Source: a virus (taxonomy: Duplodnaviria; Caudoviricetes). From it: 64,000 bases of DNA. Of this stretch, positions 1 through 64,000 are shown piece after piece. Made by a program: the position numbers and the translations under genes. The stretch's first letter is position 1, and each line of letters starts with the position of its first letter. Location of the stretch: the IMG/VR virus record IMGVR_UViG_3300045747_000505; one strand, given 5' to 3'. Below the pieces are notes generated by a model. The model ran no database searches. It had not been told where the DNA came from and saw only the letters and a list, made by a program, of their open reading frames with translations.

Positions 1-1158
1 GGCATTGAAGCCCTTGGCACGCTCGTCTCCGTCATTGGTCTGAGCCTGCTCTTCGGCGCCAACCCGATCATCATTGCGCTGGCCATCGCGCTGGACGTCA
101 ACAAGATCATCAACGTCACGCTGCTCTACAGCCGTTGGCAGCAGCTTGGCTACATGATGCGCAGCTACGCGCTCGTCGCCACCTTCATCACGATGATCAT
201 CACCTCAGCCGGAGCCTACTCGTTTCTGACTGGTGAGTTTCAAAAGGCGATGTTGGGATCGCAAGAGGGCTCCATTCAAGTCGCCACGCTCAAGGAGCAG
301 CAGACGAAGTATGAGGCTCGCAAGAAGCAGATCGACGATCAGATTGCTCGCGTCCCAGACACGATGTCAGCCCGCGATCGTACTCGCGTCATCGCAAACT
401 TCAAGGTCGAGCAGCGCGACCTTCAGCTCAAGATCGCTGAGATTGACAAGCAGCTTCCAACGATGCAGGTCAAGCAGCTCAGCATCGAGGCGAAGACCGG
501 TCCAATCATCACCATCTCGAAGACCTTCAACATCACGCCTGAAGAGGCGATCAAGTGGGTCATTCTGACGATCATCTTCGTGTTCGACCCGCTCGCCGTG
601 TTCGACATCGTGGCTGGCAACTTCCTCCTCGCCGAGTGGCGTCGTAAGCGAGCGCTGAAGGCTACGCCGATTGTTGACATCGCTCCACGCAGAAAGGAGC
701 GCGATGTCTTTGGCGACGCCTACGACGAGGTTGAAGAAGCTCGTGCCGCCGTCGGCCAATCACGCTACTTCGCACCGCAAGAGCTCGTCGAGCGAATGTC
801 CGACGAGGGTAAAGCCGAACCCCCAAAAGCTGATGTGGTGAGCGACGCTAGCTCGGTGTCGGCTCAGCCACAACCTCCAGATGAGCCTCAACAGTCAGCG
901 GAAGTGGCTCAAGACATCTGGCATCCAGAAGCTCCGATCCTCGAAGACGTAGTCGATGAGACGGCTGAGCAGCAGCGTTGGTACCGCCAACGGCGCGGGC
1001 ACAACAAGTCACAAGCTCCAGATGACGTCGATCTCGACGAGCTGAACGCCGACGCCGACTCGATTCAACAGGCGTTGAAGGCACAGCGAGAGCGCCACAC
1101 GCTCGAGTCGCTTGGATTGGACCACAGCAAGGGTTTGCTCCGCACCATCGAACCGTGA
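1..1158 (+). CDS. Membrane protein with coiled coil and acidic low-complexity tail (5' truncated by window)
   Basis: Frame is open from base 1 (GIEALGTLVSVIGLSLLFG...), so the ORF starts before the window; several TM segments flank a coiled coil. Confidence 0.75.
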   Translation, partial: GIEALGTLVSVIGLSLLFGANPIIIALAIALDVNKIINVTLLYSRWQQLGYMMRSYALVATFITMIITSAGAYSFLTGEFQKAMLGSQEGSIQVATLKEQQTKYEARKKQIDDQIARVPDTMSARDRTRVIANFKVEQRDLQLKIAEIDKQLPTMQVKQLSIEAKTGPIITISKTFNITPEEAIKWVILTIIFVFDPLAVFDIVAGNFLLAEWRRKRALKATPIVDIAPRRKERDVFGDAYDEVEEARAAVGQSRYFAPQELVERMSDEGKAEPPKADVVSDASSVSAQPQPPDEPQQSAEVAQDIWHPEAPILEDVVDETAEQQRWYRQRRGHNKSQAPDDVDLDELNADADSIQQALKAQRERHTLESLGLDHSKGLLRTIEP

Positions 1159-1218
1159 CAACGGCTACACCAAGCGAACCTCTTGGTGTAGAATCTCTTC
1201 ACACTACTGCGAATCACA

Positions 1219-2139
1219 ATGGCAATCAAAAAAGTTTGGGTCGAGCGCTATCGGCCGAAGTCTGTTGCGGACATCATCATGCCGAACGAGCGTCTGCGCA
1301 AGACGTTCGACGCTTGGGTCGCTCAAGGTGAGTTCCCAAACATTCTGCTGTACGGCGGCCCCGGCACTGGCAAGACCTCGCTGAGTCTGGCGCTGCTCCG
1401 CGACATCGGCGTTCAGAAGCAGGACACGCTGCGCATCAACTGCTCGGACGAGAAGATCGACGCGCTGCGCGACAAGGTCAAGGGCTTCGCAACCACGATG
1501 CCGATCGGCAACTTCAAGGTCGTTCGCCTTGAAGAGTTCGACTACCTCAATCACGACGCTCAGGCTTTGCTGCGAGCTCTAATGGAGGACGTGAGTGACA
1601 CGTGCCGCTTCATTGCCACGTGCAATTACATCGGCAAGCTGACACCACCGCTGCGCTCGCGCTTTCAAGAGTTTCAGATTGCCGCACCGGGTCGTGAGGA
1701 CTCGCTCGTGCTGGCTGCAGAGATTCTCGAAGCCGAGGGCATTGCGTTCGAGCTCGATGACGTCGAGAAGGTCGTGGCCGCTGCGTACCCTGACCTGCGC
1801 AAGATGATTCAGCTGCTCGATGGCAACTCCATCGACGGCAGGCTCGACCTCGCCAACGCAGCAAGCGTCGCGGACTGGAAGCTCGAGTTGTTGCCAGCGC
1901 TCGAAGCCAGCGACCTCAAGGCTGCTCGCAAGATCGTGTGCGAGTCCGCCACCATCGAAGAGCTGCAGGACGTCTTTCGCTTTCTCTACGACAACCTTCA
2001 CCGCGTCAAGCGGTTGACCAAGAACCTCGACGACGCGATCGTGCTGCTCGCCGAGTATCAGTACAAGCACGCCTTCGCTGCGGACAAGGAAATCAACACC
2101 GCGGCGCTGTTCATCGAACTCAACAACCTGACCAAGTGA
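1219..2139 (+). CDS. Sliding-clamp loader AAA+ subunit (T4 gp44/RFC small subunit-like)
   Basis: WVERYRP N-terminus, Walker A GGPGTGKT, Walker B variant LEEFDYL, SRC-like LRSRF, PDLRKMI. Confidence 0.95.
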   Translation: MAIKKVWVERYRPKSVADIIMPNERLRKTFDAWVAQGEFPNILLYGGPGTGKTSLSLALLRDIGVQKQDTLRINCSDEKIDALRDKVKGFATTMPIGNFKVVRLEEFDYLNHDAQALLRALMEDVSDTCRFIATCNYIGKLTPPLRSRFQEFQIAAPGREDSLVLAAEILEAEGIAFELDDVEKVVAAAYPDLRKMIQLLDGNSIDGRLDLANAASVADWKLELLPALEASDLKAARKIVCESATIEELQDVFRFLYDNLHRVKRLTKNLDDAIVLLAEYQYKHAFAADKEINTAALFIELNNLTK

Positions 2140-2147
2140 GCCACACA

Positions 2148-2453
2148 ATGACCGACCATTCACCACACGCTGACGCCGACGAAACCACCAAGCGCGACCA
2201 CACGCGTCTCGAGCTGGCGCTGATGGAGCAAGCCCATCTGCTCTCGCATAAGGTCGAGCAGCTCACGCACCACCTCGAGCTGATGCAAGTCTCCACCATC
2301 GTTCAGAAGCTCGCGCTGCTGCAGTGCCTGCCCGAAGGCGGCGTGGTCGTCGAGGTGCCTGAGAACCAAGCTCCGCTGCTCGACGACGGCACTCGCCTCA
2401 CCCGCATTCGCGTGCTGGTTGTCGGCGACAAGCTCGACATCGAACCAGCGTGA
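2148..2453 (+). CDS. Hypothetical protein
   Basis: ATG at 2148 after the clamp loader stop; phage-like codon usage; GTGA overlap with next ORF. Confidence 0.65.
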   Translation: MTDHSPHADADETTKRDHTRLELALMEQAHLLSHKVEQLTHHLELMQVSTIVQKLALLQCLPEGGVVVEVPENQAPLLDDGTRLTRIRVLVVGDKLDIEPA

Positions 2454-2665
2454 GAACCTTTCGCATCATTGAGCGAAATCTTGGTTCGAAGCAAGGCTTT
2501 CGCGTCGAGGAGCGGCGCTGGTTTCGCTGGCAAACGCATGTCTTCGACTACGGCGAGGGCTGGAACACCACGATCTGGTTCGACTCCTACGAGGAGGCCA
2601 AGGCTGGCATCCTAGCTATTGCCCCACCGTGTGACTTCGTAGTGGGTACAATCACTATTCTATGA
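2450..2665 (+). CDS. Hypothetical protein
   Basis: Overlap-coupled ORF in the operon. Confidence 0.55.
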   Translation: MRTFRIIERNLGSKQGFRVEERRWFRWQTHVFDYGEGWNTTIWFDSYEEAKAGILAIAPPCDFVVGTITIL

Positions 2666-3174
2666 GCGACCGTTCGGCATTCGATCTCTTCTCAGGACTT
2701 GCCAGCCTTTCACGAGGTGACAAGTCCTGGTTTCAAAACCTTTCACCTGAGGGACAGAAGGCGGCAGCGCCGTTTGTGATGGCGCGTTGGATGACTGGCA
2801 CCTCGGATGCCCAGCAAATCCTTCGCATAAATACCTTTGTCAATCCCTTCCTCTTCACCGGCACAACCGACAAGAGTGGTCTGTTCAAGCTTATGGCGGT
2901 CGCCGCCACTGGCAAGAACGCTCGCTACTCTTGGCTCAAGGGCCCAGGCCCGAAGAGCAAGAAGCTCTCGCTTGAGGTCATCAAGCAGTACTACGAGTGC
3001 TCGACGCGCGAGGCCAACACCTATCGCATCGACGCCGCAAGCCTGCTTGAGATGGCCGAAGAGTGTGGGTGGGAGAAGGACGAGATAGCAAAGCTGAAGA
3101 AAGAGGTAGATGATGGATCGGGAACAGCTGAGAAAGCAAGCGTCAAGCCGGCGAAGCCAAGTAAGCGTCGTTGA
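2662..3174 (+). CDS. Probable clamp loader A subunit (T4 gp62-like)
   Basis: PFVMARW and IKQYYECSTREA segments resemble gp62-type proteins; lies just downstream of the gp44-like gene. Confidence 0.6.
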   Translation: MSDRSAFDLFSGLASLSRGDKSWFQNLSPEGQKAAAPFVMARWMTGTSDAQQILRINTFVNPFLFTGTTDKSGLFKLMAVAATGKNARYSWLKGPGPKSKKLSLEVIKQYYECSTREANTYRIDAASLLEMAEECGWEKDEIAKLKKEVDDGSGTAEKASVKPAKPSKRR

Positions 3175-3862
3175 GGAGACCGTCAAGCCTGACGTCAAGT
3201 GGCCGTGCGAGTTCTGCGGTCACATCTTCTCGTTTGAGAAGTCCTTCATGAACCATCGCTGTCGCGAGCGTGATCGCATTGAAGTGCTGCGCGGTCCAAA
3301 GGGTCAGGCTGCCTACGCGCACTACAGCGACTGGATGCGCATGAAGAAGCGCAGCGTCCCGCCGATTGAATCGTTCGGCGCCTCCAAGCTCTACTCGACC
3401 TTCGTCAAGTTCGCCGAGTACGCCGACCGCACGCACATGCCGAACATCCCGCTCTTCATTCGGTTGATGGTTGAGCACGACATTTCACCGACGCTGTGGA
3501 GTCGCGATCAAACTTACTCGATGTACCTTCAGTGGTTCGACAACGCTCACCCGCCAGAGGTTCAGGTCCTTGAGTCGCTCGAGCTGCTCACCACGATTGC
3601 GCTCGACTACGAGTGCTATCGCCCAGACGTCTTCAAGGTGATGCCGCTCGGCTTGCTCGTGCAGCTCATTGAACGGCGCAAGCTCAGTCCGTGGTTTCTG
3701 CTGTCGTCGAAGGTCTTTCGCGACCACGTCGGCTCGCTGAACCAAGAGGACAAGGCGCGACTTCAGCGTGCGGTCAATGAGGGTGCGATGGTCAATCGCA
3801 TTCAACAGGACCAAAGCCGCTTCGCCTTCTTCAACAAGGTTACTCGGGAAGAGGGTCTCTAA
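3110..3862 (+). CDS. Conserved-type phage protein with N-terminal C2H2-like zinc finger
   Basis: CEFCGHIFSFEKSFMNHRC motif. Confidence 0.7.
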   Translation: MMDREQLRKQASSRRSQVSVVEETVKPDVKWPCEFCGHIFSFEKSFMNHRCRERDRIEVLRGPKGQAAYAHYSDWMRMKKRSVPPIESFGASKLYSTFVKFAEYADRTHMPNIPLFIRLMVEHDISPTLWSRDQTYSMYLQWFDNAHPPEVQVLESLELLTTIALDYECYRPDVFKVMPLGLLVQLIERRKLSPWFLLSSKVFRDHVGSLNQEDKARLQRAVNEGAMVNRIQQDQSRFAFFNKVTREEGL

Positions 3863-4071
3863 GTGGCACGGCGTGTCTTCGCCTCGATGCCACTTGACTG
3901 CGCCAAGTTCTACAATCGTCTTATGAATAGGTTGGTGCTCAACATCTGGGCAGTTAGAATGGGTCTGTTCGATACGCTGCTGTGCGAGACGTCGGACCCA
4001 TTCGTCTTCGTGCGCTGGTGCGAAGCGCTACCAAGAATCATTGAAACCATCGAAGCCAACGGAGGCTCATC

Positions 4072-4647
4072 ATCGACGTCGACATAGACACGCAAACCAG
4101 CTTCGACCCAGTGAAGCTCTTCCCATCGTGGGTTCGCGCCTCGGTCGTCCGCGATGGTCGCCTGACGCCACACCCATGCGGCGTCTACCCTCAGCGCATG
4201 CCACGCGACCCACTGACCAAGCTCGCCGCCATTCCGCACGAGGCAGCGGAGGACTTCGGCTTTCTCAAGGTCGACTTTCTGCACCTGAGCGCCTACAACG
4301 GGTTCAAGTCCCGTGAGGAGATCGAGCGCCTCGTCGCGCTTGAACCCAACTGGTCGCTGCTTCAGCTCACCTCAACGCACGGCAAGCTGTTTCAGCTGTC
4401 CAAGCATGGTGACATGTTGAAGGCGGTCAAGCCATCATCCGTCGAGGAGCTCGCGGACTGCATGGCGCTGATTCGACCTGGCAAGAAGGCTTTCCTCGGT
4501 CTCTACACGAAGGAGCGGGCTGCGGCTCGCGTGCTGCTGTACGCCAAGGACCCCGAGAGCGGCTACGCTTTCAAGAAGTCGCACGCGCTTGCGTACGCGC
4601 TGGTGGTCGTGCTTCAACTTCATCAGATTGAGCAGGGCAGCTTGTGA
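4072..4647 (+). CDS. Stand-alone minimal DNA polymerase III alpha (DnaE)-like catalytic domain; probable ATC start
   Basis: DVDID (4075-4089), HPCGVY, GFLKVDFL, ALIRPG and GYAFKKSHALAY match DnaE motifs. The DxD motif lies upstream of the called GTG (4111); GGAGG at 4061-4065 precedes ATC 4072; in-frame TGA at 4042. Confidence 0.8.
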   Translation: MDVDIDTQTSFDPVKLFPSWVRASVVRDGRLTPHPCGVYPQRMPRDPLTKLAAIPHEAAEDFGFLKVDFLHLSAYNGFKSREEIERLVALEPNWSLLQLTSTHGKLFQLSKHGDMLKAVKPSSVEELADCMALIRPGKKAFLGLYTKERAAARVLLYAKDPESGYAFKKSHALAYALVVVLQLHQIEQGSL

Positions 4648-4802
4648 ACGCGAAGCAGCTAGCGAAGGTCGCGTGGTTCGTCCATCGAACGGGCTGTGAT
4701 GCCGCCGAGGCTGAGAAGTTCCTGAAGGAGGCGAAGTTCAGAATCGACGAAGCCATCAAGCTTCGGCGCGACCACTGGCAGCGAGTGTACAGTAAATCGT
4801 AA
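4644..4802 (+). CDS. Small UBA-like (EF-Ts N-terminal-like) protein, 52 aa
   Basis: Translated by hand: MNAKQLAKVAWFVHRTGCDAAEAEKFLKEAKFRIDEAIKLRRDHWQRVYSKS; GTGA overlap with the DnaE-like stop. Confidence 0.5.
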   Translation: MNAKQLAKVAWFVHRTGCDAAEAEKFLKEAKFRIDEAIKLRRDHWQRVYSKS

Positions 4803-4847
4803 CGCCGCTCAGTCGTTACACTCTGAACCCGCAGGCTGGTGTATAAT
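4799..4847 (+). promoter_or_regulatory. GTAAC/GTTAC-box promoter (representative of about 14 copies)
   Basis: GTAAC-N11-GTTAC-N22-TATAAT; see findings for other copies. Confidence 0.75.
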
Positions 4848-4873
4848 GACTCAACGTCAACAAGGACACCACC

Positions 4874-5116
4874 ATGAAGTCTGCCACCAAAGTCGCCCTG
4901 TTTGCCTACCTTGAAGCCCTCAAGGCCGAAGGCTTCACGCACATTCATGCTGGTAGCGTCATCCCAATGCGCGCCGGACAAGCTGCCGTCGAAGCCAGGT
5001 GGACGCAATTCCCGCTGATCGGCGAGACCGAGCTGCCCGAAGGCATCTTCTACGATCGCCTGAGCGGCTGGTTCTTCTTCGATGAAGTCATGTACCTCAA
5101 GGTTCAAGTTCGCTAA
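4874..5116 (+). CDS. Hypothetical protein
   Basis: AAGGA RBS, upstream TATAAT promoter. Confidence 0.7.
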   Translation: MKSATKVALFAYLEALKAEGFTHIHAGSVIPMRAGQAAVEARWTQFPLIGETELPEGIFYDRLSGWFFFDEVMYLKVQVR

Positions 5117-5126
5117 GGAGCCGCCC

Positions 5127-5348
5127 ATGGCAATCACGAGCATGACCATTCGCGGTCTCGTTGATGAGGACGGCGACACCGTTATTCGCAACGTTGACGC
5201 CGCGACGCTGGTCCACTTTCTCAGCTACACTTGCAGCGAGGTGGCGGCGATGAGCTCAACCGAGTTCTTCTTCGCTGCTCTCAACTATCTCGAGATGTAT
5301 ACAAGCATCGCTGACACCGACTCCGCCAAGATCGACACGTGGTACTGA
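5127..5348 (+). CDS. Hypothetical protein
   Basis: AAGGAG RBS then ATG 5127. Confidence 0.65.
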   Translation: MAITSMTIRGLVDEDGDTVIRNVDAATLVHFLSYTCSEVAAMSSTEFFFAALNYLEMYTSIADTDSAKIDTWY

Positions 5349-5416
5349 ACCTCGATAAACCCACTTCACATCGGCTCATTGTGTGGTAGAATGATCTTCT
5401 CTACACGAAGGAGCCC

Positions 5417-5587
5417 ATGATGAGTAAGAAGCGATTGAAGGCCTGGGCCAATGGCGAGATCGATCTCGAGGACATGACCACTAAGGAGATCAAGTACGTA
5501 CTCGAGCTGGTCTTCACGAAGGTGACCGAAATCAAGTTCGCTCGCCCTGGTGTTGTCGTCTACGGTCAGCACTCGACGGTGCAGTAA
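5417..5587 (+). CDS. Small hypothetical protein (56 aa)
   Basis: AAGGAG RBS; MMSKKRLKAW...HSTVQ; TAATG overlap with next gene. Confidence 0.65.
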   Translation: MMSKKRLKAWANGEIDLEDMTTKEIKYVLELVFTKVTEIKFARPGVVVYGQHSTVQ

Positions 5588-5904
5588 TGGCCCACACGCT
5601 CGAGGAATACGAGGCCCAAAAGGGCTGGTCAAGCGAGTTGTTCGCTGACCACGCTGGTCAGCTGATGCGCGAGCTCATTGACCTTGGCGTGCGCGTCACC
5701 ATTCATCGCACGGTCATTCACCTGCGTGGCAAGACCGGCTCGATCAAGGCCTACGTTCATCACAACGGCCGCTCACCCGAGTGGGCAACGCTGACGAATT
5801 GGCGTGGCGAGGAGCTCGGCTCCTTTCACCACACCGACTTTGATCAATTGGCTGCTTCGGTGAAGTGTGCCATTCTGGAGAGTAAATACTGGGTTACAGT
5901 TTGA
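5587..5904 (+). CDS. Hypothetical protein
   Basis: Coupled ORF, phage codon usage. Confidence 0.65.
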   Translation: MAHTLEEYEAQKGWSSELFADHAGQLMRELIDLGVRVTIHRTVIHLRGKTGSIKAYVHHNGRSPEWATLTNWRGEELGSFHHTDFDQLAASVKCAILESKYWVTV

Positions 5905-5967
5905 AGTGTAACATCGCCCCCTCGTTACACCTGAACTCTGTACAGTGGAGTACAATGAGCACCTGAT

Positions 5968-6252
5968 TTGGAAGGGACTTTGAAAGTGAAGATTGTCTAC
6001 GAACCGCTGCCCGCCGGCATCAAAGCTCACAAGTTCTATCCGGGCGAGCGCTGCGTCCTCATCGACGACAAGCACCTCGCGGTTTGGGTCGACAATCAAC
6101 TCATTCAAGCCGACCGTCCACTCCCGCAAAACAGCGGCTACCTGCGCGTCACCAACGAGCCGTTGCCCTCCATCCTCTACGCCCACCACACTCAAATTGC
6201 CCACATCGCTCGCGAACGCATCACCCTGCCGTTCGCACTAAAGGAGTTCTGA
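5968..6252 (+). CDS. Hypothetical protein
   Basis: Downstream of promoter at 5951; TGATG overlap with next gene. Confidence 0.6.
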   Translation: MEGTLKVKIVYEPLPAGIKAHKFYPGERCVLIDDKHLAVWVDNQLIQADRPLPQNSGYLRVTNEPLPSILYAHHTQIAHIARERITLPFALKEF

Positions 6253-7298
6253 TGAAAGACGTTCTGTTTCAAGTGACCTACGGGTCGCGCCTCTACGGCA
6301 CCAACACGCCCACCTCGGACACCGACCTCAAGTCCGTGTTTCTGCCAGCCATAGACGACCTGCTGCTCGGGCGCAAGCTCGGCACCTCCAAGACGCGCGT
6401 GCACAGCGACGGGTCGCCAGTGCCCGACAAGAGCTCGATGCCTGACAACGGCGTGGAGCACGAGTACTTCCCGCTTCAGACCTTCGTGCGCGACTTCGTG
6501 CAGGGTCAGACGTACGCGCTCGAGATGGCGTGGGCGGTCCTCGCCAACGGGCCGGATGGCCACACTCTTCAAGCGGCTCGTGAGCACGAGCTGATGGTCG
6601 AGCTGGTCGAGAAGTTCGGCAACTGCTCGGTGTACTCGATGGTCAGCTTCGCGATGAAGCAGACGTTCGACTACGTGAAGCGCGGTGAACGGCTGGAGCA
6701 GGCTCGTGAGCTGCTCGACGTGCTGAACGTCTGCATGGAGATGTTCGACTGTCTCGACGCAATGGACCCAGGCAGCTATCTGAACCCGCGCCTCGACACC
6801 GTGCTGCCCGACGGCGAAAAGCTCCTTCACAAGCTGTCTCGTGAAACCAACCTCGAGCTCGGCACCAGCGTGAACAACAACCGCGCCTTCGAGACGCTGA
6901 AGCTCAACGGCCGTGAGTACCTCGAGACTACGGCGGTGTCACACCTCGTGCTCGCCGTGCAGAAGCTGGTCAGCGAGTACGGTGAGCGCACCAATCGCGC
7001 TGCGAAGGAAGTTGTCGACTACAAGTCGCTGAGCCACGCGGTGCGCGTCTATGAGCAGGCTCTCGAGCTGCTGGACACCGGCCGACTGACGTTCCCACGT
7101 CCGAACGCCGACTACCTGCGCTCAGTGAAGCAGGGTCTCGTGCCGCTCGAAGAGGTGAAGGCTCGACTGCTCGAGCTGGACGAGGAAGTCCTCGCCAAGC
7201 AAGAGAGCTCTACTCAACGTCGCAAGACGCCAGAGCTGGTCGAGGCATCGGAAGAATGGTTGCTGACGAAGCTCCGCCAGCTGTACCTTCTTGACTGA
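6252..7298 (+). CDS. Pol-beta superfamily nucleotidyltransferase (RlaP/Nuc-transf-like)
   Basis: YGSRLYGTNTPTSDTD (GS...DxD) motif; AAGGAG RBS; C-terminal helical domain with KSLSHAVR. Confidence 0.85.
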   Translation: MKDVLFQVTYGSRLYGTNTPTSDTDLKSVFLPAIDDLLLGRKLGTSKTRVHSDGSPVPDKSSMPDNGVEHEYFPLQTFVRDFVQGQTYALEMAWAVLANGPDGHTLQAAREHELMVELVEKFGNCSVYSMVSFAMKQTFDYVKRGERLEQARELLDVLNVCMEMFDCLDAMDPGSYLNPRLDTVLPDGEKLLHKLSRETNLELGTSVNNNRAFETLKLNGREYLETTAVSHLVLAVQKLVSEYGERTNRAAKEVVDYKSLSHAVRVYEQALELLDTGRLTFPRPNADYLRSVKQGLVPLEEVKARLLELDEEVLAKQESSTQRRKTPELVEASEEWLLTKLRQLYLLD

Positions 7299-7764
7299 TC
7301 GCCTGTTGTAGCAAGTCGAGGGCCTTACGGTCCTCGCTTGACCGCTTCAGTCGAATCTCCGTTCCGGCTGGAATCAAATTGACTCGGCGGCGTCGAACTT
7401 TCGGCGCCGCTTCGAGGGCATAGTTGAAGTTATTGCCGATGAGGCGCGTGACGTGCGCCAGCTCAAATGTCTTGTAGATTCGATTCGTCATCGGCGTAAT
7501 ACCGAGACGACTGAATTCAAAGCTCAGCGGATATTGACCTGACCCACGGTAGAACCATTGCGTGACGACCGAGAGGATTTGTCGAACGTCAAGGCGCTCT
7601 TGCTGAGCGAAATCAAGAACGTATGCACCAATCTCCTCCTCGGAGATATTGTCGATCACGACGAGATAGTTCTCTCGCCGATACTCAAGCACTGATAGGT
7701 AGTAGAGATTGCCGCTGTCGCTGGCGAACTCCACAATGAGTGAGGGCACTCTCTTCTTCGCCAT
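7210..7764 (-). CDS. Hypothetical protein (only convincing minus-strand gene)
   Basis: Fills an otherwise empty gap with natural-looking composition (YYLSVLEYRRENYLVVIDN); AGGAG upstream on the minus strand. Confidence 0.75.
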   Translation of the reverse strand: MAKKRVPSLIVEFASDSGNLYYLSVLEYRRENYLVVIDNISEEEIGAYVLDFAQQERLDVRQILSVVTQWFYRGSGQYPLSFEFSRLGITPMTNRIYKTFELAHVTRLIGNNFNYALEAAPKVRRRRVNLIPAGTEIRLKRSSEDRKALDLLQQAISQEGTAGGASSATILPMPRPALASCDVE

Positions 7765-7917
7765 ACTGGCTCCTACTGATTTGTGTCTCCTATTTATTGG
7801 TTCGGGACCGCCCTCTTTCAGGACGAGGGCGTTACAGGTTCAGGGGCGTTACACTTGACCGATGTACAAACCCTAGGTTCGCATTATAATGACTTCATCG
7901 TCAACTGGAGATCAACC

Positions 7918-8250
7918 ATGTCTACCGTCACCCTGAACAGCCTGATGTCCCAGATCAAGACCCTCTCGATCGCCGACCAGCGCGCTCTGAACAAGCTGCT
8001 CTGCGCGAATCTGAAGGCCGCCATGAAGGTCGCCGCAGTTGGCAAAGCCATCACGTTCGACATCGGCGACAAGGTCGTGTTCGACGCCAAGACCCGTGGC
8101 ATCATCAACGCCGAGATCATCGGCTTCAGCCGTGACCTGTCCAAGATCAAGTGCAAGCAGATTGGTGGCCTCCGCCCCGGCTGCCTGTGGACCGTCACCG
8201 CCAACCTCGTGACGACCGCCAAGGCTCTCACAGCCGCTCTGCCGAAGTGA
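7918..8250 (+). CDS. Hypothetical protein (SH3/KOW-like beta-rich C-terminus)
   Basis: GGAG RBS, promoter ATGTAC-N17-TATAAT; FDIGDKVVF motif. Confidence 0.75.
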   Translation: MSTVTLNSLMSQIKTLSIADQRALNKLLCANLKAAMKVAAVGKAITFDIGDKVVFDAKTRGIINAEIIGFSRDLSKIKCKQIGGLRPGCLWTVTANLVTTAKALTAALPK

Positions 8251-8535
8251 GGAAACCGTGAGCCTCCGCAAAGCCATCTCCAACTGGTTTCTCGCCTCGT
8301 GGTGGTTCGTGCCACCGACGCAGCCGGTCTACGTGCCACCGCCGAAGCCGAACCTGACCGTGACACGTCACACTCGGCCTCGCTGCCCGACCGGTCCAGC
8401 CCGAGGCGTCTACATTCAGCGCTGATCGTTACAGACCCTGAAAATTGTTACACCTCAGGGTCAACACTTCGTCCTAAAAAGGGATATAGTAACACTTGTC
8501 GAAAGACTTGTTCCACAACCTCACCGGAGTTCATC

Positions 8536-10116
8536 ATGTCAGTCAATCGCTTCGCTCGCCTTTCCCTCGTCGCCTCGGCCGTTTGCGTCCTGGCCGCGTG
8601 TGGTGGTGGCGGTGACGGTGGCTCGACGAGTTCCTCACCCGCTCCTGTCGGCAACGCCCCTGTGTCCAACGCGCCGGTCGTCGATAGTCCCGTGTCCAAC
8701 CCGCCTGTTGTCGCTGGCCCCACCCTCTTCAAGCTTCGTCTCAACGGCGTCGCCTTCACCAGCCGCGACACCCTCGTCAAGACCACCAGCGCCCCCACGG
8801 TAGCCGCCGCCAGCACCCGCGCCCACGCCATGGGCGTCGACAAGGACCTGCCCGAGCTGGAAGGTGCCGAACACGACTTCACGAACACCGTTCGCGAAGG
8901 TCTGCTCTCTGGCCTTGGAACTTCGCTCGTCGACGTCGACGGCAAGGAAGTTCCGTGCAAGCTGAGCAAGGCCAACATCGAGGTCACCAACCTCTTCACG
9001 ATGAACTACGCCACGGGCGACATGATCGCCACGATTCTGGCGCCGAGTCAGGTCAATCTGATCACTCGCAACGAAGTCACCAAGTGCCACGTCTCCTACG
9101 AGCAGCACGACTACGTCATCACTGGCGCTGGCAAGGTCATCAAGGCCGACGAGCTCCGAATCTACGACATCAAGGATGTGCTGGCCGCTCACGACGACGC
9201 CTTCAACACCTCCGGCTCCGCCGTGCTGTACTACAACGACTTCATGTACCGCACGCTCGAGGTCACGGCCGACACCGCTCAACTCGTCGATCTGACCCAA
9301 GCCAACGCTCCGATCCTCACCGAGCGTGGCCGAGTCGTCTACGACGGCACGTACCTCATCGGTCAAGCTGCCTTCATCGAAGGCAAGTTCTACCCGCGCG
9401 ACGACACGACTCACGGCTCGCTCATCGTCTACCAACGCAACTCCGCCAAGTTCGGCATCATCTGGGCCAACACCAGCCGCCACTACGGCCTCTTCATCGG
9501 CACCGATGGCAAGACCTATCTGAACGAAGGCCGCACCGGCTCTGGTGATGGTCCCGAGTTCGACGGCATGCACACGCTGGACCCAGCCGGTCTGATGGCT
9601 GGAACCTCCAACGGTCGTGGCCCGGTCTTCATGCCGCCTGAGCTGACGATGCCCGACGGTGGCTGGGACTACACCAGCGAGGTCGCGCTGCTGCCCGAGG
9701 TTGCTCCCGGCCCCATCGGTGGTCGAGTTGGTGAGTGGGTCATCGGCAACAACTGCCAACCGTGGAACATGCGCACTGGCCAGACCGCGAAGGTGATGAC
9801 TCAGCCCACTTGGACTCAGCCGAACTACGCTCGCGTCATCGACGGCAAGCTGCTCTGCGTCTCGAACGGCAGCAACGAGTTCGTTCAGCATGACCTGATC
9901 ACGAACCAAGCCTCGAAGATCAATCTGGGCGACAAGGGCTACATGGTCGGCAAGTACAAGATGTACGCTGACCGTGCGATGGTCGAGGTCCTCGACACGC
10001 AAACCGCCGACCGCAAGTACGTCAACGTCGACTTCAGGACCGGCACCGTCAAGAACCTCGGTGTGATCAGCGGCGATTCACGCAAGGTCGTCGACCTCCT
10101 CTCTGCTGGCAACTGA
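8536..10116 (+). CDS. Large lipoprotein (526 aa), probably beta-propeller-like
   Basis: Signal peptide with lipobox LAAC then GGGG linker; CCGGAG RBS; P/S-rich linker followed by a beta-rich domain. Confidence 0.8.
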   Translation: MSVNRFARLSLVASAVCVLAACGGGGDGGSTSSSPAPVGNAPVSNAPVVDSPVSNPPVVAGPTLFKLRLNGVAFTSRDTLVKTTSAPTVAAASTRAHAMGVDKDLPELEGAEHDFTNTVREGLLSGLGTSLVDVDGKEVPCKLSKANIEVTNLFTMNYATGDMIATILAPSQVNLITRNEVTKCHVSYEQHDYVITGAGKVIKADELRIYDIKDVLAAHDDAFNTSGSAVLYYNDFMYRTLEVTADTAQLVDLTQANAPILTERGRVVYDGTYLIGQAAFIEGKFYPRDDTTHGSLIVYQRNSAKFGIIWANTSRHYGLFIGTDGKTYLNEGRTGSGDGPEFDGMHTLDPAGLMAGTSNGRGPVFMPPELTMPDGGWDYTSEVALLPEVAPGPIGGRVGEWVIGNNCQPWNMRTGQTAKVMTQPTWTQPNYARVIDGKLLCVSNGSNEFVQHDLITNQASKINLGDKGYMVGKYKMYADRAMVEVLDTQTADRKYVNVDFRTGTVKNLGVISGDSRKVVDLLSAGN

Positions 10117-10237
10117 CCATCGTAAGGTGTAACAGAGACGAAAAACTGTTACACCTTCGAACCAACAGCTGAACCAAAAAGAGGATATAGTAACACTTGT
10201 CGAAAGGCTCGTCTCAACAACCTCACCGGAGCTCACC

Positions 10238-10975
10238 ATGTCTGCCACCCTTCGCCTTGCCATTGTCGCCTCAGCCGTTCTCGCCCTGTCCGCTTGCGGA
10301 GGTGGCGGCAGCGGTTCGACGGCTTCTTCAGCCCCCACAGTCGTGGCGCTGAGCGACGTCACTGGCGTCTACACCAGCGGCGATGACACGGTCATCCTCG
10401 CGTCCGACAACACCTACTGGAGCGTTGGCCAAGTGGTTGACACCGGCGGCTTCTCCGTGGATGCTGCCGGTCGCTTCGAGAGCTGGAACTACAACGTTGG
10501 TGATGGTAGCTGGCAACCAGCCGGCACGGTCAGCGCCAGCGGTCTGACGTACACCAAGAGCGGTGAATCCTTCACTCGCGTTCCGAGCAACAGCGCCGTG
10601 TCTGGCGCCATCGGCAACCTTGTCCCGGCAACATACCCGCTGACCGGCGCGATGTTCAACTCGGCCGTCGTCGACACTGGAGCGGTCTATCTGGTTGTGG
10701 CCGGTAACGACTTCATTCACGGCAACATGGGTGGCTGTGGCTTCACCGGCACCGTGAAGAACACTGGCCGTGGCTACTCCAGCGTCGTCATCAAGATGGC
10801 TGGTGTTGATCTGAACAATCCCGATGCTTGCATCTTCCCGAGCGCACGGTTCGAGGGAGTTGCCTCCTTCAACATCACGACCGGCAAGTTCACCTTCATC
10901 ACGCGGAACCTGTCTGCCCCGAACGCCATCTTCTTCGCCGAAACCCCCAAGGGTCCAGTCGACCCGACCCTGTAA
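10238..10975 (+). CDS. Lipoprotein (245 aa)
   Basis: Lipobox LSAC-GGGGS; leader duplicated from the upstream lipoprotein gene. Confidence 0.8.
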   Translation: MSATLRLAIVASAVLALSACGGGGSGSTASSAPTVVALSDVTGVYTSGDDTVILASDNTYWSVGQVVDTGGFSVDAAGRFESWNYNVGDGSWQPAGTVSASGLTYTKSGESFTRVPSNSAVSGAIGNLVPATYPLTGAMFNSAVVDTGAVYLVVAGNDFIHGNMGGCGFTGTVKNTGRGYSSVVIKMAGVDLNNPDACIFPSARFEGVASFNITTGKFTFITRNLSAPNAIFFAETPKGPVDPTL

Positions 10976-10988
10976 GCCTTCTTCGCCA

Positions 10989-11051
10989 GGTGTAACGATT
11001 TCAGGATCGTTACACCTTTCGGTTGTACGAAATCCCAGGATGATGTATAAT
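10989..11051 (+). promoter_or_regulatory. DNA ligase promoter with perfect 11-bp inverted repeat operator
   Basis: GGTGTAACGAT-N6-ATCGTTACACC, then TTGTAC-N17-TATAAT. Confidence 0.8.
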
Positions 11052-11078
11052 GGACACATCCACTCTTCGAACCTGATC

Positions 11079-12392
11079 ATGACCAACTTCGCACAAGTCA
11101 TTCAAGCCTGCCAGGATGCCAACGGCGCCGGCTCCAAGGCCACCATCGCTGCAACCCTCGCCATGGCGGACAAGGACGCTCGTGACCTGATCATCGCTGC
11201 GATGAACCCTTACGCCACCTACGGCGTCAAGCAGTACGACATGCCGACGACCTGGCAAAAGCCCGGCTACTGTGGCGTTGGCCAGATGTTCGACCTGCTT
11301 CAAGCCCTCGAATCACGCTCGCTGACCGGCGATGCCGCCCGTGCTGCCGTGACCGCCAACCTGGCTCTGTTCGATGAGACGCTCGGCACCATGCTGACGC
11401 GAGTGCTGGACAAGGACCTTCGCGCCGGCTTCAGCGCTTCGACCGCCAACAAGGCCTGGGAGAAGGCTGGCTTCGAGGAGCGCGTTCCCGAGTTCGACGT
11501 GATGCTCGCCGACAAGTGCGAGGACACCGCCGACTTCGAACGGTACGTCACGTTCCCGTGCCAAGCGGACTGGAAGTACGACGGTCAGCGCACCATCTGC
11601 ATCGTCCGTCAAGGTCAGCCGGTCGAGTACCGCTCGCGCCCTGGCCTGATCATGGAACATCTGGCTGGCATCTACGACGCTGACCTGATGAACATTCGGT
11701 ACAACCTCGGCTACGACTTCGTCATGGACGGTGAATCGTTCGCCGGTGACTTCACCGAAACGATGAACGCCAAGAAGTCCGGCAACGACGCCGCCAAGGC
11801 TGCCCTTCGTCTTCGTGCCTTCTTTCTGATGCCGCTCACCGACTGGATGGCTCAGAAGACGACGATCACGATGCGTCAGAACCGTCTCGCCCTCGATTAC
11901 CTGATCACGCACGCAAACTGCAAGCGCATCGAGATCAGCAAGGGTCGCGAGGTCAAGGACTTTCAGGACATGACCGAGTACTGCAACCACGTCATCGACG
12001 TCGAGAAGCAGGAAGGTCTGATTCTGAAGGAGTGGGACGCCGTCTACACGTGGGACCGCTCGTTCGCCTGGACCAAGGTCAAGCGCTTCTACGACGTCGA
12101 TGCTCGCTTCATCTCGTTCTACCCCGGCAAGCCGAAGTCGCGCCTCGCCAACACGGTCGGCGGTGCCAAGTGCGTCGCCTTTCTGGAAAGCGGTGAGCGC
12201 GTCGAGTTCGACGTCGGCTCTGGCTTCAGCGACAAGCAGCGCGACGACATGCGCGACAACCCCGCCAAGTGGCTCGCCGCGACGCACGTCATCAAGTATC
12301 AAGACGTCTCGCGCTCGAAGAACAAGACGGTCGCCTCCCTTCGCTTCTGCACGTACCAACACAGCCGCGACGACAAGCTCGTCGAGATCTGA
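11079..12392 (+). CDS. lig: ATP-dependent DNA ligase
   Basis: Motif I KYDG, motif III DGE, motif IV EGLILK, motif V KVK, OB-fold VGSGFS. Confidence 0.95.
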   Translation: MTNFAQVIQACQDANGAGSKATIAATLAMADKDARDLIIAAMNPYATYGVKQYDMPTTWQKPGYCGVGQMFDLLQALESRSLTGDAARAAVTANLALFDETLGTMLTRVLDKDLRAGFSASTANKAWEKAGFEERVPEFDVMLADKCEDTADFERYVTFPCQADWKYDGQRTICIVRQGQPVEYRSRPGLIMEHLAGIYDADLMNIRYNLGYDFVMDGESFAGDFTETMNAKKSGNDAAKAALRLRAFFLMPLTDWMAQKTTITMRQNRLALDYLITHANCKRIEISKGREVKDFQDMTEYCNHVIDVEKQEGLILKEWDAVYTWDRSFAWTKVKRFYDVDARFISFYPGKPKSRLANTVGGAKCVAFLESGERVEFDVGSGFSDKQRDDMRDNPAKWLAATHVIKYQDVSRSKNKTVASLRFCTYQHSRDDKLVEI

Positions 12393-12412
12393 ACCGTCAA
12401 GGAATCCCCATC

Positions 12413-12574
12413 ATGATCCACTTCCATCGCATCAACAAGCTTCGTCACGAATCGTTTCTCAAGAACGGTCCTGGCAGCTCCGACTGGTCCAAGGACGAGA
12501 AGGTCCTTGCCGGCGTGGCTGCGGTGCTCGTCGCGATTCTGGTTGTCAGCATTCTCGTTCGCTACTTCAGGTAA
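12413..12574 (+). CDS. Small membrane protein
   Basis: AAGGA RBS; C-terminal TM segment. Confidence 0.6.
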   Translation: MIHFHRINKLRHESFLKNGPGSSDWSKDEKVLAGVAAVLVAILVVSILVRYFR

Positions 12575-12580
12575 ATCATC

Positions 12581-12778
12581 ATGAGCTTCAACATTCACTG
12601 GTCTGAAAACGCCGCGTGGTCCATCTGTCTCTCGACAATGTTCCTCGCCATCATGGGTGCCATCGGCGCCATTGCCTGGGGCAGCGCCACCAAGGTGACC
12701 GAGTGCCACAAGGCACAAGCTGCTGCCTTCGCCTCGTCCAACCCCGATGCCCTTACGAAGGTCCCGCTCTGCCCATGA
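12581..12778 (+). CDS. Small membrane protein
   Basis: N-terminal TM segment, coupled ORF. Confidence 0.6.
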   Translation: MSFNIHWSENAAWSICLSTMFLAIMGAIGAIAWGSATKVTECHKAQAAAFASSNPDALTKVPLCP

Positions 12779-13035
12779 CCGACGCCGTCGTCGTCTATGA
12801 CATGATCACGACGCGCGAGCGGGCGTGCATCATGATGCGCAAGCTGGCGCTGAAGAAGCACGCCAAGCTCGGCTTCTCCTACGAGCTGCGTGATCTCGAC
12901 CTCGAGTTCACCGGCAAGTTCTCGCATCCGATCGAGATCGCCGCTGAAAAGGCAGGCGTTCGCGTCGATGGTGAGGTCGTTGGCGGTGGCGATGCAGTGC
13001 GCTTCATTGTGCGTCGGGCGATCGCTCGGGCATAA
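12775..13035 (+). CDS. Hypothetical protein
   Basis: ATGA overlap; phage codon usage. Confidence 0.6.
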   Translation: MTDAVVVYDMITTRERACIMMRKLALKKHAKLGFSYELRDLDLEFTGKFSHPIEIAAEKAGVRVDGEVVGGGDAVRFIVRRAIARA

Positions 13036-13238
13036 ATACAACGATGAACTACTGGGTGTCCCTTGAAGCTGTACGACTTTTCTGCTTACGCTCACCGAAG
13101 AGCGGAGCGCCACGCTGCTGAAGCGGTGGCACGAGTCGTGGCGACCGTCGAGCAGCCCTGCTCAGTCGTCGAGCTCAAGACCAAGGTCAACGAGTGGTTT
13201 CGTCTTCACAACGAGGTGCTTCGTCAAGCACACAACTA

Positions 13239-14087
13239 ATGCTCATTCGACTTCACTCTGATCTTCACCTCGAAGGTTTCTACGGGCGCGACGCCGAGAC
13301 GCTCGCTCTCGACTTCATTCCACCAGACTTCCGTGATGCTGAAGCGATGCTGGTGCTGGCTGGCGACATCTCGTCGCACGGCCCGCAGGTGCTCGACTTC
13401 ATCGAGGTCTGCCGTCAACGGTTCAAGTACGTGCTGTACATTCCAGGCAACCACGAGTACTACCGGCACAACTACGACACGTACGGCGTGACGCTCGACC
13501 ACGAGCTCATCGCTCGCTACGGCGAGGCCAGCGCTCAAGTGTTCTGGGCGATCAACTGTGTGACGTGCACCGACATCGACGGTGTGCGCTTCGTCTACGG
13601 CACGCTGTGGGGTGATGGTGGTCCGACGATCGCCGACCAAGCCAAGACCGGCTGGTTTCTCAATGACTTCCGCCTCATCAAGCGACGGTTCAGCGATGCC
13701 GACGGTTCGACGCGCGATCGCCTCCTCACCGTGGCTGACATGATCAAGATCTACAAGGAGCACCGCGACACCATCGACACCTTTCTGCGGCTTGAGGATG
13801 GTCCAGAGAAGAGCGTCGTGGTCACTCACCACCTGCCGAGTCGTCGTCTCGTGTCGCCCCGCTTCCGTGAGAAGGACGGCAGCGACGGAGCGAACGGTGG
13901 GTTCGTCGGTGACTGCGAGTTCATTCTCGCCTACGACCACGCGCCGGACCTCTGGCTGCACGGTCACACGCACGACTTCATCGACACAAAGTTGTGGAAT
14001 ACCCGCGTCGTCTGCAACCCAACTGGGTATCGTGGCGAGTGGGACAATGGTCTGTCCGGAACGAATAACTTCTTCATCGAGGTGTAA
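13239..14087 (+). CDS. Calcineurin-like metallophosphoesterase
   Basis: SDLH, AGDI, PGNHEYY, THHLP and HGHTH motifs. Confidence 0.92.
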   Translation: MLIRLHSDLHLEGFYGRDAETLALDFIPPDFRDAEAMLVLAGDISSHGPQVLDFIEVCRQRFKYVLYIPGNHEYYRHNYDTYGVTLDHELIARYGEASAQVFWAINCVTCTDIDGVRFVYGTLWGDGGPTIADQAKTGWFLNDFRLIKRRFSDADGSTRDRLLTVADMIKIYKEHRDTIDTFLRLEDGPEKSVVVTHHLPSRRLVSPRFREKDGSDGANGGFVGDCEFILAYDHAPDLWLHGHTHDFIDTKLWNTRVVCNPTGYRGEWDNGLSGTNNFFIEV

Positions 14088-14088
14088 T

Positions 14089-14268
14089 GTGATTCAGATT
14101 TGGAAGCAACCTGAAATGCCGTTGTTCGACTTCGAGCCGATCGCCGATGACGTGCTGATTTGGTTTGATACTCAGCACAACGTCGAGTATATCTTCAACG
14201 TCACTCGTCAAATGTGGCTTTGGTGGTATTCGGGCTCCTCAATCGAAGAAGTAAAGTCAGTTGGCTGA
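14089..14268 (+). CDS. Small hypothetical protein
   Basis: Short ORF filling the gap; start uncertain. Confidence 0.4.
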   Translation: MIQIWKQPEMPLFDFEPIADDVLIWFDTQHNVEYIFNVTRQMWLWWYSGSSIEEVKSVG

Positions 14269-14656
14269 CATCATTCAATTCAGACCTCGCGTAGCGCCAC
14301 CAACATTTGCGGTGCTGCGCGAGCGTGCCGTCGAGGATATTACTTCTGATTGGGAGCGCTTCGCGCACGATAATCACCTCAACGATTACTTCATTCAAAG
14401 CGTTCCGCAGTGGACCGAAATCGGTCGCAATTACCTGGGCGATTTGAATTTGATTAGCGTCGTCGAGCAGAAGGTCAAGCTCGACCTGCAAATTACAGCA
14501 CCCTCCTACGACGGCGAGCGTCTCGGCTGGACGGCGTCCTTTGGGCTTTTCGAGTACGGTCTGACTGTCACTCCACCGATGGTCTTCGAAACGTACGCTC
14601 GCTGTTTTGCCGTGCTGCTCTTCCTTCGGTTGAAGCGTGACCTGTTGAAGTTGTAA
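14261..14656 (+). CDS. Hypothetical protein
   Basis: TTG start, MADIIQF N-terminus. Confidence 0.65.
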   Translation: MADIIQFRPRVAPPTFAVLRERAVEDITSDWERFAHDNHLNDYFIQSVPQWTEIGRNYLGDLNLISVVEQKVKLDLQITAPSYDGERLGWTASFGLFEYGLTVTPPMVFETYARCFAVLLFLRLKRDLLKL

Positions 14657-14726
14657 CAACCCAACTTCGTTACACCTGGATTGCAGGTTCGGTGTATAAT
14701 GGCTCAACGCCTACCGGAACCCAATC

Positions 14727-14930
14727 ATGTCCCCCACCACCTTCGTCTACACCTTCATCGTCTACGCGCTGGTCTACGAAATCGTCGCTGCCGACGATGA
14801 CAGCGCGCAGCGCGCCGCGAGCATCAAGCTCCTTCAGGACAAGATCACCGACCCCGGCTCCGCCTACTACTGGGAGCGGGACGAGGACAGCCCCGAGGTC
14901 TTCCGCTTCATCGAACGCTTTGTGGAGTGA
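14727..14930 (+). CDS. Hypothetical protein
   Basis: CCGGA RBS after TATAAT promoter. Confidence 0.65.
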   Translation: MSPTTFVYTFIVYALVYEIVAADDDSAQRAASIKLLQDKITDPGSAYYWERDEDSPEVFRFIERFVE

Positions 14931-14932
14931 TC

Positions 14933-15097
14933 ATGCACTACACTCACAACTTCCCGCACGAAATCGTCTGGCTCGAAGCTCGCATCGCCGAGCTCGAAAC
15001 CATGCTTGGTCGCAAGCCGAGCGTGAGCCGCCAGATCACCGACCTCAAGCGTCAGATCCGCGAACGCGAACTGGCTCTCACCTTTCACGGATTCTGA
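14933..15097 (+). CDS. Small coiled-coil protein (54 aa)
   Basis: GGAG RBS; MHYTHNFPHEIVWLEARIAELE... Confidence 0.55.
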   Translation: MHYTHNFPHEIVWLEARIAELETMLGRKPSVSRQITDLKRQIRERELALTFHGF

Positions 15098-15098
15098 A

Positions 15099-15266
15099 AT
15101 GAAAAATCGCTTCACCAAGGACTACGGCCGCTACACCATCTTCGGCTGTGGCGTCATCACGCTCCGCTCGCAGCACGCGATCGACACGTGCCTGGACTAC
15201 GGATTTCCGATCCACACGCTCTTCGGCCGCAAGTTCGGTTTCTCCATCTTCCACGTGGCGAAGTGA
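15099..15266 (+). CDS. Small hypothetical protein (55 aa)
   Basis: Tightly packed ORF MKNRFTKDYG... Confidence 0.5.
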   Translation: MKNRFTKDYGRYTIFGCGVITLRSQHAIDTCLDYGFPIHTLFGRKFGFSIFHVAK

Positions 15267-15268
15267 CC

Positions 15269-15823
15269 ATGCTCACCTACTTCAAAGAGGTCGACCTCGA
15301 CGAGGGCTTCGCCGTCCTCGGCCTGCCCAAGAGCCAGCGCCTCATCGGCGGCAGAACGTTCGACCCTGCCGCCGGCAAGGAGCTCTACCTTGCCATGCTG
15401 CTCGCTGACCAACCCCTTCGGTGCTGGCAGTGCGGTCTGCTGGCGAACTGCTTCATTCTGAACCGTGGCAAGAACGACCACGTGCGTCGTCCGGTTCTCG
15501 ACCTTTACAGCAAGAACAACGGCGTTTACACGCTGATGACTCGGGATCACATCATCCCGAAGTCGCGTGGAGGCACGAACGATGTCGCCAACCTGCGCGT
15601 CGGCTGCGGTCCGTGCAACCACTCACGTGGCAACTACATGACCGAGGAAGAGGTCGCCTTTCGCGACGCCAACCCGCACCTCTGGAAGCCCGAGCTCGAC
15701 AAGGGTGAGACGGTGCTGGCGCCGAAGATGACGCCAGCTCAGAAGCGTCGTCGGTGCCGTCGTCGCAAGAGCAAGTCGACCTTCCCGAGCCGCGTTACAA
15801 CCTGCGCTCTGGCCTTGGCGTGA
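15269..15823 (+). CDS. HNH endonuclease family protein
   Basis: CWQC and DHIIPKSRGGTNDVANLRVGCGPCNHSRGN. Confidence 0.88.
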   Translation: MLTYFKEVDLDEGFAVLGLPKSQRLIGGRTFDPAAGKELYLAMLLADQPLRCWQCGLLANCFILNRGKNDHVRRPVLDLYSKNNGVYTLMTRDHIIPKSRGGTNDVANLRVGCGPCNHSRGNYMTEEEVAFRDANPHLWKPELDKGETVLAPKMTPAQKRRRCRRRKSKSTFPSRVTTCALALA

Positions 15824-16101
15824 CCAAGTTCACCGAAGCTGAACAAGCCGCGCTTGATTGGCTTGTTTACGAAGGCGGCAGCATGCTCGTCTCGAAGATC
15901 CCTGACCGAAACGAGGTCGATGGCGTCTTTCGTAACATCACGCCCGGCCTGCCGGTGTTTCGCAAGCTCGAGAAGCGTGGCCTCCTCTACTTCACCGAGG
16001 GTGAAGAGCTCAAGCTGGACGATGGTTCAATTTTTCAATTTACGCCGGACGTCTACCTCGTAACAGATCCGTCAGGATGTTACACCTTTCAAGTAGCCTG
16101 A
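15820..16101 (+). CDS. Hypothetical protein (winged-helix-like)
   Basis: GTGA overlap; FRKLEKRGLLY. Confidence 0.55.
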   Translation: MTKFTEAEQAALDWLVYEGGSMLVSKIPDRNEVDGVFRNITPGLPVFRKLEKRGLLYFTEGEELKLDDGSIFQFTPDVYLVTDPSGCYTFQVA

Positions 16102-16128
16102 ACCGCCTTTTCGTGATAGAATGACATC

Positions 16129-17538
16129 ATGCAAACGGAGATCACAATGACTGATGCACTCAATGCCCAACTCGCCGACGCGCTCACCACGCTCGGCGCC
16201 GCCATGGAAGAACGCAACCTTCGCCAACTGGTTAGCGTCCGCACCATCGACCGTCTCGAACCCATCGAAGGCGCCGACCTGATCGAGCTCGCCGTGATCG
16301 GTGGCTGGAAGGTCGTTGTCAAGCGTGGTGAGTTTCAACCGCTCGACCAGTGCGTCTACTTCGAGATCGACTGCTTCCTCCCCGATGGCAATCCGGCCTG
16401 GCAATTCCTGGTCGACAAGTCCAGCCGCCTGTTTCAAGGCGTCAAGGGTCACAAGTTGCGCACCATCAAGCTGCGCGGCCAGATCAGTCAGGGCCTGATC
16501 CTGCCGATCGACGCTCTGCCGGTCGTTGCCTACGTTGCGGCCACCGGCGCCGTTGGCCGCAAGCACCTCGGTGCCATGCTGACCGACGAAGTTCGCAACG
16601 AGGCTGACACGCTCTGCCAAGTCATCGGCATGAAGGACGACGAAGGTGTCGAGACCGAGGTCACCGACTTCGACTTCGCCAGCCTGCTCGGTGTCGTCAA
16701 GTGGGAAGCCGAGCTGCCCGCCTGCCTGGCTGGTCAAGCTCAAGGTCTGTTCCCGAGCTTCATTCGCAAGACCGATCAAGAGCGCTGCCAGAACCTGGTT
16801 GGCGAGATCTTCGGCTACGATGACCGGCTGGTTCCGTTCGACGTCACGCCGCTGATCCCTGAAGCGCTGGCTGCTCTGCAAGAGCAAGGCATTCTGAAGC
16901 AGGTCGATGGCGAGTGGTTCAAGCTCCTGAAGGCCAAGGCCGACCGTGACGCTCGCTACGAGATCACGATGAAGCTCGACGGCAGCAGCACGACGTTCTT
17001 CCACCGCGACGGCGAGGTCGGTGTTTGCAGCCGCAACCTGCAGCTCAAGATCAGCGAAGAGAACGCCGAGAACAGCTTCGTTCGCATGCTGTTCGACAGC
17101 GGCCTGAACTGGGCTCTGCCGACGCTCGGCAACGTCGCCATTCAAGGCGAGCTGATGGGTCCTGGCATTCAAGGCAACCGTGAGAACCTGAAGCAGTTCG
17201 AGTTCTTCGTGTTCGACGTGCAGCTGATCGACGAAGGTCGCTTCATGACCGCCGACGAACGGATGGCGCTGATGAACCAGCTGGCTCGAATTGGCGTCAA
17301 CATGGGCATCGTCCATCACGCTCCGGTGTTCGACGGCAAGAAGTTCGTCAGCGACTTCATCACGCCGACCTTCACGCTGGACGAGCTGGGCATCACCGAT
17401 GTCGCTGGACTGCTGAAGTTCGTCGAAGGTCCGAGCCTGAACCACGCCATCCGTGAAGGTGACGTCTTCAAGCGCGACGACGGCAAGTTCAGCTTCAAGG
17501 GAATCAACAACCTGTTCCTGGCCAAGGAGAAGGAATGA
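16129..17538 (+). CDS. RNA ligase (Rnl2/DRB0094-like) with N-terminal OB-type domain
   Basis: Motif I KLDGSS, QGELMGPGIQGN, FFVFD, EGDVFK, SFKGINNLFL. Confidence 0.92.
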   Translation: MQTEITMTDALNAQLADALTTLGAAMEERNLRQLVSVRTIDRLEPIEGADLIELAVIGGWKVVVKRGEFQPLDQCVYFEIDCFLPDGNPAWQFLVDKSSRLFQGVKGHKLRTIKLRGQISQGLILPIDALPVVAYVAATGAVGRKHLGAMLTDEVRNEADTLCQVIGMKDDEGVETEVTDFDFASLLGVVKWEAELPACLAGQAQGLFPSFIRKTDQERCQNLVGEIFGYDDRLVPFDVTPLIPEALAALQEQGILKQVDGEWFKLLKAKADRDARYEITMKLDGSSTTFFHRDGEVGVCSRNLQLKISEENAENSFVRMLFDSGLNWALPTLGNVAIQGELMGPGIQGNRENLKQFEFFVFDVQLIDEGRFMTADERMALMNQLARIGVNMGIVHHAPVFDGKKFVSDFITPTFTLDELGITDVAGLLKFVEGPSLNHAIREGDVFKRDDGKFSFKGINNLFLAKEKE

Positions 17539-17756
17539 CCACGACCAACCTCACCTTCGACGCTGTGTCGATGCTGAAGCTCCTGGCCAAGCAGATTCAG
17601 GCGGACATCGACTACGCCTACCCGCACAACGGCCTTGCCGGAGACCGGAGCAAGCATCTCTTCAACCCCGGCAAGGGCCACACGGCCCTCGTCTCCATTC
17701 AAGGCGAAGTGCGCGCCATGGAAGCCGTGCTCGACAACCTCAAGGAATCAACGTGA
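17535..17756 (+). CDS. Hypothetical protein
   Basis: AGGAG RBS, ATGA overlap. Confidence 0.6.
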   Translation: MTTTNLTFDAVSMLKLLAKQIQADIDYAYPHNGLAGDRSKHLFNPGKGHTALVSIQGEVRAMEAVLDNLKEST

Positions 17757-17965
17757 CCTGGCTCGCAGACGTCTCCAAGGATCGCCCGACCGGCGATGCG
17801 CTCGACAAGGTCATGGCTCAACGCGCCAAGCTGATCGCGCAAATCGAAGCCCTCAAGGCCTCGCCGTGTGGCAAGTCTCAGTCTGCCATCAACGGTCGCC
17901 TCGAGGACCTCACCGCGCTGGCCAAAAAGGTCACCGCTATTGATCGCAAGATCGGAAGAACATGA
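17753..17965 (+). CDS. Hypothetical coiled-coil protein
   Basis: AAGGA RBS, GTGA overlap. Confidence 0.55.
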   Translation: MTWLADVSKDRPTGDALDKVMAQRAKLIAQIEALKASPCGKSQSAINGRLEDLTALAKKVTAIDRKIGRT

Positions 17966-18243
17966 CCTCAGCTACTGACTTCGCATCGCTTGACCTGCTT
18001 GACCCACCAGCCGTTGTGGCTCGTGGCGCCGTGCTGCCAGGCGTGCCGAAGCCACCAGCAGCACGGCGCGCTGTACCGAAGGTTCAAGACCCGCGCTTCC
18101 CGCACATTCGGTTCCTCAAGAACGAAGGTTCGCTGCTGCGCGATTTGAACGACCGAATCGGGCCACAGGTCATCGCGTTCATTCCAACCGTCGCCATCAT
18201 GGGCGGTGTCGTCTTCGTCGCTCGTCACTTTCTATTCGGCTAG
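17962..18243 (+). CDS. Hypothetical membrane protein (ends in TAG)
   Basis: C-terminal TM; TAG is in frame with the next ATG. Confidence 0.6.
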   Translation: MTSATDFASLDLLDPPAVVARGAVLPGVPKPPAARRAVPKVQDPRFPHIRFLKNEGSLLRDLNDRIGPQVIAFIPTVAIMGGVVFVARHFLFG

Positions 18244-18246
18244 CCA

Positions 18247-18630
18247 ATGGCACGCTCCAATCTCACCGTCGCGCAGAAGGTCGTTGTCGTGGCGGCGATC
18301 GTCACGGTGTTTCTCACGCTGTTCGGCTGGTTCGTTCTTTGGTGGGATGGTATCTTCACCGGACTGAACCACTTCGGTCTGCCGTGGTGGGCAGCGCTGC
18401 TCTGTCTCATCGTGCTCTTTGTTCTGCTACCACGCCTCACAAGCTTCTGTTGCATGCTGCTTGGCGTCTGGACCGCCTACGTCCTTTGGGACTGGTGGTT
18501 CATCTTCGCGGTCTCGCTCTACATGCCAACCATCGCGACCTTCATTAAAGGTCTCGTCTTCAGTCTCATTGTCGCAGTCTTTGAAGTACTGCTAACCGTC
18601 GTGACCATCGTCTTTGGAAACAAATCATGA
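18247..18630 (+). CDS. Multi-pass membrane protein
   Basis: 3-4 hydrophobic segments. Confidence 0.7.
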   Translation: MARSNLTVAQKVVVVAAIVTVFLTLFGWFVLWWDGIFTGLNHFGLPWWAALLCLIVLFVLLPRLTSFCCMLLGVWTAYVLWDWWFIFAVSLYMPTIATFIKGLVFSLIVAVFEVLLTVVTIVFGNKS

Positions 18631-19766
18631 TCAATCAACTGCTTCTCTGGTTCGCGCTGCTGCCGATCGGGCTTGGCGTCGCCATCTGGTACTTCCTGCG
18701 TGGGCAAGACACTCGCTACACCGGACCACGCTCGATCTACTTCGGCGCCGCCTTCGCCTTCGTCGGCGTGCTGATCTCGGCTGGAGCCTTCTACGGCTCG
18801 AGCGCCGCAGCCACTGCCGACACTGAAATCTGGAACGGGCAGGTCACCGGTAAGGACCGTGAGCACGGCACCTACGAGCAGCCGTACTCGTGCAACTGTC
18901 GAACCGTGACGACCGGGTCCGGCAACAATCAAACGTCCACGACCGTGTGCGACACCTGCTATGAGACGCACTACACCGTCAAGTGGACGTGCAACTCCAC
19001 CATCGGCGGCTTCACCATCGATAGCAAGGACTCGACGTCGAGCAGCGTCTATCGCTCAGCGGACCCGAGCTTCTACGTGCAAGCGCAGCCCGGCGACCCG
19101 GCAGCCAAGACGCACACGTACACCAACTACGTGCAAGCCGTGCCTGAGAGCCTGTTCAAGCCGTCGCCAGCAGCCCTCAAGGCGAAGTTCGCAGGGCTCG
19201 TCCCGGCCTATCCGGATCAGATCTTCAACTTCTACAACATCAATCGCTTTCTGACGCCGGGCTACTCGACCCCTGACGCAGCGGCTTGGAACCGTGACAT
19301 CAGTCTGATGCTGCGCGAGCTCGGTCCCAAGAAGCAAGTCAACCTCATCGTGGTCGTCGCCAAGACGGCGGACATGGACTATGAGTACGCTCTGCGAGAT
19401 GCGTGGGAAGGCGTCAACAAGAACGACGTCGTCGTCCTCATCGGCAGCGCAGCGTGGCCCAAGATCGACTACGTTCGAGTGCTGAGCTGGACTAAGAAGG
19501 AGATCTTCAAGATCGAGCTGCGCGATTCAATTCAAGCTCTCAACACGATTCAGCGCGAACCCATTCTGAACCTGATCAGCGCACAGATCAACAAGAACTT
19601 CGAACGGCGCCACATGAGCGAGTTCAAGTACCTCGAAGCCGAGATCGATCCTCCGACGTGGCTGCTGATTCTGCTAGCGGTCAGCCTGATCCTCTCAGCC
19701 GGTGGTATCGCTGCTGCCGAGCTCGGAATGTTCGCCAAGAAGAAGTCTAGGTTCGGACGCTACTGA
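18627..19766 (+). CDS. Membrane protein with Cys-containing periplasmic domain
   Basis: Two N-terminal TMs, CNC...CDTC motif, C-terminal TM. Confidence 0.8.
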   Translation: MINQLLLWFALLPIGLGVAIWYFLRGQDTRYTGPRSIYFGAAFAFVGVLISAGAFYGSSAAATADTEIWNGQVTGKDREHGTYEQPYSCNCRTVTTGSGNNQTSTTVCDTCYETHYTVKWTCNSTIGGFTIDSKDSTSSSVYRSADPSFYVQAQPGDPAAKTHTYTNYVQAVPESLFKPSPAALKAKFAGLVPAYPDQIFNFYNINRFLTPGYSTPDAAAWNRDISLMLRELGPKKQVNLIVVVAKTADMDYEYALRDAWEGVNKNDVVVLIGSAAWPKIDYVRVLSWTKKEIFKIELRDSIQALNTIQREPILNLISAQINKNFERRHMSEFKYLEAEIDPPTWLLILLAVSLILSAGGIAAAELGMFAKKKSRFGRY

Positions 19767-19849
19767 ACCTGAAAAGAGCGAACCTGAGGGTTCGCTTACC
19801 AACTATAATCGCATCTGTTCTATCAACCCTCCACACCACCGGAGTCCAA

Positions 19850-20413
19850 ATGAAAGCTTCCAACGTCATCGTCATCGCCACCGTCGGTGCCATCGCTCTC
19901 GTCGGCATCGCCACCTACGTCTCCAACGCGAACCTCGGCAATCGCCTCGAGGTCTCCATCAAGGCCAAGTACGCCGACAACGAGAACGTCTACGCGCAAG
20001 GCACGCAGAAGGTCATCGAGATCGCGCAAGTGCCCGAGATGTACCGTGATGACGTCAGCAAGGTCACCCGCGACGCCATCGGCGGCCGCTACGGTGAAGG
20101 CGGCTCGAAGGCCGTTTTCCAGATGCTGCGTGAGCAGAACCCGCAGCTCGACGCCAGCATGTACAAAGCCATTCAACAGGCCATCGAAGCGTTCCGCAAC
20201 GAGTTCAGGAACTCGCAGACCGAGCTGCTCGACAAGTGCCGCAACTACGAGACGCTGCGCGGCAACGTGTGGTCTGGCATGTGGCTGAGCATCGCCGGCT
20301 ACCCGAAGCAGGACATCAACAAGATGTGCACCATCGTGTCGACCGCCAAGGCCGCCGCGACCTTCGAGTCCAAGCGCGACACCGGCATCACCCTTCGTCC
20401 GGCCCCGAAGTGA
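19850..20413 (+). CDS. LemA-like membrane-anchored helical protein
   Basis: N-terminal TM then long amphipathic helices; CCGGAG RBS. Confidence 0.55.
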   Translation: MKASNVIVIATVGAIALVGIATYVSNANLGNRLEVSIKAKYADNENVYAQGTQKVIEIAQVPEMYRDDVSKVTRDAIGGRYGEGGSKAVFQMLREQNPQLDASMYKAIQQAIEAFRNEFRNSQTELLDKCRNYETLRGNVWSGMWLSIAGYPKQDINKMCTIVSTAKAAATFESKRDTGITLRPAPK

Positions 20414-20511
20414 GCAAGCAGCAGGGCTCGACCCTGCTCGACCTGGTCATCTGGGTTGTGCTCGGTCTGATTCTCTACCTCGCGATCATCGAGCCAACCC
20501 TTCACCCCTAA
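20410..20511 (+). CDS. 33-aa prepilin-like peptide
   Basis: MSKQQG/STLLDLVIWVVLGLILYLAII resembles the type IV prepilin motif KxxG/FTLIE; GTGA overlap. Confidence 0.5.
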   Translation: MSKQQGSTLLDLVIWVVLGLILYLAIIEPTLHP

Positions 20512-20523
20512 GGACATCATCAC

Positions 20524-21171
20524 ATGTGGTCATCAATCAAAGGCGCCATCTTCGAAGCCGATCCGGCCGAAGCCACCAAGGCAGCGCCCGCACCGGCTGG
20601 ACAAGCCAAGCCAGCCATCACTGGCGCTCCCATCGCCATCTCGGCCGGCGTCAATCAAGACATGGTCGGCGCGATCAAGAAGGTCACGCTCTCTCGCAAC
20701 TCGGCCTACACTCGCCTGCTTCAAGCAGCCGAAGCGCTGGCTGACGTCATTCCCGACGCCGTGATGCGCCTCAAGGCCGCGCACAAGACCGGCGGTGCTG
20801 GCGCCACTGGGCAGCAGATCGGTGCCGCAGTCGACATTCACCTGCAGGACGTCGATGCCGAGGTTGGTCGCTTCAAGGCCAGCGTCGAGGGCAAGATCAA
20901 GTCCGAGGTCGGTCAGCTCGAGAACGAAGTGCAGATGGCTGCCGCAGGCATCACGACTGCCAACTCGCAGATCGAAGCCGCACGCAAGCGCATCATCGAG
21001 CTCGAAGACGCCATTCGCGACCTCAACGCCAAGGGCGCCGCAGCGCAAGCCAGCGCGCTCACAACCCGCGCTCAGTACGAGAACGCGATCAACGAGTTCA
21101 CCACGGCCGCTGCCACAGTTCGCGATGAGCTGAACGCCAGCAAGGCCGCCATTCTTTCCACCCTCAAGTAA
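20524..21171 (+). CDS. Coiled-coil protein
   Basis: AAGGA RBS; Ala-rich heptads. Confidence 0.8.
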   Translation: MWSSIKGAIFEADPAEATKAAPAPAGQAKPAITGAPIAISAGVNQDMVGAIKKVTLSRNSAYTRLLQAAEALADVIPDAVMRLKAAHKTGGAGATGQQIGAAVDIHLQDVDAEVGRFKASVEGKIKSEVGQLENEVQMAAAGITTANSQIEAARKRIIELEDAIRDLNAKGAAAQASALTTRAQYENAINEFTTAAATVRDELNASKAAILSTLK

Positions 21172-21183
21172 GGACAATCCACC

Positions 21184-22209
21184 GTGTCAGACCTCAATCA
21201 AAAGATGAAGTCCTTCTGGGAACGCCCAGAAGGCAACACCGGCATGATCGTGCTGGCGCTTGGCGCCGCCGGTCTCTGGTTCGCCAAGGACGCGCTGCTC
21301 AGCGGCGTGACCACGCTGCGCTCGCTCGTCAACGAGACGATCTTCCTCACCATCAGCGGCGTGGCTCTGTTCCTGCTGCTCAACATCATCTTCAACCCGC
21401 GGGTGCAGAACCTCGTCACCTACGGCTTCAAGTCGATCATGCGCCTGATCACGCAGGCCTTCGTCGAGATCGATCCGATCGGCATCATGAGGTCCTACGT
21501 CGATCGCATGAAGGACAAGCGCGAGGTCATGAGCACGCTGCGTGACAAGTTGAAGGGTCAGCTCCGAATCATCGAGCAGAAGATCAAGGACAACTCGACT
21601 GGCTACGACAACGCCATGCGCATGGTCAAGGTCGCCAAGGAGCAGGGCAAGACCGCAGCGCTGACCGTGCAGTCCCGTCAAGCTGGCCGGCTCGAGAAGC
21701 TGAACGCCGAGACCTATCTGCCCCTCAGGGCTCAGATGGAAGCGCACCTTCGTGCCGCCAACAAGTACCATGAGGTGACCGGCATCGTCATCGAGGACCT
21801 GGAGAACGAGGTCACCGCTCAGTCTGATCGTCGCAAGATGATGACCGCCTCCTACGGTGTGATGAAGGCTGCCAAGTCGATCATGTCCAGCGGCGGCACC
21901 GAGCGCGAGCTGTTCGACCAAGCCATGGAGTACGTGGTCGAGGACTACGGCATGAAGCTCGGCGAGATCGAGCAGTTCATCGAGAACTCGCAGCCCTTCG
22001 TCGACGGTCTCGACATGCAGAACGGCATGTACGAAGCCTCGGCCCTCGAACGTCTTCAGGCCTGGGAAGCCAAGGCCGATGGCATTCTGCTCTCGCCGAA
22101 GGACAAGCAGCAGCTGCAGCTCGAGAACGCTCCGACCGCAGCGACCTTCAACTTCGCCATCGGCAACCCGGCAGCCGTCGACTACGACGCGCTCATTCGC
22201 AAGCAGTAA
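21184..22209 (+). CDS. Membrane-anchored long coiled-coil protein (PspA/IM30-like)
   Basis: Two N-terminal TMs then extended coiled coil; IDPIGIM segment. Confidence 0.7.
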   Translation: MSDLNQKMKSFWERPEGNTGMIVLALGAAGLWFAKDALLSGVTTLRSLVNETIFLTISGVALFLLLNIIFNPRVQNLVTYGFKSIMRLITQAFVEIDPIGIMRSYVDRMKDKREVMSTLRDKLKGQLRIIEQKIKDNSTGYDNAMRMVKVAKEQGKTAALTVQSRQAGRLEKLNAETYLPLRAQMEAHLRAANKYHEVTGIVIEDLENEVTAQSDRRKMMTASYGVMKAAKSIMSSGGTERELFDQAMEYVVEDYGMKLGEIEQFIENSQPFVDGLDMQNGMYEASALERLQAWEAKADGILLSPKDKQQLQLENAPTAATFNFAIGNPAAVDYDALIRKQ

Positions 22210-22219
22210 CACGGTGGAA

Positions 22220-22272
22220 CCAACGGCTACGGCCGTTGGAGTGGCGGGGACGAGATCGAAAGGTCTCGTCCC
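22220..22272 (+). terminator. Two tandem hairpins (UACG- and GAAA-capped)
   Basis: CCAACGGC-TACG-GCCGTTGG; GGGACGAGATC-GAAA-GGTCTCGTCCC. Confidence 0.6.
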
Positions 22273-22385
22273 TTGTTGCGTTGTGAACCTAGAACAAGTC
22301 AACACAACTTTTCGCCTTCAAGCTATAATGTCTTCACGCTCTTCAAGAGCGAGCTGACCATCTCAACCGCAACTCAAGGAAACAA

Positions 22386-24080
22386 ATGCTGTCACGTATG
22401 AAACCCCTCCCGAAGGCCATTCTGCTCGCGCTCGTCGTGGGTGGTGCCGTCTTCGCCTACAAGCAATTCGCTGGTGACTACTTCAAGCCGAAGGCTGAGG
22501 TCGCCGTGGCCGTGCCCGACAAGATCGATCTGCCGACCGCCGTCGCTGGTGCTGCAACCTCGACCACGATCGGCGCCACGCCGGTGACGAGCGCCGAACC
22601 GATTCGCGCTGACATTCTGGCGTGGAACGCTCAGATGGGCCTGCCCTACGCCAATGGTGGTGTCACGACCGCCGCTGGCTCGCTGATGGCCAAGCGCGGT
22701 CTGACCGTGACGCTCACGCGTCAGGACATGTACGACCAGATGCAATCCAACCTGGCCGCCTACGCCAAGGACCCGAAGACCGGCACGCAGATCGCCGTGA
22801 TCATGGGCGACGGCTATCCGGCCTTCGCCATCGGTGCGAACACCGCGCTGAAGCCGTTCAATCAGAACGTCGTCGTCATCGGCTCGCTCGGCTACAGCCG
22901 TGGTGAGGACAAGTGCGTGGTCGACGACAAGCTGTCGAGCTTGCGTGGTGCCGTTGTCGCTGGCGTGCTCGGCGATGGTGACATCAACATCTGCATCAAG
23001 AAGGCTGCCGACGACGGCATTGCCGTGAACTCCAACCCGAAGACCTACGACCCGGCCGCGCTCAACTTCGTCGGCACCAAGGACTTCGTCGAAGCCGACG
23101 AGAAGTTCATCGCTGGCTACTGTGAAGACCGCAAGAACACCGTCACCGGCAAGTCTGGCAACGTGTGCGTGAACGGCTCGGCCACGTGGACGCCTGGCGA
23201 CGTGAAGCTCGCGACCAAGCGTGGTCACATCAAGGTCATGGCCTCCACGAAGGAATACGCTTGGCAGATGCCGGCGACGATCATCGCCAACAAGCAGTGG
23301 GCAGCCGCTCACGCTGATCAGGTCAAGGCGTTCCTCGCCGCGGCCCTCGAAGGTGGTGAGATCGTTCGCAGCAACCCCGCCGAGCTGCTCAAGGGTGCTG
23401 CAGTCAGTGCCGCCGTGTACAAGGAAGAAGCCGCAGCCTACTGGGCGAAGTACTACACCGGCGTCGTCGAGATGGACAAGACTGGCAACCAGATCTTCCT
23501 CGGTGGTTCGACCTCCAGCGGTCTGGCTGACAATGCGTTCCTCTTCGGTCTGAACGGCAACGACAACCTGTACAAGAAGGTCTACACGGTCTATGGCAAC
23601 ATCGCCGTCAAGTACTTCCCCGACGTGATGCCTGGTGGTCTGCGTGACTACGACTCAGTCGTCGACACGAGCTACCTGCAAGCGCTGCTCGGTGCCTCCA
23701 CGGCTCTGGCTGCTCCGCAGACTCCGTCGTTCGGTGGTCAGACGACTGGCACCTTCGCCGCTCGGACCTACGCCATCGAGTTCGACACTGGCAAGGCGAC
23801 CTTCACGCCGAAGACCGTGGCCGTGCTCAACACCGTGCTGGACAACGCTGCGGTCACCGCGCTGAACGTCCAGATCAATGGTCACACCGACTCGGTCGGC
23901 GACCCGACCAGCAATCTGGCCCTGTCCAAGGCTCGTGCCGAGGCCGTCAAGAACTTCCTGATGACCAACGCTCCGAAGAACTTCCCGGCAGAGCGCGTCA
24001 CGACCCGTGGCTTCGGCGACACGATGCCGATCGGCACCAACGCTCAGAACCGCCGCGTTGAAATCGTCTTCCTCAAGTAA
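22386..24080 (+). CDS. ABC-type substrate-binding domain fused to C-terminal OmpA-like peptidoglycan-binding domain
   Basis: N-terminal anchor; periplasmic binding-protein-like core; IEFDTGKA...GHTDSVG...LSKARAEAVK...GFGDT...NRRVEI. Confidence 0.88.
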   Translation: MLSRMKPLPKAILLALVVGGAVFAYKQFAGDYFKPKAEVAVAVPDKIDLPTAVAGAATSTTIGATPVTSAEPIRADILAWNAQMGLPYANGGVTTAAGSLMAKRGLTVTLTRQDMYDQMQSNLAAYAKDPKTGTQIAVIMGDGYPAFAIGANTALKPFNQNVVVIGSLGYSRGEDKCVVDDKLSSLRGAVVAGVLGDGDINICIKKAADDGIAVNSNPKTYDPAALNFVGTKDFVEADEKFIAGYCEDRKNTVTGKSGNVCVNGSATWTPGDVKLATKRGHIKVMASTKEYAWQMPATIIANKQWAAAHADQVKAFLAAALEGGEIVRSNPAELLKGAAVSAAVYKEEAAAYWAKYYTGVVEMDKTGNQIFLGGSTSSGLADNAFLFGLNGNDNLYKKVYTVYGNIAVKYFPDVMPGGLRDYDSVVDTSYLQALLGASTALAAPQTPSFGGQTTGTFAARTYAIEFDTGKATFTPKTVAVLNTVLDNAAVTALNVQINGHTDSVGDPTSNLALSKARAEAVKNFLMTNAPKNFPAERVTTRGFGDTMPIGTNAQNRRVEIVFLK

Positions 24081-24090
24081 GACGTGACAC

Positions 24091-24115
24091 GAGGCAGCGC
24101 AAGCTGCCTCCTTTC
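24091..24115 (+). terminator. Intrinsic terminator-like hairpin
   Basis: GAGGCAGC-GCAA-GCTGCCTC followed by CTTTC. Confidence 0.55.
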
Positions 24116-24152
24116 AAAAGAACCTGCTCAGGTTCTTCTAAAAGGAGCTCCA

Positions 24153-24320
24153 ATGTTCACGCTCATGATCATCTACTCAGCATCGACGCAAGGTGCTATG
24201 ACCAGTCAGCTGAAGGACTTCGCCACCAAGGATGAAGCTGATGCGGTGGCTGCTAGCCTCAGAGAGCGAGCCAACCAAATCGCCGGCTACCTCACGATCA
24301 TCAAGCTCTACGAAGTATGA
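24153..24320 (+). CDS. Small hypothetical protein
   Basis: AAGGAG RBS. Confidence 0.6.
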   Translation: MFTLMIIYSASTQGAMTSQLKDFATKDEADAVAASLRERANQIAGYLTIIKLYEV

Positions 24321-25090
24321 GCTCACTCTTCACGCCATTCAGTCTGGGGCGGCGCTTCAGCGTCAAGTTCCTTGCGGCCGGTCAGCTAGTCATTCTACTT
24401 GCTCTCTGGTTCGTCGCCCCAGCCTCTTCAGGCATTCCAAACCCGCTCGACATCGCGAGCTCTTGGAATGACCTTGCTCTGCACAGCGGGCTGCTCGTCG
24501 AGCTCGGCAACTCGGCGCTCGTCATCGCCGAAGCCATCGTGCTGTCGACGGTCATTGCGCTGACGCTCGCCTACCTCGGCACCGCAGACATCTTCAAGGC
24601 CGCTGGCTCGCTCACATCAGCACTTCGCTTTCTCGGCTTCGCTGGTCTCACGTATCTCTTCACGCTGTGGACTAGCAACGGTCATCAGCTCAAGCTCTCG
24701 CTGCTGACCTTTGGCATGACGGTCTTTCTGGCTCGCTCGGCCATTGACATCGTCAACTCCATTCAGCCGAGTGAGGTCGACTACGGTCGCAGCCTCGGGC
24801 TCAGCGGTTGGGGTCTGACTTGGGAGCTGGCCGTTCGTGGTCGTCTGCACGACATGCTCGACCTCATTCGTCAGAACGCTGCGGTTGGTTGGACGCTGCT
24901 CGCCATGGTCGAGGGCATCACTCGCAGTCAAGGTGGCATCGGTGGCATGCTCCTCAATCAGAACAAGGCCTTCAACCTCTCGGCCGTCTTCGCCATTCAA
25001 CTGACCATTCTTGCCTACGGCATTCTTCAAGACGTGGCGCTGGCCTACGCTCGCACCGTTGTCTGCCCATACCTCAACACTCACAAGTAA
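24317..25090 (+). CDS. ABC transporter permease (TauC/SsuC/NitT type)
   Basis: About 6 TMs; EAA-like loop EVDYGRSLGLSGW; GGIGGML. Confidence 0.88.
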   Translation: MSSLFTPFSLGRRFSVKFLAAGQLVILLALWFVAPASSGIPNPLDIASSWNDLALHSGLLVELGNSALVIAEAIVLSTVIALTLAYLGTADIFKAAGSLTSALRFLGFAGLTYLFTLWTSNGHQLKLSLLTFGMTVFLARSAIDIVNSIQPSEVDYGRSLGLSGWGLTWELAVRGRLHDMLDLIRQNAAVGWTLLAMVEGITRSQGGIGGMLLNQNKAFNLSAVFAIQLTILAYGILQDVALAYARTVVCPYLNTHK

Positions 25091-25098
25091 GGACCGCC

Positions 25099-25470
25099 AT
25101 GTTCCCAGACGACGCATTTGAATACGCCCAGGTCGCCGCCAAGACCATTCCCGCCGCCAAGTCAATCAACGAACCCTACTCGCCAGCCGACGCCGCAGCG
25201 GCCAAGACATCGGCCATTCCGCCGGTGGTGTTCGCCGTCATCAACGAGCTGCTCGCCACGCACGTCTCCAATGGTCGTGCGACCTTCAAGCAGTCCGACA
25301 TCATCGAGGGCGTCAGAACTCGCACGGGGGAGCCCTTTCAGCACCAGTGGTTGTCGTTCGCAGATGTCTATAAGGCGCGGGGCTGGCACGTCTCCAGCGA
25401 CGTTCCTGGTTACAACGAGAGCTATCCGGCGCTGTACACGTTCTCCGACGCTTCACGCTGGGCATCGTAA
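25099..25470 (+). CDS. Hypothetical protein
   Basis: AAGGA RBS; similar style to the next ORF (ends with YTF). Confidence 0.7.
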   Translation: MFPDDAFEYAQVAAKTIPAAKSINEPYSPADAAAAKTSAIPPVVFAVINELLATHVSNGRATFKQSDIIEGVRTRTGEPFQHQWLSFADVYKARGWHVSSDVPGYNESYPALYTFSDASRWAS

Positions 25471-25557
25471 CGCTTGAACCTAGGTTTGGCGAACCTAAGC
25501 AGGCGACGGTGGAGTATGATGGCACTACCAACTCCACTTCACCGTCGAAAGCACACC

Positions 25558-25881
25558 ATGGCAGTCAAGCCCCTTTCACCTGCTGAAATCGTCGCCAAGC
25601 GCGTCGCCGCCATTCCCGACGGCATCATCACCGAGCTCAACGAGTTCCTTGTTCAGGCGTACAAGCCTGGCCAGTCAGTCGCGATTCACTTCGGCTTGCT
25701 GAACAAGTGGCTGACCGCCGAGAACATGCACAATGGGCAGTCCGCCATGCGCGAGACCATCGTCGACCTGTTCCGCGACGCGTGGATCGTCACCGAGCGC
25801 ATCGCCGACGCGAACGAGGACTTCGAGCCGTACTACACCTTCGCCGCGCCGACCCCGCATCGCAACGCCGAGCGGGACTAA
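25558..25881 (+). CDS. Hypothetical protein, probable distant paralog of 25099-25470
   Basis: IPxxIxxxxNExL and YTF shared with the previous ORF. Confidence 0.65.
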   Translation: MAVKPLSPAEIVAKRVAAIPDGIITELNEFLVQAYKPGQSVAIHFGLLNKWLTAENMHNGQSAMRETIVDLFRDAWIVTERIADANEDFEPYYTFAAPTPHRNAERD

Positions 25882-25884
25882 GCG

Positions 25885-26679
25885 ATGCCGCGCACGTACG
25901 CTCGTGCCGAGCGCCTGCTGACCATCGACAAGCTGGACATTCGCTACGGCGCGAAGATCGTGCTGCGCGATGTCAATCTGCACGTCGACAACATCACGCG
26001 CGTCGGCCTCAGTCAAGGTCAGTGCGTCGCGCTGCTCGGCCCGTCGGGCATCGGCAAGACGCAGCTGTTCCGAGCCATCGCTGGCCTTCAACCACCGACT
26101 CAAGGGTCAGTGACGCTGGCCGACGGCAAGCCGGTGATCGCTGGTCAGATCGGCGTTGTGCAGCAAGCCTATCCGCTGCTCGCCCATCGCACGGTCATGG
26201 GCAACCTTCGTCTCGCCGCCGACAAGCACGGCACGCCGCTGGACCAGATCAACCACTACCTCGAGTACTTCGAGCTGGCGGACAAGGTCGACAGCTACCC
26301 GTCGCAGCTCAGCGGTGGTCAACGGCAGCGCATCGCCATCATTCAACAGCTCGTGTGCTCCAATCACATTCTGCTGATGGACGAACCGTTCAGCGGTCTC
26401 GACCCCATCGCCAAGGGCAAGGTCTACGACACCATCACGAAGGTCACCACCGAGCACGAGCTCAACACGGTCATCTTCACCACCCATGACATTGGCTCGG
26501 CCGTTCGGCTGGCCGACGAGCTCTGGGTGCTTGGTCGCCAGCCTGGTCTGCTTGGCGCCACGGTGGTCAAGCGCATTGACCTCATCGCCGCTGGTCTCGC
26601 TTGGGACAAGGGCATCAATCACAACCCGAAGTTCTGGCCGATGGTCAATGAGCTTCACGACCTCTTCAAAACACTATGA
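25885..26679 (+). CDS. ABC transporter ATP-binding protein (TauB/SsuB type)
   Basis: Walker A GPSGIGKT, signature LSGGQ, Walker B LLMDEPF, H-loop TTHD. Confidence 0.95.
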   Translation: MPRTYARAERLLTIDKLDIRYGAKIVLRDVNLHVDNITRVGLSQGQCVALLGPSGIGKTQLFRAIAGLQPPTQGSVTLADGKPVIAGQIGVVQQAYPLLAHRTVMGNLRLAADKHGTPLDQINHYLEYFELADKVDSYPSQLSGGQRQRIAIIQQLVCSNHILLMDEPFSGLDPIAKGKVYDTITKVTTEHELNTVIFTTHDIGSAVRLADELWVLGRQPGLLGATVVKRIDLIAAGLAWDKGINHNPKFWPMVNELHDLFKTL

Positions 26680-27047
26680 CCACCTACGTCATCAAGTACA
26701 AGGATTCGCCAGGCGGTCCAGCCGGTGGCCCGATCAACGTCTACAACCTTGGCAGCGGCTTCGAAGCCACGCTCGAGGAGGCGACGCAGTACACGAACTG
26801 GCACGAGGCCAAGGAGAAGTGCGGCGAGCTCTGCGGCGTCGAGGGCGTCTACGAGTACGAGGTCGAGCTCTCGCGCCTCAAGCTCTCGCAACCGCAGCCG
26901 AACTTCATCACGCGCGAGCAGCTCATCGGCGCCATTCAAGAAGCGACCGACGTCTACAGCTACTACGATGATGAGGGCCACGTCACTCGAACCGTCACGT
27001 ACGTCGACGCGAACCTCCTCATCAAGGCCATTCAGGAGTTGTCATGA
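26676..27047 (+). CDS. Hypothetical protein
   Basis: ATGA-coupled ORF. Confidence 0.6.
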   Translation: MTTYVIKYKDSPGGPAGGPINVYNLGSGFEATLEEATQYTNWHEAKEKCGELCGVEGVYEYEVELSRLKLSQPQPNFITREQLIGAIQEATDVYSYYDDEGHVTRTVTYVDANLLIKAIQELS

Positions 27048-27271
27048 ACCTCTTCGACCTCTTTGAAGAACTGTGGCCTGGCGAACCGCTTGATGCCTAT
27101 GATGAGCTGCTGTGGCTCACGCCCTACCCATGCGCTGACGTCGCCACCATCGAGCAGCGACTGCGTGAGTTTCGTGCTGCCAACGGCCCGGTCATCGCCA
27201 AAGCCATCAATGTCGGCTACGCTGCGCTGCCAACCAGCATTCATCCCGAACCTAAAAACGACCCGACCTGA
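27044..27271 (+). CDS. Hypothetical protein
   Basis: AGGAG RBS, ATGA overlap. Confidence 0.55.
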   Translation: MNLFDLFEELWPGEPLDAYDELLWLTPYPCADVATIEQRLREFRAANGPVIAKAINVGYAALPTSIHPEPKNDPT

Positions 27272-27332
27272 ACCGAAGGTTTGGTTGTACAATGGCTTCA
27301 CCATCCACCCATTCCACCTACCGGAGTTCCAC

Positions 27333-27629
27333 ATGTCCTTTTCCCGTATGAAGCCCCTGCCGAAAGCCCTTCTGCTCGCCGTCCTCGTCGGCGGTGCCGT
27401 CTTCGCCTACAAGACCTTCGTTCCCTCCACGCCCAAGGCCGTCGAGCCTCCGCCGGTCGCTGCCGTTCAAGTGCCGGCCGAAGTGCCCGTCGCCGCACAG
27501 GTCCCTGTCGCCACCGTGCGCAGCACCTCCACCCCTGTCGCTGAACCGCCTGCCGCTCAGGCTCCGGCTCTCACGCCCGCCCCGACCAACGCCGGTCTGG
27601 ACGCCCTCCTCGGCACTGGCAAGAAGTGA
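27333..27629 (+). CDS. 98-aa membrane-anchored Pro/Ala-rich protein sharing its N-terminus with the SBP-OmpA protein
   Basis: SRMKPLPKALLLAVLVGGAVFAYK vs SRMKPLPKAILLALVVGGAVFAYK. Confidence 0.75.
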   Translation: MSFSRMKPLPKALLLAVLVGGAVFAYKTFVPSTPKAVEPPPVAAVQVPAEVPVAAQVPVATVRSTSTPVAEPPAAQAPALTPAPTNAGLDALLGTGKK

Positions 27630-27634
27630 ACACC

Positions 27635-28552
27635 ATGCAAGACAAGTACCTCTCTCCGACCCTCGGCGCGGTCGTCATTGCGGTTCTCGCGATGGTTGCC
27701 GTTGACGCCAAGGCGCAGACCGTCATGGGCATCGCCTCGGGCCAGGTCGGCAGCACGACCCACTCGATGATGACCGACGTCGCCAGGGTCTGCCCGAACG
27801 TGAACGTCGTCACCAGCGAAGGCTCGCTCGACAACATCTTCCGCATCTCCAGCGACAAGGCGGTGCAGCTGGGCTACACCCAAGAAGATGCCGCCGTGTA
27901 TCAGAACGGGCAAGACCCCGAGATGATGAAGAAGATTCAGATGCTCTTTCCGCTGTTCAGCGCCGAGATGCACCTGGTCGTTCCCGCAAACAGCAAGATC
28001 AACTCGCTGGCTGATCTGGCCGGCAAGAAGGTCTACGTGTCGGCCGAGGGCACTGGCACCTGGGTTTCGACCGAGGTGATTCGCAAGCTCACTGGCATCG
28101 CGTGGTCTGGCTTCAACATCACCAAGAAGGAAGACGGTCTCAAGGCGATTCAGCAGGGGCTGGTCGATGCTGGCTTCTTCGTCGAGGGTGCACCGGTCAG
28201 CCTGCTCGCGAACGCGCAGGGTATCAAGCTGATTCCGATCAGCCATCCCGCGCTCGACGGCTTCAAGTACTACACCAAGACGATGATCCCGTCGGGTGCT
28301 TACGCGTGGCAGACTGGCACGACGCCGACCTACAAGGTCAAGTTCGCGCTGATGACCTACGCGTTCAAGCAGCAGTACCAAACCGAGATCGGCAGCCTGG
28401 TGTCGTGCATCACGCGCAACATCGGCAAGCTGCAAGCCACCGGCCACGCCAAGTGGCGCAACGTGGACCCGTCCGAGATCGACAAGATCAGCTGGGCGGT
28501 CCATCCCGCGGCTCTGGCCGCGATCAAGCGTGAAACCAAGGGAGGCAAGTGA
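27635..28552 (+). CDS. TAXI-family TRAP transporter solute receptor
   Basis: Signal peptide; IASG...GS, SEGSLDN, LFSAEMHLVV, SLADLAGKKV, GTGT. Confidence 0.85.
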   Translation: MQDKYLSPTLGAVVIAVLAMVAVDAKAQTVMGIASGQVGSTTHSMMTDVARVCPNVNVVTSEGSLDNIFRISSDKAVQLGYTQEDAAVYQNGQDPEMMKKIQMLFPLFSAEMHLVVPANSKINSLADLAGKKVYVSAEGTGTWVSTEVIRKLTGIAWSGFNITKKEDGLKAIQQGLVDAGFFVEGAPVSLLANAQGIKLIPISHPALDGFKYYTKTMIPSGAYAWQTGTTPTYKVKFALMTYAFKQQYQTEIGSLVSCITRNIGKLQATGHAKWRNVDPSEIDKISWAVHPAALAAIKRETKGGK

Positions 28553-28788
28553 TCATGACCATCCTCTACATCGTTCTCGGCTTCATCGCCGTCATCTGGA
28601 TCGCCGTCACCGGCTTCGCCCTGCTAGTGAACGTCATCACCTCGTCTGGCCAGGCCGGCTTCTGGGCCTCCATGTTCCGCCGCTGCACTCCGATGGAGGT
28701 GGCCCTCATGTCGCCTGGTCTGCTTTGGGTCCTGCCGCTCGCAGCAGCCGCTACCGCCATCCGCGGCATTTCACGGCTGCGCAAGTAA
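28549..28788 (+). CDS. Small membrane protein
   Basis: Two TMs; GGGAGG RBS. Confidence 0.55.
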   Translation: MIMTILYIVLGFIAVIWIAVTGFALLVNVITSSGQAGFWASMFRRCTPMEVALMSPGLLWVLPLAAAATAIRGISRLRK

Positions 28789-28792
28789 GACG

Positions 28793-29314
28793 ATGGCCAC
28801 GCACCTCATTCCGACCGTCGGCGCCACGTGGACTCGCGCCACCAAGGTCGACGGCCTCAAGGCCAAGCACATGGGCGCTCTGCTGACGGACAACACCGTC
28901 GTCAGCAAGTTCCTCATCGACACGATCGAGGGTGAGGAGCCCATCGAGCCGACGAACATGTTCTGCATCGGCGTGACGAATGATGCGTGGCAGCAGCCGC
29001 CGCGAAAGCTGCTGCGCAAGTACGACGTCATCGACGTCACACCCGACGGTTGGCTCGTCTGCGTACCGAAGCCTGACAACCGCATCGACTACTTCACGCT
29101 CACGCTCGAGCACGTCTCGAAGTTCGTCGACGCTCGCATGGGTGACACGTTCGTCATTCAAGGCATCTACGGCAAGACCATGCCTGGCCTAGGCGAGAAC
29201 ATGCAAGAGCTCGTCATCGGCGATGCCATCTGCCGCCAGGTCAATGAGTTCACCGACCAGTGGGTCGTCGAGAAATCGCTGTTCGCCAGGTCCTACAAAG
29301 ATGTAACGACCTAA
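28793..29314 (+). CDS. Hypothetical protein
   Basis: Phage codon usage, fills the gap. Confidence 0.7.
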   Translation: MATHLIPTVGATWTRATKVDGLKAKHMGALLTDNTVVSKFLIDTIEGEEPIEPTNMFCIGVTNDAWQQPPRKLLRKYDVIDVTPDGWLVCVPKPDNRIDYFTLTLEHVSKFVDARMGDTFVIQGIYGKTMPGLGENMQELVIGDAICRQVNEFTDQWVVEKSLFARSYKDVTT

Positions 29315-29418
29315 CCTAAACTGTTACGCTTTCGACCCAACCAGGATCTCGAAAGCGTGGTATAATCACTCAACGCTCTGAAAGCGCTTTCCATCAACCT
29401 ACCCAAGGAACTTTCCAC

Positions 29419-30078
29419 ATGACCAAAGCCGTCCTCTTCGTTTCGTCCAACATTCAAGCCGCGCTGCTCAACGAGTTCCTGCTCGCCGAGATGCAGGACG
29501 GCTTCTGGCGTGACATGCGTCCCGCCGGCCACGGCGCCGTCTGGGCCGGCGTCTCAGTCATGGTGACGCCCACCGATGCCGTCGGTCCGCTCGGCTTCAC
29601 GCCGTTGAAGAACTACGACTTCCTCAATCCCGAGTTCACCAAGCTGAACGAAGCCAAGCTGGTCGCCATTGCGCAGACCGTCAAACCCAACATGACCTTC
29701 AAGGCCCTGAAGAAGGAGCTCATCGAGCTGGCCCGCATCATCGGCGGTCGCATGACCGACAAGACCAAGGAGCCTGCACGCCTCTTCCGTGGCAACAACC
29801 GCGCCGACTTCGACGTGATCCGCTCGGTCGAACGCCAAAAGGTCGTGACCGTCGCCGGCGCCAAGGCGGCAGTCGATGCCGCTGCCGCTGACGTCAAGAA
29901 GACCGCCGTCAAGAAGAAGACTGAACCCATCGCCGAGCCGGTGGTCGCCGCCAAGAAGACCGCAACCAAGAAGTCCAACAAGGTCAAGCTCGACGTCGAA
30001 GAAGGCGTGACCATCACCGTGACCTCGAGTGGCGCCACCGTTCGCAAGGTCGCCGCCAAGACCACCGCCAAGGCCTGA
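29419..30078 (+). CDS. Hypothetical protein with Lys/Ala-rich histone-like C-terminus
   Basis: AAGGA RBS; VKKTAVKKK, AAKKTATKKSNK, RKVAAKTTAKA. Confidence 0.8.
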   Translation: MTKAVLFVSSNIQAALLNEFLLAEMQDGFWRDMRPAGHGAVWAGVSVMVTPTDAVGPLGFTPLKNYDFLNPEFTKLNEAKLVAIAQTVKPNMTFKALKKELIELARIIGGRMTDKTKEPARLFRGNNRADFDVIRSVERQKVVTVAGAKAAVDAAAADVKKTAVKKKTEPIAEPVVAAKKTATKKSNKVKLDVEEGVTITVTSSGATVRKVAAKTTAKA

Positions 30079-30081
30079 ACC

Positions 30082-30360
30082 ATGGCAACCCTCACCACGA
30101 CTGTCGAGCTGATGCCGTTCGCCGTACCAGATGGTGTCATTGTCAAGCAGCCGCCACGCAACCGTGGCGATGGTTTCTCACCATTGCCGAAGATGAATCT
30201 GAACCAGCTGGACTACGCGACGCTCGATGCCCTTTGCCGAGAGTGGCGTGCCGAAGTGTTCAGCCGAGCCGGTGTTACCGACAGCGCGCCGTCCGCGACG
30301 CGCTCGGCCTACGTCAACAACTTCTCGCAGTGGGACGACGGCGCCATCGAACCGCGCTGA
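30082..30360 (+). CDS. Hypothetical protein
   Basis: Follows previous gene; terminator downstream. Confidence 0.65.
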   Translation: MATLTTTVELMPFAVPDGVIVKQPPRNRGDGFSPLPKMNLNQLDYATLDALCREWRAEVFSRAGVTDSAPSATRSAYVNNFSQWDDGAIEPR

Positions 30361-30380
30361 GTTCAGCGCACCCAACGACA

Positions 30381-30401
30381 GGGACCGAACGGTCCCTTTT
30401 T
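30381..30401 (+). terminator. Rho-independent terminator
   Basis: GGGACCG-AA-CGGTCCC-TTTTT. Confidence 0.7.
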
Positions 30402-30593
30402 GGTGCCCGCAAGATTATAACATTATCCCAGCGTAATACAGGATGATGCCGATGATTTAACAGAGGATAATGAGAACTACTTCACAGTCTGAGTAAGGTT
30501 AAGCGACGTAAATGTAGGCGTAATGTTGTATAATGCTCCCAGAGCACTGAACAACAGCATGCTCGACCCCCATACTCTAAAGGGCACCTACAC

Positions 30594-33365
<2,772 letters not shown>

Positions 33366-33411
33366 GGCGTGATCAACGGGGAGGCTTCGGCCTCCACTCA
33401 CTGAGCCAACC

Positions 33412-34401
33412 ATGACTCGCAAAGCAATTCTTCTGGCCAGCAGCCTGCTCATCGCGCTGCTGGCCTTTTTTGTACTCCTCACTCAACCAACCGCTGCGGC
33501 TGAACGGCTCGGCACCGGCAACGAGACTTGGGGAGCTGACTACTTTCCAAACTACGTGCTGACCGATCAAGACGGTAAGCAACACAAGTTCTACGATGAC
33601 CTGCTCAAGAACAAGGTCGTCTCCATCAATCTGATCTTCACAAGCTGCTCAGCGACCTGTGGTCTTGAGACGGCTCGCCTTCGTGAGGTCAAGCGTCTGC
33701 TCGGTGACCGCCTTGGCAAGGACGTGTTCTTCTACTCGATCAGCATCGACCCACTCAACGACACACCCGCCGCGCTGAAGGAGTACGCCAAGCGCTTCGA
33801 TGTCGACGTCAAGGGCTGGAGGTTTCTGACTGGCAAGCCGAAGGACATCGAGGTCATTCGCCAGAAGCTGGGCATGTACGACGACCTCATTGGCGAGGAC
33901 AAGAACAAGAGCGACCACGTGCTGCACACGATGCTTGGCAATCAAGCCACTGGGCGCTGGATGAAGGGGTCGCCGTACGAGAACCCAGCCTACACGGCCG
34001 ACCAACTTGGAAGCTGGCTGCACAACTACAAGGACTATCGTGGCGACGTCGCTCGCTTCGAAGCGGCGCCAACCTATCTGCGCAATCAATCGGACGGTGA
34101 GAAGCTGTTCCGTCATCGCTGTCAGTCGTGCCACACCATTGGCAGCACTAGCGGTGATCGACCACTTGGACCAGATCTTCAAGACGTCGTGAAGCGACGC
34201 GATGCGAAGTGGTTGAGCCGTTGGTTGCGCGAGCCGAACCGAATGATCGCCGAGAAGGATCCAATCGCACTCGAGCTGCTGGCTCGCTACAAGATTCCGA
34301 TGCCGAACATCAGCCTCGATGATCACGATGTCAGACTGCTTGTTGAGTTCATGGCTGCCGAGAGCGCGCTGACACCGGACAGAAAGAACCTCAGATCATA
34401 A
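33412..34401 (+). CDS. SCO1/SenC copper chaperone fused to c-type cytochrome
   Basis: Signal peptide; CSATC (CxxxC), FYSISIDP, conserved His; CQSCH heme motif, GPDL, axial Met in MP. Confidence 0.92.
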   Translation: MTRKAILLASSLLIALLAFFVLLTQPTAAAERLGTGNETWGADYFPNYVLTDQDGKQHKFYDDLLKNKVVSINLIFTSCSATCGLETARLREVKRLLGDRLGKDVFFYSISIDPLNDTPAALKEYAKRFDVDVKGWRFLTGKPKDIEVIRQKLGMYDDLIGEDKNKSDHVLHTMLGNQATGRWMKGSPYENPAYTADQLGSWLHNYKDYRGDVARFEAAPTYLRNQSDGEKLFRHRCQSCHTIGSTSGDRPLGPDLQDVVKRRDAKWLSRWLREPNRMIAEKDPIALELLARYKIPMPNISLDDHDVRLLVEFMAAESALTPDRKNLRS

Positions 34402-34427
34402 TACGCTGAACCTAGATTGACCACTAG

Positions 34428-34458
34428 AGGGGTGTGACTTTTGTCACACCCCTTTTTT
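34428..34458 (+). terminator. Rho-independent terminator
   Basis: AGGGGTGTGAC-TTTT-GTCACACCCCT plus T-run. Confidence 0.8.
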
Positions 34459-34558
34459 GTTGGGTTCGCTTCTTAACGTTCACTTAACTCTCGGTCTCTA
34501 TAATGCAGACAGCATCGAAACGGTGCGCAAGTTCTCAAACCACCTCAAGAGGTAATCA

Positions 34559-37500
34559 ATGACAAATCGCAAGAAGTTTCACTCGAGCCCAGTCGCTCTG
34601 GCCGTCGGAACTTTCGTTGCGCTCACCACCCTATCGGCTCAAGCCGGTCCGGGCTATGGTGACGCATACGATCTCAACAACGTCCCCTTCGTCGTTCAGT
34701 CCTACTTCGCCTCCAGCCCGAGCGGTGCTCGTCTCTGGACCGACGTGCAACCCGATGGCACCACCACCGGCGTCGCCGATCCTCTGACCGGTGCACCCGC
34801 TGGCTACAGCCCCGCCAACCGTCTCGCCTATCAGGCCGCTGTCGCTGCCATGTACCCCGGCGGCTATCCCGGCACCGGCAAGGCTCTGCGCAAGTTCGTC
34901 GACCCACTGCCGCTGCCCGGCCAGGTCGTGACCCTCGCTGATGGCGTCACGAAGAAGTCGCTGACCGTCGCGTCGGCCATCAAGTGGGTGAACCCCGAGG
35001 GCGTCCTGACCGGTGACGACTACTACGAGATCGCCGTCGTCGAGTACAGCGAGAAGTTCCACAGCGACCTGCCGAAGGCTTCGACGCTGCGCGGCTACGT
35101 TCAGATCGACCACGTTGCATCGAACAGCGCTGGTGCCACCACGCTGCCTGGCTCCAAGAACCTGGCCCTCTACTACCCGAACAGCTCCGGCGTTGTCGCC
35201 TTCGCAGCCACCGACGTGGTGCCAGCCGATGCCAAGCCGATCATGATCGGTCAGACCGACGCCAACGGCAAGCTGACCGGCGTTCAAGTTCAAGCCCGCG
35301 TCTTCGAGGCACCGCACTACCTCGGTGGTTCGATCGCCGCTACTCAGAACGTCCCCGTTCGCCTCAAGTTCCTGAACCTGCTCCCAGTCGGCCGTGCCAC
35401 GCTGGACGTCAATGGCAAGGTCATCGCCCGCAACGGCGACCTGTTCCTGCCAGTCGACCCGTCAATCGCTGGTGCCGGCTTCGGTCCCGATGGCATGACG
35501 CAGTACACGCAGAACCGCGCCAACGTTCACCTTCACGGTGGCGACACGGCATGGATCAGCGATGGCACTCCGCACCAGTGGATCACGCCGGCCGGCGAAG
35601 CCGACGCAACCGTCGCTGGCTCGCTCGCCGCTGACCCGACCATCGACCCGACCATCCTCGGCAACTTCGTGCGCGGTGTCAGCGCCGTCAACGTGCCGGA
35701 CATGAACGACCCGGGCGCTGGCGCCCAGACACTGTACTTCCCGAACGGCCAATCGGCCCGCTTCGAGTGGTATCACGACCACTCGCTCGGCATCACACGC
35801 CTGAACGTGATGGCCGGTATCGCCGCCGGCTACTTCCTCACCGACGCCGTCGAAGCCGACCTCATCGCTCGCAAGGTCATCCCCGATGGCGCTCACACGC
35901 TGCCGCTGGTGCTGCAAGAGAAGTCCTTCGTGCCCGCCGACATCGCGCTGCAAGACGCTCGCTGGGATACGGCCGCTTGGGGTTCCAATGGCGACCTGTG
36001 GTACCCGCACGTCTATGAGACCGTGCAAGATCCGGGTCAAGCGACCAACTTCAACGCGGTTGGTCGTTGGCACTGGGGTCCGTGGTTCTGGCCTTCGTTC
36101 CCGTCGCTGTACAACCTGCCGACCGGCGTCTATGGTGACGTGACCACCGTGCCCGAAGCCTGGGGTGATACCGCGCTCGTCAATGGCGTGGCCTACCCGA
36201 CCGTGGCCGTCGACCCGACGGCCTATCGTCTGCGCATCCTCAACGCGTCCAACGACCGCTTCTTCACGTTCAACATGTTCGTGGCAGACAGCACCGTGAC
36301 GGCCGATGACGGCCGCACCAACACCGAAGTCAAGATGGTGCCTGTCAACTCGTGGACCACGCTGTGCGCCCCCGGTGTGACGAAGTCTGACGGCGTCTGC
36401 ACGCCCGATACCTGGTCCACCGACGTCTATGGCCACAACGGCGGCGTCCCCGATGCCACCACACAAGGCCCGACCTTCTATCAGATCGCATCTGAAGGTG
36501 GTCTGCTGCCTGGCGTTGCGACCAAGGACTCGATGCCCGTCTCGTACCTGCTCGACAAGGGTCGTGCCGCCGTGCTGAACGTCGACTACGGCGCCTCCGG
36601 CCTGCACCTCGGCAACGCCGAACGTGCCGATGGCATCGTCGACTTCTCGGCCTACGCTGGCAAGACGCTGATCGTGTACAACGACTCTGGCGCTCCCGTC
36701 CCGGCCGCCGACCCGCGCAACGAGTACTTCACCGGCTACGGCGACAACTCGGCCACTGGCGGCGCTGAAGACACGCGTCCTGGCTACGGCCCGAACACAC
36801 GCACGCTGATGCAGATCGTGGTTCGTCCGACGGCCATCGGCCCGGTTGCTGCCCCGCTCAACAAGGCTGCACTCGACGCTGAAATCAAGACCGCCTACAA
36901 GGCTTCGCAACCGGCACCCGTCGTCGCTCAGTCCGCCTACAACGGCGCGCTCGGCACCACGTGGACCGACACCAAGGCCTTCGCCTCGATCTACACCGGC
37001 TCGCTCAAGTCGCCAACGTTCGACTTCGTGCCCGGCAGCCTGATCCCAGCGCTGTTCAACTCGATCCTCGTGTCCAACATGGGTGCCGGCTATCTGACGC
37101 CGCCCGATGTCACGCTGACCGGTGGTGGCGGTACTGGCGCAACGGCCACCGCATCGCTGAAGATCGACAAGCTGCACGTCGTCAATGGTGGCAGCGGCTA
37201 CACCGTCGCTCCGACCGTGACCATCACGTCGCTCGGCAAGGGCTCTGGTGCTGGCGCTACGACCACGCTGAAGGTGAACGCGATCAAGATCACCGCTGGT
37301 GGTGCTGGCTACAGCAGCACGAAGCCGCCGGTCGTGACGTTCGCCAAGCCGTCCGGCTTCACGCTCGCCGCTGATGGCCGCACTCGCGTCCCTGGTGTTC
37401 AGGCAACTGGCACCGCCGTCGTGAGCACCACTGGCACGATCACTGGCATCACCGTGACGAACGCCGGCTCTGGCTACGCTTCGGCTCCGACCGTGACCTT

Positions 37501-39313
37501 CTCCAGCGTCGGCACCACCGGCACTGGCGCTCGTGCCACGACCACCGGCTCCGTCGCCGCGCTGCTGCTGAACATCCCTGATCCGCTGAACCCTGGCACT
37601 GCTGGCGGTGGTGGCTACGACAACCTCGTGACCCTCGCAACCGTGGACGCTACCTCGACCGTCGCTGGTCTGACCATCACGCTGACCGCTCCGCCGGTTG
37701 GTGGTGTGACTGCTACGGCTGGTGCGACTGGCAAGGTCTTCGACATCACCTTCACGAACCTCGGCAAGAACTACACCTCGGCTCCGACCGTGGCTGTGAC
37801 GGCTCCCGTCGCCAACACCGTGCTCGCCGCACCGCTGGTCACAGCAGCTGCGTCGACCGATACGGCCGCTGGTGTTCCGCAAGGTCGAATCCTCGTCAAG
37901 ACCAAGGCGATTCAGGAGCTCTTCGAGCCGACCTACGGCCGACTCAACGCTACGCTGGGTGTCGAGATTCCGTTCACTAGCGCGCTGACACAGACGACGA
38001 TCCCGCTGGGTTACGTCGATCAGGCGACCGAAGAATTCGCCGACGGTGAAGTTCAGATCTGGAAGATCACGCACAACGGTGTGGACAGCCACCCAGTGCA
38101 CTTCCACCTGCTCAACGTGCAGCTGATCAACCGCGTGGGTTGGGACAACTTCGTCACGCCGCCCGAGCCGAACGAGTTGGGCTGGAAGGAGACGGTCAAG
38201 ATGTCGCCGCTGGAAGACGTGATCGTCGCTGTTCGCGCCAAGAAGCCGACGCTGCCCGGCTTCGGTCTGCCGAACAGCCAGCGCCTGCAAGATCCGACGC
38301 AGCCCGAAGGTGCGATGACCGGCTTCACGCAGATCGACCCGAACACTGGTCTGCCGGCTCCGATGACCAACATGTTCGTCGACTACGGTTGGGAATACGT
38401 CTGGCACTGCCACATCCTCGGCCACGAAGAAAACGACTTCATGCGCGCCATCAAGTTCAACGCCAACGAAGCGATGCCAATCGCCGGCGTGCTGACTGGT
38501 GTGCAAGCTGGTTCGACCGTGGCGCTGAACTGGACCGACCTGTCGCAGACCGAGTTCATGTACCGCGTCGAGCGTGCTGCCCCTGGTGGTACGGTCTGGA
38601 CGGTGCTCGACAACCTGCTGGCCAACAGCACGAAGTACGTCGACCTCACGGCCGGTCTCAACGCGAACTACGACTACCGCGTCGTCGCAGTGGGTCAAGC
38701 TGGTGAAGTCGCTTCGAACGTGGTCGCAGTTCGCTCGATGCCGTCTGGTCTCGGTGCTCTGACCTTCGTGCCGCGCACCATTGCTCCAGTGACTCTCAAC
38801 TGGGGTGACGCAACCGCCGAGACGTCGTATCAAGTTCAACGTGCCGTCAGCGGTTCGACGAACTTCGCTACGATCGCCACGCTGGCTGCCGATGCCGTGA
38901 CCTACACCGACAACACCGCCGTGGGCACCACGGCCTACGTCTACCGTGTCATCGCGCTGAACGCCTCGGGTCAAGCCGTGTCGAACACCGTCAATGTGCC
39001 GATCGTGCCGCTAGCTCTGCCTGGCGCTCCGAGAAGCCTGAATGGCAACAAGACGAACATCAACGCTTCGATGGCTCGCATCACGTTGACCTGGCGCGCT
39101 CCGACCACCGGTGGTGCAGTGGCTTCGTACATCATTCAGTCGTGCTCCGGCCCGACGAACTGCACGAACTTCACGCAGCTTGCCACGACGGCGAACCTGA
39201 CCTACACAACCGGTCAAGTCAACCGTGGAACGCCGTTCAGCTTCCGCATCCAGGCGGTGAATGCCGCTGGCAAGTCGACGACGTTCAGCAACGTGTTCCG
39301 CGTCACACCGTAA
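34559..39313 (+). CDS. Giant secreted multicopper oxidase 2 (1584 aa; MofA-like putative Mn(II) oxidase) with C-terminal FN3 repeats
   Basis: Sec signal (AQA); Cu motifs [32 protein letters not shown]; about three FN3-like repeats (LNW...Y-V-R...Y-YRV-A). Confidence 0.92.
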
Positions 39314-39341
39314 TCGAAAGACCGCTCAGGCGGTCTCCTGT

Positions 39342-39367
39342 AAAGGGCTCCTTCGGGAGCCCTTTTT
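39342..39367 (+). terminator. Rho-independent terminator
   Basis: AAAGGGCTCC-TTCG-GGAGCCCTTTTT. Confidence 0.85.
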
Positions 39368-39483
39368 GCGTTTGAACCTAACCTAAAAACAGACAACATG
39401 GGGTCGACGCCCGATATATAATAAGAGCATGCTGAGAACACAGAGTTCGAAGCGCTTCACAAGTCAACTCGAGGAGCTCGAAC

Positions 39484-40137
39484 ATGACGACCAAGGTTCA
39501 CTACCTCTACAAGACTGTCTGTCAAGCGACTGGTCGGTTCTATGTAGGAATGCACAGCACTACGAACATCGACGATGGATACATAGGTTCAGGTGACCTG
39601 TTGCAAGCGTCCGTCAAAAAATACGGCAAAGCGGCGCATGTAAAACAGATCCTCGAGATGCTCCCGTCTCGTGAGGCGCTGAAGCTCGCCGAAAAGGCGC
39701 TGATCACCGAAGACCTTCTAAAGGATCGTCGGTGTATGAATGTTGCACCAGGCGGAGGAGGCGGGCGACACGCCGGCTTTACGCATGATGAGGCCACCAA
39801 ACAGAAGATCGGCAAGAACACCCGTTCGCGCGACACGATGGTTCGTGAGAAAATATCTCGTGCGTTGGTTGGACGCACCAACGATGAACATTCTGCTCGC
39901 CAACTCGCCAGGTTTGCAGACAAATCCAATCATCCAAAAACCAAAACGCTGTGCTTGACATCGCCGGATGGAGCTTCTGCATCATTCGTTGGCTACGAAG
40001 CATTTTACACTCGATGCAAAGAGCTCTCAATCTCTGCAACGCGATTGATCAAGTTCTTTGGATCCGCAGTGCCAGACGGCACTGTCAAGGGCGGTAAAAC
40101 CGTCACACATAATACCATTGGCTGGAGCCTCAAATGA
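39484..40137 (+). mobile_element. Free-standing GIY-YIG homing endonuclease (Seg-like) with NUMOD3-type motif
   Basis: YLYKT...FYVGMHST...DGYIGSG; NVAPGG; HDEATKQKI; more A-rich codon usage than neighbours. Confidence 0.85.
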
Positions 40138-41279
40138 AAGATGTCTGCGTATATGTCGGTCGCTTCTCGCCGTTCCACCTGGGCCACGCCTACGTGCTCG
40201 AACAGGCTCTGAAAAGCTACAAGCTGGTTGTCGTGCTGGTCGGATCGTCCGACAAGGCTCGCACGCCCCGCAATCCGTTCACCTTCGACGAACGGCGTGA
40301 CATGATCTACAGTTGGGCCGGCATGCCTGACAACCTCATCGTTCTGCCGATGCGCGACTTCGCCTCCAACAACATGTGGATCAAGTCGGTGCAGGCAACC
40401 GTGAAGGGTGCCATCAAGAACTTCTGCCATCCGCGTCGCCTGATCCTCACGGACATCTACTTGACCGGCTCTGATCGCGACGACACGACCTGGTATCTGA
40501 ACGCCTTCCCGCAGTGGAAGACTGACCTGCTCCCGCCGCGCCAGCACAACCCAGGCACCGCCAACGACCTGAGCGCGACGAGCGTTCGCGAGGTTCTGTA
40601 CGAGACGCCTGATCGCTTGATCGCCACCAACGTGCTGCGGCTGATGAACAAGCTGCCGCTGTCCACCGTCAAGTTCCTCGAGAACTTCGTGACTCGCGAG
40701 GACTCGCCGATCTGGGCGCTGCGCAAGGAGTACGAGTTCGTCGCCAAGTCGAAGGCAGCCTGGGCCGGTGCGCCGTACCCAGTGAACTTCATGGCCGCCG
40801 ACGCCGTCATCATTCAGTCTGGCCACGTGCTCGTCGTCAAGCGCGGGAACTATCCAGGCTACGGCCTCTGGGCTCTGCCTGGCGGCTACGTGAACGTCAA
40901 TGAGCGCATTCGTGCTGCCGCTGTTCGTGAGGCCATGGAGGAGACCGGCATTCGCCTCACCACCGGCAAGCGCGCTGAAGAGCTGACCCGAATCATGCTC
41001 AACAGCTCCATTCGGGATCATGAGATCTTTGATGACCCGAAGCGTAGCGAACGTGGTAGAATGATCACCGTAGCGTATCTGATGCGCCTCGATGACACGA
41101 AGCCGCTACCCGCCGTGGCTGGACAGAAGATTCCCTTCTACGAGGCCGATGGCAAGGACGAGCTCGAGACCCTCGAGGTGATCTGGCTCCCGCTCGACCG
41201 AGCATTCGACAATCCGACCAACTGGTTCGAAGACCACCTGCAGATCCTTCAATGGGGTGCAGATCAACTGGATGACTGA
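40134..41279 (+). CDS. nadM: Bifunctional NMN adenylyltransferase / ADP-ribose pyrophosphatase (NadM-Nudix)
   Basis: GRFSPFHLGH (HxGH), RNPFTF, SATSVR; Nudix box GG...ERIRAAAVREAMEETG; DDPKRSERGR. Confidence 0.95.
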   Translation: MKDVCVYVGRFSPFHLGHAYVLEQALKSYKLVVVLVGSSDKARTPRNPFTFDERRDMIYSWAGMPDNLIVLPMRDFASNNMWIKSVQATVKGAIKNFCHPRRLILTDIYLTGSDRDDTTWYLNAFPQWKTDLLPPRQHNPGTANDLSATSVREVLYETPDRLIATNVLRLMNKLPLSTVKFLENFVTREDSPIWALRKEYEFVAKSKAAWAGAPYPVNFMAADAVIIQSGHVLVVKRGNYPGYGLWALPGGYVNVNERIRAAAVREAMEETGIRLTTGKRAEELTRIMLNSSIRDHEIFDDPKRSERGRMITVAYLMRLDDTKPLPAVAGQKIPFYEADGKDELETLEVIWLPLDRAFDNPTNWFEDHLQILQWGADQLDD

Positions 41280-41282
41280 ACA

Positions 41283-42656
41283 ATGACCACCGACTGGCAC
41301 TACCACAACGATTGGGCGTCGTCACCAGCTGATCGCAACACCTTCGCAGACCGTGAAGCGCAGCGTCTTCAAGGACGACAGAGCGCCGCGCTGCCGACCT
41401 GGAACTTCGACGACACTCCGGCGAGCGACACCCCATCCAAGACCCGGTGGCGCTTCAACGATGGGCCGTGGCAGTATCCAGTAGGAACAAACAACATGAT
41501 CAACGACCGCGTTCTCAAGCACTACCTGGCGCAGTGGATCCACAAGCATGGCTGCGTGACTATCAACAATGATCCTGAAGACGACATCGAAGACACGCTC
41601 GCGCAAGCCATGGCCGACACCGCCTCGTTGCGTGCGGCTGGCTTCATTCGGCCGGATCAGCACGCGTGTGAAGCCGCGTATCATCACTCGATGGCCTATG
41701 CTCATGTGGAGTCCATTTATCACGATCTCTACTATGATGCATCCGCCGACTGCTACAAGACTCCAGAATCCAATCCATCAGCGCGCTGGCCTACGGCTGA
41801 TGGTTCTACAACGGCCGACAAAGGAAACGCAATGAGCAATACCTCCAATCTGTTCGGCAACATGCCGGGCTCCAGCAAGTTCATGGATCGCCTCTTCAAG
41901 AAGGCGGACAACATCGTCTGGGATCTGATGACCGGCCGCGTCGGCATTCAGACCGCCGATGGCATCGCCACCCTCGAGGGCGATGGCGATGACGCGCAGA
42001 TCACCATCAACCTGATGGACCAGTTCGGCATGGGCATTCCGGCCTTCGCCCAATCGACCCCGATCAGCGCCGTCAATGTCGGCGACATCATCTTCTTCGG
42101 CGCCAAGGACGCACCGGGCTGGGTCATCGAGAAGAAGGGCAACGTCATCACGACGCCGGGCACTGCCGCCAAGCGTGGCTCCAAGGGTGTTCCGGCCGTG
42201 GCCGCAGTAGCGCCGACCGTCACCGTGACCTCGCCGAAGTTCGTGCTGATGAAGGTCGACGGCACCCGCTCGACCTGGACCCCGCCGAAGGTCTCCATGC
42301 TCGGCATGGACAGCGGCGTGATGGTGCTGCGCTCGCTGATGTCGATGCTGCCTGGCGGCCAAGCCGGTCTGCAAGGCATGCAGTCGATGCTGATGCCGAT
42401 GATGATGTCCGGCATGATGGGCGACGGTGATGACGGTGGCATGAACATGGAAGCCATGATCCCGATGATGCTGATGGGCCAGCAGCAAGCGCCGCTGGTT
42501 CAGGCTGCCGACGGCACCGTCGTCGCCGCTCCGAACCCGATGGCCCAGATGATGCCGATGATGGCTGTGATGGCCATGATGAAGAAGATGAACAACGGCG
42601 GTGGCAACGGCAACTCGAACAGCGGCAACGGCGGTAAGCGCAGCCCTTTCAACTGA
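41283..42656 (+). CDS. Hypothetical protein with Met/Gly/Asn-rich C-terminus; strong in-frame internal start at 41832
   Basis: One open frame; AAGGA-N6-ATG at 41832; MMPMMAVMAMMKKM tail. Confidence 0.65.
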   Translation: MTTDWHYHNDWASSPADRNTFADREAQRLQGRQSAALPTWNFDDTPASDTPSKTRWRFNDGPWQYPVGTNNMINDRVLKHYLAQWIHKHGCVTINNDPEDDIEDTLAQAMADTASLRAAGFIRPDQHACEAAYHHSMAYAHVESIYHDLYYDASADCYKTPESNPSARWPTADGSTTADKGNAMSNTSNLFGNMPGSSKFMDRLFKKADNIVWDLMTGRVGIQTADGIATLEGDGDDAQITINLMDQFGMGIPAFAQSTPISAVNVGDIIFFGAKDAPGWVIEKKGNVITTPGTAAKRGSKGVPAVAAVAPTVTVTSPKFVLMKVDGTRSTWTPPKVSMLGMDSGVMVLRSLMSMLPGGQAGLQGMQSMLMPMMMSGMMGDGDDGGMNMEAMIPMMLMGQQQAPLVQAADGTVVAAPNPMAQMMPMMAVMAMMKKMNNGGGNGNSNSGNGGKRSPFN

Positions 42657-42742
42657 CGCTGGCCGACGAGGACAAGGTCGAGGACGAGCGAAGCCGGTAT
42701 CTTGACGGCATCAATCAACTCGACCGGTCAGTCAGCGATAGT

Positions 42743-43129
42743 TTGGGTCCAACAATCACCGTCACTGGGCTGACGAAGAACGCAGCGGCGCGTCGCGTCA
42801 TTCTGGATGCCTCACACGAAGCCTACGCTGTTGACCAGTGCCTGTTCCTCGTCGCTGACGTGAACAACCCGTTCAACAAGGAAGGTGTGATGCTGCACGA
42901 CGGCAAGGCCAAGATTGGCGTTGTGCACAGCACCGACAAGGCTCGAGCAGTACGCAAGTACCTCGACGAGCTGAGCGCTAAGCTAGGCTATGACGTGGTG
43001 CTGGTGGTTTCATCGCCACCGCTTGGCAAGGAGTTCCTCGGGTTCACGTCGCTGAACGTGCACATCGAGGGTTATGTCTATGAACGGTACGCGCGCAAGT
43101 TCGCCGCTGTCGTTCGATCGAAGGAGTAA
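42743..43129 (+). CDS. Hypothetical protein (start uncertain)
   Basis: Frame is open further upstream; fills the gap before the vWA gene. Confidence 0.5.
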   Translation: MGPTITVTGLTKNAAARRVILDASHEAYAVDQCLFLVADVNNPFNKEGVMLHDGKAKIGVVHSTDKARAVRKYLDELSAKLGYDVVLVVSSPPLGKEFLGFTSLNVHIEGYVYERYARKFAAVVRSKE

Positions 43130-43132
43130 ATC

Positions 43133-44038
43133 ATGGGTGGTGGAACCTGGTCAAGCGCATCGTACGACACGTACGCGCGCACAACGAACTATCAAACGGC
43201 GCCGCAAGAGAAGGTCTTCTCGCGGTACATGAACGCTGCGCTTGACCCGCGCAACATTCGCGTCGGCGCTGGTCCGAACGTCGGTCGTCAACTGCGCGAG
43301 AGCTGCGACAGCCCCGAGAACCCGAAGTCAACGCCGATCATCCTCGGCCTCGACGTCACTGGCTCCATGGGCGAGATCGCTGAGCAGATCGCCAAGATCG
43401 AGCTGCCGAAGCTGATGACGCAGATCCACGAGACCAGCGTGGTCAAGGACCCGCACGTCATGTTCATGGGCCTCGATGACGTCTACGCTCAAGGCCACGG
43501 CGCGCTGCAAGTGTCGCAGTTCGAGCCGGACATTCGCATCGTCGAACAGCTTCGTCAGATGTGGCTGGTCAAGAACGGTGGTGGCAACGGCAGCGAGAGC
43601 TACGACCTGGCCTGGTACTTCGCAGCCAACTACACTGTTGCCGACAGCTACGAGAAGCGTGGCAACCGTGGTTTCCTGTTCACGTTCGGCGACGAGCCGG
43701 CACCGTTTCAAACGATGTCGACGCACGACCTCGAAACGATCTTCGGACCTGGTCAGTACGAGAGCGCGAAGCCGGCCGACAGCCTGCGCGCCGCTCAAGA
43801 GAAGTATCGCGTCTTCCACATCATCGTCGAGCGCGGTGGTCGTGATCGCAAGACGCACGCGTCGTGGACCGAGATGCTCGGCGACAACGCGATCTTCCTG
43901 CGCAACCCGGCGTACCTCACCGAGGTCGTGCTGGCGACGATGTGCATCGCGAACGGCGAGGACATTCACGAGGTCATCAACTCGTCGGACCATCCCGACA
44001 CGCTGACCTACGCGTTTCAGAACGCTCTGCAAGGGTAA
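43133..44038 (+). CDS. von Willebrand factor A domain protein
   Basis: MGGGTWS N-terminus; MIDAS-like DVTGSMG; GGGNGSESY; LFTFGDE. Confidence 0.88.
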   Translation: MGGGTWSSASYDTYARTTNYQTAPQEKVFSRYMNAALDPRNIRVGAGPNVGRQLRESCDSPENPKSTPIILGLDVTGSMGEIAEQIAKIELPKLMTQIHETSVVKDPHVMFMGLDDVYAQGHGALQVSQFEPDIRIVEQLRQMWLVKNGGGNGSESYDLAWYFAANYTVADSYEKRGNRGFLFTFGDEPAPFQTMSTHDLETIFGPGQYESAKPADSLRAAQEKYRVFHIIVERGGRDRKTHASWTEMLGDNAIFLRNPAYLTEVVLATMCIANGEDIHEVINSSDHPDTLTYAFQNALQG

Positions 44039-44041
44039 GCG

Positions 44042-44212
44042 ATGTCCGACCAGCGCATCTCGAAGTATTCCATTCTGGTGGCCGAGACCACTCGCGACCT
44101 TGCGCGGATGGTCGATGAAGAGCTGAAAAAGGGTTGGCAGCCGTTTGGCTCCGTCTATCTGAATGAGCAGGGCTTTCCTTGCCAACCCGTCATTCGTTAT
44201 CTAGGGACTTGA
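44042..44212 (+). CDS. Small DUF1737-like protein (56 aa)
   Basis: YSILVAETTRDLARMVDEELKKGWQPFGSV. Confidence 0.55.
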   Translation: MSDQRISKYSILVAETTRDLARMVDEELKKGWQPFGSVYLNEQGFPCQPVIRYLGT

Positions 44213-44213
44213 C

Positions 44214-45431
44214 ATGACATACGTGGTGATTGGCGCGAACTATGGCGACGAGGGCAAGGGTCTCATGACCGACTACCTGACTCGCCAGCATGGGGTTGAC
44301 CTCGTCTGCCGCTTCAACGGCGGTGCGCAGGCTGGCCACACGGTGGTGGACGGCGACTACACGCACGTCTACAAGCACATCGGCTCTGGCCACAAGGCTG
44401 GCGCGCAAACCTATCTGGGCAAGCGCTTCATCGTGAATCCGCTGCTGCTGGTCAACGAGGTCGCCGAGCTGTCGCAGACCGTTGCGCCGGCTGGTGAGGT
44501 CGTTGTTCACCCAGACGCGATGGTCACCACGTTCTACGATATGGTCCTCAACGCCTCGCTTGAGGAGGCACGTGGTGTTGACCGCCACGGCTCCTGCGGC
44601 TTCGGCATCAACGAGACCGTGACGCGCCACCTGGCCGGCTTCAACCTGATGATCAAGGACGTGAAGTCTGCATCGCTTGGGCTGCTCACGCAGATGATTG
44701 AGGAGCTGGCCACCATGTGGGTACCAAGTCGCGCTCACGACCTTGGCCTCTCGCGTCAGCTTAAAGACCCCAACTCGCTGCTCAGCAAGACGCTCGACCC
44801 TGCCAACTACGCGCAGTACGCAAGCGACCTGCTCAACGGCGCCGCGCTGCTGACGGTCATGGACTCCAACCAGTTCATCACTGGCTCGTCGGTCCTCTTC
44901 GAGGGTGCTCAAGGTCTGGCGCTCGACGAGCTGCTTGGTGAGTTCCCACACGTCACTCGCTCGCTGACTGGGCTGCCGTACGCCATCGAGCAGGCTGCAG
45001 AGCTCGGCCTCGAATATCTGCAGCCGTTGTACGTGACGCGCTGCTACGCCACTCGGCACGGCGCTGGTCCGTTGCCGAACGACAATCTGGCCGTCTCGAA
45101 CAAGCCGCTGGTCGACACGACGAACGTCACCAATCAGTGGCAGGGCAAGCTGCGCTACGCGCCGCTCGACATCGTGGCGCTGCGGCGACGCATTCAAGCC
45201 GACTATGACCGTAGCACGCTGCTTGCTCACATGGTTGGCGTCGAGCTGAACAGCCCAGAGGTCGCCGTGACGTGCCTTGATCAGGTCGGCATGGGCGCTT
45301 GGTTCGACGTGGACGGCTTCATGCAGTTCGTTCAGGTCAAGGACATTCCTCAGTTCATCGAGAACGCGGTTGGGTTCAAGGTCACCTTCACCAGCGCTGG
45401 ACCGACGGCTACCACAGTTTCGATTCGTTGA
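44214..45431 (+). CDS. purA: Adenylosuccinate synthetase-like protein
   Basis: GANYGDEGKG, RFNGGAQAGHT, HGSCGFGI, FEGAQGLALD, TRHGAGP. Confidence 0.88.
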   Translation: MTYVVIGANYGDEGKGLMTDYLTRQHGVDLVCRFNGGAQAGHTVVDGDYTHVYKHIGSGHKAGAQTYLGKRFIVNPLLLVNEVAELSQTVAPAGEVVVHPDAMVTTFYDMVLNASLEEARGVDRHGSCGFGINETVTRHLAGFNLMIKDVKSASLGLLTQMIEELATMWVPSRAHDLGLSRQLKDPNSLLSKTLDPANYAQYASDLLNGAALLTVMDSNQFITGSSVLFEGAQGLALDELLGEFPHVTRSLTGLPYAIEQAAELGLEYLQPLYVTRCYATRHGAGPLPNDNLAVSNKPLVDTTNVTNQWQGKLRYAPLDIVALRRRIQADYDRSTLLAHMVGVELNSPEVAVTCLDQVGMGAWFDVDGFMQFVQVKDIPQFIENAVGFKVTFTSAGPTATTVSIR

Positions 45432-45592
45432 ACACTGCCAACCTAAACAAGGTTCAAGGAGTGTTACTATTTCACAGGTTGCGACTTGATTAACCTACAT
45501 TAAAGTGGAGACAGGTTGATCTACATCATATAATTAAAGTACGTTAACAAACGCTGTGACGTACTTCAAACACTCAACCTGGACTCCACTAC

Positions 45593-46915
45593 ATGAAGCA
45601 GACACGAACCCTTCGCCTCAAAGCGCTGGTCACGGCCCTCCTCGCCGTCCCACTCATCGCCATCGCCTGCCCAGCAGATCAGGCCAAGCCATTCACGTCG
45701 GGTCCCCTCGATGCACAGGGCATGTTCTCAACCTGGATCGTCGACTCGAACGGTGTCGGCCTCTCGGTCTGCAACGTGAGCGTGACGAACGACGGCAACC
45801 CGCCACCGTGCTTCTACGATCCCGTCACGGCGACGAACCCGCTGGCCGTGGCGCTGGGCCGTGGTGGTGAAGCCTTCTTCGTCCTGTCGGACAGCGTGTG
45901 GACCACGACAGGTGCCAACCCCGTCGACGCCGTCATCGTGATGGGCATCGAGTCGGCCTTCCTCAGCCCCGATGGTCAGCCGCTCGCCGGCACTCAGACG
46001 CAGTTCCAGCGTCTTCGCACTCGCCTCAACGTGTCCGCCGTCGGTCACTACACCGTCGAAACCCCGTGGCGCACCACGACCTACACGGTCGACACGCTTC
46101 TCGCACCCGGCAATGGTCAGAACCGCTCCGAGATCTCCGACCCGATCGACATCACCTTCACGCCGAACTCGTCCGTGCCTGGCATGGTCGCTCCGTTCCT
46201 CGTCGCCACCCCGCCGATTCCTGGCTACGGTCCTGCCGAAGGCTACATCGGCGACGGTCTCACGCTGACCAACGTCACTGGCTCGCCATGCGGCACCAAC
46301 TACGTCAAGGTCACGGCTGTCGGTCTCGACGGTGTCACGCCGATCGACATCAACAACGGCTCCAACGTCTACGTGAACCCGCTCTTCACCGCGATGGGCA
46401 AGCTGGCTCCGACCGCAGCGGCTCCGCTCGCCGTGACTGGCTCCTTCTACACGACTCGTGCTGGCTCGACCACAGTGACCGTGATGGCTGATGGCGCTAC
46501 CACTGGTGCCGTGTCCGCCACCATCGACGCTGTGACCGTGCCGCTGGCTCGTGACGGCTCACGCTTCTACGCTTCGGTGCCAGTCGCAACGCTGCCAGCC
46601 ACCGTCTCGCTGACCGCCACCGATACCTCACGCCCGTCGACGTCGAACACGCAGACCGCCGGCGTCAAGGACCTCGTGACGATCGGCCTGGCCGAAGCGC
46701 GCTGCTCGATCACCGGTTGCCAGCTCTCCGTGCAAGCCTCGTCGAGCGACGACGGTTCGGTGACTGCTGCGCCGACGCTCACGCTGTCGCATCTCAATCA
46801 AGGCCTGACCCTCGGCTCCATCACCGTTCCCGCTGCCGCCATCCCGGCCTCGGTGACCATTCTCTCCTCGGCTGGTGGCGTGACCTCGCGCCCTGTGACC
46901 GTCATCAACCAGTAA
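45593..46915 (+). CDS. Secreted Cys-containing Ig-like protein (paralog A)
   Basis: Signal peptide; GPLD...SVC...PCFYDPV...GGEAFF; Thr/Ala/Val-rich beta domains. Confidence 0.85.
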   Translation: MKQTRTLRLKALVTALLAVPLIAIACPADQAKPFTSGPLDAQGMFSTWIVDSNGVGLSVCNVSVTNDGNPPPCFYDPVTATNPLAVALGRGGEAFFVLSDSVWTTTGANPVDAVIVMGIESAFLSPDGQPLAGTQTQFQRLRTRLNVSAVGHYTVETPWRTTTYTVDTLLAPGNGQNRSEISDPIDITFTPNSSVPGMVAPFLVATPPIPGYGPAEGYIGDGLTLTNVTGSPCGTNYVKVTAVGLDGVTPIDINNGSNVYVNPLFTAMGKLAPTAAAPLAVTGSFYTTRAGSTTVTVMADGATTGAVSATIDAVTVPLARDGSRFYASVPVATLPATVSLTATDTSRPSTSNTQTAGVKDLVTIGLAEARCSITGCQLSVQASSSDDGSVTAAPTLTLSHLNQGLTLGSITVPAAAIPASVTILSSAGGVTSRPVTVINQ

Positions 46916-46928
46916 GCAGATCAAACCC

Positions 46929-49742
46929 ATGAAACAAACTCTCATCGCTTCCCTCGTTGCCACGGCGCTGGCATCCATTGCCATGAGCACTGGCGCTCAA
47001 GCGCAGTGCGACATCGTCGGCACCGGCACCATCGCCTCTGGCGCAACGCCCGTCACCGCTGGCCCGCTCAACCCGGTCACTGGCTTCCCTGACTACGTGT
47101 CCGACACGCGCGGCACCTCGCTGCAGCGCTGCATCGACCCGCTCGTCTGCTTCTTCGACCCAGTCGTTCCGTCCGACCCGTTCTCGCTGCAGATCGGCAG
47201 CGGCGGTGAAGCCTTCTACTGGAGCGCTGATGCCGTGCTGTTCAACGCAGCTGGTGATCGCTTTCTGTCCGTCGGCACCGCTGCTGAAACGGCCTTTCTG
47301 CAGACTGGCCCGCTCGGCCAGCCGATCAATGGCGCGCAGTTCCCGTTCCTGCGCCTGCGCTTCGTGCTGGGCGTGCCGGTTGATGGCACCTACACGATCA
47401 AGCACCCGTACGGCACGAACGTCTTCAAGATCACCGGTGCCACTGGCACTCGCGACGTCTTCTCGACCTCTGACCGTGGCCTCGTTGCCTCGTCAACCGT
47501 GCTCGGCGCCGTCGGTCCGTTCCTCGTCACTGACCTCGCGCTCAACACCGCACCGCTCGGCTTCGTCGGTGACGCCAATGGCGCTACCGTCAACGTGGTT
47601 GGCAGCCCATGCGGCCGCAACTCGGTCGAGCTGACCGGCATCAACGCCTTCACCGGCGCGGCAGTCGACTTCGGTGTTGGTGAGACCGTGCTTTACACCG
47701 ACCAGTTCGTCGTGCAGGGCATGACGTTCGATGGCAAGGTTCAGACCCCGATGACGGCTTCACGCCTGTCCTACTCGCGCAGCCTGGCTGGCGCTGGTCA
47801 GATCGATGCGTTCGCAACCTCCACCACAACCGCCGTGGTCACCGTGCAAGATGGTCCGACCATCGCCGCTGGCACTGGTCGCATCGCGCTGCCAGTCACG
47901 CTGAGCAGCCTCGCGCTGAACGCCACCGATGGCATCGACTCGACCAGCGTGGCCGTTGTCGACGCTTCAGCTGTGCCGAAGATCCTGTCCATCTCTGCAA
48001 CCGACGCGCTCACCGACAAGACCACGTACAACCTGCCGCTGGTCGACTTCGTCGACGTGTCGCAGGCCGACTACGATCCGGCCACCGGCGTGCTGTCCAT
48101 CGCTGCCGCCTCTGGCGACCAGCGCGTGGCTCCGACGCTGACCGTGCGCGATCTCGGTGTCATCACCGCCAACCCGATGCTCTTCACGACCGTGGCTCCG
48201 CCGTCGCTCGTGATCGTCGACTCCTCGGCTGGTGGTTCTTCCTCGGCTCCGGTTCGCATCATCGCTGCTGCACCGCCGGCTGCTCCTACTGGCCTGGTCT
48301 CGACCGGCGCCACGTCGCTGACGATGACGCTGTCATGGGCTGACAACTCGACCAACGAGACCGGCTTCCGTGTCTATCAAGTCGTTGGTGCCACTCGCAC
48401 TCTCGTTGCCACGACCGCTGCCAACGCCACGACGTACACCGCCACTGGCCTCACCGCTGCAACGGCCTACACGTTCCAGATCGACGCGTTCAACAACTCC
48501 GGCATCGCCTCGTCGAACACCGTCGTCGCCTCCACGCTGGCTCTGCCGGTCGCACCGTCTGGTGTCGTGGCTGCTCTCGGTGCCGCTCGCACGGTCAACC
48601 TGGCCTGGGTGGACAACTCGCTCGATGAGACCGGCTTCCTGATCCAACGCGCTACCGTCGCCGCTGGCCCGTACACCACGCTGACCACAACGCTCGCCGG
48701 CGTGACCTCGCTGATCGATGCAACGCCTGCCACTGGCACGACCTACTTCTACCGTGTCACAGCGGTGCGTGGTGTCGACGTCAGCCCAGTCGCTCAGTCG
48801 CTCGGCCTGACCACTCCGACCGTGCCGACCTCCGCTGGCGTGCCGACCTTCACCGCAGTGTCTGGCACCTCAGTGACCGTGAACTGGGCTGACCGCTCGC
48901 TCAACGAGACCGGCTTCCAGGTCTACCGTCGTGCTGGCACCCTCGGCGCCTTCACCGCCATCACTGGCGTTCTCGCTGCGAACTCAACGTCCTTCATCGA
49001 CTCGACCGTCGTGGCTGGCACGCAGTACTTCTACCGTGTCGATGCCAGCAACTGGGCTGGTGTGGCTCCGTCTGGTGTCTCGCTCGGTGTGACACCGTCC
49101 GCCGCTGCACAACCGCTCGTTGCCGTCGCTGGTCTCACCGCCACCCCGACCGCTGCACCGACCGTGCTGACCTGGACCGACCAAGCCAGCGAGACCGGCT
49201 TCCGCGTTCGTCGTCGTGCCATCACGATCGACGTCGACGGCAAGGTCACCACTGGTGCCTTCACCACGCTCGCCACGACGGCTGCCAACGTGACGTCCTA
49301 CACGACGCCAGCGGTGCTTGCCAACTCGATCTACGAGTACGAAGTGGCTGCGGTCAGCGGTGTCACGGTTGGTCCGATCGCTCCGGTGGTTCGTGCCGTG
49401 CCTGGTGGCATCGGTGGTGTGGTTGGAACGCCAGCCATCTTCATCGCCAACAACGGTCGCATCGGCTTCGACTTCAACCGCGTCAATCAGCCTGCCGTTG
49501 GTGGCTATGACATTCAGCGCTGCACCGTGACGGTCACCGACACCTGCGCAGCAACCAGCGCCGGTTGGGCAACCCGTGGCACGATCCTTGGTCGTCAGCG
49601 CGCCTCGCCTGTGACGTTCAACGAGACCATCGCCGCGTCGAACCCGCGCAAGACGTACCGCTACCGCTCTGTCACCACGACCGGTCCGATCGTGACTGGC
49701 GTGACCGGAACTCCGTCCGCAACAGCGCAGATTGTCCGATAA
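46929..49742 (+). CDS. Secreted protein (937 aa): paralog of A at the N-terminus plus about 4-5 FN3 repeats
   Basis: Signal peptide; GPLN...QRC...CFFDPV...GGEAFY; repeated W-D-S-NETGF...Y-YRV. Confidence 0.88.
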   Translation: MKQTLIASLVATALASIAMSTGAQAQCDIVGTGTIASGATPVTAGPLNPVTGFPDYVSDTRGTSLQRCIDPLVCFFDPVVPSDPFSLQIGSGGEAFYWSADAVLFNAAGDRFLSVGTAAETAFLQTGPLGQPINGAQFPFLRLRFVLGVPVDGTYTIKHPYGTNVFKITGATGTRDVFSTSDRGLVASSTVLGAVGPFLVTDLALNTAPLGFVGDANGATVNVVGSPCGRNSVELTGINAFTGAAVDFGVGETVLYTDQFVVQGMTFDGKVQTPMTASRLSYSRSLAGAGQIDAFATSTTTAVVTVQDGPTIAAGTGRIALPVTLSSLALNATDGIDSTSVAVVDASAVPKILSISATDALTDKTTYNLPLVDFVDVSQADYDPATGVLSIAAASGDQRVAPTLTVRDLGVITANPMLFTTVAPPSLVIVDSSAGGSSSAPVRIIAAAPPAAPTGLVSTGATSLTMTLSWADNSTNETGFRVYQVVGATRTLVATTAANATTYTATGLTAATAYTFQIDAFNNSGIASSNTVVASTLALPVAPSGVVAALGAARTVNLAWVDNSLDETGFLIQRATVAAGPYTTLTTTLAGVTSLIDATPATGTTYFYRVTAVRGVDVSPVAQSLGLTTPTVPTSAGVPTFTAVSGTSVTVNWADRSLNETGFQVYRRAGTLGAFTAITGVLAANSTSFIDSTVVAGTQYFYRVDASNWAGVAPSGVSLGVTPSAAAQPLVAVAGLTATPTAAPTVLTWTDQASETGFRVRRRAITIDVDGKVTTGAFTTLATTAANVTSYTTPAVLANSIYEYEVAAVSGVTVGPIAPVVRAVPGGIGGVVGTPAIFIANNGRIGFDFNRVNQPAVGGYDIQRCTVTVTDTCAATSAGWATRGTILGRQRASPVTFNETIAASNPRKTYRYRSVTTTGPIVTGVTGTPSATAQIVR

Positions 49743-49753
49743 ATAGCTGAATC

Positions 49754-49782
49754 AGCAGGAGGTCGAGAGTCGACCTCCTGCT
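49754..49782 (+). terminator. Strong hairpin terminator
   Basis: AGCAGGAGGTCGA-GAG-TCGACCTCCTGCT. Confidence 0.7.
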
Positions 49783-49892
49783 TCCTCTGAACCTAGATTT
49801 TGAGTTACCAGAAATTGCCCAACTGAGCTATAATCAGTCTACCGACAGGACAAAGAGTCCTGCTCATTCAACCACTCGTTAGGAGCTAACGT

Positions 49893-51413
49893 ATGAACCG
49901 CCAAGAATCCCGCGCCATTTCCACCAAGTTCGATGTCCGCACGCTGCTGCAACCCAAGGACACCGACAAGCCGTATCCGATCATCGACGACCTGCTCGTC
50001 AGCCTGATCTTCCAGACCGACAGCTACAAGTTCACCCACCCCTTCATGTTCGCCGAGCTGAACAAGCGCGTCGGCAAGCCGCGTGTTGTTGGCATGTCCA
50101 GCTACGGCGAAGCCCGTGTCGGCCGCAGCGAGAAGGTTACCGTGTTCGGTGGCCAGATGGGCGTCAACAAGCTGTTCTCACGTCCCATCACGATGAAGGA
50201 CGTCGATGCCGCCGAAGCCTTCGCGCTGGCCCACTTCGGTCGTCCGCTGTTCGCCCGCTCTGCCTGGGAGAAGGTCGTCAACGAGTACGATGGCTACATC
50301 CCCGCCATCATCCGCGCCGTGCCGGATGGCACCGTCATCCGTGGTGGTCTGCCGATCTACTCGGTCACCGTCCTGGACATCGACCTGTTCTGGATGTCGA
50401 GCGGCATCGAGACCGCTCTGCTCCGTGCCTACTGGTACCCGACCACCATCGCCTCGCTGGACCGCGACACCAAGGTCGAGCTCAAGCGCTTCTACGAAAT
50501 CGGTGGCGCCGATCTGGCCGGTCTCGAGTTCGCGCTGCACGACTTCGGCGGTCGCGGCGTCACCTGCTCCGAACAAGCGCAGGTTGGCGGTGCCGCTCAC
50601 TTGGTCTCCTTCATGGGCTCCGACACCATCGAGGGTGTGCTGGCCATGAACTACTACTACGACTCGCCGATGTCGGCCTTCTCCGTGTTCGCCACCGAGC
50701 ACAGCGTCGAGTGCTCCTTTGGTCTGGACGACGCCGGTGAGCGCGATTACCTCAAGGCGCTGCTCATCAACGCCGTCGAAGGATCCATCGTCTCGATCGT
50801 CATCGACGGCAAGGACATGTGGCGTTGTGCCGAGACGCTGTGCTCGCCCGAGTTCCGTGATCTCATCATCGCCTCCAAGGCCAAGGTCGTCTTCCGTCCT
50901 GACTCTGGCGACATGCTGGAAGTTGTGCCGCGTCTCCTGCGCCTGCAAGACGCTGCCTTCGGTCACACCGTCATCAACGGCTACAAGAAGATCAACTACG
51001 TCGGCATCATCTACGGCGACGGCGTCGATCGCATGAACATGCTCACGATGGTCGGCAACATCATGGCCATGGGCTACGCTCCTGACTGCATGGTGTTCGG
51101 CTCCGGCGGTGCGCTGCTGATGAAGGTCAACCGCGACACCTACAAGTGGGCTCAGAAGGGTTCATGCCTGTTCTTCGAAGACGGCACCACCCTCGGCATC
51201 GCCAAGGACCCGGTCACCGACCATGGCAAGAAGTCGAAGGAAGGTCTGATGACCGTGTTGCGCCACAAGATGACCGGTGAACTGAGCGCCGGCCGCCTCG
51301 ATCTCGGTCCCATCAGCGACGAGTTCGAAGACATCCACGTGCTGATGTACCACACCGGCAAGGTCTACAACAAGACCAACGCTGCTGAAGTGCGCGAACG
51401 CGCTGCGGTGTAA
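49893..51413 (+). CDS. nadV: Nicotinamide phosphoribosyltransferase (NAMPT)
   Basis: TDSYKFTH, ETALLRAYWYPTTIAS, LHDFGGRG, AHLVSFMGSDT, ATEHS, RPDSG, YGDG, FGSGGALL, KDPVTDHGKKSKEG. Confidence 0.96.
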   Translation: MNRQESRAISTKFDVRTLLQPKDTDKPYPIIDDLLVSLIFQTDSYKFTHPFMFAELNKRVGKPRVVGMSSYGEARVGRSEKVTVFGGQMGVNKLFSRPITMKDVDAAEAFALAHFGRPLFARSAWEKVVNEYDGYIPAIIRAVPDGTVIRGGLPIYSVTVLDIDLFWMSSGIETALLRAYWYPTTIASLDRDTKVELKRFYEIGGADLAGLEFALHDFGGRGVTCSEQAQVGGAAHLVSFMGSDTIEGVLAMNYYYDSPMSAFSVFATEHSVECSFGLDDAGERDYLKALLINAVEGSIVSIVIDGKDMWRCAETLCSPEFRDLIIASKAKVVFRPDSGDMLEVVPRLLRLQDAAFGHTVINGYKKINYVGIIYGDGVDRMNMLTMVGNIMAMGYAPDCMVFGSGGALLMKVNRDTYKWAQKGSCLFFEDGTTLGIAKDPVTDHGKKSKEGLMTVLRHKMTGELSAGRLDLGPISDEFEDIHVLMYHTGKVYNKTNAAEVRERAAV

Positions 51414-51417
51414 GACC

Positions 51418-51513
51418 GTGCTTGCCTCACTCTACGAGCATCGCCCCAAGATCATGTCAGCGCTGCTCATCTGCCTCGCGATCATGATCGGCGCCTGGAT
51501 CGTCATCTGGTAA
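51418..51513 (+). CDS. 31-aa membrane peptide
   Basis: MLASLYEHRPKIMSALLICLAIMIGAWIVIW. Confidence 0.4.
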   Translation: MLASLYEHRPKIMSALLICLAIMIGAWIVIW

Positions 51514-51596
51514 GCGTTACAACTGTTACAGACGCGTAGCGTCAACCTTGGAGTATAATGGCCTCATCGACAACAAGTCTTTGAGGCCATTCTCGT

Positions 51597-51866
51597 ATGC
51601 AACTCTCACACTCCGACCTTCAGGTCTATCGTCTCCTGACCGATCCACTCGTCGGCGAAGGACCAGGCGAATACTTTCGTCGGCAGCGCGACACGCTCGC
51701 CGTGCAAGATGTCGGCAACGCCGAGTTGATTCGCCTCTGCAACGTTCGTCGTCAAGCCGACTACGTCGAGGGCCTCGTCGAGCGCCTCAAGGCGAAGGAT
51801 GCTGGTACCCTCGACGCGCTGGTTGAAGCCGTCGTTCTCCTCCTCAACACTCAATACAAGCCATGA
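51597..51866 (+). CDS. Hypothetical protein
   Basis: GAGG RBS after TATAAT promoter. Confidence 0.65.
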   Translation: MQLSHSDLQVYRLLTDPLVGEGPGEYFRRQRDTLAVQDVGNAELIRLCNVRRQADYVEGLVERLKAKDAGTLDALVEAVVLLLNTQYKP

Positions 51867-52087
51867 CCACCATCGCCCTCCCCAATCCCTGGAACAGCAT
51901 CGAAGCCACGCCCGAACAGTGCCGGCTCATGCATCAGCTGCACGCTGATGAGCAGCGCTCCATCGCCGCTGGCCAGCACTATCAGGCGGTCGCCGTGGCC
52001 ACTGGCTCCACTCCACAGCAGAAGCGCGACGCTTACGACGCCTACCGCTACTCGCTGGATGCCAACCACCCCGCCAACTTCTGGTGA
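51863..52087 (+). CDS. Hypothetical protein
   Basis: ATGA-coupled ORF. Confidence 0.6.
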   Translation: MTTIALPNPWNSIEATPEQCRLMHQLHADEQRSIAAGQHYQAVAVATGSTPQQKRDAYDAYRYSLDANHPANFW

Positions 52088-52091
52088 GACC

Positions 52092-52430
52092 ATGGCCCTC
52101 ATCTTCATCGCCGTCCCCACCTCCGGCGTCGTCACGGACAGCGTGCTCAACGAGAGCTTCATCGCCGACGTCGCCAAGCTTCACGAGCTGTATCCACAGC
52201 ACACATTCATCGTGCCGATGATTCAGGACTACGCGCTGCTGCCGTACCTGAAGGTCGAGGCGACGTGGGAGGTCTGGGGCCACCACTGCAAGGCGCTCAT
52301 CGAAGCGTGCCGCGAGGTCTGGATCCTGATGTATCCCGGCTGGGCCAAGTCGACCGGCGTTCGTGGCGAGATTGAAATCGCCGAGGACTTCGGCACTCCG
52401 GTGGTCCGCATTCCGATCCCGCTGCGATAA
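52092..52430 (+). CDS. DUF1937-like (nucleoside deoxyribosyltransferase-fold) protein
   Basis: IFIAVP...W...C.EVWILMYPGWAKSTGVRGEIEIA. Confidence 0.6.
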   Translation: MALIFIAVPTSGVVTDSVLNESFIADVAKLHELYPQHTFIVPMIQDYALLPYLKVEATWEVWGHHCKALIEACREVWILMYPGWAKSTGVRGEIEIAEDFGTPVVRIPIPLR

Positions 52431-52457
52431 ATAGGAGACACATAGCAGGAGACGAAG

Positions 52458-52643
52458 ATGGTCATACGGTCCCGTCGGCAGGAAGCGCCAGTCGTTGAAG
52501 AAACAACTGAAAGGCCTACGTACGGAATCATTGTCATCGACGTCTTTCAAACGGACCTGACCGAGGATGAGCTGAGCGACATCAAGCGCATCTTCGAGCA
52601 GATTCGGCGTGATCTCGATTCCATCGTACAGGGACAACCATGA
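52458..52643 (+). CDS. Hypothetical protein
   Basis: AGGAG RBS after ATAAATA. Confidence 0.55.
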   Translation: MVIRSRRQEAPVVEETTERPTYGIIVIDVFQTDLTEDELSDIKRIFEQIRRDLDSIVQGQP

Positions 52644-53221
52644 AGCTTCTTGAAATCCGAGCCGTCGGCAACTCGCCGATCGACCTCTCCGACCCAGACA
52701 ACAGGCCTGGCGCCTACGAGCGTGAGGGTGCTGCACGCGACTCCTACGCGCAGAAGATCGCCAAGGGCTCAGCCGAAGCCGACAAGATGGCTGAAAAGCT
52801 CGGTGGCACGCTGAAGAAGCATCCGCCAAGCCAGTTCATTTCAGGCGACACGCCGTTCTGGACAATCTCTGGTCTCGACTTCGAAACGAAGGGTGGCAAG
52901 AAGGTTCGCTGCTCAATCGACCGTGAGCCTCATCACCGTCGTCAGGCGCTGTTCTTCCGCAACACCTTTCTGAAGCATCCGAAAGGCGTTCACAGCCACG
53001 ACAACGAGGCGAAGCGCACCATCGAAGCCCTTGAGCGTGAGATCAGCTCTGCTCATGAAGAAGCCTTCGGCAAGCGGGCGCTTGGCACCGACTTCCTCTA
53101 TGATTCGAACGACAAGGACTACACGCTCATCGGCCTCAGCGTTGGCATTCCGCTGATGGACGGCGTCAAGGGAGTTCAGTTCGTCAAGAAGGTCATCGCT
53201 CTCATCACGAAGCAGTTCTAA
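52640..53221 (+). CDS. Hypothetical protein
   Basis: ATGA-coupled; phage codon usage. Confidence 0.7.
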   Translation: MKLLEIRAVGNSPIDLSDPDNRPGAYEREGAARDSYAQKIAKGSAEADKMAEKLGGTLKKHPPSQFISGDTPFWTISGLDFETKGGKKVRCSIDREPHHRRQALFFRNTFLKHPKGVHSHDNEAKRTIEALEREISSAHEEAFGKRALGTDFLYDSNDKDYTLIGLSVGIPLMDGVKGVQFVKKVIALITKQF

Positions 53222-53895
53222 TGCCAACCGCCCAGCTTCGCTCGCTGGCTGCCAAGTCAGACAAGACTCTTGGTGACCTCGAGCGCTACTGGGCAGACGC
53301 CAAGGTTGAAGCTCATCACAAGTTCAAGAAGAAGGACAAGCACTTCTGGGCCTACGTCGTCGGTATCGTCAAGCGCCGCGCTGGGCTGAGCGAAGAGGAC
53401 ATCAGCTTCAAGACCTATCTGCTCCTCATCGAGGACGACAAGGCGCACGGCAAGGCTCTCGAGCGAACAGGCTTCTGGGGCAAGGCTGGTGCGGGTTGTA
53501 TCATTTTAGCTCGGGACACGGGAAGAATCTGCCTGCCGAAGCGAAGCAAGGACGTGGAGCAACCACACACTTGGGGAACTTGGGGTGGCGCTATCGACGG
53601 AAGAGAGGCGCCTAAGGCCGCTGCAGAGCGCGAGGTCCGTGAGGAAGCTGGATATACAGGCAAGCTCGAAATCGTTCCCCTGTACGTTTATAAGCATCCC
53701 AGTGGCTTCACCTACCACAACTTCCTGGCCATCGTGGACAAGGAGTTCGAGCCAGAGCTGAACTGGGAAACGTCGACCTACCGTTGGTGCTCGCCAACGA
53801 AGCTGCCGTCGCCGCTGCACTTCGGTCTGAAGGGTCTGCTTGCCGACGCCGCAAGCTGGCAGAAGATCAAAGACGCTCAACCTAAAAAGACGTAG
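53221..53895 (+). CDS. Nudix hydrolase with N-terminal helical domain
   Basis: Nudix box GGAIDGREAPKAAAEREVREEAG. Confidence 0.88.
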   Translation: MPTAQLRSLAAKSDKTLGDLERYWADAKVEAHHKFKKKDKHFWAYVVGIVKRRAGLSEEDISFKTYLLLIEDDKAHGKALERTGFWGKAGAGCIILARDTGRICLPKRSKDVEQPHTWGTWGGAIDGREAPKAAAEREVREEAGYTGKLEIVPLYVYKHPSGFTYHNFLAIVDKEFEPELNWETSTYRWCSPTKLPSPLHFGLKGLLADAASWQKIKDAQPKKT

Positions 53896-53924
53896 CCTGA
53901 AGACTGAGACATAGAGTAAAATAC

Positions 53925-54256
53925 AGACATGGGTGCTACAGCCATTCTGTAGTGATTGTTGTAATTCGGAGCAAGTTGAAGGATTCTGGACGCGGGTTCG
54001 ATTCCCGCCAGGTCCACCACAAAACACATACCGCCGGCTGTAGAATTCGGCAACACCTTAGGGACGATCCACGTGGTGTGTGTTTTGTAATGGGCCTGAC
54101 CTGGTCTCGACAGGGTTACGGAGATGCGCACACGCAACACGAGAGTCGACCGACGTAATCGGCGAAAACACGCTAAGTGCAAACGAAGCAAACTTCCGTC
54201 TGGCTGCTTAATACCCAGCTCACGGTGAGGCTAACCACCTTATAAAGCAACGGTGA
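53925..54256 (+). ncRNA. ssrA: Circularly permuted (two-piece) tmRNA; tag ANEANFRLAA*
   Basis: 3' acceptor piece GCGGGTTCGATTCCCGC-CAGGTCC-A-CCA ends at 54019 and precedes the 5' piece GGGCCTGAC-CTGGTCTCGAC at 54092; G3.U70 pair; tag frame 54179-54211; outer ends approximate. Confidence 0.9.
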
Positions 54257-54282
54257 GGACAGGACACTTCGGTGTCCTGTCC
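54257..54282 (+). terminator. Hairpin after tmRNA coding piece
   Basis: GGACAGGACAC-TTCG-GTGTCCTGTCC. Confidence 0.75.
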
Positions 54283-54306
54283 GCTATCATTTATACTGGA
54301 GACCCT

Positions 54307-54795
54307 ATGCGCAAGCTGCTCGCCGCTCTCATGCTCACCCTCTCGCTGGGCGCTGCTGCCCAGTCGGAGCCGCATGTTCAGATCGGCGCAGCAGACTTCA
54401 CGGTCTTCAAGGTCTATCCGAACTTTGCGCTGCTCTTCGACCGCGAGTCGATGCATGGTGATGCCAACACCGGCGACGCGGTGATGACGATCAAGATTCA
54501 CCTGAAGTCCCCAGACCCAAGGCTCGTGCCGAAGTTTCCGGTCAAGTTCCTCGTCAACACTCTCTTCATCGAGTGCGAGAAGGATCAAGTCACGGTGCTG
54601 GTCAGCCAGATGTATGACGATGAGAATGACCTCGTCGGCATTCGTCGATACTACCCGCCCATTTCGAACCCACACTCAGAAGGTGCGCCGGCCACTGAGG
54701 TCCTCGACTTCGCCTGCGCCTCGAATCCGAAGTACCCGAACAAGCGTAACACGCCTATAATTGTTACACCTGACGATGACCGGAATGGTGTATAA
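54307..54795 (+). CDS. Secreted protein (surface-adhesin-like small beta protein)
   Basis: Signal peptide MRKLLAALMLTLSLGAAA; two Cys. Confidence 0.75.
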   Translation: MRKLLAALMLTLSLGAAAQSEPHVQIGAADFTVFKVYPNFALLFDRESMHGDANTGDAVMTIKIHLKSPDPRLVPKFPVKFLVNTLFIECEKDQVTVLVSQMYDDENDLVGIRRYYPPISNPHSEGAPATEVLDFACASNPKYPNKRNTPIIVTPDDDRNGV

Positions 54796-54816
54796 TAGCC
54801 TCATGGAATCACAAAA

Positions 54817-54891
54817 GCGTCGTTAGCTCAATGGTAGAGTACGGGCCTCTAAAACCCAGGGTTATCGGTTCGATCCCGATACGACGCACCA
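54817..54891 (+). tRNA. tRNA with CUA anticodon (amber suppressor), tRNA-Lys-like body
   Basis: Acceptor GCGTCGT/ACGACGC-A-CCA, D-arm GCTC/GAGT, loop CT-CTA-AA (CTA 54849-54851), T-arm ATCGG-TTCGATC-CCGAT; anticodon stem has only 3 Watson-Crick pairs. Confidence 0.85.
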
Positions 54892-54912
54892 CCTCTTTTC
54901 AAGGAACCCAAA

Positions 54913-55206
54913 ATGTCTCTCTACGATCGCATGCCCCGCACGTCTGGCGAGAACATCGCCAACCGTCTCGCCTCGCAGAAGCTGAGCACCGACATGTGGG
55001 TGGGCAAGTTCGACAAGTGGCCTGATGGCTGCGGTGTTCGCAACGCCTCGCTCGCCCTCGGCAAGTGGATGGGCCTGTACGAAGCGCTCGGTCAGATTCA
55101 GCCTGAGCTGATCACGCAAGAGATGCAAGCCACGATGCGCGTCTACGCTGACGCCTGGGAGCGCATCGAGAATGTTCCACTTCGCCAGTACGAGCGGCTT
55201 GCGTGA
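54913..55206 (+). CDS. Hypothetical protein
   Basis: AAGGA RBS, co-transcribed after the tRNA. Confidence 0.7.
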   Translation: MSLYDRMPRTSGENIANRLASQKLSTDMWVGKFDKWPDGCGVRNASLALGKWMGLYEALGQIQPELITQEMQATMRVYADAWERIENVPLRQYERLA

Positions 55207-55442
55207 AGGGTCTCAGTCCACTCGGCCTCGTCAAGGATCATCACATTGATCGAGGTCCGTGGGCGATTCGAATTGGGCAGATGCTGAAGGACGTTGGGCG
55301 ACAAGTGTTGCCCATCTCGAATCAAACGGTGCTGCCGGTGCTGACTGACATCGTCGAGGACGAGTTCGTTGCCACCGTGCCAACGATCGACAAGCACGAA
55401 GTTGGATTTCAAATTGGGGACATGGTGCTACCAAATGATTGA
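55203..55442 (+). CDS. Hypothetical protein
   Basis: GTGA overlap. Confidence 0.5.
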   Translation: MKGLSPLGLVKDHHIDRGPWAIRIGQMLKDVGRQVLPISNQTVLPVLTDIVEDEFVATVPTIDKHEVGFQIGDMVLPND

Positions 55443-55617
55443 AGTCATCAAAGCAAGAGACAAGGCCGTGTGGAAGGTCAAGCTCGACAAGAAGCTGGTC
55501 GGTGAGATTCGCTTTCTCAATCCAGGCTTTCAGTACTTTCCGCGTGGCTCGAAGGAGGGTGGCGGTGTGCTGCCCTCGCTGAACGCCGTCATCAAGTCGC
55601 TCGAGGACTATTCCTGA
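55435..55617 (+). CDS. Small hypothetical protein
   Basis: GGGGA RBS; MIEVIKARDK... Confidence 0.55.
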   Translation: MIEVIKARDKAVWKVKLDKKLVGEIRFLNPGFQYFPRGSKEGGGVLPSLNAVIKSLEDYS

Positions 55618-55764
55618 ACCTAAACAAATCGATGTACAAGTCCTAAGGACAGTGTACAATAGGAACTGTTGAGAAGCTCACAGTGGTGAGCAGTATCTTA
55701 GATAGTTGGCATAGACCGGGACCCCGTTGTCGCCCAGCCACAAACGACGACATCAACTAGTGAG

Positions 55765-56151
55765 ATGATCATGTAGATCCGCACTTCCAAAACCTACCTC
55801 TACGCAATCACACGCCGCGATCTCCCACTCGCGCAACAGGCTGTTCAAGCTGGCCACGCCGCCATTGAGCACGCTTACCAACATGGTCGTCCGCACGATC
55901 ATCATCCGTCGTACATCAAGCTGACGACGCGAGACAAGGCCGCTCTTCTCGAGCTTCAGGCCACGCTTGCCACGCACGGCATTCAAACCGCAGAATTTCA
56001 CGAGCCATACAAAGCTTGGGGCCTCACCGCAATCGCCTGTCTTCTCGGCGAGGAACAACGCTGTCTGTTACGACAGTTACAGCTTTGGACCACGCAGAAT
56101 GCTCAGGTTCGTGATACAATGGACACATCAACCACTCGGAGTTTCTCATGA
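55765..56151 (+). CDS. Peptidyl-tRNA hydrolase type 2 (Pth2)-like protein with in-frame TAG at codon 4 (missed by the ORF track)
   Basis: ATG ATC ATG TAG ATC CGC...; KTYLYAITRRDLPLAQQAVQAGHAAIE...FHEPY...GLTAIA; TGA overlaps the next ATG. Confidence 0.75.
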
Positions 56152-56627
56152 CTCATCCCCTCGTTACCAAGTGCCTCGCCGCTCAGGCCGAGGTCGACAG
56201 CATCGTAGCCCTGCTCAAGGGAAATAGCAAGCACCAGATCGACATCATGAAGGAGCTCATCGAGCGCGCCGACATGCCCGAGATCAAGCTGGACAAGCGC
56301 TTCGCTGGTCTCTTCAGCTACGACTACATCGAGATCGAGGTCTCCAGCGCTGGCCGCGCCTCCTTCAGTGTCTGGGAGGATGCCTACGCCGATATCCCGG
56401 AGGAGAACGTCGGTGAGTTCGACCTCAGCGAGCACATCCTCGACGGTCGTGACGACGACTTCCGGCTCGAGTACGAAGCCTACGTGGCTCGGATCGCCGA
56501 GGCCTTTCGTGAGCGCGCGTGGATTCAGCGCGACGCCGAGATCGCTCGTGCTCGCGCCACCCTCGACCAGCTCGAGCGGCAGCGCGAAGCCATCATCGCC
56601 CACGGCCCCATCAGGATCAAGTCATGA
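56148..56627 (+). CDS. Hypothetical acidic protein with C-terminal coiled coil
   Basis: CGGAG RBS after TACAAT promoter. Confidence 0.75.
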   Translation: MTHPLVTKCLAAQAEVDSIVALLKGNSKHQIDIMKELIERADMPEIKLDKRFAGLFSYDYIEIEVSSAGRASFSVWEDAYADIPEENVGEFDLSEHILDGRDDDFRLEYEAYVARIAEAFRERAWIQRDAEIARARATLDQLERQREAIIAHGPIRIKS

Positions 56628-56869
56628 ACCTCGCCGAAGCACAAGCCGCCCACAAGGCTGCGATCGACCTGCGAACCGAGCTGTGGCGCCGGGTTCCCAA
56701 GACCATTCAACTACCCGACTGGCGCGATGAGGGTGAGTTCGACACCTTCGAGCTGTACCACATCGACGCCATTGGTCTGACGGCCAGCTATCGCATGTAC
56801 ATCGGTCGCAATGAGTACGACTACTCTGCGGCCCAACCAATCATCCTCACCGAGCTCTTCAAGGACTGA
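56624..56869 (+). CDS. Hypothetical protein
   Basis: ATGA overlap. Confidence 0.6.
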   Translation: MNLAEAQAAHKAAIDLRTELWRRVPKTIQLPDWRDEGEFDTFELYHIDAIGLTASYRMYIGRNEYDYSAAQPIILTELFKD

Positions 56870-56870
56870 C

Positions 56871-57344
56871 ATGACCACCTTCACCATCATTCACCTCACG
56901 CCGGCCTCGAACAGGGACTGGAGCGGCGAAGATCAGAGCTACATCACTCAAGAAGCTCAGACCCGAATCGACATCACACGCGTCATCGAGCGCGCGGCCG
57001 ACTTCTGGATGGACGGCATCAAGAAGGCCGGCCATGAGAAGAACACGTTCATCCTCATCAACGGTCGCGAGCCCGAGGACTATCCCTACAACCAGGACGT
57101 GGACGTCAACGACTACCTCGACGATGACCCCTACACTCCCGAGGAGCTGGGCGACTACGCTACGCTTCGCGCCATTGTGAACGCAAAGGTCGACGACTGG
57201 AAGGCCGAGAAGGCCGCAGCTGAAGAAGCCGAACGTCAACGCCTCGCAAATCTGGCTGCTGCAAAGGCTCGTCAAATCGCTCAGATGCAGCGTGACAAGG
57301 ACGAAGCCGACTTTCAGCTGCTCAGGCGCAAGCTGGGCAAGTGA
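56871..57344 (+). CDS. Hypothetical protein with C-terminal coiled coil
   Basis: AAGGA RBS. Confidence 0.7.
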   Translation: MTTFTIIHLTPASNRDWSGEDQSYITQEAQTRIDITRVIERAADFWMDGIKKAGHEKNTFILINGREPEDYPYNQDVDVNDYLDDDPYTPEELGDYATLRAIVNAKVDDWKAEKAAAEEAERQRLANLAAAKARQIAQMQRDKDEADFQLLRRKLGK

Positions 57345-57397
57345 TCACAACCGTCCGCGCACTTCTAATAGCATTAGTTGGCAAATAAGGAATTGCA

Positions 57398-57490
57398 ATG
57401 ATCTAGGTAAACGCAGTCGCTCGTGGTCCTCCGAGGTTGAATGACACATTCACGGTTCATTCACTTCACATTTCAAGGATCACATCATGA
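57398..57490 (+). other. Amber-interrupted leader ORF (ATG ATC TAG ... TGA) coupled to the next gene
   Basis: AAGGA RBS at 57387; read-through frame has no other stop until TGA 57488-57490, which overlaps ATG 57487. Confidence 0.55.
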
Positions 57491-57873
57491 CCAAGCTCTA
57501 CGACAATCTCTACGCCGAGTTCTCCTTCACCTCCCGTGAGGAGTATCTCGAGGCATCCAAGCGCTGGAAGGCTGACTACGCTCAGCGCTCAGCGAACATT
57601 CGCACCACCCGTGCCGCCTTCAAGGCCGCGCAGCGTGAGGTCTCCAAGGCCGAGCTCGCGTTCGACGGCAAGCCGCTCTGGCACCTCGACTACGACAACC
57701 CAGCGCGCAAGGCTTGGGTTGCAGCGTCCAAGCCGATGGCCGAAGCCATGTACGCCCTTCGGGATCAGCGTCGCATGGCAGTGCTCATGCTCGAGGTTCG
57801 CTCTGGCATGAAGTGCGAGGCTGGCAATCAGCGTGAGCTGCGTCTTCAGGACGAAGCGCTGAAAGCGGCTTGA
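57487..57873 (+). CDS. Helical phage protein (SREEYL...WKADY type)
   Basis: AAGGA RBS; amphipathic helices. Confidence 0.75.
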   Translation: MTKLYDNLYAEFSFTSREEYLEASKRWKADYAQRSANIRTTRAAFKAAQREVSKAELAFDGKPLWHLDYDNPARKAWVAASKPMAEAMYALRDQRRMAVLMLEVRSGMKCEAGNQRELRLQDEALKAA

Positions 57874-57952
57874 CATAGGACAACCTTGTGATAAATACTG
57901 ACGGTCGAACCTAAACTCGACCGTCAGTACAACTAATCTCAAGGACGCTCCT

Positions 57953-58534
57953 ATGAAGAAGTCTCTCATTGCTCTCGCCCTGCTCGCCGCTACCTCCGCC
58001 TTCGCTGGTGGCACCGGCTTCGTCTCCTACGACTACGACCGCCTCAACAGGGGTCAAGGCCCGCTGCGGTATCAACAGACCGTCAAGACCGGCGTCGCAT
58101 TCGACACTGGCCTTGGCACCGTTGACCTGGCTGGCATCGGTCGTCAGCTCGTCGGCACCGCCAAGGACAACAACCTTGGCGTCGAGGTCGGCTACGGTCT
58201 CAAGCACAAGTACATGGGTGCCACGCTTGGCGCCCGCGCCGCCTGGACTCGCGTCAATCTCGTTGACACTCACAACCGTACCTTCCGTGGTCGCAGCGAG
58301 TACTACACGCTTGGCGCTGACCTGTCGGCTCCGCTGTCCAGCAACACGGCAGCCTTCGTTGGCTACACTCACCTGTCCCCGCTGAACGGTGGCACCTCAC
58401 GCGCCAACCGTACGACCCTCGGTCTGGACCTCAAGCTGACCTCAGCGATGTCGGCTCGCCTCGGCTACGCCTACACGGTTCAAGACGGTCAGTCCCTGAA
58501 CGGGTTCACGACCGCCGTGTCGTACGACTTCTAA
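57953..58534 (+). CDS. Outer-membrane beta-barrel protein
   Basis: Sec signal MKKSLIALALLAATSAFA; alternating amphipathic strands; C-terminal YDF (BAM-type Phe). Confidence 0.8.
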   Translation: MKKSLIALALLAATSAFAGGTGFVSYDYDRLNRGQGPLRYQQTVKTGVAFDTGLGTVDLAGIGRQLVGTAKDNNLGVEVGYGLKHKYMGATLGARAAWTRVNLVDTHNRTFRGRSEYYTLGADLSAPLSSNTAAFVGYTHLSPLNGGTSRANRTTLGLDLKLTSAMSARLGYAYTVQDGQSLNGFTTAVSYDF

Positions 58535-58558
58535 GACCCCGAACCTAGATATAGAGCC

Positions 58559-58620
58559 TTAGGTTCAGGGTTCCTGAACCTAAATAGGACGTACTCGTCC
58601 TGGGCTCAGGGGGTTATAAT
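58559..58620 (+). promoter_or_regulatory. GAACCTA-box promoter (representative); perfect inverted repeat of the box
   Basis: TTAGGTTCAGG-GTT-CCTGAACCTAA; box ends 32 nt before TATAAT. Confidence 0.7.
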
Positions 58621-58665
58621 CAACCCATCGTGTTAAAGAGAGCCCTCACACAATAGGGCTCTCAC

Positions 58666-58983
58666 ATGAAACGCACTCCAAACAAATCCCCTAATCACAA
58701 CCAACTTTGGTATCGTGCGCAGTTGACGCCCATGTCGACCTCGCTATTTACCGACGCTTTTTATCCGAAACCGAAACGAGGTTCAGGCGCACAATACGTG
58801 TTCTTCACCCAGATTGACGTGACACCAACCACGCACAAGGTTATCTTGGCCTCACGCCTGGAAGAATCCGGTGTTAGAATGGTGACACACGAACTGGCAA
58901 CGAGAATCCTCATCCCGAAGGAAAAAGCGACCAAGGCTGAAATGGCAAAACTGAACGAACTGACCGCAAAACTGAAAGTCTGA
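58666..58983 (+). CDS. Hypothetical protein
   Basis: Follows TATAAT promoter; start lies in or next to hairpin GAGAGCCCT/AGGGCTCTC. Confidence 0.6.
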   Translation: MKRTPNKSPNHNQLWYRAQLTPMSTSLFTDAFYPKPKRGSGAQYVFFTQIDVTPTTHKVILASRLEESGVRMVTHELATRILIPKEKATKAEMAKLNELTAKLKV

Positions 58984-59633
58984 TGACCTACTTTACCTAC
59001 CTCTACTCGGACCCAAAAGTTGGCGTCTGGCGATACGTAGGTAAGGGCGACTCTTTTAGACCGTTCGCTCACCAACGAAAGGCTTCTAACAAACAACTGA
59101 CATCGATGATTCGGAAGAGAATGAATGAAGGGTTCAAGATAGAACCAGTCCTCATTCAAGCGCCATCTGAGATGTCGGCCTTTGCGATGGAAATCTTTTG
59201 GATTGCGGTTATTGGGCGTGAAGACCTTGAGTTAGGAACGCTCTTCAACAAAACAAATGGCGGCGAAGGTGTAAGCGGACGAGTTGTAGGACCAGAAGAA
59301 CGAATGGCTCGTTCGGTCTTGCGAAAAGCCGAATACGCTAGACGCACACCAGCAGAGTGGGAACACTTCAACAGACAACGTAGTCAAAACCTCCATTCAA
59401 AATCAGATAGCGAAAAGGCTATCATCGCTGAAAAAATCTCGCTCGCTACATCGGCATCCTATCAGGGAAAAGATGAGGCGTCCAAGGCTGAAATCTCTAG
59501 GAAGAAGGCCGAAGCGAAAACAAAGTATCATCAAGGCCTGAGCGAAGAACAACGTGCCGCACGTGCGAAGAACATCGCCGACGGTATGGCTCGAGCCAAA
59601 GCCCTAAAACTCTCGGAAAAACTGAAGGTCTGA
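58983..59633 (+). mobile_element. Free-standing GIY-YIG (LEM-3-like) homing endonuclease
   Basis: YTYLY...YVGKG...R...H...EIFWIAVIGR...GTLFNKTNGGEG; A-rich; flanked by a 16-nt direct repeat. Confidence 0.8.
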
Positions 59634-59635
59634 AC

Positions 59636-59875
59636 ATGAACGACATGATGCTCGAGCTGTACGAACGTCTCAAGGAAATGAGCAAGGCCTACGACGTCAC
59701 CATCGTGACCACGCCGCGCGGTTGGGTGCAACCCGTGGAGCTGGCCTTCATGACCGCCAAGCCGAAGGCTGACGCCACGATCGTCAAGTTCGAGCAGCTC
59801 AAGGTTCGTGAGTCCGCCGAGTACATGACCAACATCCTTCGCTTCGACCCACACGCCGGCAATCAATCATCGTGA
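59636..59875 (+). CDS. Hypothetical protein
   Basis: Phage codon usage resumes after the endonuclease. Confidence 0.65.
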   Translation: MNDMMLELYERLKEMSKAYDVTIVTTPRGWVQPVELAFMTAKPKADATIVKFEQLKVRESAEYMTNILRFDPHAGNQSS

Positions 59876-60420
59876 AGACAGCACGCCACCTCTGGCTTGA
59901 CCTTGAGGACACCATCATCACGCCAGTTCTGAATGGCTGGTTCAATGTTCAGCTCATGAACATTGTCAAGGTGCGGCAGGTCATCAAAGAGTTTGAGCCA
60001 GACTACGTGCACATCTTCTCGTTCGCCATCTGGGATCAGGCGCAGCTGCACGGCTTCAACACTCTGCTGCGTGATCACCTTGAACGTGCACTTGGCGTTG
60101 AGTTCAGCGTGGTGCCAACGGTGGACGACGACATTCTGCCACGCTGCTGCAAGGTTGCTGGCATTCACCGTGACACGGTCTCCTTTCTGGAGATGAGCGA
60201 CTTCTGGGGCAAGCACGAGGCGTTTCGCCTGTTCATGCGCTCGACCTACGCCAACATGCAACCCGACGTCTCCGTCGACGTCATGCTGCTCGACGACTCG
60301 GTCATCAACGAATCCTTCAACTGGCCTGACCTTCGAATCTCAGGTCGCATCTTCAACATCGAGAAGCCCATATGTCTTCAACCGTCATCTCAGCCTATCT
60401 GGACGCCGCGAACGGCGTGA
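59872..60420 (+). CDS. HAD-superfamily-like hydrolase
   Basis: LWLDLEDT (motif I-like), IFS (motif II), MLLDD (motif IV). Confidence 0.55.
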   Translation: MKTARHLWLDLEDTIITPVLNGWFNVQLMNIVKVRQVIKEFEPDYVHIFSFAIWDQAQLHGFNTLLRDHLERALGVEFSVVPTVDDDILPRCCKVAGIHRDTVSFLEMSDFWGKHEAFRLFMRSTYANMQPDVSVDVMLLDDSVINESFNWPDLRISGRIFNIEKPICLQPSSQPIWTPRTA

Positions 60421-60767
60421 CTCCCGTTGCTCCGGTCCCTGCGAAGCAGGCCAAGCCGAAGCGTGAGCCGAAGCCAGCACGGATCACCGTCACCGACGAA
60501 ACGCGTGAGCGTCGTGCCTCCTACAAGAGCGCGCTCAAGTGCGGCAAGTGGGTCATCGAGTTCATCAAGGTCGACGGCACGCCGGCCGTGATGGAGTGCA
60601 CGCTCGACGCCAAGTACCTGCCCGCCGTCGATCCGCTGAAGCCGATCGTGTCGCGCCCAGATGTCAGCGAACACCTGCTCCACGTCTACGCCACCGACCG
60701 TCAAGCCTGGCGCTCGTTCACCGTCGACAACGTCACGAAGTTCTACAAGCTCGTGGAGTCGCTGTGA
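60372..60767 (+). CDS. WYL_2/Sm-like phage protein
   Basis: IEFIKVDGT..MECTL...VY.TDRQAWRSF..DNV. Confidence 0.7.
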   Translation: MSSTVISAYLDAANGVTPVAPVPAKQAKPKREPKPARITVTDETRERRASYKSALKCGKWVIEFIKVDGTPAVMECTLDAKYLPAVDPLKPIVSRPDVSEHLLHVYATDRQAWRSFTVDNVTKFYKLVESL

Positions 60768-61207
60768 CCGCCCCGCTCATCGGCGACACCCGTCCAGCGC
60801 CAGACGGCAACGGCACCGAGTACTTCACAGACAAGGGCTGGGTGTTGATTGCGTCCGCACCATCGTATTCAAATCCGTTCACCGACATCTTCGCAGCGCA
60901 GGCAAAGCAGCACGATGCCCTGCTCGCCAAGTACGGTCCCAACTACAATCGCCCAGCGCTGGTGTTCAATCTGAACGTGGCCGAGAAGGCCGTCGTTGAT
61001 GCGTGGCTCGAATCCCTGCTGCCTGAGATCAAGGCGAAGGGTGGGCGCATCGACGTCGGCGGCACGCCGTACTACGGCGCTATGGGTGGCGGCGTCATCT
61101 ACAGCTTTCTGTCGACCAGCCTCGGCGACATCATCACCGTCAAGGAGGCGATCACGGGCAAAGAGCTCAACGTGACCGAAGCTCTTGGCTGGTTCTTCTT
61201 CGGTTAA
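60764..61207 (+). CDS. Hypothetical protein
   Basis: GGAG RBS; GTGA overlap. Confidence 0.6.
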   Translation: MTAPLIGDTRPAPDGNGTEYFTDKGWVLIASAPSYSNPFTDIFAAQAKQHDALLAKYGPNYNRPALVFNLNVAEKAVVDAWLESLLPEIKAKGGRIDVGGTPYYGAMGGGVIYSFLSTSLGDIITVKEAITGKELNVTEALGWFFFG

Positions 61208-61221
61208 CTTCAAGGACTTCA

Positions 61222-61542
61222 ATGATCATCAAGTGTCTCAAGCTCATCGGCGGTGAAGAAATCGTCTTCGACTATCAAGGTACCGCCACCGTCGAGGGCG
61301 TTCGCTGCCACATCGTGCAGAACGTCGTCGCCTTTCAGATGCTGCGGCATCCAGAAACCGGTCAGCCGATGGAGGCCTTCGGTGAGTGGCCGAAGCTGGC
61401 GCAGCCAGGTCAGGTTCAGCATATCCCTCTGACCTCGGCGATAAATATGCCGTTGGACGCCAACGAAGAGCTGGCTCGTCACTATCAACAATCCATCACC
61501 GGCATCAGCCTGCCACCGACCCCGAAAATTCTGCTCAGCTAA
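61222..61542 (+). CDS. Conserved-type T4-like small protein (Sm-like)
   Basis: IKCLKLIGGEEIV...Y.QSITGISLP. Confidence 0.7.
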   Translation: MIIKCLKLIGGEEIVFDYQGTATVEGVRCHIVQNVVAFQMLRHPETGQPMEAFGEWPKLAQPGQVQHIPLTSAINMPLDANEELARHYQQSITGISLPPTPKILLS

Positions 61543-61551
61543 GGAGACCGC

Positions 61552-61788
61552 TTGAACTACGCCGCCATCATGAACGCTCTGCCGAAGGACGTTGCCACGC
61601 TTCTTCAACGCCACCTGGATGCCATGGAGATCGACTTTCTCGCTCCAGACCTCGTCCACTCGCTTGTTGTCGAAGCCGTCGAACGGACCAAGACGGAGAT
61701 GACCGTTGATGCCGGCGTGCGTGGCATGGTCGAAATGCTGCTTGGGCAGATGCCAGACGCCGCCGTTCAAGTGCTCTGCATGTCATGA
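61552..61788 (+). CDS. Hypothetical protein
   Basis: AAGGAG RBS then TTG. Confidence 0.6.
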   Translation: MNYAAIMNALPKDVATLLQRHLDAMEIDFLAPDLVHSLVVEAVERTKTEMTVDAGVRGMVEMLLGQMPDAAVQVLCMS

Positions 61789-61964
61789 GCATTGAGGATC
61801 AAGTAGCTGCGCTGATCAAGAAGCACGACGAGCAGGCGCGACGCCTTCACCTTGCCGAGCTTCGTCTGAAGGCGCACGTTGCCAAGCTGGAGGAGCAGGC
61901 AAGACGCATCGCAGCTCTTCAAGCTTCGGTCACGGCGCTCTCTCAGCGGGTCAGCCGATCCTAA
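61785..61964 (+). CDS. Small coiled-coil protein (59 aa)
   Basis: ATGA overlap; heptad pattern. Confidence 0.55.
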   Translation: MSIEDQVAALIKKHDEQARRLHLAELRLKAHVAKLEEQARRIAALQASVTALSQRVSRS

Positions 61965-61994
61965 TCAGGACCCTCCACAGTTTCCGCAATCCCG

Positions 61995-62002
61995 TATAAA
62001 TA
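61995..62002 (+). promoter_or_regulatory. T4-type late promoter TATAAATA; related ATAAATA at 13032, 49739, 52427, 57891 and TAAATA at 63816
   Basis: Exact T4 gp55 consensus in an intergenic position; variants sit at gene boundaries. Confidence 0.55.
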
Positions 62003-62146
62003 GAACATCAGCTCAGGAGATACCCTTCCGTGTCCTACTCGTCCTTGTCATCGCTAGCCTATTGCTCACCACTGGTGGGTAGTGGCGCGCCTACACTTGG
62101 ACCACGCAGAGGTTCCCAACGATAAGAGATCACTAAGATCCAATCG

Positions 62147-62178
62147 AACGGGAACCCTCGAAAGAAGGTTCCCGTTTT
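62147..62178 (+). terminator. Rho-independent terminator
   Basis: AACGGGAACC...GGTTCCCGTT-TT. Confidence 0.7.
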
Positions 62179-62202
62179 CGTATCTGTGTGATACAATAGA
62201 AC

Positions 62203-62808
62203 ATGTCTAAATTTTACGCCTACATTTATAGAGACAACGAGGTTCCGTTTTATGTTGGTAAGGGAACAGGCAATCGTGCCTATCTTCATCTTACCGACCG
62301 AAGAGGATCACACTTTACAAATAGGGTTCAGCGTCTCGTAAGAGAAGGTCGAGCCCCGACAATAGAAATCATCGAAGCGCTGGACGAGGACCACGCCAAG
62401 TTTTTAGAAGTTTGTCTCATCGAGGTCATTGGTCGTGCCGACCTTGGCAAAGGAACATTGTTGAACCTAACCGATGGTGGCGATGGTAGAACAACTTGGT
62501 CTGAAGAACAGAAACGGCATCACTCTGAAAAAATGACGGGACAGAAGAGAACGGAAGAAACCAAAAGACTGATGTCTGAAGTACAATCGCAGATACCAAG
62601 ACAGAAGGCAAAACCAGGCGAAAAGAAACGAGGACCAGCGAAAGGAACGAAGTACGCAAATCGTGTCAACGGAACCTTTAGCGACGAACATCGACTAAAG
62701 TTGGCGCAATCTCAAACCGGAAAAACGCATTCGCCTGAGACCCGTGCCAAGATCGCAGAGACACGGCGGAAGACAGAAGAACGAAAGAAGATGTTACAGA
62801 CAACCTAG
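62203..62808 (+). mobile_element. Free-standing GIY-YIG homing endonuclease with NUMOD3-type repeats
   Basis: YAYIY...FYVGKGTGNR...H...GTLLNLTDGGDG; HSEKM, HSPETRAKIAE; A-rich. Confidence 0.85.
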
Positions 62809-62954
62809 GTCGTTACAAAAAAGTGATGTACAGGGTCTGAGAACATGATAGAATAGCTTCATCGGTTGGAAATACAAGCTCTCACAAATCTTGTTACGAA
62901 CAACCTGAGACGTTACAAAAAAGTGGTGTACAATCGATAGGATTATGTTATAGT
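62793..62954 (+). promoter_or_regulatory. Two tandem sigma70-like promoters, 100-bp period, each with a GTTAC pair
   Basis: GTTAC-N14-GTTAC-N9-(A/G)TGTAC-N17-TAGAAT/TATAGT at 62793 and 62893. Confidence 0.8.
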
Positions 62955-62960
62955 AGCTCT

Positions 62961-63352
62961 ATCGATTGGACACGGTCCAGTAAGCAAGCCCTAAACACCT
63001 TGCGACCCTCTGCAAAGAGGCTGCTCTAGAAGGCAACGATGCCTTCGATCAAAATTTGAACATGCCAACAGCTTACGCTGATGGTCAATGCATCTGGTTA
63101 GAACGGGCTCCAATGGGCGCCCCAGTATTGCCGGTCACGTTGATTGTCTAACGTAAGAACTTGTCTTGCCTCTAGTGTATGTGCCTGAAATAACCGGTCC
63201 TTGTAGGCCGAAGGCTGAAACGTGTACCGTAAGTTCGAAAGGACTGAGGAGTCGTCAGTGGTCGTCGCTAGAACGTAAGACAAAACCTGGACTGTTGGCG
63301 ACTTTGACACGACGCTGTATTGCGCTCCTCTGTCATCGTTAGTAATGGTCCA
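62961..63352 (+). ncRNA. Unassigned structured RNA (~390 nt) at the head of the tRNA operon
   Basis: No credible ORF; several tetraloop-capped hairpins and nested complementary segments. Confidence 0.55.
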
Positions 63353-63356
63353 CTAT

Positions 63357-63431
63357 AGGAGATTAGCTCAGAGGCAGAGCAACGCCCTTACAAGGCGAAG
63401 GTCGGGATTTCGAAATTCCCATCTCCTACCA
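63357..63431 (+). tRNA. tRNA-Val(TAC)
   Basis: AGGAGAT/ATCTCCT-A-CCA; loop CT-TAC-AA; TTCGAAA. Confidence 0.92.
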
Positions 63432-63502
63432 TATCAAAGATCATCAGAGACACAGCCGCCCTAAGCCGCGGAAGTATGGTGGTGATCGGTGTTCTTTGAT
63501 AT

Positions 63503-63590
63503 GGTTGTATGGGTGAGATGGCTGAAACCGCCTGTCTGTAAAACAGGTTCCCGAAAGGACACGTTGGTTCAAATCCAACTGCAACCACCA
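63503..63590 (+). tRNA. tRNA-Tyr(GTA)
   Basis: GGTTGTA/TGCAACC-A-CCA; CCTGT-CTGTAAA-ACAGG; long variable arm. Confidence 0.9.
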
Positions 63591-63597
63591 GAATAAT

Positions 63598-63683
63598 GGA
63601 TGACGAGTAGCACTGGCGACTACAGCGGACTGTAACCCCGCCGCCTTATGGCATACTAGGTTCGACTCCTAGGTCATCCACCA
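63598..63683 (+). tRNA. tRNA-Tyr(GTA), second divergent copy
   Basis: GGATGAC/GTCATCC-A-CCA; loop CT-GTA-AC; long variable arm; CTAGG-TTCGACT-CCTAG. Confidence 0.88.
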
Positions 63684-63687
63684 GATT

Positions 63688-63795
63688 TATCAGCTCGGCG
63701 CGACGTGCGCTGGCAGACATGGAAACGGCGATGCTTCGGCATTTAGGTCCGCCCATAGCGTCCGGGAAACACAGGCCTGGATTTACCGAGCTGAG
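63688..63795 (+). ncRNA. Unassigned small structured RNA (~105 nt) ending the tRNA operon
   Basis: Closing helix TCAGCTCGG/CCGAGCTGA then T-run; internal ATGC-TTCG-GCAT hairpin. Confidence 0.5.
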
Positions 63796-63842
63796 TTTTT
63801 GTATTAGGCTAATCGTAAATAGTCGATAGCAAGGAGACATTG

Positions 63843-64000
63843 ATGAACTTGTCCGAGATCTACGACCAACGAAATAAGTCTGGCTGGCTTTACCTTTGCG
63901 AAGCGCCTCAGCAAATTGGCGATGTCGATTGGAACCTCTCAGACCCAAAGGTGAATGCTGAACATCGTGACAAGCTGCTTGCATCGCATCCAACCAGCCT
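63843..64000 (+). CDS. Hypothetical protein (3' truncated by window)
   Basis: TAAATA, AAGGAG RBS, MNLSEIYDQRNK..., open to the end of the window. Confidence 0.6.
   Translation, partial: MNLSEIYDQRNKSGWLYLCEAPQQIGDVDWNLSDPKVNAEHRDKLLASHPTS

Follow-up and report, generated by a model that had tools for sequence, protein, structure and literature searches.

Judged from its sequence, the gene at positions 4072 to 4647 (+ strand) of the window—the whole 64,000-nucleotide stretch of viral DNA analyzed here, from IMG/VR record IMGVR_UViG_3300045747_000505 (Caudoviricetes)—is the C-terminal half of the split, minimal DNA polymerase III alpha subunit (Pol III alpha) of T4-related (group 2.2) jumbo phages. 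We consider it probable that this half is translated from the ATC codon at 4072 and that its product docks with an N-terminal half encoded by a separate gene. For group 2.2 jumbo phages, a minimal Pol III alpha divided between two genes has already been published, with a proposed role in cooperation with the phage family B polymerase, in one-strand synthesis or repair (Iyer, Anantharaman, Krishnan, Burroughs, and Aravind 2021, Viruses 13:63; PMC7824862); start codons are not discussed in that paper. The gene and its parts are as follows:

4072 to 4647, + strand: the polymerase gene itself (191 codons and a TGA stop), encoding the C-terminal half that binds Mg2+ and template; phrog_11778
4061 to 4065, + strand: Shine-Dalgarno (SD) sequence GGAGG, 6 nt 5' of ATC 4072; predicted anti-SD pairing -9.5 kcal/mol, rank 4 of 69 family members
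4072 to 4074, + strand: proposed ATC initiation codon; the M of relatives falls at exactly the same position, and there is no canonical alternative
4075 to 4089, + strand: DVDID (GAC GTC GAC ATA GAC); D2, D4, and D6 invariant in 57 sequences; first beta-strand of the AF2 model
4273 to 4275, + strand: third catalytic Asp (KVDFL); D68 invariant in 57 sequences; aligns with LKMDFLGL of Thermus Pol III alpha
4474 to 4482, + strand: RPG finger motif; R135, P136, and G137 invariant in 57 sequences; aligns with LYRPG of Thermus Pol III alpha
4570 to 4584, + strand: FKKSH finger motif; F167, K168, and H171 invariant in 57 sequences; aligns with GFNKSHAAAY of Thermus Pol III alpha

After an in-frame TGA (4042–4044), frame 1 stays open from 4045 until the TGA at 4645–4647, and the motifs DVDID, HPCGVY, KVDFL, LIRPG, and FKKSHA are all encoded within 4072–4647 (+). 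An earlier, sequence-only reading of this DNA had described these DnaE motifs as packed into about 190 codons that lack PHP, OB, and clamp-binding domains; all the motifs that it listed were verified together with their coordinates, and Pfam returned for this ORF a sub-threshold DNA_pol3_finger match alone. By its motif, DVDID is the counterpart of the DnaE PDxDxDF motif, the bearer of two metal-binding aspartates. The C-terminal LQLHxI, considered as a candidate clamp-binding motif, was rejected: it is part of the last helix and continuous with FKKSHALAYAL, which aligns to GFNKSHAAAYSL of Pol III alpha. Near the gene, we found no convincing promoter or terminator of its own.

The protein matches phrog_11778 ("DNA polymerase") in PHROGs with an E value of 2.2e-53, protein positions 9–196 aligning to profile positions 6–192 of 197, and its weaker PHROGs matches fall in the middle of full-length DnaE-like phage polymerases (positions 581–680 of 1190 in phrog_405). 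A large protein collection yielded 1076 metagenomic homologues (110–350 aa), nearly all of them 189–192 aa long; one of these, P0004, has 191 aa and is 83% identical, and the nearest homologue from a cultured phage is 49% identical to the window protein. With tblastn, homologues were found in 96 cultured phage genomes, and among the matches listed all belong to jumbo phages (of the RaK2/GAP32, PA5oct, XacN1, RsoM2USA, and Atu_ph07 type) or to a 141-kb Alishewanella phage. A profile of 57 family members aligns to chain positions 608–720 of Thermus Pol III alpha, from the third-Asp motif through RPG, and to positions 809–823 (GFNKSHAAAY). The AF2 model of the window protein, built on the 57-member alignment, attains a pLDDT of 94.5, and a Foldseek comparison of the model with the PDB has Pol III alpha or PolC in each of the first 17 places (4iqj, 2hpi, 5lew, 7pu7, 3e0d; best E 4e-5), with Pol III alpha throughout among the matches at E <= 0.001 (TMq 0.53–0.57).

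Bacterial DnaE/Pol III alpha (E. coli 2hnh; Thermus 2hpi, 3e0d, and 4iqj; M. tuberculosis 5lew) likewise has a Pol-beta-type palm with DxD plus a third Asp, and it shares with the window protein the order of the finger motifs, RPG and then FNKSH, along with the significant fold match. The bacterial subunit is about 1160 aa long, however, and the window protein differs from it in lacking PHP, thumb, most of the fingers, beta-clamp-binding, and OB regions, with about 360 residues of Thermus alpha condensed into 190. A full-length DnaE or PolC would carry PHP, a complete palm on one chain, beta-binding, and OB in about 1000 aa or more, whereas this chain has 191 aa. The difference extends to the active site itself—the nucleotide-binding half of the palm, which is on the same chain in bacterial Pol III alpha, is a separate polypeptide in the split phage enzyme.

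For this reason, the description of the gene as a stand-alone catalytic domain, as first proposed, had to be abandoned: the nucleotide-binding GRGS half of the palm is missing from it, and in relatives this half is a separate upstream gene. In RsoM2USA, the N-terminal half is gp216, which belongs to phrog_11127 ("DNA polymerase") and matches Pfam DNA_pol3_alpha (PF07733) above threshold (E 8e-10, profile positions 20–93). Homologues of gp216 lie on the same strand, 3.9–7.9 kb upstream (median 5.4 kb), in 38 of the 38 unique metagenomic loci with enough flank, and the expected position of the N-terminal half in this genome is to the left of window base 1. The gp216-type halves share a conserved C-terminal end (...EFFHD-stop), and their profile aligns to residues 312–392 of E. 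coli alpha; because it stops 9 residues short of D401, the cut appears to fall in the loop just before the metal-binding aspartates (E. coli DnaE ~392 to D401). Like the known split minimal Pol III alpha genes (RsoM2USA gp210, Atu_ph07 gp074), the window gene encodes a protein of about 190 aa with the same motifs, apart from the NTP-binding unit (the N-half being placed by synteny in relatives); unlike them, it lacks a start at ATG, GTG, or TTG and seems to rely on ATC.

Although a word-based search for longer fused relatives (336–2000 aa) returned none, an exhaustive profile search later found rare one-piece forms. In P0201 (375 aa), an N-half (hhalign 99.6%) and a C-half (E 3e-35) are joined by a 9-residue linker, and P0261 (336 aa) has the same order, N-half then C-half; P0271 (398 aa) is apparently permuted, its C-half preceding an N-half that spans residues 218–312 (hhalign 97.8%). 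These fusions of 336–398 aa were the sole long forms among the best 150 hits, and they call for caution, all three being singleton or two-member clusters on short contigs. The one-piece forms support the view that the two halves would make one enzyme.

The gene's surroundings point to a T4-like replication apparatus, as the sequence-only reading had supposed when it placed a miniature Pol III-type module in a clamp-loader operon, conjecturally as an aid to priming or primer extension: it lies on the same strand as a gp44-like gene, in a tightly packed array:

1219 to 2139, + strand: gp44-like clamp-loader large subunit (phrog_168, E 5e-79; Pfam AAA and Gp44_lid)
2662 to 3174, + strand: probable gp62-like clamp-loader small subunit (phrog_11758, E 1e-10)
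3110 to 3862, + strand: phrog_11058 protein (E 1.6e-32), with a C2H2 zinc finger (invariant C-x2-C...H-x-C) and an all-helical domain
3863 to 4087, + strand: conserved 74-codon frame-2 ORF, opening with GTG directly after the upstream stop TAA and ending in TAG; overlaps the ATC by 16 nt

In RsoM2USA, the corresponding block comprises a dCMP deaminase, gp216, a GroES-like gene, gp214, the gp44-like and gp62-like genes, phrog_11058, a small ORF, gp210, gp209, and an RlaP-like nucleotidyltransferase. The window reproduces this order from the gp214 homologue (1–1158) onward, with gp210 as the homologue of the polymerase half, and RsoM2USA gp212, syntenic with the gp62-like gene of the window, also matches phrog_225 ("clamp loader", E 5.5e-7). 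Farther along the window, 6084–7298 encodes an RlaP-like nucleotidyltransferase of the Pol-beta superfamily (phrog_388, E 9e-55); since it is syntenic with RsoM2USA gp208, the conserved block holds a second nucleotidyltransferase. Overlapping the polymerase stop at GTGA is a 52-codon ORF (4644–4802); its UBA-like match (PF14555, E 2e-4) is borderline and falls slightly short of the threshold.

The phrog_11058 gene is a near-constant neighbor of the polymerase half, preceding it in the majority of 85 other loci, and the cultured phages in which it occurs all belong to this one jumbo-phage group. The AF2 model of its product (pLDDT 93.4) bears a weak resemblance to the T4 helicase loader gp59 (Foldseek probability 0.21; Z 5.1, rmsd 9.8), and none of 51 phrog_11058 members gave a Pfam gp59 match; the protein might act as a helicase loader or assist the split polymerase as an accessory subunit. 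By tblastn, 29 other loci have a homologue of the small ORF (3863–4087) directly before the polymerase half; the ORF has no family match in Pfam or PHROGs. The window carries a tRNA with anticodon CUA (54817–54891), near a permuted tmRNA gene (53927–54302, ARAGORN; tag ANEANFRLAA), and because of this tRNA the TAG of the small ORF may be read through, adding 8 more codons up to TGA 4112.

Turning to the start of the polymerase half, the frame contains no ATG, GTG, or TTG between TGA 4042 and the DxD codons, its first canonical start being GTG 4111, and a second ATC (4069) stands in frame directly 5' of ATC 4072. This agrees with the initial observation that DxD lies upstream of the first ATG/GTG/TTG, behind an in-frame TGA at 4042 and with GGAGG 6 nt before the ATC, all of which we verified. 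That observation came with a prediction, namely that homologues should begin M-D-[IV]-D-I-D, and most do: most metagenomic homologues begin MDVDID or MDIDID, and RsoM2USA gp210 begins ATG GAC ATC GAC ATA GAT (M-D-I-D-I-D), 2 bases past the stop of the small upstream ORF. Because homologues begin in this way, ATC 4072 is the best start, as had been suspected. More distant homologues have 2–10 extra residues before DxD, for example M-x-x-[AGP]-D-I-D-I-D. A start at GTG 4111 (4111–4113, +) was considered and rejected; it would delete the invariant D2, D4, D6, and F11, it has no SD upstream, and the Val at this position is not conserved. As in near-cognate AUH starts, none of the canonical codons would yield the conserved N-terminus, and an SD is correctly spaced before the ATC.

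We surveyed the start codon nearest DxD in 69 unique genes, drawn from 91 metagenomic loci, two cultured-phage loci, and the window, finding ATG in 51, GTG in 12, TTG in 3, and ATC in 3; L084, at first sight an exception, starts normally at GTG, and the cultured relatives have canonical starts in all cases. The ATC genes are those of the window, L023, and L039. In each, the ATC immediately precedes the first Asp codon, and no canonical start is present between the upstream stop and DxD in any of the three. They fall in three separately supported clades of a maximum-likelihood tree, where the window's sister, L006, uses TTG and the sister of L039, the nearly identical L037, uses ATG. All three have a properly spaced SD of unusual strength (GGAGG +6 nt in the window, AAGGAG +6 nt in L039, GGAG +8 nt in L023), and their predicted anti-SD pairing ranks 4, 6, and 16 of 69, the probability of three random picks all at rank 16 or better being about 0.01. 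Mean pairing is -8.1 kcal/mol for ATC genes, compared to -6.6 for TTG, -4.9 for GTG, and -4.4 for ATG.

The three ATC genes have intact ORFs, keep all 28 invariant columns of the 57-sequence alignment, and are under purifying selection, with dN/dS of 0.17 for the window against L005 and L012, about 0.14 for L023 against L024, and 0.017 for L039 against L037. At L023, the gene upstream of the ATC is on the opposite strand and no same-strand ORF abuts the ATC; initiation there cannot depend on an upstream ORF, and thus neither coupling nor frameshifting is required. The protein calls for three further homologues are odd in a way that would be expected if a canonical start were absent (their starts being deduced from the calls)—P0015 and P0036 are called from the downstream GTG equivalent, and P0031 from far upstream through I-I-D-I-D-I-D.

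Several other accounts of the gene's 5' end were weighed against initiation at ATC 4072. One, a trivial variant, is that translation begins at the neighboring ATC 4069, giving M-I-D-V-D-I-D; this codon is in frame, P0031 likewise reads ..A-I-I-D-I-D-I-D, and some relatives have those 2–10 additional residues, yet the GGAGG would then be spaced by 3 nt, too short for a normal SD, and the closest relatives (191 aa) begin exactly at the 4072 position, leaving this variant distinctly unlikely. We regard it as very unlikely that the phage really has ATG and that the ATC arose in sequencing or assembly or represents a minority variant. A single base separates the two codons and the window is a metagenome assembly, but ATC before DxD recurs on two other independent contigs, each time with a good SD, and the calls for P0015 and P0036 (downstream) and P0031 (far upstream) fit a missing canonical start. 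There is also little chance that the start has been lost, with the gene silent, decaying, or making an inactive, DxD-less product from GTG 4111. Gene callers did pick downstream starts, and on the window's own contig the called protein (P0010) has 149 aa, begins at ATG 4198, and lacks DxD; against this, the 191-codon ORF is intact with every family-invariant residue present, dN/dS against the nearest relatives is about 0.17, the strong SD is well spaced for ATC while none precedes GTG 4111, and the same situation is found in three lineages.

An origin of the DxD N-terminus by frameshifting—a -1 shift or fusion from ORF 3863–4087, or a +1 shift from TTG 4041—seems to us exceedingly improbable. 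It is true that this ORF overlaps the polymerase frame over 4045–4087 and that TTG 4041 opens the third frame. However, 4045–4087 contains no X XXY YYZ slippery heptamer, there is no significant RNA structure (z -0.82), and TTG 4041 has no SD; moreover, no homologue has such an N-terminal extension, the small ORF of relatives stops just before, or overlapping, the normal start, and the ATC start of L023 has an opposite-strand gene upstream. Both outcomes that had been named at the outset as fatal to an ATC start, initiation at GTG 4111 and a frameshift fusion from 3863–4087, are thus disfavored.

The ATC starts themselves may not all be independent. Over 1.3 kb, L039 and L037 share about 97% identity, interrupted by a 45-nt patch of about 70% identity (L039 1029–1073 and L037 2886–2930), which spans -21 to +24 around the polymerase start. 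Within it, the ATG and weak SD of L037 are replaced in L039 by ATC and AAGGAG, codon and SD having changed together, and the patch looks like a short recombination or gene-conversion tract. Its sequence in L039 resembles the start region of L023 (ATCAAnATCGATATnGACGT), and the ATC starts of L023 and L039 may share one origin through recombination; given this possibility, and since the window's start region is unrelated to theirs, we count at least two origins of the ATC start rather than three. In L023, the small ORF and the polymerase half are separated by an inserted ORF with a NUMOD3 motif (3081–3734, - strand), which abuts the ATC with its 5' end. The NUMOD3 motif is a DNA-binding module of the homing-endonuclease type. 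The 45-nt patch, its likeness to the L023 start, and the NUMOD3 gene abutting that start together hint at a speculative scenario in which the 5' end of the gene is reshaped by selfish nucleases that target the conserved DNA encoding DxD. That ATC with a strong SD might be a recurrent, selected, and perhaps recombination-spread start, limiting the dosage of the metal-binding half and hence of the two-chain enzyme, is an idea that we put forward as unlikely.

Under the reading that we prefer, initiation at ATC 4072, the codon would be read as fMet by the initiator tRNA, driven by the strong GGAGG 6 nt upstream and possibly helped by ribosomes terminating on the overlapping upstream ORF (TAG 4085–4087). 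No initiator-like tRNA reading AUC was found in the window, which encodes only tRNA-CUA, tRNA-Val, two tRNA-Tyr, and the tmRNA. The product would start M-D-V-D-I-D, as in relatives. By sequence and fold, this chain supplies the three acidic metal ligands and the finger residues, and, to go by relatives and the literature, the other chain (GVGRGSS...EFFHD-stop) would supply the GS-loop that holds the triphosphate of the incoming nucleotide. The halves would then dock non-covalently into a single Pol-beta-fold active site, forming a family C core with no thumb, PHP, or clamp motif.

Initiation at AUC reaches about 1–2% (range 0.02–3%) of that at AUG in E. coli reporters, with an N-terminal Met confirmed by mass spectrometry (bioRxiv 10.1101/063800), and so weak a start codon probably keeps the yield per mRNA low, though the strong SD offsets this in part. 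The proposal that the ATC throttles the gene is therefore plausible for this genome, and fails as a trait of the family: 74% of relatives use ATG, so that low dosage looks like something that some lineages tolerate, not a design of the family as a whole. The AUU starts of E. coli infC and pcnB are comparable in being near-cognate AUH codons with a usable SD, for which low, IF3-sensitive initiation is expected (bioRxiv 10.1101/063800); the infC AUU, however, is conserved and autoregulatory, whereas ATC in the window's family is sporadic (3 of 69 relatives).

In RefSeq, gp074 of Atu_ph07 (NC_042013.1), a "DNA polymerase", is annotated from a downstream ATG (L002 locus 6064), which removes the catalytic DIDID. 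Its true start is likely the ATG at L002 locus 5983, which overlaps the end of gp075 and would give M-K-N-I-P-D-I-D-I-D-F. If the start codon is non-canonical, or if it overlaps the gene upstream, automatic gene callers trim away the catalytic DxD, and the resulting records look catalytically dead although the proteins probably are not. As the enzyme family has already been described computationally, the window gene adds one more example to it, and the recurrent ATC start is a modest new detail of a known family. Even so, the natural ATG/GTG/TTG/ATC series with its compensating SD strength, together with the one-piece and permuted forms, would provide easy constructs for testing the two-half polymerase.

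Follow-up and report, generated by a model that had tools for sequence, protein, structure and literature searches.

Fourteen promoters in the 64-kb window (the whole stretch of phage DNA analysed) carried one or two GTTACA boxes at fixed upstream positions, and the same module was found in related phages. We consider that the boxes are probably docking sites for an accessory activator, placed on promoters of the T4 early type that would be served by the host sigma70 RNA polymerase.

GTTACA boxes and their distance to the −10

The promoter-proximal box was GTTAC on the coding strand at all 14 sites of the window and at every site of the relatives, and its distance to the −10 hexamer defined two classes. 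In the short class (proximal boxes at 4815, 5924, 14669, 51525, and 54763), GTTAC starts 26–29 nt before the start of the −10. In the long class (7848, 8447, 10148, 11009, 16079, 29323, 56076, 62812, and 62912; n = 9), it starts 37–39 nt before, within a class range of 36–39 nt. The hexamer GTTACA thus ends 20–23 nt or 31–33 nt before the −10, and the original prediction, which had placed the end of GTTAC at 21–24 or 32–34 nt, was confirmed at every site it listed. The modules are given below, with starts predicted from the sequence and, at the end of each line, what the promoter would drive.

4799–4854, + strand, short class: GTAAC 4799, proximal GTTACAC 4815, −10 TATAAT 4842, predicted start A 4854; small ORF 4874–5116
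5893–5963, + strand, short class with three boxes: GTTAC 5893, GTAAC 5908, GTTACACCTG 5924, −10 TACAAT 5951; upstream of the RlaP-type nucleotidyltransferase region (6084–7298)
7831–7897, + strand, long class: GTTAC 7831 (direct), proximal box 7848, −35-like TGTACA 7863, −10 TATAAT 7885, predicted start 7897; ORF ~7918–8250
8428–8497, + strand, long class: GTTAC 8428 (direct), GTTACACCT 8447, −10 TATAGT 8485; lipoprotein gene 8536–10116
10129–10198, + strand, long class: GGTGTAAC 10129 (inverted), GTTACACCT 10148, −10 TATAGT 10186, box pair one of the two with strong hairpin folding; paralogous lipoprotein gene 10238–10975
10992–11058, + strand, long class: palindrome GGTGTAACGAT..ATCGTTACACC (10992/11009), −35-like TGTACG 11024, −10 TATAAT 11046; ATP-dependent DNA ligase 11082–12392
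14653–14707, + strand, short class: GTAAC 14653 (whose TAA serves as stop codon for the preceding ORF), GTTACACCTG 14669, −10 TATAAT 14695; small ORFs from 14727, then HNH endonuclease gene
16060–16129, + strand, long class: GTAAC 16060, GTTACACCT 16079, −10 TAGAAT 16117; RNA ligase gene (start ~16147, end 17538)
29303–29373, + strand, long class: GTAAC 29303, GTTACGC 29323, −10 TATAAT 29361; ORF 29419–30078
51516–51566, + strand: tandem direct boxes 9 nt apart (51516, 51525), occupying both the long-class and the short-class position before one −10, TATAAT 51554; ORF 51597–51866
54746–54803, + strand, short class: GTAAC 54746, GTTACACCTG 54763, −10 TATAAT 54791, predicted start 54803; tRNA(CUA) 54817–54891
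56067–56127, + strand, long class: tandem direct boxes 9 nt apart (56067, 56076), −10 TACAAT 56115; ORF 56148–56627
62793–62861, + strand, long class: GTTAC 62793 (direct), GTTACAAAAAA 62812, TGTACA 62827, −10 TAGAAT 62849; first of two tandem promoters before the tRNA array
62893–62961, + strand, long class: GTTAC 62893, GTTACAAAAAA 62912, TGTACA 62927, −10 TATAGT 62949; second tandem promoter, first tRNA at 63357

The predicted targets stood up as well: Pfam matches support the DNA ligase and the RNA ligase, lipoboxes (LAAC and LSAC) are present in both lipoproteins, and the suppressor tRNA (tRNA-CUA) and the tRNA array were recovered. Small accessory genes and homing-endonuclease-like genes lie next to the modules.

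GTTAC as such was not over-represented in the window (46 sites vs. 46.0 expected). Close GTWAC pairs (6–22 nt) numbered 15, whereas 5000 random placements gave 0.56 on average and never more than 4. The inverted and direct pairs that had been described held in all coordinates and geometries, with eight inverted (GTAAC-N11..15-GTTAC, at 4799, 5908, 10129, 10992, 14653, 16060, 29303, and 54746) and six direct (GTTAC-N4..14-GTTAC, at 7831, 8428, 51516, 56067, 62793, and 62893). Two of the 14 pairs are direct at 9 bp and eight are inverted, spacings otherwise being 16–20 bp. Over the wider set of sites, 19 distal boxes were direct and 18 inverted. Strong folding was predicted for only two of the 14 window pairs (−16 and −18 kcal/mol, z about −7), and no terminator-like site coincided with a box.

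The two distance classes are 10–11 bp apart, about one helical turn as originally proposed, and the gap between them is empty: no GTTAC was found 30–35 nt before a −10 in the window, and the minus strand gave none. Positional hits numbered 17 for GTTAC, compared with an average of 0.55 for 60 control permutations of the 5-mer. The exact geometry GTTAC-N9-NTGTAC-N17-TAnnnT, claimed for four cases, was correct at 7848, 11009, 62812, and 62912. The element is positional and fixed in orientation, ahead of the TAnAAT −10 of sigma70-type promoters, and "regulon" is a fair descriptive term for the set. Relative to the predicted starts, on which these positions rest, proximal boxes would be centred near −46.5 (long class) and −36.5 (short class), and pairs at about −45 and −55.

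Core promoter and conservation in relatives

The core promoter is of the T4 early type, with a −35 TGTACA, a TGn-like stretch, TATAAT, and a conserved start region CAT(C/G). Many long-class promoters keep the −35-like TGTACA with a 16–17 nt spacer. Short-class promoters show no −35 match and have a conserved TGGTG stretch before TATAAT. The consensus anchored on the box of 44 long-class sites was GTTACA(M)(Y)TT, spanning ~10 bp; over the 10 bp that precede the proximal box, no base was conserved and no "a" sub-element was found.

The module was conserved in the metagenomic relatives L012 and L088–L100 (the latter with GC of 0.45–0.61 and DNA ligases 47–71% identical), and in three complete related phage genomes (G001, G002, and G004); the cultured Ralstonia phage RsoM2USA has it with a single box. 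G001 also has single boxes at matching distance. A reversed-pattern control gave 0 matches, and the hexamer was invariant among phages with GC of 0.41–0.61. Pair spacing was 9–10 bp in G004 and 19–20 bp in G002, nearer to the OmpR register than that of the window. Orthologous ligase promoters showed turnover, with modules gained and lost and no clean footprint. No DNA-level near relative of the window was found among cultured phages, a viral contig collection had no exact match to a 34-mer of the window, and no published description of these boxes was found in the literature.

G001 has 46 TGTAC-N16-19-TAnAAT promoters on the coding strand and 0 on the other, and only 9 of the 46 are boxed, which marks the box as accessory, optional, and regulatory rather than part of the core. 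A further set of promoters, next to the GTTACA set, has GAACCT as its box in the same position. In the lineage of the window the boxes are doubled and TGTAC is kept in only four of the nine long-class promoters (7848, 11009, 62812, and 62912), suggesting greater dependence on the box.

Two apparent occurrences elsewhere were set aside. The numerous GTWAC pairs of Xoo-sp13 are coding Val-Thr-Pro-Thr repeats. A scan of viral contigs for the palindrome GGTGTAAC-N9-15-GTTACACC returned mostly chance matches and one real family, namely low-GC phages with GTTACACC arrays beside a primase-polymerase/DUF3987 gene with a C-terminal HTH. A profile of this HTH had no match in the window, and we treat the arrays as an unrelated iteron system; the hexamer alone therefore does not name the binding protein.

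Comparison with known promoter systems

The module resembles T4 early promoters and the PeSL cassettes known in T4-type phages (Arbiol et al. 2010, PMC2839356). [quoted passage not shown] Common to these systems and the window are strong promoters of the host-polymerase type with a variant −35, a TGn-like stretch, a near-consensus sigma70 −10, conservation around the start, and a further element where UP would lie. Copies recur ahead of tRNAs and small accessory genes in a T4-related genome. However, the extra element is a specific GC-containing hexamer rather than an A/T tract, is optional in relatives, and takes two phased positions. The A/T-rich UP element with a stable terminating stem-loop that typifies these promoter cassettes was not found, a stem-loop being no regular part of the phage modules and strong folding being confined to the two pairs above.

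T4 middle promoters likewise combine a sigma70 −10 with a specific upstream box. However, the MotA box, (a/t)(a/t)(a/t)TGCTTtA, is centred at about −30, 11–13 bp upstream of the −10 (PMC2988021), and replaces the −35; it works with AsiA (sigma appropriation). The boxes described here differ in sequence and lie farther upstream, and a −35-like element persists in the long class. The suggested analogy to MotA was therefore not supported. The other part of that proposal, an activator site with class I/II logic, gained from the fixed orientation, the two phased positions, and the parallel with PhoP.

Among documented systems, the PhoP regulon of Salmonella comes closest: its direct-orientation box lies 12 or 21–23 nt from the −10, and a second box, facing either way, may be present (Zwir et al. 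2012, PMC3335776). Both systems have a fixed box orientation and two distances to the −10 that differ by one helical turn; the box overlaps the −35 at the shorter distance and lies upstream of it at the longer one. The short-class distance equals that of PhoP architecture III (21–23 nt). In contrast, the long class lies one turn farther, where direct-orientation PhoP boxes are naturally absent, and the conserved unit is a single GTTACA hexamer rather than a 17-nt double box of (T/G)GTTTA repeats. CRP sites of class I/II are spaced by whole helical turns, near −41.5, over the −35, or near −61.5 and farther upstream. The phage boxes show one-turn phasing (offsets of 26–29 against 36–39 nt), and their predicted centres differ from the CRP positions.

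GTTACA is identical to the ChIP-seq consensus of the OmpR-family regulator RisA of the betaproteobacterium Bordetella (PMC11019879) and to the 3′ sub-element of OmpR sites at the ompF, ompC, and ompR promoters of E. coli and Yersinia (PMC3050692). The long-class consensus contains the half-site GT(T/A)ACA, and the common 10-mer of the relatives, GTTACAATTT, equals the Yersinia ompR 3′ sub-element save for the central W. The sites similarly lie upstream of and abut the −35, occur in several copies per promoter, and show spacings of 9–10 and 19–20 bp in G004, G002, and part of the window. However, the phage boxes have no conserved 5′ sub-element, and the window sites do not form 20-bp units of two tandem direct 10-bp sub-elements. 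The frequent 16–18 bp spacings and inverted distal boxes do not fit the canonical 10-bp tandem register. In addition, these are phage promoters, the complete relatives encode no OmpR-type protein, and binding is predicted from the sequence.

Search for the box-binding factor

The OmpR-type domain Trans_reg_C was not found in the complete relatives, in a search whose control was positive in 10 of 14 genomes. PF09158 (MotCF) and PF09010 (AsiA) had no match in G001, G002, G004, or RsoM2USA, and likewise none in the control genomes, a set without T4. The only match of its kind in the search for a phage-encoded reader was a weak gp55-like sigma region 2. A BLAST-level profile of proteins present in G001, G002, G004, and RsoM2USA and absent from PA5oct and Xoo-sp13 yielded no transcription-factor candidate, only a thymidylate-kinase-like and a MazG-like enzyme. 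A DsbA-like regulator (PF11126) occurs in all six profiled genomes and so does not discriminate. Three small conserved G001 proteins of unassigned function had no PDB relative, and a Pfam scan of ~70 window ORFs revealed no DNA-binding regulator. A weak Scabin-like match to an ADP-ribosyltransferase (ORF 46929–49742 of the window) was not confirmed.

The phage tmRNA is of the betaproteobacterial type (beta_tmRNA), which points to the class of the host. Together with the match of the hexamer to the OmpR/RisA half-site, this makes a host response regulator a live candidate. The other live candidate is an unrecognised phage protein, perhaps delivered with the DNA; both it and, at a slightly lower probability, a host regulator of the OmpR/PhoB family are no more than possible.

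Possible roles of the boxes

We propose that a sequence-specific DNA-binding protein would occupy the proximal box (~10 bp, GTTACA(M)(Y)TT) in a single orientation. It would adjoin the −35 in the long class (box about −49 to −40) or replace it in the short class (about −39 to −30), both positions lying on one helix face. Contact of the bound protein with RNA polymerase would raise initiation, and the distal box, in either orientation and 9–10 or 16–20 bp upstream, would add affinity or cooperativity. An activator in contact with RNA polymerase, like those of the PhoP/OmpR family, is consistent with the constant orientation and the phasing by one turn, and the invariant proximal and variable distal orientations fit a fixed polymerase contact plus a flexible helper site.

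Unlikely, in our judgement, is that RNA polymerase itself reads the boxes as a GC-tolerant equivalent of the UP element through its two alpha C-terminal domains, perhaps phage-modified as by T4 Alt, the first next to sigma region 4 and the second free to sit farther upstream. The long-class box does cover the proximal UP subsite, one fixed and one flexible site would mirror two tethered domains, and T4 early promoters have UP elements, some being Alt-boosted (PMC2988021). The invariance of the hexamer over the GC range would suit a very conserved reader, and no phage transcription-factor candidate emerged. However, alpha domains are known to read A/T tracts rather than a specific GTTACA, the short-class box occupies the usual place of sigma region 4, and most G001 core promoters of this type have no box. 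The unrelated GAACCT box at the same position is better explained by two specific factors.

Similarly unlikely is that the boxes are operators of a phage or host repressor that shuts the promoters later or in some host condition. Many boxed promoters already have good cores, where activation may be unneeded. Some pairs are palindromic like dimeric repressor sites (10992–11016 and 10129–10155), and the short-class box overlaps the −35 region. However, simple occlusion fails for boxes upstream of the −35, as most are, and needs neither strict orientation nor one-turn phasing, and half of the pairs are direct repeats; short-class promoters, which have no −35, look factor-dependent.

A mainly structural role as PeSL-like cassette borders, terminating hairpins, and recombination sites, with protein binding secondary, is very improbable and was rejected as a general explanation: the flanking accessory and endonuclease-like genes, the two strong folds, the T4-type PeSL precedent (PMC2839356), and the gain and loss of modules at ligase promoters are in its favour, but few pairs fold, six of the 14 are direct repeats for which a hairpin is impossible, no box coincides with a terminator-like site, G001 and RsoM2USA carry single boxes at equal distance, and what is conserved is the distance from box to promoter, not a stem.

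Implications for jumbo-phage transcription

For jumbo phages dependent on the host polymerase, transcription control is almost unmapped, and a countable promoter grammar of box, −35 TGTACA, −10, and conserved start marks a large gene set. Under the accessory-activator reading, it is conceivable, though doubtful, that a T4-related jumbo-phage clade of Betaproteobacteria uses GTTACA to place its early and accessory promoters under an envelope-stress regulator of the OmpR family from the host. The ligases, lipoproteins, tRNAs, and suppressor tRNA would then be wired to this regulator, with boxes placed as at porin promoters. Phage expression would be gated by the state of host two-component signalling, and titration of the regulator by replicating phage DNA might lower promoter activity.

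Because the grammar is common to many uncultured freshwater phages and a cultured Ralstonia phage, the question of the reader can be put to direct test. A host response regulator in that role would make this a rare instance of a lytic phage linking a regulon to host signalling; a phage protein in that role would represent a new activator family beside the T4-type early promoter. Either way, the grammar aids the annotation of promoters and temporal classes in metagenomic jumbo-phage genomes.

GTTACA boxes upstream of promoters

The original prediction held that paired GTTAC boxes stand upstream of sigma70-like promoters in two distance classes, and both parts were borne out. The window contained 15 GTWAC pairs at 6–22 nt, whereas chance predicts 0.56 and none of 5000 trials exceeded 4, and a TAnAAT hexamer lay downstream of every box pair; GTTAC itself was not over-represented (46 sites vs. 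46.0 expected). Counted between the first bases of the promoter-proximal GTTAC and of the -10, the distance was 26–29 nt at five sites (short class) and 37–39 nt at nine sites (long class), with no window box site at 30–35 nt and none on the minus strand. A position test gave 17 matches for GTTAC, compared with a mean of 0.55 for 60 permutations of its five letters. The four cases of exact GTTAC-N9-NTGTAC-N17-TAnnnT geometry proved correct, as did all of the target genes that had been named. The conserved unit exceeds five bases, reading GTTACA(M)(Y)TT across 44 long-class sites in the window and its relatives. A conserved start region follows the -10, and base 7 after the hexamer is A in 11 of the 14 window promoters. 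If transcription starts there, the proximal box would be centered at about -46.5 in the long class and about -36.5 in the short class.

Conservation in related phages

Six modules of the same build were found in a related contig, L012, whose proteins are 49–71% identical to those of the window, and the module recurred in 13 metagenomic loci retrieved via DNA ligase (47–71% identical, GC 0.45–0.61). The box started exactly 37 nt before the -10 in 19 of the 33 matches of these DNA-ligase loci. A scan for GTTACA-N8-10-TGTACA-N15-17-TAnAAT matched more than 119 viral contigs. Three complete genomes of related phages among these contigs, G001 (350 kb), G002 (343 kb), and G004 (153 kb), had 7–10 exact matches apiece, which lay almost entirely on a single strand, and the reversed control pattern matched nowhere in them; their clamp loaders showed 63%, 52%, and 36% identity to that of the window, respectively. 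Distal boxes were present in G002 and G004, mostly 19–20 and 9–10 bp away.

Among cultured phages, the closest clamp loaders were those of Ralstonia phage RsoM2USA (42%) and Pseudomonas phage PA5oct (40%). [quoted passage not shown] Three to five single-box modules occur in RsoM2USA (MG752970), a phage of Ralstonia solanacearum, among them those at 186184(+), 103169(-), and 53687(-); the CATCAACAA-type start region follows downstream here too. Scans of PA5oct and Xoo-sp13 found boxes at background level only, and boxes were absent from the more distant relatives retrieved via the split polymerase. The distant relative L082 has a plain T4-type GTTTAC-N17-TATAAT promoter with a start region of the window type.

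Promoter anatomy

At their core, the promoters are of the T4 early type, for the sigma70 enzyme of the host. They combine TAtAAT with a variant -35, TGTACA (TGTTCA or GTTTAC in some relatives), across a spacer of 16–17 nt that contains a GTG/TGn-like stretch. Phages of this clade use the palindromic TGTACA as their standard -35. In G001 (IMG/VR 3300045996_002337, whole record), all 46 TGTAC-N16-19-TAnAAT promoters lie on the coding strand. Only 9 of these 46 bear a GTTACA box, none of them with a second box, which makes the box an optional addition to the core. The T4 late-type motif TATAAATA occurs 10 times in G001, on the same strand as the TGTAC promoters.

In the window lineage, most promoters bear either the GTTACA box, usually doubled, or a second box type. 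Of the nine long-class window promoters, only four retain TGTAC. No -35 match is present in the short-class promoters (GTTACACCTG), in which a conserved TGGTG stands ahead of TATAAT. The proximal box never flips, and the distal boxes divide into 19 direct and 18 inverted cases.

Gene content of the window

The window has a GC content of ~0.6, and every gene lies on the plus strand. Its replication, repair, and nucleic-acid genes encode a clamp-loader ATPase, a split Pol III fragment, DNA ligase, RNA ligase, and a phosphoesterase, together with HNH and GIY-YIG endonuclease-like proteins. A tRNA array begins within the window.

Selected genes of the window
30594–34401, 40134–41279, 44214–45431, and 49893–51413, plus strand, auxiliary metabolic genes
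53884–54282, plus strand, permuted two-piece tmRNA gene of betaproteobacterial type (Rfam beta_tmRNA, 140.6 bits; tag ANEANFRLAA)
54817–54891, plus strand, tRNA with CUA anticodon (amber suppressor type) and its own short-class GTTACA promoter

The auxiliary metabolic products are a 923-aa multicopper-oxidase-like protein, an SCO1/SenC-cytochrome c fusion, an NMN adenylyltransferase with NUDIX, an adenylosuccinate synthetase, and a nicotinamide phosphoribosyltransferase. Directly upstream of the tmRNA lie a AACCTAAAA box and TAGAGT. Two paralogous lipoprotein genes (8485–8560 and 10186–10260 regions), whose lipoboxes (LAAC and LSAC) precede runs of glycine, have in common a near-identical -10, start region, and 5' leader that includes TATAGTAACACTTGTCGAAAG. 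The 937-aa protein encoded at 46929–49742 contains an FN3 domain and matches a Scabin-like ADP-ribosyltransferase very weakly (E 0.007); a PDB sequence search with its C-terminal part found nothing.

A second box class

At seven to eight window promoters, a GAACCT(A) box starts 39–40 nt before a TAnAAT -10, at the position of the GTTACA box.

GAACCT-type boxes in the window
5348 (approximate), GAACCT(A) box start
19765 (approximate), GAACCT(A) box start
22285, GAACCT(A) box start
25476, GAACCT(A) box start
27248, GAACCT(A) box start
39374, further GAACCT-type box, 43 nt before the -10
49789, GAACCT(A) box start
55616, GAACCT(A) box start
58576, GAACCT(A) box start

The box at 55616 precedes a TGTACA -35 identical to that of the GTTACA promoters. 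The GAACCT gene set differs from the GTTACA set, comprising an OmpA-domain protein, an ABC ATPase, the NMN adenylyltransferase/NUDIX protein, NAMPT (NAD salvage), and possibly the tmRNA. Conservation of this box beyond the window is suggested by two further GAACCT cases in the viral contig locus L090 and by ACCT-type boxes of similar kind in G001. The use of two alternative boxes at one position supports specific factors defining promoter sets. GGTTC/GAACC is over-represented over the whole window (194 vs. 129 expected, reached by none of 100 shuffles), often within promoter spacers as AGGTT ~9 nt before the -10.

Function and candidate readers of the box

The single orientation of the box, its narrow range of distances, and its two placements one turn apart are what a protein touching RNA polymerase would require, and we consider it reasonably likely that the GTTACA box is an activator site. 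The best documented parallel for the box grammar is the PhoP regulon, in which a direct-orientation box lies 12 or 21–23 nt from the -10, second boxes take either orientation, and the farther position requires the alpha C-terminal domain (PMC3335776). Direct reading of the boxes by the alpha domains of RNA polymerase would fit the box position and the pattern of one fixed and one flexible box, but it is unlikely given the sequence specificity and the short class. Repressor operators would account for the palindromes and are likewise doubtful, since the upstream position, the phasing, and the -35-less short class do not fit. A hairpin or cassette border is highly improbable because good folding was limited to 2 of the 14 pairs, and direct repeats make up 6 of them.

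For the putative activator site, a phage protein of unrecognized type is a possible reader and a host OmpR-family regulator a slightly less likely one. The GTTACA hexamer is identical to the consensus obtained by ChIP-seq for RisA, which belongs to the OmpR family and comes from the betaproteobacterium Bordetella pertussis (PMC11019879). The hexamer is the 3' sub-element of OmpR sites as well; the Yersinia ompR site terminates in GTAACAATTT (PMC3050692), which is close to GTTACAATTT, frequent among the phage relatives. The tmRNA type points to a betaproteobacterial host. A domain search, whose control worked, found no OmpR-type domain encoded in the complete relatives, and BLAST-level profiling found only two enzymes shared by all four box-bearing genomes and missing from both box-free ones. 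A DsbA-like regulator was rejected as a discriminating reader, as it occurs in all six genomes. The hexamer match to RisA and OmpR, the tmRNA, and the lack of a phage OmpR domain or candidate together favor a host factor or the polymerase itself. However, most window pairs do not fit the 20-bp tandem of a canonical OmpR site, and a small, fast-evolving phage protein could be missed by BLAST-level profiling.

Also counting against a hexamer-based host reading, GTTACA probably doubles as an iteron in an unrelated group of low-GC phages. Arrays of GTTACACC with 3–6 boxes in both orientations occur in L003, L017, L056, L062, L052, L073, and seven more loci of viral contigs (GC 0.25–0.34), directly adjoining a ~750-aa primase-polymerase/DUF3987 gene with a C-terminal HTH. 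These arrays are probably origin iterons that use the same hexamer by coincidence.

A literature search found no paper describing a GTTACA promoter element. New here are the negative results of the searches for a reader encoded by the phages, the parallel to PhoP-type architecture, the cross-genome census, the examples in cultured RsoM2USA, and the optional nature of the box on the TGTACA core, which argues for a role in regulation rather than in core recognition.

Follow-up and report, generated by a model that had tools for sequence, protein, structure and literature searches.

What does a wetland jumbo phage that keeps the standard genetic code gain from an amber suppressor tRNA lying between a tmRNA and a gene for a protein of the Pth2 fold? 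The question is raised by a stretch of the 64,000-nt window (the whole piece of DNA analysed), in which a preliminary description had named a tmRNA, a suppressor tRNA, a Pth2-like gene, amber leaders, and a Nudix gene within 4.6 kb and proposed that they form a coordinated module. All of these parts are present on the + strand, and the identifications of the tmRNA, the suppressor, the Pth2-like gene, and the Nudix gene are upheld by the searches reported below. We consider it likely that the core of the region is a Pth2-like gene gated by the suppressor, whose product would act with the tmRNA to clear the by-products of readthrough.

The suppressor tRNA gene (54817..54891) was recognised by both ARAGORN and the Rfam tRNA model (60.1 bits) and encodes a complete cloverleaf with the anticodon CUA, complementary to the stop codon UAG. 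It is a class I tRNA with a short variable arm, a perfect 7-bp acceptor stem, A73, an encoded CCA, and an anticodon stem in which three G-C pairs lie between two C/A mismatches. Among the 228 local tRNAs, its nearest paralogues mostly resemble tRNA-Arg(UCU), but ArgRS identity requires C35. The gene is located 0.9 kb upstream of the Pth2-like gene, whose in-frame TAG at 55774-55776 is the target of this tRNA in the window. The "orphan" suppressor tRNAs of phages may thereby gain a concrete target, namely the early stop of a Pth2-like gene.

The Pth2-like reading frame begins at ATG 55765 or ATG 55771, the latter having the better-spaced GTGAG Shine-Dalgarno-like sequence, and meets the TAG at the end of an amber leader that reads ATG ATC ATG TAG (55765..55776). 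It is then open from 55777 to a TGA at 56149-56151, which overlaps the ATG of the downstream gene, and the body after the TAG (55777..56151) comprises 124 residues. A promoter-like site (TGTACA, 16 nt, TACAAT; 55633..55660), a consensus match only, lies approximately 105 nt upstream of the start, and resembling TGTACA...TA-rich motifs precede the tRNA array (D13). In the window's frame, an ATG, GTG, or TTG past the TAG is not reached until codon 114, and in the AlphaFold (AF2) model, the first β-strand of the fold starts six residues past the TAG. The base following the leader TAG is A in the window; all 34 leaders compared have a purine after the stop, which is A in 28 of them, as against approximately 50% of ordinary TAG terminators with a purine. 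In E. coli genetics, a purine after the stop is a context that favours suppression. A diverged strain from an independent wetland sample carries a 3-nt deletion just after the TAG, the same contig having only 1-nt indels upstream of the ATG, and contigs of an independent sample (X3) have the same TAG and no differences over 55653-56068. The deletion and the homologues described below mark the reading frame as a real and constrained gene. The preliminary description did not draw the main conclusion, namely that, because of its amber codon, the hydrolase gene would need the tRNA for its expression. It did speak of amber leaders in the plural, and a systematic scan of the 64 kb revealed a single gene with such a leader, that at 55765. 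The candidate second leader (57398..57490), a low-confidence one, consists of AAGGA, a 6-nt spacer, and ATG ATC TAG at 57398. The 27 codons after it, ARGPP among them, run to a TGA that overlaps the start codon (ATG) of the next gene, at 57487; the R-G-P codons are predicted to pair in a hairpin with the Shine-Dalgarno sequence of that gene, with a z of only -1.1. It is short, and no counterpart was seen among relatives.

The design of the solid leader, in which a Shine-Dalgarno sequence is followed by ATG, zero to three sense codons, a stop, and an in-frame body, is kept in approximately 100 distinct related loci. It was found in approximately 30 of the 35 close-clade loci from IMG/VR, in approximately 45 of the 60 distinct loci in a branch with 35% identity, and in 56 distinct metagenome loci; this recurrence places the arrangement far beyond chance. 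The identity of the stop follows the suppressor. TAG leaders are accompanied by tRNA(CUA) at the same locus, the TGA leaders of loci L029 and L035 by tRNA(UCA), of which L029 has two, and the TAA leader of L041 by tRNA(UUA), and in none of the approximately 100 related loci is the leader stop mismatched with the anticodon of the neighbouring suppressor. No published description of this suppressor-gated Pth2-like arrangement was found in the literature, and the covariation between leader stop and suppressor anticodon appears to be a new result. In most loci, the suppressor lies approximately 0.1-3.6 kb from the Pth2-like gene; in a quarter to a third, it is absent within the flank examined. Four loci (L031-33 and L037) have a Pth2-like gene with an ordinary ATG start and a tRNA(CUA) still nearby, which indicates that gating is not obligatory.

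The same leader is found in relatives on an HD-domain gene neighbouring the Pth2-like gene, with TGA in L029 and TAA in L041. Most relatives have this HD partner, but the window lacks it (best tblastn E=0.19) and has the ORFs at 56148..57344 in its place. An unbiased leader scan returned 42 TAG candidates, 37 of which are Pth2-like or HD genes, and three of the other five are Pth2-like genes split by an insertion. Additionally, the cultured jumbo phages Serratia BF, Xanthomonas XacN1, and Stenotrophomonas RAS14 carry the same leader together with tRNA(CUA). The Pth2-like gene of BF is unannotated, and in XacN1 and RAS14, the HD and Pth2-like domains are fused.

A phage tRNA that reads a stop inside phage genes is also characteristic of the code-15 phages (TAG = Gln; crAss-like and Lak), in which the expression of stop-bearing genes likewise depends on the tRNA and could be timed by it (PMC10879173, PMC11210395). 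However, those phages contain dozens to hundreds of in-frame TAGs, mostly in late genes, and have lost TAG as a terminator (PMC10879173, PMC11210395). The phage of the window, in contrast, keeps the standard code with one stop-bearing gene in 64 kb; the leader stop always falls within the first two to five codons. Every lineage has the same one or two target families (Pth2-like and HD), and UAG, UGA, and UAA all occur as leader stops, paired in each case with the matching tRNA. Genome-wide TAG recoding was ruled out for the window, since it has only one in-frame TAG gene and TAG still serves as a terminator, ending two of the 65 long ORFs, compared with 6% in related loci. The Nudix gene ends in TAG, as does the ORF at 3863-4087. 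In phages with opal suppressors, 44% of long ORFs still end in TGA, which implies that suppression is weak or costly.

The AF2 model of the Pth2-like protein has a pLDDT of 90.9, and its ten best PDB matches in Foldseek are all of the Pth2/Bit1 type (TM 0.5-0.74, probability 1.0). The predicted fold is common to archaeal and eukaryotic Pth2 (PF01981; PDB 1q7s, 1wn2, 3erj, 2zv3, and 1xty; TM 0.64-0.73), with which the protein also shares a Q..HAA helix motif and an acidic residue and a Thr on facing strands, at only 12-19% identity. Within the Pth2-like family, Gln24, His27, Glu76, and Thr84 are invariant. The window protein scores 15.9 bits against Pfam PTH2 (PF01981; E=0.015), below the gathering cut-off of 23, and the profile matches 24 of 40 diverse members of the wider family at E<=0.01 (best 5.9e-9). 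Close homologues number 94, at 50-75% identity, and a profile search with the protein returned 3307 clusters at E<=1e-3. Archaeal Pth2 has a Lys-Gly-Lys before the Q..HAA motif, at which the window protein apparently has Gln-Gln; a profile alignment to 1wn2, itself weak (E=1.2), sets the stretch S-K-G-K opposite A-Q-gap-gap and so shows no Lys kept. Since the Pfam cut-off is missed and the Lys-Gly-Lys appears to be replaced by Gln, the substrate may differ from peptidyl-tRNA. Based on its fold, the protein is predicted to be an esterase acting on peptidyl- or N-acyl-aminoacyl-tRNA. Its gene is carried by phages of bacteria, which normally use the unrelated Pth1.

The tmRNA (53884..54302) is of the two-piece, circularly permuted type, as in jumbo phages such as XacN1 and in the beta-proteobacterial RNAs of RF01850. 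Rfam beta_tmRNA (RF01850) scores 140.6 bits at 53884-54282 against a gathering score of 84, tmRNA_permuted (RF04321) scores 125.3 bits, and ARAGORN also recognises the permuted form, at 53927-54302. The 3' piece, which is tRNA-like and bears CCA (approximately 53985-54020), lies ahead of the tag frame (54179-54211, stop TAA), and a terminator-like hairpin follows at 54257-54282. The tag, ANEANFRLAA, ends in the ClpXP-type ..LAA of those known tmRNAs, and host SmpB may serve as the partner. The window and 13 other loci among 33 of the clade have a tmRNA just upstream of the suppressor, at a distance of 21-2861 nt, and the order tmRNA, suppressor, Pth2-like gene is constant in all 14. In XacN1, the tmRNA has two tRNA(CUA) genes beside it, and the Pth2-like gene is 200 kb away. 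This steady placement directly upstream of a suppressor differs from accounts of known tmRNAs, and no remark on it was found in the literature. In PMC3985003, which cites Ueda 2002 and Singh & Varshney 2004, suppressor-driven readthrough is linked to tmRNA tagging as a known source of tmRNA substrates, and tmRNA is linked to Pth.

Taken from the sequences, the most likely reading is that synthesis of the Pth2-like protein is gated by the phage's own suppressor tRNA. Initiation would occur at the Shine-Dalgarno-preceded ATG (55771 or 55765), and the UAG would be met one to three codons on. If nothing reads the UAG, RF1 would terminate and no Pth2-like protein would be made, because no other start codon precedes the conserved fold. 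Once the phage tRNA(CUA) is made and charged, the UAG would be read, with insertion of whichever amino acid the tRNA carries, and the 124-residue protein would be produced, its output tracking the strength of UAG suppression in the infected cell. The predicted esterase and the adjacent phage tmRNA may then clear what readthrough leaves behind, namely peptidyl-tRNA that has dropped off and ribosomes that have reached the end of an mRNA, and the phage could in this way run its suppressor without choking translation. A close analogy is prfB (RF2), in which an early in-frame stop in a translation-factor gene likewise senses stop decoding and sets the output of that gene. However, prfB escapes by +1 frameshifting and senses its own release factor, whereas the escape proposed here is readthrough by a dedicated tRNA, so that the suppressor would be sensed against RF1/RF2. 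No frameshift site is present at the Pth2-like leader.

A related possibility, which we regard as tentative and somewhat doubtful, accepts the gating and proposes by analogy with the UGA of prfB that the Pth2-like enzyme (with HD in relatives) acts on the suppressor tRNA itself, stripping its aminoacyl or peptidyl group or trimming its 3' end and thereby fixing the level of suppression. The sole difference from the favoured explanation is the target of the enzyme. The ordinary-start loci keep a suppressor nearby, as if gene and tRNA were linked in function and not through regulation alone. The frequent partner of the gene, at times fused to it, is an HD phosphohydrolase; CCA-adding enzymes use the HD domain in repairing tRNA 3' ends. 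The persistence of TGA as the main terminator in opal-suppressor phages implies that suppression must stay moderate. The tmRNA neighbourhood, on the other hand, fits by-product clean-up at least as well. The preliminary description's emphasis on host defences corresponds to an anti-defence island, in which the tmRNA, tRNA, and Pth2-like enzyme sustain translation against toxins that cleave or acetylate tRNA or cut mRNA, and the amber codon is incidental or a timing device. Pth reverses the N-acetyl-aminoacyl-tRNA formed by GNAT toxins, the loci lie near large phage tRNA arrays, and tmRNA frees ribosomes on cut mRNAs (PMC3985003). Nevertheless, we judge this account unlikely, as it leaves unexplained an early stop that is kept in more than 100 diverged loci and switches with the tRNA anticodon; moreover, under tRNA-damaging toxins, gating by a tRNA would make the repair enzyme lowest when it is most needed.

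Suppressor-independent synthesis would be conceivable if ATG-(x)-TAG were a "start-stop" upstream ORF after which the Pth2-like protein re-initiates at a non-canonical codon, ATC in the window. Bacteria and lambda do contain start-stop elements and bar-type minigenes, and ATC or ATT often follows the stop. However, that codon varies (ATC, ATT, GTT, AAC, ACA, ACC, and AAT), so no near-cognate start is conserved, and re-initiation would not need a stop that tracks the anticodon of a neighbouring tRNA; we consider this reading very improbable. Whole-genome TAG reassignment, a pseudogene, or an assembly error is hardly credible. Many homologues are translated with TAG as Gln by gene callers, but the "Q" in database homologues is a product of code-15 gene calling only. 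Reassignment is further opposed by the terminator use of TAG and the single in-frame TAG gene described above, a pseudogene by an ORF that is intact and conserved in hundreds of relatives, and an assembly error by the identical TAG in contigs of an independent sample.

A broader conjecture, rather unlikely to hold in full, returns to suppressor gating and envisages that standard-code jumbo phages carry a self-contained "termination override". The suppressor would weaken one host stop, the leader on the Pth2-like (and HD) genes would measure suppression in real time, and the released enzymes would act, with the tmRNA, on the suppressor tRNA or its products, keeping readthrough within a range in which the host suffers more from it than the phage. 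If true, phages would possess a natural sensor-and-governor circuit based on tRNA, of which versions have arisen for UAG, UGA, and UAA.

The proposed coordination of the whole region stands for the suppressor and the Pth2-like gene, which are tightly co-conserved, and in part for the tmRNA, but does not extend to the Nudix gene or the small ORFs. The Nudix gene (53221..53895) encodes 224 aa and matches PF00293 at E=2e-16, its 60.4 bits exceeding the cut-off of 21.1. Its stop codon is TAG, and a TGA three codons further on provides a back-up. None of the specific NCBIfam subfamilies reaches its cut-off, and an RNA-directed subfamily is not assignable. With homologues in only five related loci, the gene appears peripheral to the module. 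The intervening small ORFs had been put forward as modulators of the ribosome or of release factors, a suggestion that finds no support in conservation, as each has zero or one homologue among the related loci. The 162-aa ORF with a signal-peptide-like N-terminus (54307..54795) has one weak homologue, and the three ORFs at 54913..55617 (97, 79, and 60 aa) have none there; neither group has a Pfam or PHROG match. The three translationally coupled ORFs downstream of the Pth2-like gene (159, 81, and 157 aa; 56148..57344) are not conserved either. These ORFs probably represent variable filler. The 128-aa gene at 57487..57873, to which no function is assigned, has counterparts by tblastn in at least eight related loci, where it follows the Pth2-like gene at a distance of 0.9-1.6 kb.

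The module at 53221-57873 lies in a phage-like stretch (G+C ~59%), in which every gene occupies the + strand. The four parts named in the preliminary description are all confirmed within these limits: a Nudix gene (53221-53895, +; PF00293), a circularly permuted two-piece tmRNA (53884-54302, +; RF01850, 140.6 bits; RF04321, 125 bits) with the tag ANEANFRLAA, a suppressor tRNA with the anticodon CUA (54817-54891, +; 60 bits), and a Pth2-like gene. The body of the last is an open frame (55777-56148, +) whose opening codons include no ATG, GTG or TTG; the in-frame sequence ahead of it reads ATG ATC ATG TAG. Pond and wetland metagenomes contain contigs nearly identical to the window; a Megablast search of the window against INPHARED phages returned only a single 40-nt tRNA-like match, and the window is therefore without a close cultured relative.

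The frame at 55777-56148 encodes a genuine protein of Pth2 fold, with 94 homologues of 50-75% identity and, in a profile search, 3307 clusters (E<=1e-3). AlphaFold models it with confidence (pLDDT 90.9), and the model's top fold matches in the PDB are all Pth2/Bit1 peptidyl-tRNA hydrolases (TM 0.64-0.73); these came from the fold search alone, as sequence searches of the PDB gave nothing significant. The window protein falls below the cut-off of the Pfam PTH2 model, which matches 24 of 40 diverse relatives, and the Lys-Gly-Lys stretch of archaeal Pth2 is, in a weak alignment, apparently replaced by Gln. For these two reasons, it is the fold that the predicted structure establishes, while peptidyl-tRNA hydrolase activity is what we infer from it.

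The early-stop leader of this gene is conserved among relatives, whose DNA was drawn from IMG/VR, JGI, and other metagenomes. The close clade shows it in about 30 of its 35 loci: a Shine-Dalgarno-like sequence is followed by ATG, 1-3 sense codons, a stop, and the in-frame conserved body, with no canonical start before the first beta-strand. The same design recurs in a branch of only ~35% identity (~45 of 60 distinct loci) and in 56 distinct loci from further metagenomes, where the scan found no further TGA or TAA leaders. The base 3' of the leader stop is a purine in all 34 leaders compared (A in 28), as against about half of ordinary TAG terminators. An unbiased scan of all fetched loci for such leaders yielded nearly only Pth2-like and HD-domain genes. 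The sequencing runs listed with the window's DNA include no RNA run. Among metagenome contigs from four DNA runs, whose uncovered stretches are uninformative, one from an independent sample (X3) is identical to the window across the leader; a strain diverged by ~5% (X4) carries a 3-nt deletion just past the position of the window's TAG, whereas the indels listed upstream of the ATG are all of 1 nt, a pattern consistent with readthrough of the stop. Glutamine at the leader TAG was considered and set aside: database homologues show Q there, but their DNA had been translated with TAG=Q. At three loci (L063, 3033; L071, 2098; L074, 6766), the amber-led N-terminal part of the Pth2-like protein continues differently, into a frame of ~330 codons, which looks like a hydrolase gene split by an inserted, endonuclease-type gene.

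The leader stop and the suppressor anticodon correspond. Alongside TAG leaders stand one or two copies of tRNA(CUA), as a rule 0.1-3.6 kb away; a TGA leader is accompanied by tRNA(UCA) in two loci (L029, with two copies, and L035), and the TAA leader of a third (L041) by tRNA(UUA). None of the fetched loci has a leader stop accompanied only by a non-matching suppressor. If the 31 TAG, 2 TGA, and 1 TAA leaders are dealt randomly to the same tRNAs, a perfect match is expected, by our own arithmetic, about once in 18,000 deals, a figure weakened by the shared ancestry of the loci; independent stop/anticodon switches number two or three. Of the readings considered, the best supported is a suppressor-tRNA gate on the Pth2-like gene, whose translation would require the phage's own suppressor, so that output would track the level of suppression. 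Many standard-code phages carry suppressor tRNAs without known targets, a point made explicit in one genome announcement (PMC9022506). The module offers a conserved, testable target for such orphan tRNAs and would represent a natural tRNA-operated gene switch, re-keyed by evolution to all three stop codons; synthetic biology could draw on it for compact, orthogonal parts that sense readthrough.

Apart from the main tRNA array, a gene for tRNA-Arg(UCU) is often found close to the suppressor tRNA or to the Pth2-like gene (L005, 8855; L006, 8411; L022, 7353/7436; L035, 6576; L036, 6119; L041, 1981; L046, 5001), and in a nearest-tRNA comparison the closest local tRNA of many suppressors is Arg(UCU)-like. 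Two short Logan contigs (L042 and L043) have, adjoining the Pth2-like gene, an odd tRNA to which ARAGORN assigns an anticodon of two letters ('tc'); several suppressor tRNAs have it as their nearest relative, so it may itself be a suppressor of unusual shape.

Genome-wide recoding of TAG (code 15) is rejected: an in-frame TAG occurs in only one gene in the 64 kb, and TAG still terminates the Nudix gene, which has a back-up TGA three codons on. The only convincing + strand genes ending in TAG are those at 3863-4087 and 53221-53895, and in both a back-up stop follows 3-8 codons past the TAG, an arrangement that would limit the damage from amber suppression. In opal-suppressor phages, 44% of long ORFs still terminate in TGA. 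Because TAG and TGA remain in use as terminators in suppressor-carrying phages, suppression must be partial or context-dependent. The preliminary description spoke of amber leaders in the plural. That of the Pth2-like gene stands; the second, at 57398, includes an arrest-like motif (RGPP) but has a hairpin z of -1.1 and no counterpart in other loci, and is kept as a low-confidence candidate. Just upstream of it, a stretch of ~40 nt (57357-57396) shows contig depth several-fold higher. This stretch is single-copy in the window and adjoins a variety of flanking sequences in four metagenome runs; given its depth and varied flanks, it is a repeated element of the window's phage or of co-occurring phages.

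In most relatives, an HD-domain gene follows the Pth2-like gene and bears the same ATG-x-stop type of leader, usually with TAG (e.g., L006 10327-10875 and L025 4035-4604), and with TGA in L029 (11643-12215) and TAA in L041 (4023). A search for the HD gene in the window found it absent. In the cultured jumbo phages XacN1 (Xanthomonas) and RAS14 (Stenotrophomonas), HD is fused to the Pth2-like domain. One further locus (L061) has at 6133 (+) an ORF opening with ATG TGA, followed by 173 codons with a GGQ motif, and its product resembles a class-I release factor or an ArfB-type protein; the amber-led Pth2-like gene of the locus lies ~1.9 kb downstream.

Distant Pth2-like homologues occur in ~28 GenBank jumbo-phage records. 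Annotation of Serratia phage BF missed the gene (ATG ACG CAC TAG ...), which lies within an unannotated gap, and in XacN1 and RAS14, ATG AAG TAG stands ahead of the fused HD-Pth2 protein, the annotated start being misplaced downstream of it. Each of the three phages encodes tRNA(CUA), XacN1 having two copies next to its tmRNA, within the terminal repeat.

The framework common to the window's clade runs from NAMPT through tmRNA, suppressor, and Pth2-like gene to three conserved genes and a tRNA array. Of 33 distinct loci, 14 contain a two-piece tmRNA, and 13 of these have the suppressor 21-2861 nt downstream of it; in the distant branch, an ordinary tmRNA lies 3-5 kb upstream in 7 of 80 loci. 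A counterpart of the gene at 57487 lies downstream in at least eight loci. Of the island originally proposed, the tmRNA-suppressor-Pth2-like order holds where the tmRNA is present; the Nudix gene has homologues in 5 loci. No homologues of the small ORFs between the parts were found in related loci; they are therefore no longer regarded as candidate ribosome or release-factor modulators. The Nudix gene may belong to NAD salvage rather than translation. An NAD-salvage cluster with NAMPT (506 aa) and a DUF1937/DUF4406 protein lies upstream (49893-52430), and its counterpart in L001 (358-3544) also includes adenylosuccinate synthetase.

tmRNA and Pth are the two bacterial routes handling failed termination. 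[quoted passage not shown] The present evidence leaves three candidate roles for the Pth2-like enzyme: clearance of by-products, which we prefer, control of the suppressor, and countering of host toxins. The proximity of suppressor tRNA, tmRNA, and Pth-like gene provides a route to study cellular tolerance of readthrough. A literature search found no description of this arrangement, to which the window adds a consistent tmRNA-suppressor adjacency and one HD-less case.

Intergenic repeats in the window (8428-8511/10129-10212 and 62792-62870/62892-62970) contain GTTACA/TGTACA ... TATAGT-like boxes and are probably phage promoters; a similar TGTACA-16-TACAAT precedes the Pth2-like gene. Downstream of the module lie a signal-peptide beta-barrel-like protein with a weak DUF481 match (57953-58534), a weak GIY-YIG-like ORF (58983-59633), and a WYL_2 (Sm-like SH3) protein (60372-60767).

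Follow-up and report, generated by a model that had tools for sequence, protein, structure and literature searches.

The window, a 64,000-nt stretch of DNA, is phage DNA, as is evident from its genes for a T4-type clamp loader, DNA ligase, RNA ligase and virion structural proteins and from its tRNA genes. It also encodes NAMPT, NadR-like and NUDIX enzymes, and all of its long ORFs lie on one strand. On the plus strand, at 53927-54302, ARAGORN calls a permuted tmRNA with the tag peptide ANEANFRLAA. Two Rfam models match the same region: beta_tmRNA (RF01850) at 53884-54282 with 140.6 bits (E 6.7e-43, model positions 1-331 of 331; curated cut-off 84 bits), and tmRNA_permuted (RF04321) at 53957-54211 with 125.3 bits (cut-off 47 bits). 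Because the tool suppresses overlapping members of a clan, RF01850 is the best-scoring model of clan CL00001. No riboswitch was found at the gene by Rfam. The first-pass annotation had recognized a circularly permuted gene of the two-piece type on a phage, and with ARAGORN and the permuted Rfam models both matching, that recognition holds. The features of the locus are listed below.

53917..53922, plus strand: candidate -10 hexamer TAAAAT, inferred from its alignment to the TAuAAU block of RF01850
53934..53954, plus strand: 5' hairpin of 8 pairs directly before P2, an insertion relative to the bacterial model
53957..54019, plus strand: acceptor piece, from Rfam alignments, sequence reading and RNAalifold pairs with compensatory changes
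53957-53988, plus strand: 5' strand of P2, within the acceptor piece
53992-54008, plus strand: T-arm GCGGG/CCCGC with loop TTCGATT, by sequence reading
54009-54015, plus strand: 3' acceptor strand CAGGTCC, by sequence reading
54016-54019, plus strand: discriminator A and encoded CCA (ACCA), by sequence reading
54020..54091, plus strand: 72-nt spacer, predicted to be excised, from sequence reading, folding and RNAalifold
54092..54282, plus strand: coding piece, ending in 3' hairpins, from sequence, Rfam and RNAalifold
54092-54098, plus strand: 5' acceptor strand GGGCCTG, by sequence reading
54111-54139, plus strand: 3' strand of P2, within the coding piece
54150-54162, plus strand: hairpin CCGA/UCGG of the pseudoknot-1 region, within the coding piece
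54179..54211, plus strand: tag frame ANEANFRLAA, with resume codon GCA at 54179 and stop codon TAA at 54209-54211
54257..54282, plus strand: 3'-terminal G+C-rich hairpin of 11 pairs with a UUCG loop, the last helix of RF01850
54817..54891, plus strand: amber-suppressor tRNA, anticodon CUA, called by ARAGORN and Rfam, 515 nt downstream of the tmRNA

Anatomy of the gene and its tag

The acceptor (3') half of the gene lies upstream of the coding (5') half on the same strand, and CCA is separated from G1 by an intervening segment. This order, already noticed in the first pass, is confirmed by sequence reading, ARAGORN, RF01850 and RF04321. The two halves are complementary in a 7-bp acceptor stem, GGGCCTG (54092-54098) with CAGGTCC (54009-54015), in which the pairs G1-C72 and G2-C71 are followed by G3.U70, so that the alanine identity element claimed in that annotation is indeed present. 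When eight phage and bacterial genes were folded with RNAalifold, which was run without the Rfam structure as input, P2, the T-arm, the acceptor stem, the spacer stem and the hairpin of the pseudoknot-1 region were recovered, with compensatory changes at 27 of 48 pairs. Acceptor pairs 4-5, for instance, covary, being CC/GG in the window, GA/TC in the viral locus L091, CG/CG in Xanthomonas phage XacN1 and GG/CC in Accumulibacter.

The tag read in the first pass is the peptide that ARAGORN calls. Related viral loci have similar tags, ANEANYRMAA in L091 and ANEGNFRLAA in L111, and three of the four codon changes between L111 and the window are synonymous. A strain variant in a wetland run (X4) carries three synonymous changes and one Leu to Met replacement, giving ANEANFRMAA. 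Tag-codon changes among these four genes are thus mostly synonymous or conservative. Sampled betaproteobacteria, whether their tmRNA is one-piece or two-piece, nearly all have ANDERFALAA or close variants; the window tag begins with AN(D/E) and ends with LAA, as this peptide does, and differs in the middle (E3, A4, N5, R7). The LAA end and the predominance of synonymous or conservative codon changes argue for an ordinary degradation tag under purifying selection. The earlier suggestion that a phage tag could reroute rescued proteins is unsupported, since the tag ends in LAA like the sampled bacterial tags. Some other phage permuted tmRNA genes have tags without an (L/I/V/M)AA end, the last residues being KVA, ANA, AYA or RYA in ARAGORN frames (loci L010, L015, L038, L052, L073, L106 and L001/L002). 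If these frames are right, such tags are better candidates for an altered protein fate than that of the window.

The spacer and the flanking elements

The segment between the two halves had been described as a 72-nt spacer that folds on itself, and both its length and its fold are borne out. The closing stem joins 54019-54032 with 54075-54088 in 14 pairs, including one G.U, and the acceptor stem together with the spacer folds at -41.4 kcal/mol (z = -5.5), a stability reached by none of 200 shuffles. The predicted fold pairs the discriminator with base -1 and leaves the CC of CCA in a 2x2 internal loop, with the spacer stem beginning at the final A. The spacer contains no gene, its longest start-to-stop frame being 5 codons.

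Such a structure is not peculiar to the window. Among 54 distinct viral spacers of at least 28 nt each, the ends pair with at least 6 pairs in 49, and the median folding z-score is -4.5. The four bases preceding G1 are T, G, A and T in 48, 40, 45 and 50 of these spacers, respectively; the corresponding leader in the window is TAAT. Viral spacers have a median length of 73 nt (range 4-175), in contrast to a median of 4 nt (range 3-38) in bacterial genes of the beta type. The few bacterial genes with longer spacers, in Thauera (L158, L187), have the same closing stem and the same TGAT-type leader. The spacer hairpin is a family feature with compensatory changes; in the precursor, its stem is both conserved and covarying.

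Upstream of the acceptor piece, the -35 element that goes with the candidate -10 hexamer is weak, and a consensus scan made no promoter call at 53917..53922. A -10-like hexamer is nevertheless found at the matching upstream distance in each of three close relatives, including L091 (TATAAT) and L111 (TTAAAT, with TTGATA 17 nt upstream). L091 and L111 also have a short hairpin with a GCAA loop at the position of the window's 5' hairpin. At the other end, the terminal hairpin covaries in L091, L111, L107 and L081, and the T-run that follows it is poor; this hairpin may be read as both a terminator and the end of the coding piece.

Viral and bacterial relatives

A scan of IMG/VR with a T-arm/acceptor pattern yielded 107 viral loci, among which ARAGORN called 73 permuted and 18 standard tmRNAs; 17 loci have the T-arm match only, with no tmRNA gene that ARAGORN can call. 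The nearest relatives of the window gene reside on phage genomes from IMG/VR, one of 349,660 bp (97% complete) and another of 350,089 bp (with direct terminal repeats, 100% complete). Genes of the same type are also present in five cultured phages, namely Xanthomonas phages X1, BUDD, XacN1 and JGB6 and Stenotrophomonas phage vB_Sm_QDWS359, none of whose records carries a tmRNA annotation. Four of the five records instead have a 'hypothetical protein' CDS overlapping the gene. USV41083.1 (BUDD), WEU67367.1 (JGB6) and UQM93886.1 (QDWS359) lie over the T-arm match, and WEM34384.1 of phage X1 overlaps the first bases of the gene only. The unannotated genes include those at loci L001, L002, L004 and L005 (GenBank OQ427096, ON758385, OQ436456 and ON331942). 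Two-piece tmRNA genes thus routinely go unannotated in phage records.

Identities and phylogeny were determined on a core alignment of 197 columns. The window gene is 81% identical to L091, 79% to L014 and 75% to L111, and 70% identical to the two-piece genes of Thauera and Accumulibacter. With FastTree, it groups with L091, L014, L107 and L111 (support 0.95), and this viral subclade lies within a 37-member clade (support 0.96) that includes 27 bacterial permuted genes of the Rhodocyclaceae type. A fast IQ-TREE run with aLRT on 121 sequences keeps the viral subclade (aLRT 87-91), with an aLRT of 0, on 197 columns only, for its join to the bacterial genes and of 0-53 for the deep branches. We conclude that the window gene belongs to a viral-only subclade, carried by phages of about 350 kb, of the beta-type family.

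The closest known bacterial system is the betaproteobacterial two-piece tmRNA (RF01850; Thauera, Accumulibacter), which was defined by Sharkady and Williams 2004, as cited in PMC3985003 and PMC11915505. The window gene shares with it the acceptor-piece-first order, the P2 helix between the pieces, a model without pseudoknots 2-4, a hairpin and a terminal hairpin after the tag, G3.U70, the encoded CCA, and a 10-residue tag of the form AN...LAA. It differs in residing in phage DNA rather than in a betaproteobacterial genome, in its tag (ANDERFALAA is near-invariant in the bacteria), in its structured 72-nt spacer as opposed to 4 nt in most sampled Rhodocyclaceae, in the extra 5' hairpin, which inserts 25 nt that the model lacks, in acceptor pairs 4-5, which are flipped to C-G, and in that no SmpB gene was found in complete phage relatives.

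It had been proposed that the permuted form might be a clue to the host lineage. [quoted passage not shown] Nevertheless, a BLAST search of 401 genomes of Burkholderiales, the order of Accumulibacter, found no near copy; the matches cover the T-arm only and reach 62.6 bits at best, as against 150 bits for viral L091. The exact 36-nt T-arm and acceptor sequence has no match in 185,579 species genomes, and a degenerate T-arm/acceptor pattern matches many phyla. Nothing indicates that the gene was recently acquired from any of the bacteria sampled. Moreover, the cultured phages that carry this gene type have Xanthomonas and Stenotrophomonas as hosts, and the tmRNA of these bacteria is taken to be one-piece because the permuted forms belong to the three bacterial clades (PMC11915505). 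With the nearest copies being viral and the gene type shared by phages of these hosts, the clue is weak, and little about the host can be read from the permuted form.

The nearest bacterial branch in the FastTree phylogeny is a permuted tmRNA of a 5.3-Mb Burkholderiales genome (G373). This genome has two tmRNA genes, one standard (RF00023, 225.6 bits) and one permuted (RF04321, 123.5 bits), at loci L266 / L270:9811-10171 (G373:C1:892401-892640) and L268 (G373:C1:396167-396529), and the permuted copy has an odd 28-residue tag according to ARAGORN. A prophage around the permuted copy was considered and rejected, as its neighbours are chromosomal (an MFS transporter, a phosphonate-binding protein, cytochrome bd and catalase). 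Lying amid ordinary chromosomal genes, this copy provides no host lead for the window phage.

Two-piece tmRNAs of phages have already been published. In a survey of 18,146 phage genomes, 53 of 133 unique tmRNAs were called two-piece by ARAGORN (Buchholz 2022, PMC9004378), so that the first-pass remark that most phage tmRNAs are one-piece understates the record; permuted genes in the table of that survey include those of Xanthomonas phage XacN1 and Stenotrophomonas phages Moby and Mendera. Like the window gene, the published ones are permuted, have a full tag and belong to large phages rich in tRNA genes, whereas the nearest relatives of the window gene are uncultured phages of about 350 kb. 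The tmRNA of OM43 phage Melnitz is of the alphaproteobacterial type and comes with a glutamine riboswitch (PMC9004378), unlike the window gene, which is of the beta type and has no Rfam riboswitch. One-piece phage tmRNAs, from mycobacteriophages and others, and DS6A are likewise phage-borne components of host ribosome rescue, yet they have the standard order or are tag-less, while the window gene is permuted with a canonical tag (PMC11915505). With the window gene, this known class gains a beta-type member, found in an uncultured phage of some 350 kb. A modest novelty lies in the occurrence of the beta type in phages of this size, the partial linkage to tRNA(CUA), and the long, stem-closed spacers as compared with the 4-nt spacers of bacteria.

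Proposed function and competing explanations

From the sequence comparisons, we consider it likely that the phage gene yields a working two-piece tmRNA of the betaproteobacterial kind. What can be observed directly is how the gene is built, which family it belongs to, and how it is conserved and covaries in related phages. Processing, charging, tagging and the benefit to the phage are proposed as follows. A single precursor of about 350 nt would run from the promoter near 53917 to the terminal hairpin at 54282, with the acceptor stem continuing into the spacer stem across the small internal loop at the CC of CCA. Host tRNA-processing enzymes would excise the 72-nt spacer, with RNase P cutting 5' of G54092 and 3' trimming halting at the CCA end at 54019. 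Cleavage of the precursor is logically required because charging needs a free CCA end, and for two-piece precursors in general, RNase P together with a 3' tRNA-processing enzyme is the presumed machinery (Himeno 2014, PMC3985003). The acceptor and coding pieces would remain joined by the 7-bp acceptor stem and a P2 of about 20 bp, and host alanyl-tRNA synthetase would charge the RNA via G3.U70, compatibility with AlaRS and SmpB being assumed. With host SmpB and EF-Tu, the RNA would enter ribosomes stalled at mRNA ends; translation would resume at GCA 54179, append ANEANFRLAA and stop at TAA, and the LAA end would direct the product to host proteases.

A two-piece tmRNA built on the same principle is functional in Caulobacter (Keiler 2000, cited in Himeno 2014, PMC3985003). 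There too the gene is permuted, and one precursor gives two base-paired mature RNAs that tag proteins; the Caulobacter gene is alphaproteobacterial and chromosomal, and its operation was shown experimentally. For the phage, the gain would probably be additional capacity for ribosome rescue while it infects the cell. The need for rescue could arise as mRNA is degraded during infection and as the phage amber-suppressor tRNA drives read-through to mRNA ends.

The partner protein is probably supplied by the host. SmpB (PF01668) is absent from four complete cultured phages (XacN1, X1, JGB6 and QDWS359) and from the relatives of about 350 kb, G403 and G407; as a control, the same search found SmpB in an Accumulibacter genome. 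A tblastn search with Accumulibacter SmpB found none in the window, which represents 64 kb of a genome of about 350 kb. The lack of SmpB in the window and in six complete or near-complete relatives points to reliance on host SmpB, with which the phage tmRNA would work.

A more elaborate proposal couples the tmRNA to the neighbouring tRNA(CUA) as a phage-run pair and regards the long, stem-closed spacer as a phage-specific device for processing or timing. The suppressor would carry ribosomes through UAG stops, those of the host included, to mRNA ends, and the phage tmRNA would clear and tag these ribosomes and their products, making stop-codon read-through affordable. Two tRNA(CUA) genes lie downstream of the tmRNA in G403/L091, L014 and L071, and XacN1 has two about 1 kb upstream of it; no tRNA(CUA) lies within reach of the tmRNA in G407 or L107. 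Since suppressor tRNAs are known to increase the tmRNA load (Ueda 2002, cited in PMC3985003), a functional link is plausible even though the linkage is partial, and if upheld, it would give phage tmRNAs a concrete job. The proposal as a whole nonetheless appears doubtful.

The order NAMPT, small ORF, NUDIX, tmRNA is common to the window, G403 and L014/L071/L099. A Pfam search of ten ORFs around the tmRNA found no translation-related family. An ORF at 55765-56151 on the plus strand begins M-I-M-stop (TAG) and is then open for 124 codons; the ORF 55777-56148 has no Pfam match at E 0.01.

The phage RNA may alternatively act as a competitor or modifier, displacing host tmRNA on SmpB and ribosomes and so altering protein fate, or taking over from a host tmRNA lost to cleavage or shut-off. 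In the middle of the tag, E3, A4, N5 and R7 depart from the ANDERFALAA of nearly all sampled betaproteobacteria, the host's SmpB would have to be shared, the window encodes an RlaP-like nucleotidyltransferase, an RNA ligase and a phosphoesterase of the RNA-repair type, and the tag-less phage tmRNA of DS6A inhibits host tmRNA when expressed in E. coli (PMC11915505). However, both ends of ordinary degradation tags, AN(D/E) and LAA, are kept, a complete tag frame maintained by purifying selection is in keeping with normal tagging, and nothing in the sequence points to resistance to nucleases. We regard this explanation as unlikely.

Phages often acquire tRNA-like genes, and tmRNA genes are common integration sites. 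The gene could thus be a captured bacterial copy that is carried as a passenger without a selected function, a notion with which the 17 viral loci that have the T-arm match only would agree. In the window, however, both halves are complete, the helices covary across the viral-only subclade, tag changes are mostly synonymous, and the best bacterial BLAST match is confined to the T-arm, all of which makes a mere passenger very unlikely.

As to the permutation itself, an independent event in the phage lineage, unrelated to the bacterial two-piece lineages, had been offered as the alternative to a host clue. The long viral spacers, the extra 5' hairpin and the poorly supported deep branches of the tree would allow for it. 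It is highly improbable in view of the match of RF01850 over all 331 positions as the best model of its clan, the grouping with other permuted genes, the 70% core identity to the genes of Thauera and Accumulibacter, and the same stem closure and TGAT-type leader in the longer spacers of Thauera.

An assembly artefact that swapped the two halves, named in the first pass as a possible refutation, is virtually excluded even though the contigs of the probable source run (run X1, records 1 and 6) break at the conserved T-arm, because a 1150-nt contig from a wetland metagenome (run X3), of a sample and study distinct from both possible source runs, covers 53525-54674 with 0 differences and the gene order is the same in 73 viral contigs and five cultured phage genomes.

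The window DNA is present in pond and wetland metagenomes, and no RNA library was listed as holding the 2.5-kb stretch around the gene. A search of RNA libraries for the gene region gave small shares only (0.05-0.08). One library (X10) yielded two contigs, both from relatives, of which one spans the T-arm only. The other, a freshwater metatranscriptome contig (record 10), is 94% identical over 54103-54186 of the coding piece, beyond which its tag is another one, with the in-frame reading ANDDTYGALRLAA. It represents a relative's tmRNA in an RNA library and is at most a weak hint of expression; RNA ends, and hence processing, cannot be read from contigs.

Several further genes of the window, all on the plus strand, deserve mention. 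Directly upstream of the tmRNA lies a NAD-salvage set comprising a NadR-like cytidyltransferase/NUDIX protein (40134-41279), NAMPT (49893-51413) and a NUDIX hydrolase (53221-53895). The RNA-repair-type genes, at 6084-7298, 13194-14087 and 16129-17538, encode the RlaP-like nucleotidyltransferase (PF10127), a metallophosphoesterase and an RNA ligase (PF09414 with an OB-fold domain), and these domains suggest that the phage may repair cleaved tRNA-like RNAs. Finally, 44214-45431 encodes an adenylosuccinate-synthetase homologue (PF00709) whose best PHROG is phrog_1211, PurZ-type, '2-aminooxy adenylosuccinate synthetase'; judging from this match, the phage DNA might contain 2-aminoadenine in place of adenine.
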